From: Leucoraja erinacea
Taxonomy: Eukaryota
Length of the DNA stretch: 64,000 nucleotides
Assembly: GCF_028641065.1 (NCBI RefSeq)
Contig: NC_073382.1
Coordinates: 11,408,001-11,472,000, forward strand
Reading direction: 5' to 3'
Under the pieces are notes generated by a model that was not told the origin of the DNA, searched no databases, and saw nothing but the letters and a program-made list of their open reading frames with translations. The position numbers and the translations under genes were made by a program. Numbering within the stretch: position 1 is the stretch's first letter; each line of letters begins with the position of its first letter. Below, one piece after another: positions 1 through 64,000 of this stretch.

Positions 1-780
1 CATTATAGCATTATAGGTAGGATATGATTGTGCTGTGGAGAGTATAGAAGGGATTCACTAGTGGGTTGCCTGGATTAATAGAGTTTAGTTATTGGGAATG
101 ATTGGACAAGCTAGGCTTGCTTTCCCTTGTGTGACCTGGTAGAAGCATGTAAGATTACGAGAGGCATGGTGAGGGTAAATGGTCAAAATGGATTTTGCAT
201 GGTAGGTGGTATCAAAAACAACAGCGCATAGTCTTAAGGTGAGAGGTAGATTTTAAGGGATGTTTTTACACAGTGGTTGATATTTGGAACGCAGTGCCAG
301 AGGACGTGGTGGAATCCAATATTATTATTTCATTTAAGACGTATTCGGATAGAAACTTGATTATGGCTTCAGTGACGAAAATTTGGTGTAAAACCCCATC
401 TTGTGAGTGATAGACTAGTGGACCTGGAACATAGAACGGGGAGGTCAACATCCCATTTTATAAAAGTTTGGTTAGGCTACATCTGGAGTATTGTGTATGC
501 AGTTGCAGTTGCCACACTACAGGGAGGATGTGATTGCACTGGAGAAAACACAGAGGAAATTCTCTTGGAGCAGAGAAGGCTGAGGGGAAAGCCTGAAAAA
601 GGACAGAGGATTACCAGGGGTATAGAGAGGGTAGATCGTGATAATGTTTTCCCCAGAACAGATACATTTTAAAACCAGATGATATAGATTTAAAGTGAAT
701 GTAATAGTGTGAGAGGGGATATGTAATTATATTTCATCCACAGGTTGTTGCAGTCCGAAACATACTGTCTAAGAAGACGG
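1..780 (+). mobile_element. Old CR1 LINE 3' fragments (two tandem pieces; continues at about 1777-1880)
   Basis: Degenerate CR1 ORF2 C-terminal and 3' end motifs (ctggagtattgtgtatgcag, gaaggctgagggg, tggaacgcagtgccagaggacgtggtgga); many stops. Confidence 0.7.
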
Positions 781-784
781 AGGA

Positions 785-1744
785 GGAGGAGCCATCTTGG
801 GGAGCGGCTGCTAACCAGCAGCCGTCCGTTTAATTCGCTTTTTTTTAAGTTTTTAGTAAGTCCTGTGTTTCGTCCGTTGGAGAAATGGACTTTTTAATGT
901 GGGGGGAAGGGGGCAATTCTACTTCTAGGTCCCTACCTGGTCGGTGAGGCAGCTTTTTCTCCGGGCTGCCCCGTCGACCCGTCCTCGTGGCCTACCAGCG
1001 GGCGTGGAGCGCCGTTTCCTGGCGGGGACCGCCCAGCACCTCGGCTTCGGTGGCGGCACAGCTCTGGAGCGCTATCGCGGAGCAGAGCGGGCGATGCCTT
1101 GCCTGGGTTGCCGCGCTGGATCGACGCGCTGGAGCTCTACGGTGAGCTGTGACCGCCGAGTTCAACACCTCCGGGCTGCGGGTCTGCGGAGCGGAGCGGG
1201 CGGCGCCAACTCTAACATCGGGAACCTGGGAGCTCCAAACCGGCGTGGCCTTGTCAGCTTCGGAAGCCGCGGTCCCCAGTCAGGAAGCGGCCGTTCCAGG
1301 TGGTCCAGCCACTGAGAGGACTCTCCTGATGCCGGGTCAACACCACCCGGTGAGAACGGCCAGGAACATCGGGCCTCCGTAGAGGCAATTCCGGTGGCCT
1401 CAATAGGCCTGACTTTGGGTGAACTGGGGATGGGGACTGGACATTGTGCCTTCCCCCACAGTGGTAACCATTGTGGGGGGATGATTTTTTGTCTGTAAGT
1501 AAACCTGTTAGTCTTTGTCCAAGATGGCTGTCGGAAGGGAGAGTGGATGCTGGCGTGCTTTAGCAGCCGCTGCTCTCTCTTCACACTGTGTTTTTGATTT
1601 TTTTTGTTTTTGGACTGAATTCTGTTTTTAATTTGTGTCTCTGTGATGTTTTTATTATTTATTTTATTCTGATTATATGTTTTATTATTCTTGTTAATCT
1701 CTGTAAGGTGTCCTTGAGATTTCTGAAAGGCGCCCAAAAATAAA

Positions 1745-1776
<32 letters not shown>
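785..1776 (+). mobile_element. Non-coding GC-rich retroposon with LINE-type 3' end and (ATT)n tail, inserted into a CR1
   Basis: Ends gtaaggtgtccttgag...gaaaggcgcccaaaaataaaattt(att)n; the same tail recurs at 63700-63770; CR1 host sequence on both sides. Confidence 0.65.
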
Positions 1777-1887
1777 GGTATTTCTCAAACTATGTTAAAA
1801 ACATCGAGACCTATGGACCAAGTGCTGGGATTGGTATAGATGGGTACATTTTAGTTGACATAGACATGGTGTGCCTGATTGTGTGGA

Positions 1888-2195
1888 AACAAACAACTGC
1901 AGATGCTAGTTAATACACAAAAGGCCATAAAGTGCTGGCAGAACTCAGCAGGTCTGGCAACATCCCTGTAGAATACAGGCAGGTGACATTTTGGGTTGAG
2001 ACCATTCTTCTGACTGATTATAGGTGAAGGAAGCTGGTAAACACGAGAGGCAAGATTTGCGTAAATCATGTTCTCCCCTTTTCAAACGTTCTTTCCCCCC
2101 TCCCTACCATCAGTCTAAAGTAGGGTCTCGACCCAACGCACCACCTATCAATCTTCCCAAGGAATTCTGCCAGGCCTGATTCTGTGTTGAATGAC
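1888..2195. mobile_element. Inverted pair of Penelope pLTR fragments
   Basis: aactgcagatgct...aactcagcagg...ggtgacattttgggttgagacc (minus) followed by cagtctaaagtagggtctcgacccaa (plus). Confidence 0.6.
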
Positions 2196-2829
2196 TTCAT
2201 GCTTGTGTGCCAATTTGCCCGATTCATCCATCACATTGCCTGGATCTGTCTCATAGGTAGGAAGGATCCACCAAAGACCATGACAAAGTGTTACAGGAGC
2301 AGGTGGGAATGGTGCGAGGATTCAAACATCCGGACTTTCGTGAAGTCTCATAACATCACCTTAAATGAAGAAGCCTTGTGACTATGGCCTAACATCCTTC
2401 ATCATCTGATGAATTGGTGCAGATCCAAACTGATCATGATAATACTGGTGCAATAACTATTGTACAGTTCTTTTACTGACAGTACCGCTTGAATGCAGAT
2501 CCAAAGTAAAGGGAATCAAAAGTCACAAGGAAACCCTTTTTTGCACAGCATTCGGCTGGAATCTGGAATGCACTGCCTATAGATATGCTAATTATTGTCT
2601 GCTATCAATAACCAGGCTGATGGATGATGTTATTGGTAGTGCTACCACTGGAAGCACTCACCAATAACAATCTCACTACTGGAGAGTCATAGTCAGAGCA
2701 TCATCAGCATGGAATTAGATCCTTCGGCGCAACCTTTCTATGACGACCAAGATGCCTGTGTTTGCCCCATATGGCTCTAAACCTTTCCTATCCATAAACC
2801 TGTCCAAATCTCTGTTAAATGTTGAACCA

Positions 2830-3820
2830 CTTCATCCTTAGTTACAATTAGTACGGGAGCACTCAAGGCTGCGTGTTCAGCCCCCTGCTTTATACCCATG
2901 ACAGCGCAGCCGGACATAGTGCAAACTCCATCATCAAGTTTGCCGACGACACCACTGTGCTTGGATGGATCACAGATCGGTACGAGTCAGAGTATAGAAG
3001 TGGGATCGACCGACTGACCAAATGGTGCCAGCATGACAACCTGGCTCTCAACACCAGTAAGACCAAGGAACTGATTGTGAACTTTGGTAGGGGAAGGTGA
3101 GGACCCACATTCCTGTTCATATCAATGGGACGTTGGTGCAGAGGGTCAATAACTTCAAATTCCTGGGCGTGCATATTTCCGAAGATCTTTCCTGGACCCG
3201 GCACACTGATGCAATTATAAAGAAGGCACATCAGCGACTCTACTTCCTGTGAAGATTATGGAGATTCGCCATGTCGAAGAGGATTCTAAACTTCTACAGG
3301 TGCACGGTAGAGAGCATTCTGACTGGTTGCATCGTGGCCTGGTTCGGCAACTTGAACATCCAGGAGTGAAAAAGACTACAAAAAGTTGTGACCACTGTGC
3401 AGTCCATCACCGGCTTTGACCTCTCCACCGTCGTAGGGATCTATCGTAGTCGCTGCCTCAAAAAGGCAGCCAAAATCATCAAGGACCCACATCATCCTGG
3501 CCACACACTCATCTCACCATTGCCATCAGGAGGATGGTACAGGAGCCTGAAAACTGTAATGTCCAGGTTCAGGAACAGCTTCTTCCCTACAGCCATCAGG
3601 CTATTAAACACAACAAAAAAGCTCTGAGCTCTGAACTCTGAACTGCAAAAGACTATATTATTATTGCACTATATTTGTTATTTATTGAACTTTTTCTTTT
3701 TTTTCTCTTCCCCCATTATGTACTATGTTTACATATTCACATATTCTATAGTGCTGCAGCAAGTAAGAATTTCATTGTCCCATCCGGGACATATGACAAT
3801 AAAACACTCTTGACTCTTGA
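2830..3820 (+). mobile_element. Rex1/Babar-type LINE, 5'-truncated RT and C-terminus (pseudogenic)
   Basis: ORF pieces IIKFADDTTVLG, LALNTSKTKELIVNF, IIKDPHHPGH..LPSG..RFRNSFFPTAIRLLN; tail gacaataaaacactcttgactcttga. Confidence 0.85.
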
Positions 3821-5473
3821 CTTATAGACCTATCTCCATGACTTTCTCTGGCACCTCCGTCCCAAATAGCAGTATTTTATATTTTTGCATATTTAGAAAA
3901 TCAAGGGATAGGTGTTACTACTGGAAACTGGCACTTAGCTGTAAGCTGAGTCATAATCAAACTGACTGGCAGAGGTGGTACAAGTTGAGAGGCTTTCAGG
4001 TTTATACTGTAAAAATCACCTTTACCAGTTCAAAAGGAACTCTCATTTTGACAACCTCCATGGCAAAAAGGGTTTGGCAATGAATGGAAGCCTTGCCAAT
4101 AATGTTTCATTATCATGCCTGAATAAAACGTCTTTTTTTTTTTTTGTTATTGTCCTGGAGATGCAGAATTGTGCCTGTTACATTTAGCCGTTGTTCCAAT
4201 TTTAAACCAACCACTGCGAATAGTTTATGCTAGGACTTGCGACCCTTTCTGTACCTTCTCATTCGACTATAATGGAGAATATAATTGGATAGAATGTGAC
4301 CTACACCAACTCATTTGCAAATATCTGAGTAAAATCAAGCACTGGATTTCAGGGCTGGAGATCCTGAGCAGTAATTTTCTGCAACTGGGTAATATGTGCC
4401 TTTGTTCTAATTTTGAACTTGCTCATCATAGGGCCAGAGCATAATGGCTTACAATGTTGATATGATAGTTACACCATTCAACCTACTATTTCCATTCATT
4501 CCATTTTGCATTTATTTTAGGGGGAATTTTTCAGAAGGACATACTGGATAATAACAGGCAGTGGTTGGACGTTTTAAGGAAATTCTCATTCAGTCTCAGT
4601 ACAAGGTTAAGGTCTGGGAGGATACTAAATGTCTAAATTCTTCTTCCTGCAAAATGCTATTGCTTAGCTGTATCTACACTCTGCATTATATTATGCTGAT
4701 CAGCAAAATGAATGATCAATGAAATAAGATCCCACTAAATGCGGTAACAATTCTGCAGTAAAACAAAGTAAACCCTGCACGTTATCTTTAATGCGAGATT
4801 CCTTGACACTTTGACATTAAACTTAAAGGATGGCATTAGATCTCTCTATTCAAAGAAGTATGAAATTAAGGCTTCAGTACATGTTCATACAGCTATTAAA
4901 AATGCAAACGGCTGCACTCCAGGCTAGACAGCTGAACTGACTATACCTTTATAAAAGCCAATTATATTCACATTTAAATGCAAGGTGCACGAGGAAGAGA
5001 AAATGGGGACAAGCTTCGTTTAAATGTATTCTTCTGAATATTTATTAAACATAATATTGACAAGTAAATCATTTAACAAGTTTCAGTGAGTGCACAAAAG
5101 CAGAGATTGATTTTGCAATTACCCTTCACATCCATATCACAGGATTCTTATTAGCTCTGAATGTTCTAATTAAATACCTTATACCTCGTATACACTACAG
5201 AAGAAACCCTATTTAGACTGCATTTATCTAAATTGAATTCACTAACTCTGACATGTCTGGAGTGCAGAGGAATCTACTAACTGACAGATTATAGCTATAG
5301 TGCACATTTTACAAGAAGGAGAATGTTTCCTGGACCACCAAAATCAGACAACTTTGATTGCCACGCTAAAAATCAGCTACCCGTGACAAAATTCCCAAAC
5401 TAGCTGTCTATCATTGTACCCCCAAAGTCAGCTGATCATAAATGGATCATCAAATGTATCTGCGTCAGAATCC

Positions 5474-5790
5474 ATTGAATTGAATTGATTACTTTATCGT
5501 CACATGTGACAAGTCACAGTAAAATTATTTGCTTGCACACCCAAGGTATGCAAATAGCTGCCACGAAAAGGGCGCCAAAAAAGTTACAAAATATCCAGCG
5601 CCAGTTCCTCTCTTGTCCTCCCCCTTTCCCCCCCCCCCCCCCCCCCCGGCAGTCCCCCCCACCCCAGGCCTCCATTGTTCTTCTCCCCCCCCCCCCTACC
5701 CTCCATTGTTCCGGGCGGTGGGTCCTCCGACTACCACGTGATTTGCCCTCGTCCCCTGGCACCCACAACGATCGACCTCGACGACCGCCA
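5474..5790 (-). mobile_element. Short non-coding retroposon with Rex1-like tail
   Basis: Begins (attga)n...tttatcgtcacatgtgacaagtcacagtaaaatt (reverse of a Rex1-like tail); carries gaacaatggagg twice on the minus strand, as at 8043. Confidence 0.55.
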
Positions 5791-5926
5791 AACTCAACTG
5801 TTTGTGACTGCATTCTTTCAATCCAGTTCTTTGTGATTACAGTCCCAAAATCAGAAGTTCATCAAAACCCAAATGATCTTCACATTATTGAAATCCCCAA
5901 ATCAGCCACCAGTGATTGTCATCATA

Positions 5927-6385
5927 TTTCATATGAAGAAAGACTGGACAGACTCGGCTTGTACTCGCTAGAATTTAGAAGATTGAGGGGGGGATCTTAT
6001 AGAAACTTACAAAATTCTTAAGGGGTTGGACAGGCTAGATGCAGGAAGATTGTTCCCGATGTTGGGGAAGTCCAGAACAAGGGGTCACAGTTTAAGGATA
6101 AGGGGGAAATCATTTAGGACCGAGGATGAGAAAAACATTTTTCACACAGAGAGTGGTGAATCTGTGGAATCCTCTGCCACAGAAGGTAGTTGAGGCCAGT
6201 TCATTGGCTATATTTAAGAGGGAGTTAGATGTGGCCCTTGTGGCTAAAGGTATCAGGGGTATGGAGAGAAGGCAGGTACAGGATACTGAGTTGGATGATC
6301 AGCCATGATCATATTGAATGGCGGTGCAGGCTCGAAGGGCTGAATGACCTACTCCTGCACCTATTTTCTATGTTTCTGTGTTTCA
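5927..6385 (+). mobile_element. Young CR1 LINE 3' end
   Basis: SYEERLDRLGLYSLEFRRLRG, FFTQRVVNLWN; tail cctactcctgcacctattttctatgtttc. Confidence 0.9.
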
Positions 6386-6894
6386 ACATGAGATCTTTAT
6401 GGTTGTAAATGCCAAAATCATCAATCTGTAATTGATCTCCCAAAGTGTGCCATCCATTACTGCATTGTCCAAAATCAGGTTTTAGTGGTTGGGTTCACAA
6501 TCTTTGCTGTGCATGATTGCATCGCCAAAATGAATTGGCCATGACAAGATGCACAAAATCAACTGTGTGTAATTGAATCCGGAATGTAAACTATATGTGA
6601 CTGGACTGCCAAAATCAACTCTCTGCAATCACACCCCAATATCTTCCAGCAGTAATTGTACCTCCAGATTCAGCTGTTGTGATCATATTTCTGAAATCTG
6701 CTGTTCATGACTGAATCTACAAAATCAGCTGTCCCCTGGAAGCACCTCACAAATGACAGACCATGACACCAGCTCCAAAGTCAATTGTCTGTCATTGCAT
6801 CCAATTGTCAATCATTTATGATTACAACCCCCAAACCAGTTGCTTGTCATTGGATTTGCAAATCCAGCTATTAATGATTGAAATGTGAATGTAT

Positions 6895-7235
6895 TCATGT
6901 ATAGTACAGTCCATCACAAAGATCAGACTCCCCACCATTGACTCCATCTACACCACGCTGCCTCGGAAAAGCAGCCAATATAATCAAAGACTTGTCCCAC
7001 TGCTGTCACAGCTTCTCCCTGCTCCTGTCGGGCAGAAGGTACAGAAGCTTGAAAACACACCAACATCCTCAAGAACAGCTTCTTCCCCTCTGTTATCAAG
7101 GTCCTTCCATAAAGCTACTGTCTGAATCACCTCTACCCTCTTATGGACATTGGACTTTGTATATGGAACTGAAGTGCTACAATGCTGAACTATATTCTGT
7201 TTTCCATATCTTCACCTTTGTTCTACCTATTGTTC
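6895..7235 (+). mobile_element. Rex1-type LINE 3' fragment
   Basis: RCLGKAANIIKD..SFSLLLSGRRYRSLK. Confidence 0.75.
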
Positions 7236-7346
7236 TTAAGTACATTTCCCCCGTTTCATTTTGCACACTCGGTGAAAGGTGCTGCAACTTTTATTTGCAA
7301 ATGGTAGAAATTGCATAAAAAAGGTTCATATTTACAATGTATGTCA

Positions 7347-7400
7347 GGGCGGCATAGTGGCGCAGCAGTAGAGTTGCTGCCTTACAGTGCCAGACACCCG
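7347..7400 (+). mobile_element. HE1-type tRNA-derived SINE head (A box only)
   Basis: gggcggcatagtggcgcagcagtagagttgctgccttacagtgccaga, same as the head of the 38783 copy. Confidence 0.7.
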
Positions 7401-7714
7401 GAAAGATTGCAAGACCGCTGTGATTTGCACACTGACCTTCACTTTACACAAAGACCAAATGTCAGCCCTCATACCATGACCCCACCAGCCAATCACTGAT
7501 TTCATTTCCTAATGAAATCTTTCTTCCACAGTCTGCAGCCCCATAGTCTCCCAACACAACACAGTCTGTTTCTATCTCCTCCCTAGATTCCACAAATAGG
7601 TCTGTTCTGATTTAACCAGACTCTCATCCTGCTCTTGCACCACAGAGATCATTTCTTCCGTGTTTGACCCTATTTTTATCTCCTTTGGTCCAGTTCCTGC
7701 CAACTTACCCTGAT

Positions 7715-8240
7715 TATTTTTTCGGTGGGGGGCGCTGCGAATCGGCTGAGGGATCGCCAGAGAAGAGCTCCGGCCGCTGGCCTGTGGCCGATAACAATTT
7801 GAAGTCGTGGTCTGCGGAGCTTCTAGCCATGTGCGAGGTGTGGACTTGACATCCAGAGTGAGATCCCTTGCCGGGGATCCCGGGAGTAGAGTTCCATCCG
7901 CATGCATGCGGCCTACAACATCCTGAAGCCGCGGTCTCCGGTTGGGAAGCACCGATTCGGGACTTACCGTCCCGACGACAGGGCCTGTACATCTGGCTGC
8001 CCGCAGCGGCGACTGCGGAGGTTTATGGCCCAGACCACGGGGGAACAATGGAGGAGGACTGACTGTACTTTGTGCCTTCCACCACAGTGAAGAATGCTGT
8101 GGGGGATGTTTGTGTTAAATTTTATTGTGTATTGTGCATTCTTTTTTGATTGTACCACTGCTTGCAAAATTAATTTCACTGCATTTTATTGTGTATGTGA
8201 TGATTGATTGAAATTGATTGATTGATTGATTGATTGATTC
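7715..8240 (+). mobile_element. Non-coding GC-rich retroposon with Rex1-like tail and (ATTG)n end
   Basis: aatttcactgcattttattgtgtatgtga(tgat)n tail; shares its core with the 785-1776 element. Confidence 0.6.
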
Positions 8241-8427
8241 TATCCACCACTTGGACCAGGTTCTCAGAATCCCCTGGTTCATCTTCTCCTGTCCATCAAA
8301 ACAATATTTACTTTCACCCCTCACCAGGAGTGTCTGAGAGCCATTCACTGCTTGCTTGAACAGAGCCCAAACTACGCCCCTCCCCCCTTCACCAGCACCC
8401 TCCTTTACCTGGATTCATGATTTACGA

Positions 8428-8692
8428 CAGAAACCCTGGTTCGATCCAGACTAACGGTACTGTCTGTACGGAGTGTATACACTTCTCTGTGACTGCTTGG
8501 GTCTTCTGTGGGTGCTCCGGTTTCCTTCCATACTCCAAAGACATACGGATTTGTAGGTTAAATTTCTGTTGTAAAATGTAAAATTGTCCCTAGTGTGCAG
8601 GAGAGTGCTAGTGTATGGGTTGATCGCTGGGGCTGGCGGTGTGTACTTGGTGGGCCAAAGGGCCCGTATCTGCTCTGTATCTCTAAACTAAT
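8428..8692 (+). mobile_element. HE1-type SINE body (B box, central domain, CR1-derived tail)
   Basis: ggttcgatcc B box; ggtgctccggtttcct...ccaaagac core; tail gggccaaagggcc..tgtatctctaaactaa. Confidence 0.8.
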
Positions 8693-8753
8693 GTCCAAGT
8701 CAAATATATAAAGATAATTCATATGGCCACAAGCAACATTTCTTTATTGGATA

Positions 8754-9807
8754 CTAGAGGAAGTGCAGACCCGTTGGGTCTGCTCCCCCTATGCAATATT
8801 CGACCACTCACCCGTTCCCGCAACACTACCCGTTCCCCAACGCAATATTCCACCACTCACGCATAGCCCAACTGCGCAGGCGTGGCTCATTTCCCCTCAT
8901 CCCCAGCACTCCCTCCCCCTCCTCTTCACCCTCCCTCTTCTTTCCCCTCTCCTCCTCCCCAATCCCTCCTTCACCTCTCCCTCCCTCCCCGTTTCCCCTA
9001 CCCTCCGTCACTTCCTCCCTCCATAACTCCTGTCCCCTCCCTACCCCTCTATCCCCACACCTCAACTCCCCCTTTCCCCCCGACTATCCCTCCTGACCTC
9101 CCCCATTGCCCTCCTCTCCCTCTATTCCCCACACCCTACCGCACCCACTCCCCCACTCCTCTACCACTATCCCCCCCCTCCCCCACCAGACATGCGACAG
9201 GAAAAAAATGGAAAAAAGAGGAAGAGGCAGATTTCTCCGTGGATTTTTAAATTCGGCAAGGCATCACCACCGCCACGAGGCCCCACCGCCGCGGTCTCGA
9301 TGCCTCCAGATCGCCACGTAAAACCCCCGCCGGGGCCTTGCAGGTAGAACAGGTCGGACGAAGCAGCCGATAGCACCTGCGGCTGGCACCATGGAGGCCG
9401 TGAAGTGCGCTCGGCTGCTCACCCGTCGGCACCACAGAGGCACCCGCAGACGCAGCTCCAGCAGGCGGAGCGTTAGTCATGCTCACTCCGCTCCTTCAGC
9501 TTTAGACCACTGTCAGTGCCGCCCGTGACTGACAGTGGATCTGGCCAATCAGTGTGGTGAGGGTGCATGAAGGGGCGTCGCTGTCCCTGCGACTGACAGG
9601 AGAGGAGACCAATCTGCACATGCACGGTTTTTAAGATTTGTAAACCTTAATAACTTTTAAAATATACCATCAATTGGAACAAAACGTGTTGCCCATGTAG
9701 CACATGAGAATGCCGAGTAAGGTGGCGAATAATCGTAGCACCATCACGTACCATTTTTGCGCAAATTGAAAAATATTAAACCGAAAGTGCACAAGATCAG
9801 TTTTAAT
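8754..9807 (-). mobile_element. Non-autonomous Helitron (5' end lost in the gap)
   Basis: Minus-strand 3' end: perfect hairpin GCAGACCC-aac-GGGTCTGC (8765-8783), 7 nt, then CTAG|T (8754-8757); the far end reads attaaaactgatcttg next to the N gap. Confidence 0.7.
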
Positions 9808-9941
9808 NNNNNNNNNNNNNNNNNNNNNNNNNNNNNNNNNNNNNNNNNNNNNNNNNNNNNNNNNNNNNNNNNNNNNNNNNNNNNNNNNNNNNNNNNNNNN
9901 NNNNNNNNNNNNNNNNNNNNNNNNNNNNNNNNNNNNNNNNN
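9808..9941. other. Assembly gap
   Basis: Run of N. Confidence 1.
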
Positions 9942-10364
9942 TGCCCTCCGTGGCGCTGAAGCATGGCAACTCTTTACGTGGTCTTCCCAGAGATGGATCT
10001 ACTACCATCCAATACAATCGTTCTGCTTTTTTAAATCTATTTTCTACCTATGTATGGATATCTGCACTCTGTATCATCTCCTTTGCTCTATTTATTGTTC
10101 TTTAGTGTATCGATTTTATTCATCTCTGGCACATCTGATCTATTCGGATAGCTTGCACAGCAAAGCTTTGGTACAGGTGACAAGACTAAACCTGAACCTA
10201 GATCTTTCTCTGTTTCATATATTGGAAAGATGTTGTCCAGCTGGAAAGGGTGCAGGGAAGATGTACGAGGATGTTGCCAGGACTCAAGGGCCCAAGTCAT
10301 ATGGAGATGCTGCCTGGCCCGCTGAGTTACTCCACCATTTTGTGTCTATCAAAGGAAAATTACT

Positions 10365-11778
10365 TGTTTAAGAAGGAACTGCAGATGCTGGAAAATCGAA
10401 GGCACACAAAAATGCTGGAGAAACTCAGCGGGTGCAGCAGCATCTATGGAGCGAAGGAAATAGGCAAAGTTTTGGGCCGAAACCCTTCTTCAAACTGATG
10501 GGGGGTGGCGGGGTGAAGAAAGGAAAAAGGAGGAGCCCGAGGGCTGAGGGATGGGAGGGGACAGCGCGAGGGCTGAGGAAGGGGAGGAGACAGCAAGGGC
10601 TAACAAAATTGGGAAATTCAATGTTCATACCCGCAGGATGCAGACTCCCCAAGCGGAATATAAGGTGCTGTTCTTCCAATTTCCGGTGTTGCTCACTCTG
10701 GCCATGGAGGAGACCCAGGACAGAGAGGTCGGATGGGGAATGGGAGGGGGAGTTGAAGTGCTGAGCCACCGGGAGGTCAGGTAGGTTCTTGCGGACCGAG
10801 CGGAGATGTTCGGCGAAACGACCGCCCAGCCTCCGCTTAGTCTCACCGATATAGATCAGCTGACATCTAGAGCAGCGGATGCAGTAGATGAGGTTGGAGG
10901 AGATACAAGTGAACCTCTGTCACACCTGGAACGACTGCTTGGGTCCTTGAATGGAGGGGGAAGGTAAAGGGACAGGTGTTGCATCTCTTGCGGTTGCAAC
11001 GAAAAGTGCCCGGGGAGGGGGTGGTATGGGAGGGAAGGGAAGAATTGACAAGGGAGTTATGGAGGGAGCGGTCTTTGCGGAAGGCAGACATGGGGGGAGA
11101 TGGGAAGATGTGGCGAGTGGTGGGGTCACGTTGGAGGTGGCGGAAATGACGGAGGACTATTTGTTGTATGTGACGGCTGGTGGGGTGAAAGGTGAGGACT
11201 AGGGGGACTCTGCCCTTGTTGCGAGTGCGGGGATGGGGAGAGAGAGCAGTGTTGTGGGGTATGGAAGAGACCCTGGTGCGAGCCTCATCTATGGTGGAGG
11301 AGGGGAACCCCCGTTCCCTGAAGAATGAGGACATTTCAGATGCCCTGGTGTGGAATGTCTGATCCTGGGAGCAGATGCGGTGCAGACGGAGGAATTGGGA
11401 GTAGGGGATGGAGTCCTTACAGGAAGCAGGGTGGGAAGAAGTGCAGTCCAGATAGCCATGGGGGTCAGTGGGTTTATAGTGGATGTCGGTCAGAAATCTA
11501 TCACCTGCGATGGAGATAGTGAGGTCAAGGAATGGTAGGGAAGTGTCGGAAATAGTCCAGGTGTATTTGAGTGCCGGATGGAAGTTGGTGGTGAAGTGGA
11601 TGAAGCCAGTCATTTGTGTGTGGGTGCAGGACTGGCACCAAAGCAGTCGTCGATGTAACGGAGGTAGAGGTCGGGGATGGGGCCCTGGTACGTATTGAAC
11701 AAGGATTGTTCGACGTACCGACAAAGAGGCAGGCGTAGCTGGGGCCCATGCGTGTGCCCATAGCTACGCCTTGTATTT
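10365..11778 (-). mobile_element. Penelope-like element: RT C-terminus, GIY-YIG endonuclease and pLTR, frameshifted
   Basis: QIQGVAMGTRMGPSYACLF; RYIDD at 11646-11660; LPFLD; IYCIRCSRCQLIYIGETKR; RKLEEQHLIFRLGSLHPAGMN; 11 bp TSD ggaaaattact (10354-10364 / 11779-11789). Confidence 0.9.
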
Positions 11779-11844
11779 GGAAAATTACTGTTGGTTTAAG
11801 AGAGTGAGGATCTCCCCACAATTAAAACGATTCCCAAAGGACTG

Positions 11845-11962
11845 AAGTTTCGGGTCGGGACCCTTCCAAACGGTCTCAGGTCCCACCCCGAAACGTGGTT
11901 CATCCATTCCTTCCACATATGCTGCCTGACTCGCTAGAGTTACTCCAGCACTTTGTATTTTG
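11845..11962. mobile_element. Fold-back Penelope pLTR fragment
   Basis: tttcgggtcgggaccctt (minus) followed by cccgaaacg..gctgcctgactcgctagagttactccagcactttg (plus). Confidence 0.6.
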
Positions 11963-12269
11963 CCCAGTGTCAGCGCGATGAATGGATCTGCGATAGTGCG
12001 AGGAGAGACGGGGAGCAATGAGTTGCAAAGAAACGCAGCGAGGGAGCTCCGGTAGATTGGAGCACGGGGAATAGGAGATCGGCACGTTTAAAGTCAGCGC
12101 GCAAGGGTCAGATTGATTTAGAAGGGACGTGGGGAACAGGGTGGTGGGTGGGTGCGGGTCTCCAAGGGGCGCGGGTAACAATCTGTAACCCTGGGAAACG
12201 GGAACCGCGGCTAGATAAACCAATCGTCGGACATTGGTGGACGGATTCGTGGAGGTCAAAATTAACAGC

Positions 12270-12985
12270 ATAAGTGGACCCTAGATGAGTTTCGAAGGAG
12301 TACGGTAAACACAGCTAAAGGAACAAAGTTAGAAAAATATCACAGCCCCAGTGAGTAAATAGATGAGCAGAGCCCAGATGAGTTTTAATGAGCTCCGGCG
12401 TGTTGAGCCCTGACTGGGTCTGATTCAGTTGATTACACGAGTGAGTGTTTAAATGAACGGCGGTGGTTTGAAATAAGAGCGGGTGAATCAATTGCAGAGG
12501 AAAGGTTGACAGTGTCGGCTCAGAGAACAGCGGGGTCCCAGTGAGTGAAGACGGGATGTGGAGTCTGCCTGTAGAAGAAACATCTCAGGTAGCGGGAAAC
12601 TGCACGGGTGATCTACACATGAGCCCGGGAAACAGAGTTCAGTGTGAGACACGGGGTCACGGAACAAAAGGCCAGGCAAGGAAACAAACCCGGTGAGTTC
12701 ATACCGAGGGGGGGAAACCTGCCTCTGTGAGTTAAAATAACGCGGGAAGTTGACTCGGTTGAATTTGAAAGGGTTGCGGAAACTGCCCTATTCGGACCGC
12801 ATGCAGCCATAAGGGCCCGAGTGAGCTTCACGTCAAGTCTTAGAGATCGTAGCAGAAGCACGGGAACAGCCGCGAAAAGTTGCAAATCCGCGGGAAACTA
12901 GTCCAGGGGGGATTAGTGATTACACAGAAGTTCTGGAAACAGCCCTGGTGAGTTCAAAACGAGGAATTGCTAATGAGTTTAGAGA
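12270..12985 (+). repeat. Decayed ~33 bp tandem repeat (about CGGGAAACAGCCCNGGTGAGTTCA)
   Basis: cgggaaac-like motifs near 12593, 12626, 12660, 12743, 12777, 12861, 12891; ccc.gtgagtt-like motifs near 12278, 12346, 12373, 12536, 12689, 12815, 12943. Confidence 0.5.
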
Positions 12986-13112
12986 CACAGGTAACTGCAG
13001 ATACTGCTTTAGAAAACAAAATACAAATTGCTGGAGCAACCCAGCGGGTCGAGCAGCATCTCTGGAGAACCATAGATGGGCGACGTTTCGGGTCGAGACC
13101 ATTCTACAGACT
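12985..13112 (-). mobile_element. Penelope pLTR fragment
   Basis: aactgcagata..gctggagcaacccagcgggtcgagcagcatctctggag..gacgtttcgggtcgagacc. Confidence 0.7.
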
Positions 13113-13304
13113 AATTAAAGGTACGTTTAAAAGGGACGCGGATACTCAAGTGTTTTTAAGGCAGCGCAGAAAACAGAGACCGTGTGATTTCAAAACGAAG
13201 GGGAGAAACAGCCATAAGTCCATGCATCCGTCATTCCAGTCCCGACGAAAAGTAGAGACCTACCTCACTGATACTGCCCAACATCGACCACTATGAAGTC
13301 CTTT

Positions 13305-13995
13305 AGTGACATATAAACTGCAGATGCTATAATCTGGACAAGGCAAATAACAAAGGAAAGCAGCAGGTCAGGCAGCAGCTGTGGAGGGAAAGGAACAGTC
13401 TTCAGAGGGTAGAACATTGGTGAAGAGAGGTAGGGATGGGGGAACCCCTCCCAAGTGATAGATGGGGAGGCGGATAATTGGCATTTGGAAATAAAGCCTC
13501 GAGGGGGGAGGGGACACACAAAAGGATATGTCAGGTGAGTAAAGAAGAGGCTGAGCGAAATGAGAAGCCGGAGGGAAGGATATGAATGGAAGAGGGTGGG
13601 GAGGGGAAAGGGGGAATAAATGGAAAATGGTTGACAGAGTAGGGAGGGGTGGGTGATCGGCATATGGTGGAGGGTATAGGAACAGGGTAACGGGGATTGT
13701 GGGAGACGGGTATGCGCACGGGATATTGGAGGGGGGTCTTGAAACTAGAGAATTCAATGTTCATGCCATTGGGTTGTATGCGATCTAAGTGGAATGTGAG
13801 GTGCTGAGTAGACAAGGCTGGAAGATTTGCAAGTAAACCTCTCTCATCCGGAAAGGCTGTTGGATTCCAATGGACTTCCATTCCAAGTAGATGGGAGTTA
13901 GAGATGAGTTGTAGGGGCAGGAGTTACGCTTTCTGCAGTTGCAGGGGAAATGAGTTGCCTGTAAATGAAGGTATGGATGGGGTGGCTGAAACAAG
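13305..13995 (-). mobile_element. Old Penelope 3' fragment (GIY-YIG end and pLTR)
   Basis: QHLTFHLDRIQPNGMNIEFS; FPCNCRKRNSCP. Confidence 0.65.
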
Positions 13996-14459
13996 ACATT
14001 GCAGATGATATGCCATTTATTGTCACTATACATGTACAGTGAAACTGAAAGCTGCTCGTACTCAGTGCATACATACAATTTAGCACAAAAAACAAGAAAC
14101 AGAAAAACAAAAAACAGAAGGGAGAAGGGAGGGTGGGGGGGGATAGGTGCACTATGTCTACGGCGCTACATACATATATACATATATACAGAGGGAAGTC
14201 CGGGTGTTGGGCAGTGAAGTCAGTGCATGTGTGAATTTGAATTAATAGTAGTTATTATTCTCGGAAAGCAACTATTTCTGATGATAGATGATTGATGATA
14301 GAGAGGTCTGTGCAGAAGTGGAAGGGGGATGCGAAAATTGGGAGGGTGTGGGGGGGGGAGGGGGTAGGGGCATAGTAATAATTCCAAGTTTGCTAATGAA
14401 AATGGTCTCAGTGGGAATGTGGGAAAGATGATGCTGAGGGGGTATAGAACACGGGAATG

Positions 14460-15062
14460 ACTGGGCAACAATAAGGCAATTGGAGAACAATGTGAAAAAA
14501 ATGACGTTATCCTCTTTGGTAGAAAATCATAAATACTGATTTTTTTTTTTAAATGGTGAAAGATAAGGTAATTTTGATATTGAAATAATAGATGTTCTTG
14601 TACAGGTTCACTCAAGACAAACACGCATTGGAGGTAGGCAAGTAGGAAGGCAAATGTTATCTTGACCTTAGCCACTTGTAAGACCACTTTCTCTCCTTTC
14701 TCACCTCTGACATTATTTTCCACCCATCTGCAAATCACGATGGTATGGAGAAAGGTTATGCTTTAGTTTTATGCGATTTAAAATATCAGATCTGAAGTAC
14801 TGTGCAACACATTGATCTCATTTGAGAAATAATGCATTGGAAGCAGTTCGGAGTAGGTTTATTGCACCAAGCCTTGGACTGCAAGGACTACCTCGTGTGC
14901 AAAGGTGACCAGAATAGCTTTTGCCTCCTGACGTGTAGAAGAATCAGAAGCAATCGATTGGAATGAAGATCCCACGAGGCTTGTGGGGATGAACTTGTGG
15001 AGGATGTTGGAGAAATCACAACTCGGGGCTGGTGTTTAAAAATAAGCTCACAAGCCAGAGAT
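14460..15062 (+). mobile_element. Old CR1 fragment
   Basis: gttatcctctttggtagaaaa, gtaggaaggcaaatg, tgcattggaagcagttcggagtaggttt. Confidence 0.5.
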
Positions 15063-15064
15063 GA

Positions 15065-15200
15065 AGTGAAGACACAAGGAACTGCAGACGCTGGAATCTT
15101 GAGCGAAACTCAAATTACTGGAGTTACTCAGCGGGTCGGGCAGCGTCTGTGGAGGGAATGGGTAGGCTATGTTTAGGATGGGACCCTTCTTCAAACTCTA
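15065..15200 (-). mobile_element. Penelope pLTR fragment
   Basis: ggaactgcagacgctggaatc...actcagcgggtcgggcagcgtctgtggag...ggacccttcttcaaact. Confidence 0.7.
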
Positions 15201-15679
15201 TGAAGTGTTGGTTTCTGTTTGATGATTGTGAGTCCTTGATTCTTCCATAGAGCAGTGGGAGCAGAGTTTTTTGATGGTTTTATGGTAGAGATGTTGATAA
15301 ACATTTGGAACTAAGGTCACTGCTGGTAGGCGGGAATTGGGGGATGAAAGAACTCTGTCGGCCGTAATAGTATCGACCATCTCCAGCTGTTGATTCGAGC
15401 GTTACTCATCTCGGCGAATTTAAAAGAGCGCGGATTTTTTGTATGAAAAGGAGCATGGGGAGTAGAATGCCAACTAAAGTTAGCCTCAAATTTGCACAAG
15501 GTTCAGATGTGTTTGAAAGGGGTTCCGGTACAAGAGACCCAATGCTCATAAAATCAGCAAGGGGAACTTTGCTCAAGTCTGGTCAACGGGAAAGCGCACG
15601 ACCGAGTGAAACAGCACGGAAAACAGCTCACTGGTATCCGCTGGGCGGGGACAGCGCCCCGGGGTGTTCAAACCCAGAT

Positions 15680-16050
15680 GGATACAAATCCTGGAGTATT
15701 ACACAGCGGGTCAGGCAGCATCTCTGGGGGGAAAAGGAACAGGTGACGTGTCAGGTCATAGAAACATAGAACATAGGTGCAGGAGTAGGCCATTCGGCCC
15801 TTCGAGCCTGCACCGCCATTCAAATGATCATGGCTGATCATCCAACTCGGTATCCTGTACCTGCCTTCTCTCCATAACCCCTGACCCATTTAGCCATAAG
15901 GGCCACATCTAATTCCCTCTTAAATATAGCTAGAGTGGTCGAGACCTTTCTTCAGACTGACAGTCGGGGAGAGGGAAATTAGAGTTATAAAGAGGTACAA
16001 AGGACAAATGAATGAAAGGTATGCAAAGGGACAAATCAAAACCACCAACA
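15680..16050 (-). mobile_element. Penelope pLTR split by a short CR1 3' tail (about 15757-15930, minus)
   Basis: ggtgacgtgtcaGGTC | atagaaacatagaacatagg...cttaaatatagc.. | GGTCgagacctttcttcagactga. Confidence 0.75.
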
Positions 16051-17222
16051 AAGGAGGACACAATCTTCCCGGTATAGTAGTGGCCAGAGGATCTGGGGAG
16101 ACAGAGGAATTGAAGGAAATCCACATTAGGCAGGAAATGGTGTTGGATAGACTGATGGGACTTAAGGCTGCATCCCAGGGCCTGATAGTCTGCATCCCAG
16201 GGTACTTAAGGAAGTGGCTCTAGAAATTGTGGATGTATTGGTGATAATTTTCCAATGTTCTATCGACTCGGGATCAGTTCCTGTGGATTGGAGGGTAGCT
16301 AATGTTATCCCAGAGAGGGAAAACGGGGAATTATAGACCAGTTAGCCTGACATCGGTGGTGGGGAAGATGCTGGAGTCAATTATAAAAGATGAGATGGCT
16401 GCACATTTGGATAGCAGTAACAGGATCGGTCCGAGTCAGCATGGATTTACAATGGGGAAATCATGCTTCACTAATCTTCTGGAATTTTTTGAAAATGTAA
16501 CTAGGAAAAAGGATGAGGAAGAGCCAGTGGATGTAGTGTACCTGGACTTTCAGAAAGCATTTGATAAGGTCCCACATAGGAGATTAGTGGGCAAACTTAG
16601 GGCACATGGTATTTGGGGTAGAGTGCCGACATGGATAGAGAAGTGGTTGGCAGACAGGAAACAAAGAGTAGGGATTAACGGGTCCCTTTCAGAATGGCAG
16701 GCAGTGTAGTGGTGTGCCACAAGGCTCGGTGCTGGGACCACAACTATTTACAATATACATCAATGATTTGGATAATGGGATTCAAAGTAACATTAGCAAA
16801 TTTGCAGATGACACAAAGCTGGGGGGCAGTGTGAACTGTGAGGAGGATGCTATGAGAACGCGGGGTGATTTGGACAGGTTTGGGGAGTGGGCAGATGCAT
16901 GGACAGATGAAGTTTAATGCGGATAAATCCTCTATGGTAGCAAAAACAGGAAGGCAGATTATTATCTAAGTTGGGGAAAAGGGGAAGTACAGTGGGATCT
17001 GGGGGTCCTTGTACATCAGTCTTTGAAAGTAAGCATACAGGTACAGCAGGCAGTGAGGGAAAGTGAATGGCATGTTGGCCTTTATAACAAGAGGAATTGA
17101 ATATAGGAGCAAAGGGGTCCTTCTGCAGTTGTACAGAGCCCTAGTGAGACCACACCTGGAGTATTGTGTGTAGTTTTGGTCCCCTAATTTGAGGAAGGAC
17201 ATTCTTGCTATTGAGGGAGTCC
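16050..17222 (+). mobile_element. CR1 LINE RT fragment (pseudogenic)
   Basis: [49 protein letters not shown]. Confidence 0.92.
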
Positions 17223-17266
17223 GGCATTTGTGATTAACAGTTGGATATATTTGTAAGTGTAAAATA

Positions 17267-17923
17267 CAGTAAACCCTCGAGATAACGGGCCGGGTGGGGG
17301 GGGGGGGTGTTGGTGTCCATTATTACCGAGTGTCCACTGTAACCGAGCAACTCATTATCGTTGTATAAGTAGTAGGGAGAAATAACTGCAGTTGCTGAAG
17401 AAAGACTGGATACTCGGCTTGTACTCGTTAGAATTTAGAAGATTGAGGGGAGATCTTACAGAAACTTACAAAATTCTTAAGGGGTTGGACAGGCTAGATG
17501 CAGGAAGATTGTTCCCGATGTTGGGGAAGTCCAGAACAAGGGGTCACAGTTTAAGGATAAGGGGGATATCTTTTAGGACCGAGATGAGGAAAACATTTTT
17601 CACACAGAGAGTGATGAATCTCTGGAATTCTCTGCCACAGAAGGTAGTTGAGACCAGTTCATTGGCTATATTTAAGAGGGAGTTAGATGTGGCCCTTGTG
17701 GCTAAAGGGATCAGGGGGTATGGAGAGAAGGCAGGTACAAGATACTGAGTTGGATGATCAGCCATGATCATATTGAATGGGCCGAATGGCCTACTCCTGC
17801 ACATATTTTCTATGTTCTATGTTAATACGCAAAAACTCTGGATTGGTGACGTTTCCGTTGAGACCTTTCTTCAGACTCTAGGTGTGGAACAGAGCTTGGG
17901 TCCGATAAAGTGAAGGTTTACTG
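17267..17923. mobile_element. Tc1/mariner (pogo/Tigger-like) MITE hosting nested pLTR and CR1 insertions
   Basis: TA|CAGTAAACCctcg ... gaaGGTTTACTG|TA terminal inverted repeats with TA TSD. Confidence 0.65.
17396..17822 (+). mobile_element. Young CR1 3' end
   Basis: LGLYSLEFRRLRGDL..SRTRGHSLRI..FFTQRVMNLWNSLP. Confidence 0.9.
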
Positions 17924-18005
17924 TATTTGAAAGCTACTGGGCAGAGTAGTTGAGACTCAGTGGATCATTGTGCCTTTCCACTGGTGAACAAGGTTTTTCA
18001 GAATA

Positions 18006-18114
18006 CTCGTGTAAGAAAGAACTGCAGATAAGGGCCTCAACCCAAATTGCTACTTATTCCTTTTCTCCAGAGATGCTGCCTGACCCGCTGGGTTACTCCA
18101 GCTTTTTGTGTCAA
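18006..18114. mobile_element. Mini Penelope pLTR unit with TSD
   Basis: TSD ttttcagaata at 17995-18005 and 18115-18125; near-duplicate at about 18365-18447. Confidence 0.7.
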
Positions 18115-20804
18115 TTTTCAGAATATTTTTTGGGTACTTAGGGTAAGTGTAATATATGTGATCAATTATATAGTTTTTTGAGTGAGTGTTGGATTGTTTG
18201 GGAATGTTTACTAGTGCACGCTTGTTATAATTCCTTTCTTTTTCTGAGAGCTTTGGGATAGCGGAGTTAAGGGATATGGGAGAATGCAGGAACTGGGTAC
18301 TGATTGTGGATGATCCGCCATGATCACGTTGAATGGCGGTGCTGGCTCGAAGGGCCGAATGGCCTACTCGTGTAGGAAAGAACTGCAGATAAGGGTCTCA
18401 ACCTAAATTGTCACATTCCTTTTCTCCAGAGATGCTGCCTGACCCATGGAACAGTGCAGCACAGGAACAATCCCTTCTGCCCATGGTGTCTGTAGCTAGC
18501 ATAATGTCAAATATCCCATCTACCTATACATGCTCCATACCCCTACATTCCCTTGACCTGGAACTTATTTTACCAGCGAAAGTAATGAGATGGGTGGGTT
18601 TAAAAGCAAATTCTGTATTGTGCTGTAATTCCCATACCTCTAATCTACCTCGCCTTGTACTTTGTATCAGTCATGGTTCTGTATCCTATTTATGTTGGGT
18701 GCATATTTTAAGATTATGAACAAAAACAGAATATTTATTTTGCTGAGGCCTGATCAATAGAAAATCTAGGCATGCATGTGCTTTACTTCTACCTTTTTCC
18801 CCCTGATGATATTTCACAGCATTGTGTCAAAATAGAAGACAATGTACAATCCACTGTAACTCTCATATTCCTGTGTACCAAATCTTGCACTATTAAGAGC
18901 TGGCATCCACACTCTCTTTATTGCACAATGCTGCCTAATTGGTTGTAATATTCTCAAACACTCATGTAAAAGCTAAATTCCATTACATCCATTGGTAGAA
19001 TAAGGTGCAGGTTCAAGATTTTGCATTTTTGTAGACAGAACAGTTAAACTGTCAGCAGAATCCTCTAATAAATACTGAAATAGCTGCTAGTCAGAATGCT
19101 GAGACTGGTACATCACTAATCTTTTCTTACCTTATACATAATTTATGATGAATTGCAAATCAAGCAAAATCAGATTGTATCACAGTAAATAGATTTTTTT
19201 GCTGAGCTATCTTAATCAAGCCATTTGCCAATATTTACTGATGAAAACTTCAATGTTAAACAACAAATTAGCAGAAGTACATTTTTTTGTGCAAGTATAA
19301 TGTTGTAAAGACATTAACTGCTCTAAACTAAATAATCTCTTAAGGGAACAAATATTCGTGAAGCCTCCCCTGGTGGCTGAGCTCATTAAGATCTCCTTGT
19401 GGATTGAGCTAGATACTCATTTGATCAGGACGCTACAGAGGGATTTGATTAAGGCTCCATTTGCACAGCGGGATCCCGGCTCTTAAAACCCCAGCTGACA
19501 GTTTGCTTGAATAGACGTGATTTAGGATTTGAACCACTGGACTTGTTAATGTCAGGGTTATTGAGGACACGTTGTCTCTCATGAGAATGCAGCATTTTTA
19601 CCTGCTCAGGAAGAATTTCCATCTTAGAATCACAGAGCTGAATAGTTTGTTACTTACACATAAATGTGGGAGAATGACGAGGATTTTCATCATGTACAGC
19701 ACCAAGTTTTCCTTTATCGCTGCATTAGGAAAATGGATAATTATTACTTTTATACATCATTCTTCTTGTGTTACCTGAAAAATGTGCACTCTGACTACCG
19801 CCTAAACTCAGGCTATTTTTAATGGTTTATAACATATTCAGTCAGTTTAATCCACACTAGGTTTGATGAACAGTCAGAGAGACAGTCAGAAAGCAATGCT
19901 TTCATTTATGTCAGAGTCAAGGATGTGGTACAAAAATTAATGGACTGTTTCCTTTAGCATTAAATGAACTCAAGTTCCACTCTATAGGACTACGGTGAGG
20001 GACAGGTGTAATGAAAAATCTTGCTTGCCTTTGGTACAAAGGATTTTGGTTGCGTTTATGCTACAGGTTAACAATAACTTCAGACCTGATTCCACCTTAC
20101 ACTGAATGAATCAAAATTGGGGAGTGGGGTGGGAGGGGGTTGGTAGGGGGCAGGAGGGGCAGGGCAGGTGTGGGATTTGGGATATGTGTGGTTGGGGTTT
20201 GAGGAGGGTTTCTTATCACTAATTCTGGCACCACTCTGTTCCTCAACACTAGGTTAATCTTGGAAATAGTACAAAGGTAACTTTGCCTTGACCCTAACGT
20301 CATGATTAAATTCAACCTTGCACAGTAGCTGACATGCAGTTGCAACTTCTACCATTAGCTGCTGGAGCAGGAGCATAGATGAACTGAGTTGAAAGAAAGA
20401 GAATTTGAATTAAAGCAAAAAAGCTAGGGGAATGGGATTGAGTGGATTTGATTACAAAGGATCAACACAAATTCATTGAAGTGAAGGGTCACCTATGATG
20501 TTTTTATTTTATTTCCAAGTTTTAAATATAACCTCAAATATTTGGGTTTGTAATTAGCAATAGAGCAGTTTTTCAGGTTAGTTTTTGAAAGTTCGAATAG
20601 TTTTATGGAACATAAGTAAGTTATCTTTAACAAAATCATTCCTGTGTAACATGGTTGAAGAACATTAAACTCTGTATCATATGTGACTTAGTAATTTAGG
20701 TTCCATGCCTAACTGTCTAAATCTTTATGTTGACTACATACCCAGAAAACAAGTAGTATTTCAACTGATAGCGATGCATCACTCCCAAATGAGCTCAATG
20801 CTTT

Positions 20805-20895
20805 CTGAAGAAGGGTCTCGACCCGAAACATCACCCATTCCTTCTCTCCATAGATGCTGCCTATCCCGCTGAGTCACTCCAGGTTTTTGTGTCTA
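20805..20895 (+). mobile_element. Mini Penelope pLTR insertion with hammerhead-like core
   Basis: CTGAAGAagggtctcgacccGAAAcatc; TSD tcaatgctttct at 20795-20806 and 20896-20907. Confidence 0.8.
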
Positions 20896-20959
20896 TCAAT
20901 GCTTTCTATATTCTCTTTGAAAGGGAGTACATTGATGTACCTTCTTAGCCCCCGAAACC

Positions 20960-21632
20960 ACTATTATTTGAGTCATCGAGGCGAGTCAGAAGATCCTTCA
21001 TGAGAGTGAACCCTCAGAAAGCATCCAGTCCTGATGGTGTGCTGCCTGCAGTATTTAAACCTGAATAAACAAACTAACTGGAGTTTTTGCAGATATCATC
21101 AACCTCTCACCACTAAATTCCTAATTTAAAGGGGCATCCATAATACTGGTGCTCAAGAAGAGCAAGGAGACACACCTCAATGAGTACAGACGGCTGGCGC
21201 TCTTGACAAGAGTCTCTTGTCCATTTTGCTGAAGTGCTTTGATTTGTTATTACACATCTCAGCACCTGCATATGTAAGGAACTGGACCCACCAAATTCAC
21301 CTACTGTCACAACAGATCACCAGTGAATGTAATCTCGCCGACTCTCCACCCTATACTGGACCACTAAAACATGGACGTCTTATTATTCCCTAACCATAAC
21401 TCTACCTCAGCAACAGTCTGCTGTGAACTTTGTTTTGGTCTCCCTACGTACTTCATTGTTGCACTATTATGTTCTGGCTACCTGGTAAAACTGATTATTA
21501 ATTTGATGTATTATTGATTACTGTATATTTATTTTTGTGCTATTATGTTAATGTGCCTGTAAACTTGTAACAAGTAGGAATTTCATTGTTCCATTCCTGC
21601 TACATATGACAATTAAACAATCTTGACTTGAG
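20960..21632 (+). mobile_element. Old Rex1-type LINE remnant
   Basis: agagtgaaccctcagaaagcatccagtcctgatgg; tail aatttcattgttcc..atatgacaattaaacaatcttgacttg. Confidence 0.6.
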
Positions 21633-21692
21633 AAACAAATGGAGGTAAAGTCAAATCTTTCTGCAGAAGGGTAGAGAGCAAACTGAAATACA

Positions 21693-21779
21693 GGGTTTCG
21701 GCCCGAAACGTTGCCTTTTTCCTTCGCTCCATAGATGCTGCTGCACCTGCTGAGTTTCTCCAGCTTTTTTGTGTCCCTC
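21693..21779 (+). mobile_element. Mini Penelope pLTR insertion
   Basis: gggtttcggcccgaaacgttgcc..; TSD caaactgaaataca at 21679-21692 and 21780-21793. Confidence 0.8.
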
Positions 21780-23619
21780 CAAACTGAAATACATCCTGTG
21801 TAATGCTTAATTCATTACTGTAAAATATTCCCAAACTACTAGATGTCCTATTTCCATCGAGTTTTGAACAATTGTTTGCAAGATTATAAATGGAAATTTA
21901 GATTTTGGCTATCTCAATTTTGTGTATTTAAAAATCAATAAACACCTGAGATTCGCATTACATGCAATTAAAATCGTTACTGCATTTCTCTATGAATTAT
22001 CTGCTAAATAATTATTGCTTTCCAACTTGCAGTGTGGAGACAGGATGATTCAAAGTTTATATTATATCTTGAGTTGGGAAAGAGGTAAATAGCAGTCTCG
22101 TCGCTCTGACTGTCATAACAACCTAATTTTCTCAAACTGTATTCCTGTGTATATGCCCAATAATAAATAAATGACAAATGTGCATTTTTTAAACCAAATA
22201 AGAACTTTTATTCAGGTAATCTTAGGTGAAGGGTATTTAAGAGAAAGAATACTTTAGTGCATGTGTGGAGATGGGGCAGGAAGTCTCAGCGAATGTAAGA
22301 GAGTGAAAGAGCCATTTTAACAATAAGGAATACTGTTTGAATACTTAGCACAAACCACCTTTCCTGAACTCATGCAGACATTGCTGAACTTATTCTTGCA
22401 CTAAACGTTATTCCCTTTATCCTGTATCTGTACTGATTGTACTGAACGCAACAAAAAAAGCTTTTCACTGTACCTCGGCGAACTATCTTACAGCCAATTG
22501 AGTACTTTTGAAATATAGTCACATTTTCAATAAAGGAAATTTAACAAGCGGAGCGAAGAGATTTAGAAAGGTACAATGTAGGGACGGGCTCTCAGCTGGC
22601 TTCATCCATGCTGACTAAACCCATATACTTTCCTATCCAAATACCTGTTCAAATGCTTTTTACATGTTATTATTGTATTTGCCTCCACCACCTTCTCTGG
22701 CTTCCCATTCCAGAAAGCCACCACTCTCTGTGTGGGAACCTTTCTCCGTGGAAATAAAAACGACGAGGTTGGGAAGAGGTGGGAGACTGGCTGGCTGGCA
22801 GTCCGCCAGACTCGGCGGTTGGAGCGTTGGCCCGAAGACGCCTTTTAAGTTCTTGAAAAACCTACGACGACGTGTATCAGCATTGAAAATAGTTTCAGGA
22901 GCAATGATAACCAATGCGAAGGTAGCTTAAAACGAAACAGATAAATTACATTATAATTACTATTCAGTAGAAAGGGTATAACAAAATTGCCTTATTATCT
23001 GCTTCTACCATCAGGTGATGTTAACATCCCACTTTGTGGTGTCACAATTGAGTATTTTACCTACATGACTTGAGCTGAAGTGCTTTTGTACAGAGGAAAT
23101 GGCTTTTGAATGTCCTTTTACCGTTCTCTTCACAACACTCTGTCTAAGCAGTAGTGAGGTGATAATGATAGCCATTGGTGACTTTTTAAACCTCCTACTT
23201 ATGTTATATAAAATAATACAGGGTGTGAAAACTGTTCTAAGCTCAATTCAGCATCTGCAATCTGTCATTATCCTATGTGACACGCAATATACACAGGCTG
23301 TTGAACATTTCAGGAAAGCGCTATCTTCTCAATGCAGAAATATCTCTGGAAGTAGAAAACAATAACTCTCGTTACGCATGGTGATTGGGGGACAGGGATA
23401 GGAGGGGTTCAAAACTGAGCCCTCGACAACGACACAACAAACAACAAGGAGCAGTCTTCCAGCCCAGCAGAACACGGTGCTGACAGACATCTACTACATA
23501 TAACAACATTGTATTGGTATACAGAATAATGCAATTTCAACCCTTTTCAGAAGTCTTCACAAACGTTGCCCCCACGTACGAAAAATACTGAAAAAGCTCA
23601 GCAAGTGACTATTGTGAGG

Positions 23620-24092
23620 AAGGATACCGAACAAAAAGTAGTAAACACAGCCCAGTCCATCGTCAGCTCTGACCTCCCTTCCATCGAGGGGATCTATCGC
23701 AGTCGCTGCCTCAAAAAAGCTGGCAGTATCATCAAGGACCCACACCGTCCTGGCCACACACTCATCTCCCTGCTACCTTCAGGTAGAAGGTACAGGAGCC
23801 TGAATACTGCAACGACCAGGTTCGGGAATAGCTACTTCCCCACAGCCATCAGGCTATTAAGCTTGGCTCGAACAAAACTCTGAACATTAATAGCCCATTA
23901 TCTGTTATTTGCACTTTCTCAGTTTATTTATTCGTGTGTGTATATATTTATTTAATGGTATATGGACACACTGGTCTGTTTTGTAATCAGTGACTACTAT
24001 GTTCTGTTGTGCTGAAGCAAAGCACGAATGTCATTGTCCTATCAGGGACACATGACAATAAACTCACTTGAACACATGAACTTGAACTTGAA
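23620..24092 (+). mobile_element. Rex1-type LINE 3' end
   Basis: RCLKKAGSIIKDPHRPGH..LPSGRRYRS..SYFPTAIRLL; tail gacaataaactcacttgaac. Confidence 0.85.
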
Positions 24093-25621
24093 ATGTTAAC
24101 AGTTTCTCTTTCCACATGCTCTGCCTGAGCTGTCGAGTGCTTCCATCATTTCTATTTTTATTTCGGATTTGTAGCATCTGCAGTATTTGTTTTAATGTTC
24201 CCTTCATTTCGTCCCGCCTCCCCTTGTCTTGTATTGATTTCAATGTTATCTCATGCTTTTCTAGCTGCCGGCAACCCAATATGATTTTTTTCTTGCATAT
24301 TTGACATCATGCCACCTGATTAGATTAGTTTGTGGACATGTACAACAGGGTGTAATTACATTCCTCCTTCGCGTGAAATCCACAGAGTAAACAATTTACG
24401 TAATGATAGATACAAAAATAAATATTAATAATTTCATAAATTCACGTGATATGAGCAGAATTAGGCCATTCGGCCCATCGAGTCTACTCCGCCATTCAAT
24501 CATGGATGGTCTTATCTTTCCCTCTCAACCGAATTTTCCTGCCTTTATTAAATCAAGAATCTAACTATCTCTGCCTTACAAATGATATATATAGCAGAAT
24601 GGTGCAAGCAAAGATTGTGGTACAATTTGAAAAAGTGCAAAAATTCCTAAAGTGCAAATCGTGCAATAACTAAAAGAGGTACAATTATAAGCAAGAGTTA
24701 GTGGCAATACTTCTGGGAATGCGGCGCTAAATAGGTGGTTGGTTCAGGAGTCCGATAGCAGTGGGGCGAAAGCTGTTGTTACATCTGGACACAAATTGCT
24801 GGAGTAACTCGGGCAGCATCTCTGGAGAGCATGGATAGCTGGCGTTTGGAGTCGGGACCCTTCTTTAGACAAATTGTGTGTGTGTCGGGGAGGTGAGGGT
24901 GGAAACCCGGGCTTTCAACCTGATAACCTCAGCTCCCACGGTTCAGTTAAATGACACAGTAAAAGGAAAGGTAGGCCTTGCACATTATGATCGGTATTCG
25001 CCCTCCACGTGAAATGTTCCTTGAATCGCTTTCGGTCAGGCAGGCTGAAAATGAGCAAGTCAGAAAACGCGTCGATTACCTTGGGGTGTGATTGGAGCCT
25101 CCATCGTATCACGTTGGCTCCTGGGCTGCCAATGTCACGGCGTGTTCAATCCGAAGGATTCACAGAGATCTTCTATTTACTATATTTTCATAATTTTAAA
25201 GCGTTTTTTACATTCCCTACAAATCCCTGCAGAATCAGCAAACCTGCCACCGGCTTCTTTTTCCTGAAGAGATAGAATAACGCGAAGGTAGCCGGAAATG
25301 GGGAAAGCAAATACCTCCTAGGGAATGGCGTTGGTGAGGTAACGAGACGAGGGAGTTGCTAAAAGTGCACTGGGCAAAAGTGGACGAAGACTGATAATTT
25401 CTGTTTTCATTTTAAAACGTTAACTGTGAATAATGGACACAGGTCATCACGAGAAACACATTGTGTCATTTCCCAAGGGATGGCCAAATCTGGGTGCTGG
25501 CACAAAAGATACAGAGCTTGGACAAATCTCTAAAAAATAGCGAGGCTGCGCGATTTTAAGATCAGGAAAGAAACATTGGCTGTTAACAAACTTTCCACCG
25601 CACTGATGGACTGTTAGAGTA

Positions 25622-25805
25622 GCATAGAAGCATAGAAACATAGAAATTAGGTGCAGGAGTAGGCCATTCGGCCCTTCGAGCCTGCACCGCCATTCAATAT
25701 GATCATGGCTGATCATCCAACTCAGTATCCCGTACCTGGCTTCTCTCCATGCCCTCTGATCCCCTTAGCCACAAGGGCCACATCTAACTCCCTCTTAAAT
25801 ATAGC
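25622..25805 (-). mobile_element. Short CR1 3' tail
   Basis: (catagaaa)n..aggccattcggccc..ctcttaaatatagc. Confidence 0.85.
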
Positions 25806-25959
25806 ATAAATAAATGTAACATAGGAAGAAAATATATATTCGAAAGATCACGTGTGGAGTGAGAATATAATGATATTTTTGGATCTATTAATTATACGAA
25901 TTACATAACTCCTAAGGATCAACCATCCCCTCGTCATCGCGTAAATGGGTAGAACTAAT

Positions 25960-26250
25960 TTATGAATAAGGGGTAGGCCATTTCGGACTGAGATGAGGAA
26001 ACACATTTCACCCAGAGAGTTGTAAATCTGTGGAATTCTCTGCCACAAAAGGCAGTGGAGGCCAATTCACTGAATGTTTTCCAAGAGAGAGTTAGATTTA
26101 GCTCTCAGCGCTAAAGGGTTCAAGGGATATGCGGAAAAGAGCAGGAACGGTGTACTAATCTCGGATGATCAACCATGATCATATTAAATGGCGGCGATGA
26201 CTCGAAGGGCCGAATGGCCTACTCCTTCATCAATTTTCTATGTTTCTATA
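25960..26250 (+). mobile_element. CR1 3' end
   Basis: ggactgagatgaggaaa..cagagagttgtaaatctgtggaattctctgcc..gggccgaatggcctactcc. Confidence 0.8.
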
Positions 26251-27305
26251 TCGCAGCTGTGATCTGGATTAAATACATCAATTCAACCATTGTGCACTCC
26301 TACAAACATTGAACGTGGATTCGTTTATATCCATTTATTGCCAATGTGGTAAACAAGCGAGTTGACGGTAAATAAAATGAATTACGAAAAACAATCACAA
26401 AGCAATCCCCCTTCGTATAACTCTAACAGCAGAATGTTAGTTTATATCCATGTTGCAAAGATTGTGGTGCAACCCGAAGTAGGGAGGCCTGCGTGAGTCT
26501 TCTCAGATCTCCAAGTGGGAATTGTTTTGGTTTGATCACGGAATTGGTGATACGGAAACCAAGGAACCCGAAGTTGCTGATCATCTCTACAGTTTTCCAT
26601 TAATGAGGACAGGGTTGTCTTCACCACCACCCCCATCCCAGCCATTCATTAGGTCAACAACCTACTCATTTCTCTTAGTGCTGTCAAGGGTTAAGTTGTT
26701 GATCCTGCAATTGGTTTTAAAATTAATTTATCTTAATCTTAGAGAAATATATCCATACACTTTAAATGAACTTCCAACCATCATTCATAGTTGTACGGCA
26801 TGGAAACAGGCCCACAAAGCAACTCATCCATACCAACCAAAGTCTCCATCTGAGTTAGTCCTATTGACCCGCATTTGGACTTTACCGCATAAACGTTTTC
26901 TATCCATGTACGTCCAATGTCTTTACAATGTATTTTAATCAATTTTATCTCGAAATGTTTGCGACCAGAAAGCGTGAAATCTTGCTCGTGACCAGCTGCC
27001 TCGTTCCAAATGGGCCAACTCAGAACCAATATAGACAAAGAAGCTAAACACCATGGCAAGGCTTTATCCCGGAAAACGCCAACGCCTGTGCATCTCATCG
27101 TGAACTGTACTGTGATTGTGTCATCAGGTAAGCAGATTGAGGCAGAATCCTACAGATTCTACAATATCTTACTCCAAATTTGACTTCAGCTCCCAAGAAT
27201 TCCCATCAAAGAGCTTTAAGATCAGTTTGAAGAAAAATCACAGCGACATCGTCAGTTTATATGCTAGTTAACAGAAACCTAACCTACACAGTAAATCACT
27301 AGTGT

Positions 27306-27469
27306 GTAGAGATGCGGCAGTGGTTCACCTGCACCTCCTCCAACCTCATCCATTGCATCCGCTGCTCTAGGTGTCAGCTGCTCTACATCGGTGAGACCAA
27401 GCGTAGGCTTGGCGATCGCTCCGCTCAGCTCGCAATAACCAACCAGATCTCCCGGTGGCTCAGCACATC

Positions 27470-27505
<36 letters not shown>

Positions 27506-27885
27506 CCATCCCATTCCGACTCCACCCTTTCCGTCCTGGGCCTCGTCCATGGCCAGAGTGAGGCCCATCGTAAATTGGAGGAGCAGCACCTCATATTTCG
27601 CTTGGCTCGTTTACACCCCAACGGTATGAACATTGACTTCTCCAATTTCAGGTAGTCCCTGCTTTCTCATTGCTTCCCCTCCCCTTCCCAGCTCTCCCGA
27701 AGCCCACTGTCTTCGCCTCTTCCTTTCTTCTTCCCACCCCCCACCCCCATATCAGTCTGAAGAAGGGTCTTGACCCAAAACGTCACCTATTTCCTTCGCT
27801 CCGTAGATGCTGCCTCGTCCGCTGAGTTTCTCCAGCATTTTTGTCTACCTTCGATCTTCCAGCATCTGCAGTTCCTTCTTAAACA
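27306..27885 (+). mobile_element. 5'-truncated Penelope (GIY-YIG and pLTR)
   Basis: FTCTSSNLIHCIRCSRCQLLYIGETKRRLGDR; RKLEEQHLIFRL; direct repeat acagtaaatcactagtgt at 27288-27305 and 27883-27900. Confidence 0.9.
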
Positions 27886-28865
27886 GTAAATCACTAGTGT
27901 TGCTTTCTGATGATTTATTGCCAATTATGCAAACATATGAACTAGGACAACTTGGCCCTGCAAAACGACCCCTCCATTAATAAAATCATGGCTGTAACTA
28001 TAACCCTGCATTCGCATCTATCTGTCTACGGTTAAGAATAAACCGGGGTAAAAGTGTAGGGATAACAAAAGGGAAAGAAGGAGGCAGAGAGAGTGCAGAA
28101 TGCTGTTAAAGTGACATTAATAATATCAATCTAAATGTACTTTAGTAGGAACAATGTTCATGGCGACTGGCTAAAAGAGCGAGCATTATTGCCCAAGTGC
28201 ATCCTGTTCACGAAGGGCAAGACAAACATAATCTGGTCAATCATCACCCAATCTTTTATGAGTCATGGAACAATGCCTTTGATAGCACCACGGAATGGCA
28301 CGGACACATTAATAACCTCTTTCTTGATGCCCAGGTTGGGTTTTGCCAGTCCAGAACTGATTGCAATGTTGGTCCTTTACTTGAGTCAAAAAGATAAATT
28401 CCAGAGGTAAGCTAAATGTGAGGCCCTTAACATTAAGGCAGCATTTGACTAAATGTAACATCAAGGGTAACACTGCAATCATTGGGCTTCAGGCAAAAAC
28501 ATTCCAGTGTTGGAGCTGTACTTCCCATAGTCCCAGGTCATTACTGTAGGAGTTCTTCAAGGCAGAGGTAAGGACCCAATTACCTCCAATTATATCATTG
28601 CCTTCCGAAATAAAATTAGAAGTGGCGTGTATCGGTGAATGCACAATGTTCATTCAAGATAGAACCTAACAACTAGTCTGGAGAAGGGTCAAAATAGCCT
28701 GCCCATTTTCCCCAGTTGCTGCCTTGTACCGCCGAGTTCGTCCAAGCGTTTATCTTTGCTCAAATATCTAGTAACTGCAGTCTCTTGTGTAACTATCTCT
28801 TTACCTTCATGACCTTTACACTATTGGTCATGCCTCTGCCATCAACCTCCTGGACGGTGGGGGGT

Positions 28866-28900
<35 letters not shown>

Positions 28901-29039
28901 AGACATAGTCCCCTTTGACTAGAAACTCGACCAGCCGCATAAATATCGGGTGGAGTGTAACCTGGATTGCTGGTAGAAGTGGATGTGGAAATTTGCAGAA
29001 TGGCAAATGGATACACGTGTTAAGTTTAAGGTTTTTTTT

Positions 29040-30295
29040 AAACAGAACATCTTTTACTTCGCTCCAAATATCTAGTTTGTGTCAGAAGATTGGATAATTG
29101 CAAAGGTTGTACCCTTTGTTTAAAAACGTTAACCATGGACAAACCTGGATACCATAGAGAGGCTAGTGAGCCTAACTTGGCAGTGATGTAGCTTTTAGAG
29201 AGATAATGGGAATGAGGAATAGGCAATTGTAGGAGCGTGAATAAAGAATGGAAAGCTAGCTGGGATCGATTGAAGTCAATTTGTGTGTGACTAACCCAAC
29301 TAAGGTTTTAACGAATGCAATATTGAGATGGTTGAGAACTATGTGTTTATATATATATATATTAAAGTATCTGACATTGCCGAGTACAAAATGTTGGATA
29401 CCCAAACGGAAGCCATTGGACTATGATGCTCAGGAGGAGAATTGGTTGTGGAAATGGCTTTGTCTCAGAAAGCAGGACGTTGCGATAAATAGCAAAACAT
29501 AAAATGCAGAAGTAACTCAGCGGGTTGGAGCAGCATCTGTGGGGGAAATGGCTAGGTGACGTTTTGGGTCTTCACATATGCAGCCTAGCCCGCTGAGTTA
29601 CTCCAGCACTTTGTTTTTTTTGCTCAATATTCCAGCACCTACAGTCCCCTGTGTCTCCATTTGAGATAAATAGTTGTTCTTCGAACTGGAAGCCAGGGTG
29701 TGCTGTTCCCCTGAAACTGGCGCTTGGGTTATAATCTATTCCACTTGAAAGGATGCAAGACATACGCATTTAAAATTTGCAGATATCGCAAATCCTGGAA
29801 CTGTGGTAAATATCAAGAAAACGATTGCAGGCAGCGTGTATATGGGTAGGCAGGTGGAATGAGCAGGGATTGAGATTCGACATACATCACTCTATAGTGA
29901 TACAATATCAACCAAAAACAAAACGAGACAATAAATGACAAATTATGCAATTCCAAAATGGGTGCAAGACAGGGACCCGGGCTTGTCAGTGCACCAGCTT
30001 TGAGATAGTAGAATGAGGATGTTTTAAAGTAAGCATCGTCAATTTATGACTCTGATGATTCTATTTTCCCCCCTCAGAATGGCTAGTCTTTGGAAATCTT
30101 GACCCATGGAAGGGCGGATGAAGCAAATTTTGAACAAGGGGGATGAGGAAGATATGTAGAGAAATAATACGATAAAGTTTACAGAGTAGAAGGGCAAGTG
30201 GAACTTTCAATCCTATCATCCAAGATTTTATTAAGAGGCAGAGAACCCGTGGGGCAAATAGCCTACTCCTGTTTTGCTCTTATACCACCTTGGCC
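29040..30295 (+). mobile_element. Very old CR1 remnants with an inserted fold-back pLTR (about 29500-29660)
   Basis: aaaatttgcagat, ggtaaatatcaag; pLTR arms gtaactcagcggg / cccgctgagttac. Confidence 0.45.
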
Positions 30296-30359
30296 TTGGT
30301 TTCTTGGTTTCTTGGTCCTCCAAAATATTCCAAATGGAATTTTTAAACTGGAAGTGGTA

Positions 30360-30795
30360 CCCCATCTCCCCCCTCTCCCCACACCTCTCTCCCCCCTCCC
30401 TCTCTCCTCCCCTCCCCCCGCCCCTCTCTCCTCCCCCTCTCCATCTCCCTCTCCCTCACCCTTCTCCCTCTCTCCTCTCTCTCCTCCTCCCCACCCCATC
30501 CCTCTCTCCCACAACCCCCTTCCCTCTCTACCCCACCCCTTCCCTCTCTCCCTCCCTCCCCCCCCACCCCACCCCTCCGTCCCTCTTCCACCTCTCCCCC
30601 TACCCCTCCCTCCCCACTCTTCCACCTCTCCCACTTACCCCACCCTACTCCCTCTCCCTCCTCCACTCCCTCTCTCTCCCCTCCCTCCCCCCCCTCCCTC
30701 CTCTCTCATCCCCCACCCCCTTCCCCTATCTCTCTGTCCCTCTTCCACCACTCCCCCTACCCCTCTACCCCTCCCTCCCTACCCACTCTTCCACT
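30360..30795. repeat. C/T-rich low-complexity tract
   Basis: About 430 bp almost devoid of G on the plus strand. Confidence 0.9.
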
Positions 30796-32379
30796 TCTTG
30801 AAAACAGATGTACACCACCCATGCGCTGACTGTTCAATGCTCTACTAATCTGTATCGGGATTCCCATTAGTTCACACGTTGCAAGATGTGTAGGAAGCCA
30901 TGACTTCTGTGAAGATAGTGACGGTACACAGCCATGCTCACTGGTGGCTGGTAGCAAAAGGCTAGACTTGCCCTTTGCCGGTAGCGCAGTCCTGTTTGTA
31001 CTCATGGAGTCTAAAGTATGACAAATATCACCCAATAAGATCTCAGCTGTCACAGCAAAGTTCTGTGTTGTTCACATCTACCACTCATTAAACCCACAGA
31101 TTCGAGTTCTACATAGATAATCGGATAAACATTGGTACACAGCACCTGAAAATGCTGGAAATACTCAGCAGGTTAGACAGCATCAGTGAATTTGGAAACA
31201 ATTAATGCTTCAGGTCACATCTCGCTGGAGATAAATTGAGAAGGGAGAGGAGAAGAGAACAGTGTTAACGTGAAGTCTAGGAGAAATAGAGAGCACGATT
31301 GGTGTGGTATCTGCTAAAAAATCGTGTTAGAGGCTATTGAATTATAAAAGGCATACCTGGAGGGCAATGTACGCGTTGTAAACATTAATATCGGACATAT
31401 AGAGCAACGATCAGAAGATATGGCATAGAATGTGTATCCGGTGCCGTGAACACAGCGTTTGAAAGGAGGATCATTCACGTACTGTTTGCCACAAGGAAGT
31501 ATATGGACACCGATTGCAGGCATATGAAATATATTCTTTCCACCCGCATTATGATAATCTCCCCCACTGGATGGATTAAATTGGGATTTCAAATAATTCA
31601 CCCATTTTAATTTTCTAAAAAAGCGCCCGTGTTTTTAGACAAAATAAAACATCTTGCATTATTAAGATACCATTCAAACCACAAAACCACGCGGTGTGTA
31701 ACAGCGGGGACAGTGAGTGCATACTGCACGGTAGGCTGAGTGGATCTCGGTGTAAACTCTTACTCCGTGGCAATGACATGCCGCGAGTATAATAGTTCAG
31801 CAGCGATGCCAAGCACAACTGTGGCGCGACTCCAAATTGCACAAATGGATTTAACGCTGTGTTCCTGGGAAACAAATGGTGAGACTCAGGACGGGATGTC
31901 GTCACGAAGCACTGGATTAAGAGCTGTGACAATAGGGAACATATCAGTGTGGACTTGTCTGATAAGGCTCTCACGAGGAATTTATTGGCGCAGTTGTTAT
32001 TTCTCTTTCTTTCTAATCTGGTTCAGCACATTCGTTCCATGCAATCTGTCTCCATAATCTCCTGTGACAGAATCACAACCAATAGCAGGCAATAAATGCG
32101 AGAGAACAGAAATATGCTAACGCCCGATAAAGTGCTGCTCATTACCTGTATTTAGGACGGTGTTAGATATGGACCCACTTTAAATCAGTAAACAACCAGT
32201 CGAGGCGTATTTTAGTGAGAAATATATTGGATAGGGGAAGATAAGCAGCACGAACAAGAGGGAATGGTCATAGGGTCGCTTTGCATTAGAAACCACTGCA
32301 ACAAACCAGATCAGCTCGTTGTTTTTTTTTGTAGCAAACACCCGCATAAGAGATTTTGTGGAGTACTTTGAAATAAGCG

Positions 32380-33045
32380 AGTCGCGGTGTGAGAATTGTA
32401 AACCTAATCTTCAGCCAAGTCGAAAATAAGGAAATAGCAACGGGAAGGAAGGAAGGAAAGTTATCTCACGAAAAGATACACCGTGAGTTCGTCTGGTCCC
32501 GTGTTGCAAACAATGTCATCTTATTTCAGTTATATAGGGCCTTGGTGAGACCGCGCCTGGTGTATTATCTACTCACCCAAGGAAGGGTATACATGTCAAT
32601 GCGGGAGTGTAACGAAGATTCACTAAACTTGTTCCGGTGGGTTGGCAATTTTGCCCTACGAGGTTGAAGAGTTGGGGACTATACTCTCTGGAGTTTAGCA
32701 GAACAGATCTCATTGTAGCTACAAACATTTTATAGGGGGGTCGCCACGCTCAGGTGATGTCCGGGTAAAAGGTAAAAGGTGAAGTTCAGAACCAAGACAC
32801 ACTTTTCGAGTAAGTGGTAGGTCATTTGGAACTGAGATGAGGATAAATATATTTCCTCTGAGTGTAGTGAACCTTTGCCATTCTCTATCGTGGAGGTCAT
32901 TAAAGATTGACTGGTATTTTGAATTTGAGGATATCGGGGCACATGGTGATAGAGATAGAAGGTGGCATTGAGATTCGCCATGGTTTTATAGAATGAAGGG
33001 ACAGATGACCGACTCGTGTTCCTATTTCTGATGTGCTTATGTTCA
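32380..33045 (+). mobile_element. Old CR1 3' remnant
   Basis: LFQLYRALVRPRL; ctctggagtttag. Confidence 0.6.
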
Positions 33046-34119
33046 ACTATTTGGATCAAGTGCTGACTATTTTCTGAAAGGCAGCACCATTCACTTTGGT
33101 GTATATTTAGTACCTTTGCAGATTTGATGCATTGAAAGCCTTTGCAAAACAGTGATTAGTTAACTACAGGTCTGGTAGAAAAGTCCATCATAGAATCAGT
33201 TGTCATAACAGTAGAGGGTGTTGCACAGAATCTAATAAAAATGAAATTATTACAGTAGTTACAAAAAAGTAGCATTCCTTTTCACTGGGTAACGAGTTAA
33301 AACACCGAATATACAAGAGAATTAGCTGAAAATAGCAACCTCAAAAACGTGCAATGCGCTCTTGGGTCTGTTTCTGAGTTTGTGAAGCACATTCTTGAGA
33401 AAGTCTTGGCCGAAGTGGGGACACGGGAGCCAGCAGCTATTTGAATCTGGAGCTAGATAATATGATCAATTTTATTACCTTTTTTACGAGCGCCCTCAAA
33501 TTACCCACCATCACCCTCCCCCATCCACCAGCTGGTTCCAGGTATCCCCTGTTTCAACCCTTCCTCTCTCCCCTTTACACTGGCTACCATTCTCTACGCT
33601 CTCAATCCTGATGCAAGGACTTGACCCGAAACATGGACCATGCCTTTACCTCCTCAGATTCTGCTTGACTAGTTCCTTCAGCAGTTGCTCTTTGCTGGGC
33701 CATTGTGGGTCAGAAAAAACTGGGGTTTGTTTAAGGGCAGATTATGTGTGTCGATGGCCCGGGTGGTGCATGCTGAAAACTGCAGTGCATGTCCGGTGTC
33801 TGAGGACTGTGTTGTCTGTTGAGTGGTGGAGGTGGTGTGTGTGTGTGGTGTGGATTGAATGGCAGCATGTACTGTATGTGCTGTATGCCGTGTGCTGAGT
33901 GCCAACATACATGTGATGTGTGCCGTGTGTTGAATGTCGAGGTGTTTTGAGGGCTGGAGTGTGTTGAGGGAAGTGCTGGTAGTAGATGTCTGATCTGAAC
34001 TACTGCCTTCAATTGTATTTATTTATGCCTACAATACTCTGTTGTGCTGAAGCAAAGCAAGAATTTCATTGTCCTATCTGGGACACATGACAATAAACTC
34101 TCTTGAATCTTGAATCTTC

Positions 34120-36728
34120 CCCAAAAGACGCTAATGGGAGTTGTCTGCTGGCCTCCAAACAGTAGCCTGGATATAGGGAGCAAGTTGTATCAGGAGTTAA
34201 AATTGGCATGTAGTAAACTACGGTTATTATTGGGAGATTTTAACATGCAGGTAGACTGGGAAAATCAGGTTGGGACTGGACCCCAAGAAATAGACTTTGT
34301 AGAGTGCCTCCGTGATGGATTCTTAGATCAGCTTTTATTGGAGCCTACCAGGGAGAAGGCAATTCTGGATTTAGTGTTATGTAATGAACCAGATTTGATA
34401 AAGGAATTTGAGGTTAAGGAGCCTTTAGGAGGTAGTGACCATAACATTGTCAGGTTTAATCTACAATTGGAGAGGGAGAAGGGTAAATCGGAGGTGTCAG
34501 GGCAGCAGCTGAATAAAAAGGGACTATGGGGCCATGAGGGAGGAGCTGGCCAAAGTTGACTGGAAAGATACCCTAGCAGGGATGACAGTGGAACAACAAT
34601 GCCAGGTATTTCTGGGAGTGATACAGAAGGCGCTGGATCAGTTCATTCGAAAGATGAAGAAAGATTCCAAGGGGAGTAAGGGGCGACCGTGGCTGACCAG
34701 GGACGTCAGGGACAGTATAAAAATAAAAGAGAAAAAGTACAACGTAGCAAAGATGAGCGGGAAGCAAGAGGATTGGGTAATGTTTAAAGAGCAACAGAAG
34801 ATAACTAAAAATGCAATAAGGGGAGAAAAGATGAGGTACAAAGGTAAGCTAGCCAAGAATATAAAGGAGCATAGTAAACGCTTATTCAGGTATGTGAAGA
34901 AGAAAAAAGTAGTTAAGATCAAAGTTGGACCCCTGAAGACTGAAAAGGGTTAATTTATTATGGGGAACAAGGAAATGGCAGATGAGTGAACAGGTACTTT
35001 GGATCCGTCTTCACTAAGGAGGGCACAAACAATCTTCCTGATGTGCTAGTGGCCAGAGGATCTGGGGTGATGGAGGAACTGAAGGAAATCCACATTAGGC
35101 AGGAAATGGTGTTGGATAGGCTGATGGGACTGAAGGCTGACAAATCCCCAGGGCCTGATGGTCTGCATCCCAGGGTACTTAAAGAAGTGGCTCTAGAAAT
35201 CGTGGACGCAGTGGTGATAATTTTCCAATGTTCTATAGATTCAGGATCAGTTCTTGTGGATTGGAGGGTAGCTAATGTTATCCCACGTTTTAAGAAAGGC
35301 GAGAGAGAAAAACAGGGAATTATAGACCAGTTAGCCTGACATCGGTGATGGGGAAGATGCTGGAGTCAATCATAAAATATGAAACAGCGACACATTTGGA
35401 TAGCAGTAACAGCATCGGTCCGAGTCAGCATGGATTTACGAAGGCGAAATCATGCTTGACTAATCTTCTGGAATTTTTTGAAGATGTAACTTGGAAAATG
35501 GACAAGAGAGAGCCAGTGGATGTAGTGTACCTGGACTTTTAGAAAGCATTTGATAAGGTCCCACATCGGAGATTAGTGGGCAAAATTAATGCACATGGTA
35601 TTGGGGGTAGAGTGCTGACATGGATAGAAAATTGGTTGGCAGACCGGAAACTAAGAGTAGGGATTAACGGGTCTCTTTCGGAATGGCAGGCAGTGACTAG
35701 TGGGGTACCGCAAGGCTCGGTGCAGGGACCGCAGCTATTTACAATATACATCAATGATTTAGATGAAGGGATTCAAAGTAACTTTAGCAAATTTGCAGGT
35801 GACACAAAGCTGGGTGGCAGTGTGAACTGTGAGGAGGATGCTATTAGAATGCAGGGTGACTTGGACAGGTTGAGTAGTGGGCAGATGCATGGCAGATGCA
35901 GTTGAATGTGGGAAAATGTGAGGTTATCCACTTTGGTAGCAAAAACAGGAAGGCAGATTATTATCTAAATGGTGTCAAGTAGGGAAAAGGGGAAGTACAA
36001 CAGGATTTGGGGGTGTCCTTGTTCATCAGTCAATTAAAGTAAGCATGCAGGTACAGCAGGCAGTGAAGAAAGCGAATGCCATGCTGGGCTTCATAACGAG
36101 AGGAGTTGAGTATAGGAGCAAAGAGGTCCTTCTGCAGTTGTATAGGGCTCTAGTGAGACCACACCTGGAGTATTGGGTGCGGTTTTGGTCTCCTAATTTG
36201 AGGAAGGACATTCTTGCTATTGAGGGAGTGCAGCATAGGTTTATAAGGTTAATTCCCGGGATGGCGGGACTGTCACATGCTGGGAGAATGGAGAGGCTGG
36301 GCTTGTACACTCTGGAGTTTAGAAGGATGAGAGGAAGTCCTATTGAAACATGTATGATTATTAAGGGTTTGGACACGCTAGAGGCAGGAAACATGTTCCC
36401 GATGTTGGGGGAGTCCAGAACCAAGGGGCCACTGTTCAAGAATAAGGGGTAAGCTATTTAGAACGGAGACGAGGAAACACTTTTTCACACAGAGAGTTGT
36501 GAGTCTGTGGAATTCTCTGCCTCAGAGGGCAATGGAGGCCGGTTCGGTATATACTTTCAAGAGAGAGCTAGATAGGGCTTTTAAAGATAGCGGAGTCAGG
36601 GGATATGAGGAGAAGGCAGGAACGGGGCACTGATTGTGGATGATCAGCCATGATCACATTGAATGGCGGTGCTGGCTCGAAGGGCCGAATGGCCTACTCC
36701 TGCACCTATTGTCTATTGTCCATTGTCT
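34120..36728 (+). mobile_element. Longest CR1 LINE copy (about 2.6 kb): APE endonuclease end, RT and 3' tail, pseudogenic
   Basis: LLGDFN, ILDLVL, LGGSDHN, KSPGPDGLHPRVLKE, GVPQGSV, FAGDTKL (mutated FADD), LYRALVRPHLEY; tail (ctattgt)n. Confidence 0.95.
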
Positions 36729-36919
36729 AATTGAAACATATTTCATCCTCTCTATACTGGTTGCCATTGTAACGCATTTGGTTAACCTTTAATAACGCTG
36801 AATTCACTATTCTATGAGAGCGGGTAGTTAACAGATTCTGACAACTCCTGCATTTGTAGGAACCTCTGCTCTATTCTGAGGTTCCAACCTAGTTTAAAGA
36901 CCTATTATTATCCTTCAAA

Positions 36920-38040
36920 GAAAAGCAAGGTAGCAAGGTAATGCCAACCTCCCGTTGGCTCTGACACCCATCATCATGAAATGATTTAAGAGACAGGAGG
37001 TAGATAGAGGTGGTAACATAATGGCAAAACAAAATGTTCTTCCCCAAATGCTAGGAAAATTGAGGAGCAGGGTGGCGCGCACGGCCCAGTCTACATCAAC
37101 AGTGCAAAAGTGGAGGTGGTGGAGAGTTTCGCGTTCCTTGCTGTATGTATAACTAACAAAGTGTACTGGTCCAATCACATTGACACCACTGCTGAGAAAG
37201 CACAGGAACGCCCATACTTCATCAGAAGACCAAGGAAATTATGCATATCGCTAATGCTTCATACCACTTTCTATAGATCACAGAAAGCACCTAACCGGAT
37301 GCACCTTGGTTCGGCAACTACCCAAGAAATTGCAGAGAGCTGTGGATATACCTTGGTACATCAGGCAAACCAGCCTCCCACCCTCGCCCCTCCCACCTAT
37401 CCCCCTTCTCTTCCCGCACTATTTTTTCATTGGGTGCACACCACGCTGCTTCGGGAAAGCAGCCAACGTAATCAAGAACCACTCACTCTCTGGTCACTCC
37501 CTCTCGTCGGGAAGAAGATACAGTCGTTTCAAAGCACATACCCACCAGATTCAATGACAGCTCCTTCCTCGCTGTTGGTAATTTCTTGAACGGAACTCGC
37601 GTTAACTAAAGTGTAGCAAGGAAGCGTGGATGCTGGTTTACATCGAAGATAGACACAAATGCTGGCGTAACTCAAGGGGTTACTCTGGAGAATCGTCACC
37701 CATTCCTTTTCTCCAGAGATGCTGCCTGTCCCGCTGAGTTACACCAGCATTTTATTTCTATCTTTTCTCCAGAGATGCGGCCTGACCCGCATTTTGTGTC
37801 TATCTCCCAAATCCCCCCCAATCTGCTTCATTGGGACCCCTTACCCTTAACAATACAAAAGGACAGTTGTTTCCTGGAACGTTAGCGCTATATTGCACTG
37901 TTTCATTGCTCTTTTTTGCACCGCGAGTTGTGTTCATGACTGGTTTGATTTAATCATGTATGGATGATTTGTCTGGATCGCGCCCAAAACATGTTTTCAC
38001 TGTATCTGGGTACACGTGAGAATAATAAACCAATACCAAG
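36920..38040 (+). mobile_element. Old Rex1-type LINE with an inserted fold-back pLTR (about 37610-37805)
   Basis: EVVESFAFL, WSNHIDTTAEKAQ, GKAANVIKNHS..SGRRY. Confidence 0.65.
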
Positions 38041-38544
38041 TTCATGAAGAGCAGACGTGAAGCTTGTTGTCTCTCTGTTTCTAATATAAGAAATCTGTTG
38101 GCAATTATTTAGTACACTCAAACTTAATGAGAATAATTAATGTCAATGTGCAATGGAACAAAATGGAAACAATTGATCGGCCCATTGAGATTTGATTGGC
38201 ATACATTGATTTGCACCCCGTGTTAGCTTTCTATCCACTTTTCCAATTTTAATCAAATGACGCACGCGAGGAACGAGAAATTTACATGGAAGGAGTCAGA
38301 AACAACTCTATTCAATGCCATTGGCGCTTTATTCCTTTATTTAACATTCTTAACCTTTCTATTTTGGTCTGTAGGTATTGTTTTCGGATGCAATTTTAAA
38401 CACCTTCCTAGAAAATCTAACTTAAGGAAATGAACTAGTTGTAACATCTGCAAACGCAGCTTGACACGGATAGGGTTCTTGGTTAGGGGAAGAACGTGTA
38501 CAGATGTTCCCAAAGCACTGCTCACAAGGCCTACAGTGTAGGAC

Positions 38545-38692
38545 ACTAACGGAATCAATGGATATGGGGAGAAAGCAGGAACGGGGTATTGATTTGGGAT
38601 GATCAGCCATGATCATATTAGATGGCGGTGCTGGCTCGAAGGGCCGAATGGCCTATTCTTGCACCTATTTTCTACGTGCCTATGTTTCTATG
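38545..38692 (+). mobile_element. CR1 3' tail
   Basis: gatgatcagccatgatc..gggccgaatggcct. Confidence 0.8.
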
Positions 38693-38782
38693 ACATCGTC
38701 CAGAGACTTCGCACACTGCAGATACTGTTCACTCTATTGGAACTTACGCGGGCACTGTCCATAGCTCACTCTGACAGTACTC

Positions 38783-39047
38783 GGGCAGCACGATAGCGCA
38801 GTGGTAGAGTTGCTGCCTTCCAGCGCCAGCGTCGCGGGCTCGATCATGACTCCGGGCGCAGTCTGTACAGAGTTTGTGCGTTCTCCCTGTGACCCCGTGG
38901 GTTTTCTCTGGGTGCTCTGGTTCCCCCCACCCGAAGGACATACAGGTTTGTAGGTTAATTGGCTTCAGTAAAAATTGTAAATTGTCCCTACGATGGAACT
39001 GCTGGGCCCAGATTCGGTGGAACGGGCTGTACCTCTAAAGTCTAAAG
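38783..39047 (+). mobile_element. HE1-type tRNA-derived SINE
   Basis: A box tagcgcagtggt, B box ggctcgatc, central core, tail tctaaagtctaaag. Confidence 0.85.
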
Positions 39048-40229
39048 ATTCGCCCCCACTATACGGAAAACTGCCCATAGTGTAATAAATCGACTGGTCA
39101 ATGCCCATACAATAAGCCAGATATCTCATCAGCCAACAACTTTTAAAGTTGCCGGCGACAGACTGGCCGGAGATTCCACACTCCGCGGATCTCTCTGCAC
39201 TTAATTTACAGTCGGTGACCATCCAAGGAACGATAGCACATTCACTAATACTAAAGCGGTCCGACCAATCAGTGCCTACTTGGTCATAAGTGTCTACAGA
39301 ATAACCTCCGGATCAGCAGTAAGTAAAAATCGCCTGATCACAGACAACAGATCGAAAAATGCTAAAGACTACACAAAGCACAAATGCTGGGAGACATCAG
39401 GATTGTCGACCAGTCGCATTTGTCCCTCATATATAGTTCCAGCATGATTTCACAACGAAAACACACGATATAAAGCACCAACTACTGTTCGGCTGTGTGT
39501 GAAGAAGGTGTGTGTCTCGATCCATTCCTTCTCTCCAGAGATGCTGACTGTCGCGCTGAGTTACTCCAGCATTTTGTGTCCACTCTCATGATGAAATCAG
39601 GGTCGGTTGAATGTGCTGGGTCAGAGATTCCCTGATCTGAGCAAGCAACGGATTGGTTCCCCTGGATTGCAAAATGAGTTTAAAATAGTTTTCGGAAGAA
39701 TGTGGGTTTAGAGGAGAGGCGTCATGAATATGAAAACGTAAAATACGGATTATGGTGGTTTCTGGCCTGCGTTTATAGCTACTTGAGTCATTGAAAATGT
39801 AACCGGATCAATTGCGGGCTGGTCTCACACGGAGGGGTACCGAACCCTCTTCTACATAAATCACATTGGTGGGTTCCATCACTGGTCTTCGAAATATTTT
39901 CTCCTTTGATCTGAGCCACAAACATGCTTAATTTAATGCATTAAATGTGAGCTAACTAAACATAATGCCACTGAGATTTGCAAAGACTGACTTTTTTTTT
40001 TTACCACTTCTACCTCTTCGGATTTGCTCCGAACTGTTTATGCAGCTCATCTATCCGTCTCTACAGAACAACTCCAGGCCTCGCCGGGACCCGTGGATGT
40101 CAGTCACCCAGGTCTCTGACACACAATGGCCTTGATCTTCTCAGGCGACCAAAGGTCGGCACTCTGAAGGCGATAGCGATTTTCGTCAGCAATGTTTGCC
40201 TTTGATGAGGCGCAGAACATAGAATGCAG

Positions 40230-41035
40230 ACGAGCAGAGATTAAAGGAGGTGTGCGGGACATGTTGTTTTACACAGAGAGTGATAGGTGCCTGCAACTCG
40301 CTGAAACGGGTAGTGGTGGTGCAGGCAGACACGATCGTGGTATTTAAGATACCTTACGATAGGCACACGAATATGCAGTATTTTAAGGAGTATAGATCAT
40401 GTGCAATAGACAATAGCCAATAGGTGCTGGAGTAGGCCATTCGACCCATCGAGCCAGACCCGCCATTCAATGTGATCATGGCTGATCATCCCAAATCAGT
40501 ACCGCGTTCCTGCCTTCCCCCCATATCCCCTGACTCCGCTATTTTTAAGAGCCCTATCTAGCTCTCTCTTGAAAGCAGCAGATTCGATTATTTTATCCTG
40601 GCATCATGTTCGACAAAGACATTATGGGCCGAAGGGCCAGTGTGCGGGACATGTGTTGTATCTTTCTAGATTATATGTGTAATACAGCGCAGGAACAGGC
40701 CCTGTGCCGAATATAATGGCAAGTTAAACTAATCTCTGCCTGCACGTGATCCGTGTATCTCCATTCTCTGCATATCCATGTGCCTATCTAAAACGCTCCT
40801 AAATGCCACTATCCTATCTGCCTCCACCGCCAACCCCGGCGGCGTGTTCTACGCGCCCACTACTCTCTGTAAAAGACTTGCCCCATTTGACTTTAAAGCG
40901 ACGCAATCTGGTCTTTGGCATCCCCGCCTGGGATGAGGTTCTGACTGTCTACCCTACCTATAATTCTATATACTTCTATCCGGTCTCCCCTCGACCCCCG
41001 ACGCTTCAAAGAAAACAGACCAAGTTTGTAACTCC
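40230..41035. mobile_element. Cluster of CR1 3' fragments in both orientations (40405-40578 nested, minus)
   Basis: tttacacagagagtg..; caatagacaatag..aggccattcg; KLGLFSLKRRGSRGD on the minus strand. Confidence 0.7.
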
Positions 41036-41913
41036 CAAGAAATGGGCATCTGATGGGGATAAGCGAATGTCCTCTCTGCCTCAAAGGCAATGTCCTCTCT
41101 GCCAACATTGGAAGCACCGAGCTACTGATTGCATTCATTCGGCTCCGCTAGGCCGGCCGCATGGTGGGCATGTCTCACACAAACATACACTCAATGTTGA
41201 AGCTCTGTCAGGGCAAGAGAGTACCACATTGACAGAGAAAACGATTTGTGGATGTTCTCAAAGCCTCCATGTGAAAATGTAAACCTTGTGACAATTCTTG
41301 GCCATTCCAAACAGGAGACTTAGCCCTGATAATGAGACTTTCGATTCGTGCATCGAGAACACACGGCAGCCCGGCGGAATTGGCAGAAAGAACGACCCCT
41401 CCTAAATTACCTACCCCTCTCCCCCATCAGGCATCTCCTCCACCACCCAAGGCAGGGTTTCCGGGTCCCACCGGCAACCAGAGGACAATTCCGCTGTTTG
41501 GAAGCAAATCATCTTCAATGGCGAGCGGATGCCAGGAAGAAGGTGGCTTCGTTGCAATTGGGGCCACCTGTAGAAATGACCACAATTACTGTCCCTAGCA
41601 AGTTAAATCGAAGCTCCCGTAAAGTGACGACCCAAATATTGACCCTGTTATACTTTTAGGATTTGATCTAATATGAAAAAAATGCTGTCCCCTGAGTAAA
41701 ATCATAATCTATTCATGTGATGTCCGCTGTTTGATCTGGGAGGAGCATACCCTTGGATTAGCTTCACTATAACTTCCAGTTTACAATAAGTAACAGCAGA
41801 GAATCGTCAACACTCATCGTTAGATGTTAATTCAGTGGCTTTATTTACAGGTGTGCAACACCCTCTGCGTACTACCTATGCCGAGGGGAGGCAGATTCCA
41901 TCTGCTGGCTTAA

Positions 41914-42170
41914 AACATAGAAACATCGAAAACATAGGAAAATAGGTGCTGAAGTAAGCCATTCGGCCTTTGAGCCAGCACCGCCATTCGATATTATCAT
42001 GGTTGATCATCTAAAATCAGTACCCCCATTCCTGCCTTTTCCCTATATCCCTTGATGTTTTTAGCCCGAGGAGCTAAATCTAACTCCCTCTTGAAAACAT
42101 CCAGTGAATTGGCCTCCACTATCTCCTGTGGCAGAGAATTCCATAGATCCACAACGCGCTTGGTGAAAAA
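41914..42170 (-). mobile_element. CR1 3' end
   Basis: FFTKRVVDLWNSLPQEIVEA; (catagaaa)n. Confidence 0.85.
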
Positions 42171-44532
42171 TACATTGTTTGCAGATGCCGGCGGAAGAGA
42201 GCTTTGTCTGTACCTCAGCGCGTCCCGGCCTATGTAAACACATTTAATTAAACAAAAGTATTCCAACAGCGATCACTGTGGCTACAGGAACATGTCTCAC
42301 TGAGTGACCAGCTATCCCAGTATACCAACCGCCTGCCTACAAACTCCCAGCAATGATTCACATTTAGTATTGTGGACAGATGCGTGATTTTTTACTTCAA
42401 TTCCCATTATTAGTGCAGAAAGCGCCAACACTGGAAAAAATATTTCCATCAAGTGAACGCGTGTCCATGCGAAAATTTAAAATGCGTATGAATTTCAAAT
42501 GGGTTGACCAAAGTTTGTATCTGCCAATCGGTGGGCAAAACAAGGTTGGATATTCAAACGTCCTGGAAACTGGTTATGTTAGCAATGAACCTATCCTCTG
42601 TGACTCTGTAGGTCGCAGCATGTAAAGCAACCCTCCACAAACATCTAGTGGTGAATCTGGGGTGAAACGCATCACGCCTGAAGACTTCCTGTTTGAAAAC
42701 ATTTATTAAACTTCGTTATAAAATAACAAAACTCAAAATTGCAAACCTAGGCACCATTTCAAAGTTGCTCAGTGCGGAACGGAAAAAAAGAGGGGTAAAT
42801 GACAGCAATTACTTTTGACGAGAACTAGGTTCTTCGACATAACGCAATGCCTCAATCTATTGCATAAACGGACAAATAAACGTTGAAACCTACAAGCGCA
42901 CAGGGACAACTTTTACCAAAGCATGCGTATGAAGAGAATGTGATCCGTACACTGTTCAGTCCTCCAAGCCAACGTCTATAATATATGAAGAAGAAAATCA
43001 AAATTTGGCAACCACACAGATTCTTGATATTGTAAGTACTGGGACAAGATACATTGACAAGTCACCCAAATTCGTGGCTTGATCTAATATCATATTTTCC
43101 TTTACATATTGCAAAACTTCAGCAATGAGTCTCCTAATGTGTTCACGTGAATTATTCATGAATATTCGTTAAAATATATATCAGAAGCGCCAAGATAGAT
43201 TTATCAAACCGGCCGGCATATTCCAGAGAATTGCTGCTATTCTGATTGCCGATTGGGTGTGTGGTAAGCCGAACTTTAACGCCACTATCATTCCAAATGC
43301 GAGTGGCTCGCTCAGTGCAATAGCTAGGTTTGAGGACCAGCAGCGGAAGCGGGACACAGGTCACTTGACTGAGAATCGTTTGCAAAAATCTTTTAATATT
43401 TGTTGGTTTACAGTTTGCAAAAAATATTTCAACCACCTTTAACTTATATGTAATTTAATAAAAACGTAGTAGTTTCAATTCTCCGACTGAATTCTACGCT
43501 AAACAACTGATATATTCACAGCAACATCTGACACGTGTCACTCAGATAATTACCCGGGATATCGTACAATTTAATTCCCAAGTCTGTAACCCAATATATT
43601 TAGACTCGAATTAACTCGCCTGTTGGCCAGTTTGTGAAGTTTCAAAATAGCTTCGTGTTATTAGTTTTGTTTTGATATACTGACATTAAAATGTTTGAGT
43701 ATATTATTATATATGTATATCTAAATATTCAAACATTTTACTATATATATCATCATTGGATTTAATGAAACTCGATATTACATGCAAACCTGCCTGCTGG
43801 ACAAAATTCAGAGTGGCCAATTTCTAAAAGCATCGCATAAGTTTCTGTTTGAGAAAATCTGACAGAGATAACCTCAACGTCGGCGTCCCTTATTTTAGGG
43901 GAAATTAAATATGTGTCACTTGTCCAGACTCTATCCTCTTCTTCGTAAAAGGTACTAATGTCCTGAGTGATATCCGTAATTTTCAACCTGCTCAGCCCTT
44001 GCTTCGAGTAAGCCAGGTTTTTCTCCCGGTTGAAACCGGCGGTGGCTCCCAGGCTAACGGAGACTTTGCCAACGAAACAGCGAGCGTTTACTTTAAAAAC
44101 AGAACATTTGAATAATTAAATTATCACCATTTAAGATCAACATCCGCTCTTGTTCCGGGAAATAAAATAAAACCTAATGGGCCAATGTGGGAGCGATTTG
44201 TTCCAGTTAACGAGGCTGAACTACAGTTTGTGGATGGAGGTAGACGCTAAGCGTTACCTTTCAAATTTAATGAATTAATTAGGTGACTCAAACTATTTCT
44301 TCAAGTCCTGATATATCAGTCTTAATCATTTCCACGGTAAGGTGCAAACTCTCCTAACCCAGCGCCAATTGTACTTTCATTGATGGCCGGGTGTATTAAA
44401 TCAAAATTGAACACTTCAACCAGTTTCTAACAGCATTTTTTATATGCGTAAGAGATATTGTCGAAAAGCACATTTCAAAACGGAATCAGGTTAAGTATAA
44501 ATACAAATGATATACAACGATATCTTGTAAAA

Positions 44533-44538
44533 TTTATT
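44533..44538 (-). terminator. Candidate proximal polyadenylation signal of Sox1 (a distal candidate lies at 42702-42707)
   Basis: AATAAA on the minus strand, about 630 nt after the stop codon. Confidence 0.4.
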
Positions 44539-44840
44539 ATGTCAACGGAGTTATTTTGACTAGCACAAACATCAGTGTGCGTGCAGTATGGTCTTTCGTA
44601 ATCTATTTACATTGGCTGTTGGAATCCACTGGCATATGTTTATAATGTAATTATCTCCGTGGTTACAGAAAATGTTACAATGCGAAAAAAAAGGGTATCT
44701 AGTCTCAAATACAGAAATTCACATGGGTCACAAACCTGCAACTAAAAGCAACGGAAATCTCCTACAAAAAAAAATAAGTTGCAAGACTTGTCCAAAACTC
44801 AAAGAATTCCCGTGTGTGTGCGGAGGGGGGGGGAGGGGAT

Positions 44841-44880
<40 letters not shown>

Positions 44881-45166
44881 ATTGATTTTCACGTTACTCA
44901 ATTTCGAGTAATTCTGGAGCGTGTGTAAACAGCGAGAGTGCCCATTCTGGGCAAATTCCAACAGTCGACAATTAACACAGTCATTCATCTTCCCAATTGC
45001 CTGAAATGATAAATACTGTACAAAAAGCCTCGGTAATAAAACATTCAGATTCTTTTTTTTTAAGGTATGTGCACTAGGTTTAGAGCCAAAAAAAATGTTC
45101 GCAGTCCACTCTTTTTTTTACAAGAACATCAAGGAAAGCGCAGAGTTCGTTCCCGAGGCCCAATAT

Positions 45167-46186
45167 TCACATGTGAGTTAGTGGAATGGTCCCATTTACC
45201 CCCGAAGCCGGGCTCTGATAGTGTTGAGAAAGTGGCAGCAGTCTGCTGGAAGACGGGTCGCCTGTTTCTCCTCCTCCTCCTCCTCCTCCTCCTCCTCCTC
45301 CTCCGGGTAAATACATGCTGATCATCTCCCTTAGGTCCCCGGAGCACGGGGGGCGGGAGTGGGAGCTGACCGGGGGACTAGGGGCCGGTTCCAATTTCAC
45401 CATCGAGGCCAGTTGGATGCCACCGGCCGGCTGGTGGCTGTAGCCGGATGAGAGAGTGCCGTAGGAAGGGGAGCCGCTCATGTAGCTCTGCGTGCCGGTG
45501 AGTGGGCTGTACTGGAGGGGCATGTCGTAACGGTGCAACTGCTGCGGGTGGTGATGGTGGTGATGTACTGCTCCCCCGCCGGCGCCCCCGTCGCCCCCTC
45601 CTCCTGCTCCCACCGCTGCCAGCGCCGGGTGCTGGGAGTAAGACAATTGTTCCTGCATCATGACCGCGGCCGCCGCTGCCGCCGCCGAGCCCGGGTAAGA
45701 GCCATTCGCCCAACCGTTCATGTGCCCGTAAGCGCCGGCCACGCCCGCCGCGTCCAGCCGCTGGCTTAAGCCGAGCGCTCCGGGGCCTTGAGGCAGCAAC
45801 GCGGTCGGCAGCGAGTACTTGTCCTTCTTCAGTAGAGTCTTGGTCTTCCGGCGGGGACGGTACTTGTAATCCGGGTGCTCTTTCATGTGCAACGCTCGGA
45901 GTCTCTTGGCTTCGTCGATGAAGGGTCGCTTCTCTCCCTCGGACATTAACTTCCACTCAGCTCCCAGGCGCTTGCTGATCTCCGAGTTGTGCATCTTGGG
46001 GTTTTCCTGAGCCATCTTCCTCCGCTGCCCGCGGGACCACACCATGAAGGCGTTCATGGGTCTCTTCACCCGCTCGCCACTCAGCTTGCCGTTTGTGCCC
46101 GCAGCGGGCACGGTGGTCCCGCCGCCCGGCGCGCTGATCGGATGCCCCGGAGACTGCAACTCACTCTCCATCATCAGACTATACAT
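45167..46186 (-). CDS. SOX1: SRY-box transcription factor 1 (SoxB1 group), single exon, 339 aa
   Basis: Intact HMG box [56 protein letters not shown] and group B motif [12 protein letters not shown]. Sox1-type features: [24 protein letters not shown], His-rich tract, [11 protein letters not shown] and C-terminal [11 protein letters not shown]. An in-frame TGA lies immediately before the ATG. Confidence 0.95.
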
Positions 46187-46300
46187 TCAAGCGGCACCCG
46201 GGGTCTGTCGGCGGGGAGCGGGGAAGTAGCCGGCGAGTCTGCGGCTCCCGGGTCAGAATTCCCCGTCCTCCCGAATTCCGATCCAACGCGTTTTTTTTTC
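45300..46300. other. CpG island over the Sox1 body
   Basis: Visibly high GC and CpG density relative to the flanks. Confidence 0.75.
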
Positions 46301-46407
46301 TCTCCTTTATTTTAAAAATGCAAAAGCAACAAAGTTTTCTTTGTGTAGAATTTCCTCAGGACGAGCTGGATCCCGATTTGGCGCCGGTGACTGGAACGGG
46401 TTGCTAG

Positions 46408-46414
46408 TTCTTTC

Positions 46415-46449
<35 letters not shown>

Positions 46450-46461
46450 CCCGTCTCTCTC
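46408..46461. repeat. (CT)n microsatellite (GA repeat in the Sox1 5' leader)
   Basis: tctctctctctc run. Confidence 0.85.
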
Positions 46462-46639
46462 TGGAACCGGTTCAGTGATCTTCAGTTTGAAACCGGTTCA
46501 GAGTGCCCAGGATTAGAATCGGTGAAGAGTTGCTGAGGCGTGCGCGCCGGTCGTTGCTGGCTATGCAGCCGTTCTTGCTCAGAGTTATTCGCTTGTGGTT
46601 TGTATGTGGGTTGAAGGTAACGCGGAGAACAGGCCCCGG

Positions 46640-46760
46640 GGATGCAGATTGACAGCTATTAAATGAGTTTGCGGCAGCCAATGAGCTGACTCCCTGGGTG
46701 AGGTTCAGTTGAATGGCTCTGACGTAAAGTGGGAGAGAAAATGTATTAATTACATAAAGG
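46640..46760 (-). promoter_or_regulatory. Putative Sox1 proximal promoter
   Basis: CCAAT 46678-46682; TATA-like TTTAATAG about 46656-46663 (minus); AGATTGACAG 46646-46655; TGACGTAA 46720-46727; ATGTATTAATTACAT 46741-46755. Confidence 0.6.
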
Positions 46761-47240
46761 GGGGGGGGGGGGGGGGGAGTGCCCCAGTGCCCAGGGTTGT
46801 TAGGGGGTCGGGGATGTGGGGGGGGTCGGGAGATGATGGGGTGGGACGGAGATGCTGCTGCTGAGGAGGGGTGGTGGTGGGGGGGGGGGGGGGGGGGGGG
46901 GGGAGGAGGAAGGGGGAGATGTGCGAGATTTTTGGTACCAATCTCCGCGCTTACCAAGTCCATCCCACCGACCGCATCTTCTTCAGGGATGAGCTTTGTG
47001 ACGGATGCCAGGGCCGGTGGTTGACGCGAACAGCAAACAGCCAAAAAAGCAGGGTATGTCCGGATAACGAAACCACATCGTGCTTCTTCATAGCATTTAG
47101 TCAGTCATGAATTTCTGAATCACAAACCCGGCTGGGCACGAGGGAAACCGCAGTAATTCTTCCCCGGAGGGAGCCGTGGCTTCCAATTAGCGATTCCTTT
47201 ATGCGAGGCAGTATTTGCAGCGAGACCAGTATTAAATGCT

Positions 47241-47425
47241 NNNNNNNNNNNNNNNNNNNNNNNNNNNNNNNNNNNNNNNNNNNNNNNNNNNNNNNNNNNN
47301 NNNNNNNNNNNNNNNNNNNNNNNNNNNNNNNNNNNNNNNNNNNNNNNNNNNNNNNNNNNNNNNNNNNNNNNNNNNNNNNNNNNNNNNNNNNNNNNNNNNN
47401 NNNNNNNNNNNNNNNNNNNNNNNNN
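47241..47425. other. Assembly gap
   Basis: Run of N. Confidence 1.
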
Positions 47426-50400
47426 GCAGGTGCAACTGTCAGGTGGCAGTATCTCTCACTGCCAGCCGCCACACGTGGCTCTCGGAAGCGGCCTTTCAGG
47501 ATCTGGTCCCCATGAGCAGCATTTCAATACCCGGGAGAGGGGGTGAAACTACAGGCACCAGTAACCCGCACACTAACGCTTCGACGCCGAAATCAGCGAC
47601 GGAGAAGAGAGTAAAAGCAACCCGCACCAAATGCTGCAAATCCCCGCCCATTAAACCTGTTGTCGACGAGGCCAATTTGTTAATAGGACCAAATATTACA
47701 CACAAATATTAGGTTAAATCGTAAACCCCTTCCTTAAAAATAAAATGATGGTATAATTGTTGATTACTAGAACTAGTTGGGATGCTTGGACATTTGCATT
47801 GGTGAAATAATCTAAACATATTGAGTTGGTTAACATCTAGTTTTCATTTTCTGGGACTTAATTCTGACATGAGATTACCTTTGATTTGGACTAATATTGT
47901 CCCTGATCCTTGGATTGAAACACAAAGACATGAGTATTTTTGAAAAGCAAACTGCCCAAAGCTGTTTCCTGTCTTCAATAATCCTTTCTGATGTTTTATT
48001 GTTTAATCGCTCAAAAAGTGGTAGCAGAATGGGAAGACTTTATTACGATTGCTGGTTGTTAGAGGTCAAAGGAGGCCATGGTGACTCGTGGTTAAATGAG
48101 GTCACTGTGAATCTGCAGAGCCATGAATCGCCCCCTCCCCCACCTCACCCCACCCCCTCCAAAAATAAATAAAATCGCACCAGGAACCGCTGTATATACT
48201 TGGCAGGACAAGCAGCATCTTCGAGAGAGAGGTTGTGTGACAAGACTTGTTATGAAAGGAGTGCGAAGGATTACTTTTTTCGCCCTCTGCCCTACCTAAC
48301 GCGCTTGCAGATTTCTGTTAGTTGACATCAAGAAATGCTTGTATTTCTGCAGCGCCGGTCACGTTCTTTTCAGTTCGTCCCTGACCTCTGCACAATGAAT
48401 GTAAAGTAATGTTGTCGCTGGTGTAATATAGCATTGAAAATGTACAACATCTACAGCATTAGTTTAAATGTTAGTCGTGGCAGAAGAGGGCTTTATCTAT
48501 CTCTCGTGTCCAGAAATAAATAATGAAAACCACGTTAAATGGGGACATATTTTAAGTATCTCCTGTCTTTCAAGAAGATATTGTGGGTGTTGAAGTAAAG
48601 GGCTGGAGAAAGAGCCCTCCCACTTCGTGTTATGCCGCTAATTGGCTTCTTTGGTGTACAGTGATGGTCTTTAAACAAATTAAGCCCTTTGCAAAAGTTT
48701 GTGAAGAATTGCCATAGGAACAGAGGTTCAGTTATTGAGCACACAATGCGGCGTGGGACCGCTCGGCCCCACAGCCACTGGTTCAAATGAACTGCGAGTA
48801 CTTACGGGAAATCCAATTACACATTAGAATCCTATCTGGGCATTAGCAATTTGCTTTCACTGGAAGGCTGATCGTTGAATTGAAGATTTAAAAAAAAAAA
48901 ACGATAAGCCAGAGTCGAATGGAAGTAGGTTTCGTGCAATTCTGTGCCGTCTCATCGCCGTCTGCTGGCATGGGCCGGCGGTTGTAGGTTCGCCCTCGCT
49001 TCTCAATGCAATCCAGAGGTTGTGAACCATTCTAACATTTTAAACAGAAACTAACCCCCCACAACACCAAAAAGACCGACAGCACGAACCTTGGTGCTGT
49101 ACGAAATCAATTCAGAAATGGAGAAGTTAAACATGTTCTGATTCCCAGGGTGGAAGCGGAAAAACCTCAAACATTTTAAATCGTTTCCTTTATTTATGCT
49201 GTTCAGCAAAGAGCAGCTTGTAAGGAAACCTATAACTTTTGGTTTACTTTTAAATGAAAGTTGCGCTTTAATTTTTTTTTAAAAAAGCTCTGTTGATGTG
49301 AAATGTTGGAATTCGGGAGATAAAAGTCAATTAATTCCGATGCCCCGTCATAGCTAGACTGAGAAGAGACGGCGCCGTAAACAAGCCTCACGGATATCAT
49401 TCAAATTTCACAGATGATCTACTCTGAAAACCTCAATCAGTTTCTAATTGAGGGGAAAGAAAATATTGCTTCCTACACTAGGACTAACGATTTAATCATT
49501 ATATCATACACTATGGCTTTTAATTAGGCTAATGCTAATACTGGATGGTAAAAGATAATTCAATACAGTCGTGATGAATTATATAATTGGGTTAACAGAC
49601 AAGGAGTGGGCACGCGTCAATATTCGATATTCAAGCCGTGTAACCGCTAGATTCAATAAAGGGAAACTCTTGCTCAGGATACGAGACTAAATAAAAACTA
49701 CACTCTGAAAACATACGGATATTTTCAATAAAATACCGGGCGCCAAAATATAACTTAGATTCGGCATGTGTTGGGCGAAGCAAGCACACAGTGCGAGTAT
49801 CTTTAGTTCCCACGTTGCATATTCTTGAAGGAAAAGCGAGAACGGGGTGGTTGCACAGATCCTCAGTGGATCGAGCGCTACATTTTATGTTTAAAGGTAG
49901 CACAAATAAATCATAAAGGCCCGTAAAAGCCGATGATATTGTTAATCGTTGACTGCCTATAGGACGGTGGTCCACAGCCTATTGATACTTATTAAAGGAT
50001 ATATACTATAGCGGAATCATGTGTTGCTGTCTCCCAATCGATCAACAGTCGTTTAAAAGAATACAGTATAATTTGGGTCTCAGTTCTGAACAATGCCCAC
50101 GCTTAATTAATTTAAAATGCAGATGAAGTGTTGAATGGTTTTTGTAAGTACAGAGCTAGATTAAAGAAGGCTGTGGCATAATGAGAGGGGCTGGTGTGTT
50201 CCTGAGGGTAAACGACACAAAGACATCATTCAGACCCAGGTGCCTGGGAACTGACAGCTCCCTTTACGGGATCACAGTGACTGCGAGATAAAACACAACT
50301 TTTAAATAACAGCACTTGGGATTTAGAGTGATTAAAAGCAATTTGATGTCAAAACTGACATATTACAACTGCAATAGGAAATCGTAAACCACTCTCCAAC

Positions 50401-51167
50401 GCCGCTCTAATTTTGCAACTTAAGTTCGGAATGGGTCTATCTATGTTTTCCATAAAACAAAGCACAAGTACATTTGCAACATTTCAATTTAAAGAGTTCA
50501 AATGAACAATTATGGGGCTGCCAGCGTTGGGAGCCGATTAAATTGATTCGCGCAAAATGGGCCTTCATCAGAGCAAAAAACTGGTTCAGAAACATAACTT
50601 TCTGAAAATATTGTCTCTTTCGCTTCAAACAGAATCTCCGTGTCCCAATGCGAGGATTCGTGAAACGCCCAACCATACAGATTGTGGTTAATTTCATTTT
50701 TTCATTCAACTAACCGCATCAGTTGTACTCGAATTCGTGTCGACGAATATATTTTAATTAACTGTACAGACCTAGAGTCAAAGACTCGGGATATTTGAAG
50801 ATAATGTCAAGGAGCATTTTAAACCACTTGAAATCCTACAATTTTCGGTTTTATAAACAACGAATTAAATGATTATGAGCTGCTGTGAATAATTACTTTT
50901 TTTTTTAGCTTGGTTGAATATTGATGAAGATAGTTTCGTATAGTGGAGGACAATCGTAAATTAAAAACAGACTCTTCAAAATAATTGTCGCCTAACTGAG
51001 AGTTTGTTTCTTTCTTTCCCACACTGACCTGATTTGAAAAAAGGCGATAACTGCAACTTACTAAACAGCGACATATTTATATTTACACGTATGTTCAAAA
51101 GCCAGAATCATTTGTGTATAAATCGTAAAATCATATTCTATCGTTGATACATTATTATTCTTAAGTA

Positions 51168-51298
51168 GATACAACATGTTGGAGTAACTCAGCGGGTCAG
51201 GTATCGTCTGTGGGGAGAAGGAACCTTCATCTTACTCCAGCATTGTGTGTGTGTCTATCGTCGGTTTAAATCAGCATCTGCAGTTCCTTCCTGTACAG
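51168..51298. mobile_element. Fold-back mini pLTR insertion
   Basis: tggagtaactcagcggg ... ttactccagc; TSD tattcttaagta at 51156-51167 and 51299-51310. Confidence 0.8.
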
Positions 51299-51834
51299 TA
51301 TTCTTAAGTATTTAAGAAAGCAACTTTATATGTTTAAGTCAAGTTTGGTGAATTGCAAATAATTGGCTAACATTGATTAGTACTAATATAAACATAATAA
51401 TAGGAACTTAAATTTGTGATGGGCGGTAGGGTCCCACAACGACATATTTGGCAAAGCATTCTCTAATAGTGTTAGTTGTGGTTAACTAATAGCAAACGTC
51501 CGTCCGGGATGGTGTCATCCTTCGCTTAAGCGGGGTGGTTGAACAATTCAAATTCATCCCCAAGTCGAGGGACAAGTTATGTAATAATCTTTAAGAAGTG
51601 ACATTCTAAGTCATTTGCCGGGATAACGTTGGCCTAATTGCGTAATCGAGCCCAAAGCACGGGCCAGATGTAGCATCTCGGTATAAGCGTCGTTTAAGAT
51701 AGTAATGAATTAGAAGCTTGTTCCGCTATTGAGAGAGATCACGGCTCAACTTTTATCTCTGAGCTGCCTTCTTGGAGTATACCGCATACCCCCTTAATTC
51801 ATTGAATACACATGAATATATCTGCCGATTTCTG

Positions 51835-52440
51835 TCAGCTACAGGGACCAACAACGGCATTAGTCCTGGTCCTGACATTGGCTGCAGCACTGGGCTTCAT
51901 GCTAGGTCTACAGTGGTGATAATACCAGTTTTTGAATTTAGTCTGACTGTCATTGTACGTCCCATCGCTGGAGCCAGTTTCATTCAATGTGGTAGAACGA
52001 GCATTAAGCCCAGTGCTGCAGCCAATGTCATAAACAGTACTAGTGCCATCGTTGAATGAAGTGCTAATGCACGTATTGGTCCCTGTAGCATTAGCTTCAG
52101 TGCAAGATTTAATGTCATCTTTCTCGGGCCAGTACTTTGCTAGCGACAGTGTCAGTGCCATGACTGCGTCAGCCTTGGTGCCAGTCTCAGTACAAGTCTT
52201 AGTTCTACGCCAGAGTCAATCCCTTGTGTTAGTGCCTGAACCCAAAAACAAGTCAGCTGGTAGTGGTGGTGCCAGTGCTATGTCAGAGCTATACACCGGC
52301 GCTAGTAATCGTTTTGGGCCCCCTACTGATGCCAATGCTGATCCCGGCGCCAGTGTCAGTCCAGTATTACAGTCAGAAATGTTCCCGGGACCGTTGCTGG
52401 TTCCAATGCTCGCGCAGTGTTTGGGCAAAAGGCAAGCTCA
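51835..52440. repeat. Decayed short-period repeat (ccagtg/agtgcc) containing a 39 bp inverted repeat
   Basis: Arms 51873-51911 and 51992-52030 match at 36/39. Confidence 0.65.
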
Positions 52441-55400
52441 GTTAGTGATCATTCTTGCCCATTGACTTTCGCAATTCATGCTAAAGCCAGTTTTTTTTTG
52501 TACATCAACTGCGTTAACATCATCTGATGGCTTCTCGGTTCTAAACATTATTTCCACATTGTTATTTATGTTAAATGCATATTTTATATTGCATTTATGA
52601 ATAAAATCTAATTTCCCTAATTCAAAGCTGGGATAAATACTCAATCGGCTGAAGACACGGGTAGAGGGTGAACATGTCATCAGTGCGATAAGTTATAAGG
52701 GTGACTGGTACTGTGCGCGCTACTGTGGCAAGGCATTGAGTAGAATCGTGCATGCGGTTGGCGTTCGGCGAACTTTCTTAAACTGAAAGCCCTCTTCTTT
52801 AGTCGGTTACTGATTAGACTGCAGGCTCTTGTTATCTATTAGGAACTTGGGAAGATATTTCCGCCAACGACTTTTAAGGTCGATTGAAGACAATTCTAAG
52901 TTGGAAAACGGAACATGCGTGTCCCAAGTTCAACATAGTGGAAGCGACAGAGATAGCGACAAAAAGGATAGGAGGCAGAGACGAACTCAGGGGTGGAGAA
53001 CATTTCGTTGCGAGGGTGTCGCAATGATGATCAGAAAAGTAGCAGGTTACGCCAACATTGGGCCCGGTGGCGCACTCGTTGAATGTTTACATTTGGGGTT
53101 ATTGTTAATAAAGATAAACAGTGTCCATTGGTGTAAGCGCCAAGAAACCAGGGTCACAGGTTTAAAGCGATTAGCAAAATAACCAGAGATCGAAGGGGAA
53201 AAATAGTTTTTTTTTTTCATTTATTCAGCAACGATTAACGGGAACAGAGTTACACGGCGATGATAACAGATTCAATCGCAGCTTTCCAAAAGTAAGTAGA
53301 TAAATATTTAAGCGGAAAACACGTGCAGGTTAGAGGATCAAAGCTAGAGAATGCACTTCAAATGTCTAGCAGAGGCCCGATGGGCTGAATGCTCTCGTTT
53401 GGCCTGTAACGATTCTATAAGCATCTGATTCACACACAGTAGACCCACATCCCCATATAATGGCCCTCGCATGCCAATAAATGTGAGCGTGTACTTGTAT
53501 AGCGACACTGTTTATCGCCCTGTGTTGGGCTGGAGTTTAATATTGCTGATATTTAATTGTTATTAAACCATATCTTCTTGTATATTATGCCAATTTTTTG
53601 GTTAATATTCCGGTAAACATTACGCTTCACATGATAAGTTTCATTTCCATTTAATCTGCTGTAGCTCTCTTGGTGTACCTGGACTCCGCGTACAACTCCC
53701 ATTTGTGCGATATTGCAAGCTAACTGGGCTGCACTCACGGTGCATGCGGTGAGTGTCGAGATTTATCTCTCTCTTTGAATAGAGCTTGTTTTGTTTGAAA
53801 ACGTCACGGCTTTTTGTTAATGACATGCTTAATGAAGTCCTTTAATTATGGATTCCATTTTTAAGGGGTCGCGGATCTATGGAATCGGTTCCGAGTCAGA
53901 TAGTCAGTAGGTGGACCATATAAAGTGTATTTCAATATTTAAAATGTAACGAAATTGCTAGAATTCGTCACGAATTTTATATTTATGTCTATTCCGTATG
54001 AGTGTGAAGCGCGCGGGTTGTGTGGACGTGTAAAAGAAAGCGAGATAGAGCGAGCATGTTCGGTTATTCGGAATTCTGCTTTGCCAATGTCGAATCAGTC
54101 TTTTCCCGAAAAAGGTCTTGACAGTTCGATACTGATCGTGAAGCGGTTGGCTGCAACCAAGAGGTGTGGATACCCGGCGGTCAGTTCGCTCAAGTGTGTA
54201 AGTGGTGTTTCAGTTCAGAATTGTGTAATCTCTACTCCGTTAAAACATTAAACATCTCCGACCTGTGATGTCTACTTTAGACTTAGAGGATGTTGGTGGA
54301 ATCAAACCCGAAAGATCAACCTCACCCTACCTAGGCTTAAAGGACGATTTGTGCCAAATACCGTTTTTTTCCCCCACGAAAGGGATTTTAATCTTTACAA
54401 AAAAAACCCCACATGTTTGAGAAACTACGGCATGCTTGTTCATTTTTTTCGGTTCAGGTCTTTATATGATTGGGAATTCTTATTGTCATCCTATCAATAT
54501 CACTGACTCGTCTCTTCAAACCAATGGATTTCGAAAATAATTACATGAAATGGGCAGCTTTCTAAGATTATGATTTAGCTTAAGTGACGATATTCGGCGA
54601 ATCTCTGTAGCCCAGTCAATCGTTCTCGGGTCATTATGCCGCTTTTATTCGAAATATTGGAAAAAAATCACAGACCCGAGTAATTGGGGTTCCTTTGTGC
54701 CGTTGACTCTAAGCTCTGGGGTCACCTAATGTACACTCGTGGCCTGATATCTAATATGTGGCCTTCTTGTCACTGTGTAAAGTCTGACCATAATGAAATC
54801 GATACAATAAAACGGAGTTTTAATGGGTTAATTGACTAGAACTGCTATCATGTTAAAACACCTGTTCTGATAAGGAAATCAGCCAAACACAACATTGTCT
54901 ATCAATATTGCCCTGGCAGGCCGTTTCCTCGCATTATAGTGGGTGTCATTTTCAACAACACTGCGAATAACGGGAAATGGATCAGTTATCCCATCCCATC
55001 AACCTCACTATCAAAGTATAGAGATAGTCCATGATATCCACTTCTTCAGCAGCGACAATCAGTGCGTGATTAAGAACTAGTTGTGTTTCAATCTCGCATA
55101 ATAAGTGGCTAGTGCAAGGGTTCTGCTGAAAGTAAAGCCGCCGACTTATATCCAGCCCACTGCCCACATCTTATTAAAATTAATTTAATCCGCCGTACCT
55201 TAGCTGCCAGTCTAGAAAACTAATATAAAAATTACATTTCAACTTTCAATAACCTTCAAACTCTCGAACGTCATCGTTCTTTCACGGAGAGATGCAACGC
55301 GACTCACAATTTACTCTTCGCCTTCAATTAGAATGGGCGATATAGTTGTGACTTTAAAACATATCTTCCAATTTAGCACGTAAGATGGAGGCAACAAATA

Positions 55401-57361
55401 TATAACCGCTCGGTAAAAAAATATTCTTCTAAATTTCCATATGATTAATTAAATTTACTATAATGATATGATAACGAGTTGCCTTTGAGTTTCACCGTTT
55501 TAATGCGATTCCATTGACTAAATAACAGAAAACAAACCATAGGGGAAATTACTACAATATATCAAATGATGCTTGGATTTTTTTTTAAAAAAACGCATAT
55601 CTTAACAGTATGGGCGATCTGATTCCAATTATAACAAGTCAAATCAACGAAACCTAGTATTGATTCATTCAGTAGCAGTTGCCTTTTACGTCCACTCTCC
55701 CCCCTTTACTTTCTATGAAATTGCGGTCATCTTTGGCTCAGAAGGGCCACAATAATTTTCAACATTTTAAGAAGTACAGACGGGTCACGCCCGTGTGAAG
55801 TTAGACTTACAATGATGCCCGCTCTCTGTGTCCCCTTTAGCACGAACGCGCACTTTGTTTCCGAGAAACTTGATTTTAAAAAAAAAACTAAAAATCGGCA
55901 ATAACCCCTTTCGCGTTTGCGTAGCTGCGCGCAAACCGCGCGGCCTGGCGTTTCTTGCGGCGGGTACATGATCTGGATCCACAACGCTCGCTCAACACAC
56001 ACTGAATGCAGACAATCACATAGAATTTATTATTGATAGAAAGATTTTAAAAGACATTTCGAGTTATTGTTTCTCTTTGCAAAAGGGGACCCTTCTTACA
56101 TAATGAAAAGCCTTTTGTGTAGCGGAGAACAATAAAAAAAAACAAGTATTCTAATAAATGGCCATTTTTGTTCCCACTCGACGCTGAATGAGGATGAACA
56201 AGTGAGTTTGTGAACAGCTGCCACGCTATAAGCAAGGAGGAGGAGCAACGGGCTTCCCAAATGTCAATACTCCGGCAGCTGAGTCCTCTCCCCCCTCCCT
56301 CTCCCTTCACCTCTTCCCTTTCTCACTCCCCACATCCTGCCCATCACTCCCCGCAAATCATCCTCCTCATTCCTCGTCCGCTATCATGTCCATTCCATTC
56401 TCACTTCGCCCTCATGCCCTCCAATCTGCACTCATTCCCTCTTCTCCCAATCTCCTCTCATTTATTTCTCCACCTAACGCTCGCTTCCCACTCGCCGTTC
56501 TGTATTCTGTTTCGAGTTATGTTCGGGTATCGCCGATGCCATTCTTTGACCTTAGTTTAACAACCAGGCTTACTGCTCTGTTTTATATTTGTAATGATAT
56601 AAACTTTTCTTTCTATATCTTAATAATAACGCGAACTGCTCACGTGGATTTCAGATTATCCTTGGCTTCCAGAAATATTGTTCGGGCAAAGAAAATGCTT
56701 TTAATTTGGATCACGGAGACAAAAGTCCTTTGCTTCTTTCAGCAGTGTTTGTCAATCCCTCCACCATCTTACAGAAAATAAAGAGTTAAAATTCAGTTTG
56801 ACGCTACTGCTACACAGCAATCATTCTAAACTCGCAGCTTAAAACAGCTTCAATGGGATCACTTTGGGATGAAGGGACTGAGCCTCTGGGGACTCGGTGC
56901 TTTGTCCGAAGCAGTCTTGTTTACCGTGGATGTGCCGGGGGTGGGAGTGCGGAGGTGCTGGCGCGTTTGGCTGTTGCTGACCCGCTCCATTGCAACCACT
57001 GTGAAAGCAGATCCCTGTTGGCCCACGTTGAAAACATTTTTTAACAGCCGAAGAAAGGGGCAATTCACCTCTCCCCAGGGAGGGTTTGGCTCGGGGACTG
57101 ATAACGGGGCCCAGTTTCCATTACAACAAGCTTTTAAAACTTCCATGGAAAGTAATACAGGAACCTCTCAAGCAAGATCAAACTGTCGACTGTTCTTCCA
57201 GATTCTGGTTGAGACAAAATTCGACTTCTGATCATTATAATCTATATTCATAGTTGGGGGGAAGAAATTGATCCAATTCTTTATAAACAAATGTGTTGCA
57301 TCTCCACCAGGATTTGGGCTCCGGTTGTTCCTGGACTATCCATACAGTAACGTTGCTCCTT

Positions 57362-57755
57362 TTAAGCTGCAAGGACACCAGCATAATCAAGGACCCGACG
57401 CAGCCAGGCCACTCCCTCTTCTCCCCTCTCCCATCGGGCAAAAGGAATAGAAGTGTGAAAACGCACACCTCCCGACTCAGGGACTGATTCTTCCCAGCTG
57501 TTATCAGGCAACTGAACCATCCTACCAACAACCAGAGAGCAGACCTCATCGGAGACCCTTGGGCTATCTTTGATCGGAGTTTACTGGACTTGATCTTGCA
57601 CTAAACATGTTTCCGCCTTATTCCCTTTATCATGTACGTACACTGTGGATGGCTCGATTGTAATCACGTTTTGTCTTTCCGCTGAATAGGTAGCATGTTA
57701 CAAAAGCTTTTCACAATACATCGGCACACGTGGCAATAAACTAAATTCTAAACTC
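57362..57755 (+). mobile_element. Rex1-type LINE 3' end
   Basis: SIIKDPTQPGHSLFSPLPSGKRNRSVKTHTSRLRD; tail gcaataaactaaattctaaact. Confidence 0.85.
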
Positions 57756-58009
57756 TAGAGATGAGCATCTTTCCAATCCACATGCGATTTTTGATTTCCT
57801 TGAGAATTGAGGAAAGGTCAGGAGATGTGGATGGAAGCGTCAAGCGGATTGTGATACAGATTCCAAAGCTTCTCAGGGCCCAGACTCCAGCATATTGGAT
57901 AACGTTGTTTTTTTTAAAAATAATTTAAAGTATCCCGCTACACTCTCCGGGAGACGAAAATGCCGAGGAGATGGAGAGGGAGTAAGTACACATTCAATTT
58001 CACCAGCTC

Positions 58010-58330
58010 CAAGTGGACAACCCATAACCAGACAGGATTGTGTCCATGAAACCACGCGCACTGTAGGGCAATGTCTCAGAGTTCCCAGTTGCTACAGCCT
58101 GGGCACAATGAATGCTAAGTGGCAATGGGCCATCCTGTGCTGAAAGTGGGAGCAACTGAAAGTAAGCTCCGCACAGACTGGGCACCAAACACCACGCAAA
58201 CTGGAACCAAGCACTGTATAAACTACACACAAACACCATGCAGACTGAACCCAAGCATCATGTAAGGACCAGACAAACTGGGCTAAAATGCTGGACACAA
58301 CGCCGCATGCTCTGGGTCCAAACACTAAAT
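58010..58330 (+). repeat. Decayed ~22 bp tandem repeat (about CAGACTGGGCACCAAACACCATG)
   Basis: cagactgggcaccaaacaccacg, caaactggaaccaagcac, cagactgaacccaagcatcatg, ctgggtccaaacac. Confidence 0.5.
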
Positions 58331-58332
58331 AA

Positions 58333-58642
58333 GGGGAGCACAGAGGCGCAGCTTGTGGAAATGCTGCCTCAAAGCACCAGAGACCTTGGTTCGATCCTGA
58401 CCTCGACTGTTGTCTATGTGGAGTTTGTACGTTCTCTATGTGACCGCCAGGTTTTCCACCGGATGCCCCTGCCCCCCCCCCCCCCCCCCCCCCCCCCAAT
58501 TGGACTTTGTAAATTGCCCCGGGTGTCTAAGGGGTGGCTGGGAACGTAGAATAACATAGGACTAGTGTGAAAGGTGAGCAATGGGCGACATGGATTTGGT
58601 GGACGGAACAGCCAGTTTCCATGGTGTATCTCTAAATTAAAC
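58333..58642 (+). mobile_element. HE1-type SINE
   Basis: gaggcgcagcttgtgga..ggttcgatcctgac..ggagtttgtacgttctc..tgtatctctaaattaaac. Confidence 0.8.
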
Positions 58643-58949
58643 TGGGTATGAAACATCACAAAACAATCCTCAAAACTACACAGTTCAGGCAGAAATATAG
58701 CACACTATTTGCCCCAAATTCAAGAAACTATATATTTGAAATGTTTTAAAAAAAAGTGTTGCTCTACTGCTGTTCAAAAGTAACGTAAACATCTGACTGA
58801 ATCTAAATCAAACGTTATTTTTACACGAGAGACAAGTACACAAAATAAATCATACGGCAATAATACTAATCCCACTCAACCAGTACTCTGACAAAATATA
58901 CTTATTCTTCGGATAATTCAAGTTTTGAGCTGCTGCTTAAGATCTAATG

Positions 58950-59452
58950 TGGAGATACAAGGAACTGCAGATTCTGGAATCTTAAGTAAACCACAAAATG
59001 CAGCAATAAATCTGCAGGTCAATCAGCATTTGGGGAGGCAAAGTCTAGGTGACATTTAGGTTCGGGATCCTTCTTCAAAATGTTTTATGCCTGGTGTTAA
59101 TTTTGGGGGGAATGGAAGGAGGAAGGTGCGAGTTAATGTCCAATCTGGGAACGTGATGGAAGCAAGACTATATGGAGGTCCTACAGTATTAGAAGCATAG
59201 ACACTTTAAAAAAGGAAAAATAGAACAAAAAATTACTGGAGTAACCCAGCGGATCTGGCAGTATCTCTGGAGAAGATGGATAGGCGACGTTGCGGGTCGG
59301 GACCCTGCTTCAGACGGAAACGTCACCTGTCCTAGAAAGATCCCTACCTGAAACCCATCCATGTTCTCCAGAGATGCTGCCTGACCTGCTGAGTTCCTTC
59401 AGCATTTTGTGCTTTTTTATTTTGTTAACCAGAATCTGTAGTCTTTTTCCCA
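58950..59452. mobile_element. Penelope pLTR fragments (58950-59080 minus; 59230-59452 fold-back)
   Basis: ggaactgcagattctgg; gacgttgcgggtcgggaccctgcttcagac; tctccagagatgctgcctgacctgctgagtt. Confidence 0.7.
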
Positions 59453-60409
59453 CAATTTTAAAACGACTGTTTTGATTACTTTGGAAATTTCAATTAAGAT
59501 AAATGTAGCTGAGCATATCACTGAACCAGGTAAAGGCTAGATGAAATAAAAAAACAAAACCTAATTAGTTGTATGCAAATTTAATATATGATTGGCAATA
59601 GCAACTGCATGGTGGGAATGGTCTATGTTTAAGCGCTGGATTCAAGTGCAGGTTGCACCAAGTTTACGCGATAGAAAATAATTAAGGGATGCTATCGCGG
59701 TTAGGTTGGCGATATGGTAAGATCTCGGCTCTGTCCCCACGGGCTGTGAACACACTGTGGGGTTCCAGCCGTCATCTAGTTAGACTGACTCTGACAGTAC
59801 TGTCACATTCTGCCACTCTGTGTCTCTGTACTCAGAGAATGTGACAAACAACTGTCAGATCACTATCGAAAACCAGTCACTGGGAGCTCTACCTGTTCAG
59901 TAATCTGTGGTATGTTGTGCATGTTTACATCAGAGAACAAAACTGGAACAATTACAGTTGTTGTTTAGATAACATTATTTTGCACGGTGTTTGTAAGGAC
60001 GTGGGAGTGAGCGAGACAGAACTCATTTTCATGGCTTGATAACCGGATCACTCATCCCTTCACTCCCCTACTTGCAAATAACAATCGGACCTGCGACTTG
60101 GGATGGATGGACATTGGAACTGGTCTACCTGTAAACTTTACGCTTCCTGTTCGACCAATTCTCGGATCTAGGGATAACATTCCAACTATGCAACCCGCCC
60201 GAGATAGGAAAGTACTTTTGGACCTGATTAATTCAAAAGAATAAAAGCTAAGACACGATATCCTTGCCAATTGTGTAAGATTAGTCACTGCAAACATTGC
60301 TATTGAAATGTTTTAGAAGTTTCTTTAATATCACAATTGGATCAACACTCGGGTAAAACATAGCACCACGCGAATCTAATTTAAGTATCCCTCTCTATTG
60401 CATAAAATA

Positions 60410-60585
60410 GAACATGCTGCAAACGCAGAGCAGGTCAGGCAGCATCCATGGCAGGAAAACTAGAAGGTACACAAAAATGCTGGAAAAACTCAGCGGGCGC
60501 AGCAGCATCTATGGTGCGAAGAAGATAGGCAACGTTTCGGGCCGAAACCCTTCTTCAGACTGATAAGGGGTGGGGGGAGGCGGGA
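60410..60585 (-). mobile_element. Penelope pLTR fragments
   Basis: gaaggtacacaaaaatgctgg..actcagcgggcgcagcagcatctatgg. Confidence 0.8.
60528..60563 (-). ncRNA. Putative minimal type I hammerhead ribozyme motif (best-preserved copy)
   Basis: Minus strand tcagt-CTGAAGA-a-gggtttcggccc-GAAAC-GTT-gcc, i.e. CUGANGA, stem II, GAAA and NUH. Confidence 0.55.
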
Positions 60586-60799
60586 GCGTTACCGATGGTA
60601 CACCCTTAGACCGTTTTTGTAAAGTTTGCTGCATCCCCACTTGTCTTTTGTAGTGTTGATTGGGAAAACGGTTCTTTAAATGTCAATACACAGTTATTTT
60701 TCATATATATTACACGAATGATAATTATAAGATTACCATTTTTCCTTTGAAAATGTCAATTTACAGTGCGCCATATAGGCAGCGGGACAGTTAGAAATT

Positions 60800-61620
60800 C
60801 GGGCGGAGAATTTGCAGATGGAGTTTAATTCGGACAAATGTGAAGTGATGTCAACTGGAAGGTCAAATGCAAGAGAAAAGCATACAGTCAATGGCAGGAC
60901 CTTTAAGGGCACAGACTGGTCTTGTTATAGTTCCTTGGAAGTAACAGCATAAGTGGATAGAGTGACAAAGAAGGTGTACAGCATGTCAGTTCTGATCGCC
61001 ACACTATAGGAGACTTTGGGTGGGTCCAGAGGAGATTCTCCAGAGTATTCTCCAAAATGTTGCTCTGATTTGGAGAATATTTGCTATAAAATTAGTTTGG
61101 ACAAACTTGGATTATCTCTTCTGGAGCAACAGAGACTGAAGGGCAACCTGATAGAAATATATGGATGCTCGTGAGGAAATGTCCAAATGTTTACGCCCCT
61201 GTCCCACTTAGGAAACCTGAACGGAAACCTCTGGAGACTTTGCGCCCTACCCAAGGTTTCCGTGAGGTTCCCGGAGGTTGCATGTGGTTGCCGGAGGTTG
61301 CAGGTAGTGGAAGCAGGTAGGGAGACTGACAAAAACCTCCGGGAACCTCCGGGAACCGCACAGAAACCTTTGGTGGGGCGCAAAGTCTCCAGAGGTTTCC
61401 GTTCAGGTTTTCCAAGTGGGACAGGGGCATTAAGGAGATTTGTGAGACAAGATTTGAGAGGCTGCCAGGGGTAGAGGTAGATGCAAATACAATAGCAATT
61501 TGTAACAGTTTTTTGACAGATGCGTGAGCAGGGAATGAACTATGGGATTAGTTTATATTGGCCTCGTGTTTGGAGCAGTCCTGGTGAGTCATGGGGCTGT
61601 TCCTCTGCTTTTTTATGTTT
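60800..61620 (+). mobile_element. Old CR1 remnant hosting a MITE
   Basis: gcagatggagtttaattcggacaaatgtgaagtg; ctggagcaacagagactgaagggcaacctgataga. Confidence 0.65.
61194..61429. mobile_element. PIF/Harbinger-type (Tourist-like) MITE
   Basis: About 85 bp near-perfect terminal inverted repeats gcccctgtcccactt.. / ..aagtgggacaggggc; TTA TSD at 61191-61193 and 61430-61432. Confidence 0.85.
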
Positions 61621-62173
61621 GATGATTGATATACAATTTGGAAGTTGAGGAATAGCATCTGGAGGCTCGGATGCTCCATTCAACATCTTTGAGATCAGTT
61701 GGTGTTAATTGGAAACCTATCTTACAATAATTATTGTCAGAGTCATCATGACATTTTAAGCATTAGTCACTATGTATCAGGAATAATATCTTGAGAGTAT
61801 AGTTGGGTTGCTTATTGCATTAGCATGTGGAAACCTGGATTATTCATACTGAGACACGATTTCAAATGTCACCACCCAAATAATTAAATAATTTTGGAAC
61901 AAATATAATAATCTGGGGGGACTTTAACAAAGCTAACCTCAGCAGGGACTTTCCAAAGTACAGACTTCAGGTTTCCTGCCCCACCAGAGAGGAGAGAACA
62001 TTTGACCACTGTTACATGTCAATCAAGACGCATATTGCTCAGTTCCCCGGGCGGATCTGGGTCTCTCTGATCATTGTCTACTTCACCTTATTCCGACCTA
62101 CAGGCAGAAACTAAAATTATTAGCCCGAACAACGAAACGGTGGCAGAAACTGAAAATATCCTGTTTTGACTGC

Positions 62174-63108
62174 CTGAAGAAGCGGTTCTGGAGAAAAACG
62201 GGTTGCATCTATGTAGCGAAGGAAATTCCTTCGCTTCATAGAAGAAGGGTTGCTGCCCACCCGCTGATTTCCTTCGCTCCATAGATGCTGCTGCACCCGC
62301 TGAATTTCTCCAGCATTTTTGTGTACCTTCGATTTTCCAGCATCTGCAGTTCATAGAAACATAGAAACATAGAAATTAGGTGCAGGAGTAGGCCATTCGG
62401 CCCTTCGAGCCTGCACTGCCATTCAATATGATCATGGCTGATCATCCAACTCAGTATTCCGTACCTGCCTTCTCTCCATACCCTCTGATCCCCTTAGCCA
62501 CAAGGGCCACATCTAACTCCCTCTTAAATATAGCCAATGAACTGGCCTCAAACTACCCTCTGTGGCAGAGAGTTCCAGAGATTCACCATTCTCTGTGTGA
62601 AAAAAGTTCTTCCCATCTCGGTTTTAAAGGATTTCCCCCTTATCCTTAAGCTGTGACCCCTTGTCCTGGACTTCCCTAACATTGGGAACAATCTTCCTGC
62701 TTCTAGCCTGTCCAACCCCTTAAGAATTTTGTAAGTTTCTATAAGATCCCCTCTCAATCTCCTAAATTCTAGAGAGTATAAACCAAGTCTATCCAGTCTT
62801 TCTTCATAAGACAGACCTGACATCCCAGGAATCAGTCTGGTGAACCGTCTCTGCACTCCCTCTATGGCAATAATGTCCCTCCTCAGATTTGGAGACCAAA
62901 ACTGTACGCAATACTCCAGGTGTGGTCTCACCAAGACCCTGTACAACTGCAGTAGAACCTCCCTGCTCCTATACTCAAATCCTTTTGCAATGAAAGCTAA
63001 CATAACATTCGCTTTCTTTACTGCCTGCTACACCTGCATGCCTACCTTCAATGATTGGTGTACCATGACACCCAGGTCTCGCTGCATCTCCCCCTTTCCT
63101 TCTTAAAC
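62174..63108. mobile_element. pLTR insertion split by a CR1 3' end (about 62353-63095, minus)
   Basis: agcatctgcagttc | atagaaacatag... | ttccttcttaaaca; CR1 ORF LYRVLVRPHLEYCVQFWSP. Confidence 0.85.
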
Positions 63109-63567
63109 AAAGGATTGGAATGTGTTCAGGGAAGCAACCACAAGCCTCGATGAGTATACATACACTGTATCATCATATGTCAGCTTTTCCATTCCAACTG
63201 GGACCCGGACCTGGTTCAACAACGACAAGCCCTGGTTTACTGCAGAACTCCGACAGCTCCGACAGTCTAAAGAGGAGGCCTACAGGAGTGGGGATGCAGA
63301 CCTCTACAGGCAGGCAAAGTACAAGCTGTGAAGAGGAATCAGAGTTGCCAAGGAAAGGTACTCTGAGAAGTTGAGGAGCAGGTTCTCAGCTAGTGACTCT
63401 TCTTCAGTTTGGAAGGGCTTGCAAGAAATCACCAGCTACCGGAGGAAACCTCCCCCGCTCTTTCGACAATCGTCAGCTGACCAACAACCTGAATAACTTC
63501 TACTGCAGGTTTCACAAGCAGAAACGTAACCATGATACTCCCTTCCCCCCCTCCCCAACCAACATTG

Positions 63568-63771
63568 GTTTTTGTTGTTGTTTTTGTTTTCCCCCCCACT
63601 TTATTTATTTATCTATTTATTTATTTATTTATTTATTTTTGTCGTTATTTTTTGTTTTGTTTCATTCTGCTTACATGTTTTTTATTCAGTTACTAAATTT
63701 TGTAAGGTGTCCTTGAGACTCTTGAAAGGCGCCCATAAATAAAATTTATTATTATTATTGCAGGTATTATT
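63568..63771 (+). mobile_element. Short 5'-truncated insertion with the same (ATT)n tail as 785-1776
   Basis: gtaaggtgtccttgagactcttgaaaggcgcccataaataaaatttattatt; candidate TSD aacattg at 63561-63567 and 63772-63778. Confidence 0.65.
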
Positions 63772-64000
63772 AACATTGCCAGACTGCACACTGCAAAGAC
63801 TGGACCCTTCTACACCCACTTCTCCCCAATCACCACTTCACACTTACTTAAAGCAAGACTCCAGTCTGAAAAGATTGGACCCTTTCCCATCCACCCCTCT
63901 CCCATCACCACTTAACACCCAATTACAGACTGGCTGCAAAAGACTGCGGACTCATCCCGTACCCACCCCTTCCGTGCTATACAACATCATTTCTCCATCA

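What the first reader, a model, noticed from the sequence alone, without database searches (positions are those of the whole stretch)
1888..63108. About 20 dispersed hammerhead-bearing Penelope mini-elements that appear to insert on their own (retrozyme-like)
Seen: a motif with consensus tcagtCTGAAGAagggtctcgacccGAAACGTCacc recurs on both strands. It is best preserved at 20805 and 60528-60563, and partial or mutated near 1985, 2110, 10465, 11845, 13080, 15170, 15745/15940, 17845, 18030, 21693, 24840, 27752, 28677, 29555, 33608, 59048 and 59285. It is the terminal repeat of the RT/GIY-YIG elements at 10365 and 27306. Several 87-131 bp solo copies have their own TSDs: 18006-18114 (11 bp), 20805-20895 (12 bp), 21693-21779 (14 bp) and 51168-51298 (12 bp). 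Established: Penelope-like element pLTRs carry minimal type I hammerheads (CUGANGA...GAAA, tiny palindromic stem III) proposed to act as dimers. Here stem III is the self-complementary ACGT with no loop, and stem I pairing is weak. Inference: a very abundant class of tiny ribozyme-derived RNAs mobilised in trans by Penelope RT. Catalytic activity is unproven, and the copies could instead be extreme 5' truncations of full-length elements.
Basis: partly seen in the sequence, partly recalled or inferred. Interest (0 to 1): 0.7.

Follow-up and report, generated by a model that had tools for sequence, protein, structure and literature searches.

The report
Penelope leader run-off stubs, not retrozymes
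These 90-130-base repeats are separately inserted copies of the front end of a known kind of jumping gene (a Penelope-like element); most start at one fixed spot just ahead of a tiny ribozyme-like motif, likely because copying runs off the start of the parent RNA, so they are probably dead-end by-products that record how this poorly understood class copies itself, not a self-spreading ribozyme family.

Summary
The motif is real: 35 profile hits in the window, 595 in 1.46 Mb of this genome, 0 in reversed DNA; all four cited duplications are confirmed. It is the terminal repeat (pLTR) of a Neptune/Nematis-type Penelope-like element with a minimal hammerhead core. The copies are not random truncations: 43 of 70 young copies stop within 16 nt upstream of the core (3.4 expected), mostly at -2/-3, not at the predicted cut site. 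They end at two fixed points (about +93, +129). The element's start codon lies at +163, so the stub is the RNA's 5' leader. Head-to-head pairs combine one long and one short end in 61 of 72 cases. Solos form no lineage of their own. Best reading: internally primed cDNA running off the RNA start. Retrozyme-like spread is unsupported; rare 200-270-nt tandems may be retrozyme precursors. A transcription start, a cap and cleavage were not shown. This scan noted the same fixed start before in other genomes.

The parts
20807..20895 (+). Clean solo, short (no-tail) form, 11 of 11 hammerhead core letters, 12-bp TSD
18006..18114 (+). Composite stub: short inverted tail piece, then forward no-tail copy with decayed core (3 of 11); 11-bp TSD
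21693..21779 (+). Solo no-tail copy that starts at +10 (first half of the core missing); 14-bp TSD
51168..51298 (.). Head-to-head pair of a no-tail arm (-) and a tail arm (+), no hammerhead core; 12-bp TSD
10365..11778 (-). 5'-truncated Penelope-like copy: RT thumb, CX4CX2C linker, GIY-YIG, pLTR with tail; 11-bp TSD at 10354 and 11779
27306..27882 (+). 5'-truncated copy: endonuclease end, pLTR with tail; 18-bp exact TSD (21 with one mismatch)
29490..29655 (.). Head-to-head pair, no-tail (-) plus tail (+); 13-bp TSD with one mismatch
37612..37764 (.). Head-to-head pair, tail (-) plus no-tail (+), core mostly missing; no TSD found
59225..59447 (.). Head-to-head pair, no-tail (-) plus tail (+); no TSD found
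62244..62349 (+). Stub with rearranged core and shortened tail; 9-bp TSD
60454..60565 (-). No-tail copy with 11 of 11 core letters and about 28 nt of upstream element sequence
1886..2020 (-). Old tail-form copy (9 of 11 core); opposite-strand no-tail copy at 2107-2215
12983..13116 (-). Old tail-form solo (10 of 11 core), no TSD found
15071..15201 (-). Old tail-form solo (9 of 11 core), no TSD found
58953..59084 (-). Old tail-form solo (9 of 11 core), no TSD found
24779..24876 (-). Old no-tail copy (8 of 11 core)
28670..28792 (+). Old tail-form copy with stem II deletion (8 of 11 core)
33605..33687 (+). Diverged no-tail copy (10 of 11 core)
39497..39600 (+). Copy with the second half of the core deleted
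17839..17880 (-). Core-only fragment (11 of 11)
11842..11964 (.). Decayed head-to-head junction (short - arm, no-tail + arm)
15672..15960 (-). Split decayed copy (core piece at 15937-15960, rest at 15672-15758)

Best explanation
The repeats are TSD-flanked copies of the 5' leader of a Neptune/Nematis-type Penelope-like element, most likely made when the element's reverse transcriptase starts inside the leader at one of two fixed sites and runs off the RNA's 5' end, probably a transcription start 2-3 nt ahead of the hammerhead core. Shown here: fixed 5' ends at about -2/-3 (C of CUGA = 0), two fixed 3' ends (about +93 and +129), 10-15-bp TSDs, the ORF start codon at +163/164, one long plus one short end in head-to-head pairs, and short tandems that restart at the same 5' point. 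Inferred: the endonuclease nicks both strands about 10-15 nt apart; RT primes from a nick at an internal site (shown in vitro only for the anole element PAc, PMC11167929); run-off gives a 90-100 or 125-135-nt stub; priming from both nicks, one at each site, gives the head-to-head pair; a jump after run-off gives a tandem, or perhaps the long body-bearing copy. The hammerhead would be a passenger in these stubs, which are likely dead ends.
For: 43 of 70 young copies end within 16 nt upstream of the core; 3.4 expected from the 1-per-400-nt rate further upstream, p about 1e-38. TSD-defined starts: 20 in -6..+5 (control 0.4), 3 in +6..+19, 0 in +20..+79, among 424 copies. Templated reach in 27 TSD-bearing young solos peaks at -2 (10) and -3 (6). 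Genome-wide only 10,137 of 23,816 exact cores carry the four upstream element letters. 3' ends: 15 of 27 at +89..+97, 10 of 27 at +124..+131. The sequence after the tail encodes the ORF N-terminus (residues 14-93 of P0010, E 3e-9; profile E 9e-16), ATG at +163/164. Six insertions in five loci hold leader plus ORF start, then return to about -1..-3 at different donor points (period 202-268 in the five that were measured). Head-to-head pairs: 61 of 72 typed pairs are tail plus no-tail, against 50% expected, p 8e-10. A solo's nearest neighbour is a body copy in 50 of 91 cases, p 0.75. The same three boundaries show as loose ends in reads or contigs of other organisms. The start lies in TCAGT, which fits the initiator consensus (recalled).
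Against: No RNA evidence for a start site: two lays of a poly(A) RNA-seq run of another organism show no pile-up of read starts, and the ORF-start part is about 3 to 1 first-mate-plus, which in most stranded libraries means antisense (strandedness unknown). A cap-derived G is not shown: G is over-represented before the boundary in one family, but about 13 of 30 and 11 of 30 inspected cases are inverted-arm junctions (by eye), the young family shows 1,020 G against 1,769 C/T, and single extra letters were G in 3 and C in 2 of 27. No complete leader-ORF-pLTR copy was seen; the leader-to-ORF link rests on overlapping loci (L151, L271, L342), and a profile search of all loci then held missed it. 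54 of 161 simple copies start further inside, at +4..+64. The 70-copy set needs an intact core, so it cannot show starts downstream of it, and it comes from one end of contig C1.
Confidence: 0.68

Rival explanations
1. RT stall or processing boundary: the RNA continues upstream (tandem read-through or the 3' pLTR), but RT drops off at the 5' edge of the hammerhead because of bound protein, the near-palindrome around -5..+3, or the pyrimidine tract and CAG that look like a splice acceptor.
For: Body copies carry a pyrimidine tract and CAG just upstream. In D. virilis an intron ends at helix I (PMC4209133, part 2). No start pile-up in RNA reads. Cap-G not shown.
Against: No shared exon-like sequence upstream of solos, and TSDs abut the boundary, so neither element nor host exons are spliced on. 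27 of 70 copies pass the point and then decay slowly. Tandems that carry the ORF start also begin at this point.
Confidence: 0.15
2. Self-propagating mini-element (SINE-like or retrozyme-like, the first reader's view): solos are transcribed from an internal promoter or processed by the hammerhead and are re-inserted in trans as a family of their own.
For: Fixed length, own TSDs and very high copy number. D. virilis Penelope has an internal promoter (PMC2377424, passages). L302 is a TSD-flanked tandem with two identical junctions, which a circular or tandem template could give. The nearest-neighbour test uses only 91 letters of copies about 11% diverged and has limited power.
Against: No solo-only lineage; all four subfamilies and most young variants occur in both solos and body copies. 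No ends at the cut site. Tandem periods differ from case to case. The forced hammerhead fold costs 5-9 kcal/mol in four real monomers. For PAc the RNA needs sequence downstream of the RT start sites, which solos would lack, and ribozyme cleavage is not needed for insertion (PMC11167929, parts 1-2).
Confidence: 0.1
3. Ordinary random 5' truncation of copies primed at the 3' pLTR, or solo pLTRs left by recombination.
For: 27 of 70 young copies do show a broad spread of 5' ends, -67 to -1059. Solo pLTRs without TSD were ascribed to recombination in a rotifer (PMC3846280, passages).
Against: The pile-up at -16..0 is about 13 times the expectation. Solos lack the upstream part of the terminal repeat and carry fresh TSDs at the boundary.
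Confidence: 0.04

Closest known systems
EN+ Penelope-like elements, Neptune/Nematis type (PMC8557442, passages; PMC3846280, passages)
   Same: RT plus C-terminal GIY-YIG, CX2-5CxxC linker, heavy 5' truncation, inverted 5' copies, 30-40-bp tail often at one end only, TSDs of about 10 bp
   Different: Here most copies stop at one fixed 5' point and the stub maps to the leader upstream of the ATG; the one-tail-per-pair rule is counted (61 of 72). Neptune was not told from Nematis (no tree built).
[quoted passage not shown]
   Same: CUGANGA and GAAA core, extra base between 9 and 10.1, G10.1-C11.1 pair, palindromic 15.2-16.2, mostly single dispersed motifs, some in opposite-strand pairs, ascribed there to truncated PLEs
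   Different: Helix I only 2 bp and helix II 4 bp with a tetraloop (their S. mansoni motif: 4-5 and 7-8 bp); the fixed start at the helix I edge is not described in the parts read.
PAc, Poseidon element of the green anole (Frangieh et al. 2024, PMC11167929, parts 1-2 of 4)
   Same: Two internal RT start sites that define the tail, extension on both target strands, hammerhead not needed for insertion, no RNA ends at the cut site
   Different: PAc is Poseidon clade and its start sites lie inside the ORF; here both lie 35-70 nt upstream of the ATG. Run-off stubs are not discussed in the parts read; their supplementary figure S2 was not seen and may bear on this.
Animal non-LTR retrozymes (PMC7229834, passages; bioRxiv 10.64898/2026.07.22.740005, parts 1-3 of 5)
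   Same: Type I hammerhead, pLTR-related sequence, dependence on PLE enzymes proposed, large TSDs; the rare tandems here have units of about 200-270 nt
   Different: Retrozymes are tandem arrays with two or more hammerheads that give circular RNA; these are dispersed monomers or inverted pairs with a minimal core and no family-specific unit.

Membership tests
EN+ PLE, Neptune/Nematis type | RT with C-terminal GIY-YIG endonuclease in one ORF | tested here: met
   L321: RVT_1 above cut-off, GIY-YIG E 7e-4 just below cut-off; window GIY-YIG above cut-off
EN+ PLE, Neptune/Nematis type | CX2-5CxxC motif between RT and EN | tested here: met
   CX4CX2C in P0001 and L321; definition from PMC8557442
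EN+ PLE, Neptune/Nematis type | pLTR with optional 30-40-bp tail and inverted 5' copies | tested here: met
EN+ PLE, Neptune/Nematis type | Clade placement by RT phylogeny | not tested
Minimal type I hammerhead of PLEs | Core letters, extra base before stem II, G10.1-C11.1, palindromic 15.2-16.2 | tested here: met
   all four subfamily majorities; per-column table
Minimal type I hammerhead of PLEs | Core better kept than flanks across subfamilies | tested here: inconclusive
   0 of 11 core against 24 of 82 other positions vary, Fisher p 0.06; long flank blocks are equally invariant
Minimal type I hammerhead of PLEs | Helix I of 4-5 bp | tested here: not met
   2 bp only, as in the D. virilis variant (PMC4209133)
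Minimal type I hammerhead of PLEs | Self-cleavage as dimer or with protein help | not testable with these tools
   monomer fold disfavoured by 5-9 kcal/mol; the true dimer fold was not modelled
Non-LTR retrozyme | Tandem units with two or more hammerheads | tested here: not met
   33 same-strand neighbours within 400 nt among 452 hits, mostly with unrelated DNA between them; 2 of the 33 are leader tandems (by eye). Met only by rare loci such as L302
Non-LTR retrozyme | Canonical type I hammerhead | tested here: not met
   no Rfam hammerhead hit at E up to 1; 2-bp helix I
Non-LTR retrozyme | Expressed as linear and circular monomer RNA | not testable with these tools
   no small-RNA or circRNA run was on offer
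SINE-like non-autonomous family | Fixed ends and own TSDs | tested here: met
SINE-like non-autonomous family | Own lineage distinct from the autonomous partner | tested here: not met
   nearest neighbours 50 body and 41 solo for 91 solos, p 0.75; limited power

The most novel reading that the evidence does not exclude
Penelope-like elements copy themselves by a retrovirus-like strong-stop step: a protein dimer primes at both target nicks from two fixed sites in the 5' leader, the cDNA runs to the RNA start and must jump to the 3' pLTR to copy the body. Failed jumps leave the stubs and head-to-head pairs; mis-jumps into the ORF start make 200-270-nt hammerhead tandems, the cradle of animal non-LTR retrozymes.
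Probability: 0.3. Interest if true: 0.75.

Novelty: new variant of a known kind. Interest (0 to 1): 0.45.

Why it matters
How Penelope-like elements build their pseudo-LTRs, tails and inverted ends is still open (PMC8557442 calls it undefined; PMC11167929 gives only a first in vitro outline). Roughly 880,000 copies in this genome (extrapolated from 4.0 hits per 10 kb) record the products. They give exact, testable coordinates: an RNA 5' end at -2/-3, RT starts at +93 and +129, one of each per two-armed insertion, and an ATG at +163. They also suggest a concrete route from pLTR to retrozyme-like tandems, which a 2026 preprint proposed from phylogeny alone. The element class and its minimal hammerhead are known, and no new ribozyme family is shown. 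My searches of the held library found no paper on fixed-start leader stubs; Repbase, Dfam, subscription papers and supplements were not seen.

Tried and rejected
Rfam scan: no hammerhead. Cap-G test: looked positive in counts but was largely explained by inverted-arm junctions and mutated body copies, weak in the young family; left as not shown. Splice-acceptor model: no shared upstream exon. Cut-site-defined ends: none. Run search: no RNA holder listed. Read lays: no start or end pile-up. First peptide-profile test of the post-tail frame was no better than reversed controls, and the N-terminal profile found nothing in the loci then held; the match came only with L342. No complete element among 15 long loci; the 1,052-aa frame in L320 partly runs through an unrelated repeat. 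The blast-based 'body' class wrongly took in some solos at -15..-29, so the statistics rest. My first guess of a Poseidon-clade element was dropped after the linker motif was seen. Lunse et al. (PMC5785218) is not held; seen only as a citation in PMC6765202. No structure prediction, complex job or RT tree was run.
Full report
Setting. The window is G000:C6:11408001-11472000 of a 2.19-Gb genome. The best named protein relatives of the element come from sharks, so the host is probably a cartilaginous fish (inference). Positions below count from the C of the CUGA core (0).

Observation. The motif matches the window 5 times with up to 3 mismatches and never in 100 shuffles. A profile built from the copies gives 35 hits in the window and 595 in 1,464,000 nt (window plus 140 stretches of 10 kb), none in reversed DNA. 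The 130 dispersed stretches, all from contigs C1-C10, average 4.0 hits per 10 kb, roughly 880,000 hits genome-wide by extrapolation. Two exact cores alone occur 14,654 and 23,816 times. The four cited TSDs are exact. But only 3 of 35 window hits and 98 of 452 hits of 40 bits or more keep all 11 core letters; 51168-51298 has no core; 18006 and 21693 lack most or half of it. Rfam reports no hammerhead.

Parent element. The 10365-11778 copy (11-bp TSD) holds an RT-thumb frame and a GIY-YIG frame. An 819-aa frame elsewhere (L321) has RVT_1 and a weak GIY-YIG hit and a CX4CX2C linker, the mark of Neptune and Nematis elements (PMC8557442). I checked this motif after earlier scan notes named Neptune; I had assumed Poseidon.

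Hammerhead. Four subfamily majorities all keep CUGAAGA, the extra base, a 4-bp stem II with G10.1-C11.1 and a YYCG loop, GAAA, the ACGU palindrome and U16.1; 0 of 11 core positions and 24 of 82 others vary (p 0.06). Stem I is 2 bp. Changes in stems are one-sided (U-A to U-G), none compensatory on both sides. This fits the minimal hammerheads of PMC4209133 (parts 1-2 read). In real copies a competing fold wins: stem II pair probability is 0.07 or less in 3 of 3, and forcing the hammerhead costs 5.4-9.0 kcal/mol in four monomers. Cleavage could not be tested.

5' ends are fixed, and not at the cut site. Among 424 copies (40 bits or more, intact 3' end, enough flank), exact TSDs of 9 bp or more put the first inserted base at -6..+5 in 20 cases (control 0.4), +6..+19 in 3 and +20..+79 in none. 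Of 161 simple copies, 107 align from -14..+1, 54 from +4..+64, and 3 from +28..+30. In 70 young copies with an exact core (the first matches on C1; three listed places that were partners of fetched ones were skipped; two of the 70 are arms of one insertion), 43 end at -16..0 and 27 are spread from -67 to -1059; the upstream rate predicts 3.4. This set cannot show starts inside the core. In 27 of 38 young solos with a TSD the match to the element reaches -2 in 10, -3 in 6 and at most -7. Genome-wide, 17,517 of 23,816 exact cores keep two upstream letters, 13,490 three and 10,137 four.

3' ends and pairs. 3' ends fall at +89..+97 (15 of 27) or +124..+131 (10 of 27), the known optional tail, which in the anole element PAc marks two internal RT start sites (PMC11167929, parts 1-2 read). 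About a third of hits lie in head-to-head pairs (140 of 424). Of 86 pairs, 72 could be typed: 61 join a tail and a no-tail arm, 9 two no-tail, 2 two tail; unpaired copies are 132 tail and 134 no-tail (p 8e-10). PMC8557442 states that the tail is often at one end only. The count suggests priming from both nicks, one start site each (inference).

The stub is the 5' leader. A conserved sequence follows the tail in a few loci (13 hits in 11 loci). It opens with an ATG at +163/164 and a peptide shared by several subfamilies. Its continuation in L342 matches residues 14-93 of the 904-aa relative P0010 (E 3e-9) and an N-terminal profile (E 9e-16); on C8 this part and an RT match lie 1.9 kb apart on one strand. 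Against: two earlier tests failed, L342 lacks the leader, and no complete element was seen in 15 long loci. So the fixed 5' end lies about 165 nt upstream of the start codon, in a TCAGT that fits the initiator consensus (recalled).

Jumps. Six insertions (L151, L292, L111, L068 and two in L302) hold leader plus ORF start and then restart at about -1..-3; the five measured periods are 202-268 nt. L302 is one TSD-flanked insert with an inverted tail arm and two identical junctions, unit 209 nt. Similar end-to-start joints show in contigs of other organisms. Different donor points argue for separate template jumps after run-off, not for one family. Such tandems meet the working definition of non-LTR retrozymes in bioRxiv 10.64898/2026.07.22.740005 (parts 1-3 read), which proposes a pLTR origin.

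No solo lineage. All four subfamilies hold solos, pairs and body copies; a solo's nearest neighbour is a body copy in 50 of 91 cases (p 0.75). Power is limited (91 letters, about 11% divergence).

Not shown. A cap: G is enriched at the first non-element base in one family (2,026 G against 2,001 C/T at -3; 1,261 G against 2,092 A/T at -4), but many inspected cases are inverted-arm junctions; the young family gives 1,020 against 1,769 (slightly different pattern lengths) and 3 single G against 2 single C. This does not confirm the cap claim of note e1-10281146 in this genome. A transcription start: RNA-seq of another organism shows the same boundaries as loose ends of embedded copies but no start pile-up.

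Verdict. Known element class and known ribozyme motif; the retrozyme-like reading is not supported. The stubs are best read as run-off cDNAs of the element's 5' leader (0.68), with an RT stall (0.15) and self-propagation (0.10) as rivals. The bold reading, a strong-stop and strand-transfer cycle that also seeds retrozyme tandems, is not excluded (0.3). Papers seen as passages only: PMC8557442, PMC3846280, PMC2377424, PMC7229834, PMC6765202. No supplements were read; figure S2 of PMC11167929 may bear on novelty. The scan's earlier notes report the same fixed start in other genomes; they are not independent support.

Noticed in passing
window 45167-46186 (-): Single open frame with HMG box and SOXp domain, a SoxB-type transcription factor gene; profile hits are absent between 39600 and 51159.
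   Followed up: partly
L302:1296-1801: TSD-flanked tandem of 209-nt leader units with two identical junctions and an inverted tail arm; best candidate for a retrozyme-like precursor.
   Followed up: partly
L195:1345-1500 and L036:9010-9090: ORF start joined directly to the 3' UTR and pLTR: internally deleted or mis-jumped derivatives.
   Followed up: no
L090:205, L144:8802, L116:1952, L129:245, L320:197: An unrelated repeat of about 130 nt or more with a sharp common start; type not determined.
   Followed up: no
L292:1429-1491: RNA-seq reads over the ORF-start part are about 3 to 1 strand-biased, possibly antisense, whereas the pLTR part is unbiased.
   Followed up: no
pLTR +49..+110: A conserved hairpin-forming motif downstream of the hammerhead has two alternative partners, one before each 3' end; it may position the two RT starts.
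   Followed up: no
window 19500-19573 and 61591-61661: Weak Rfam matches (snoZ182, mir-3931) far below the gathering scores, probably chance.
   Followed up: no
window 9808-9941 and 47241-47425: Two runs of N; neither overlaps a listed copy.
   Followed up: no
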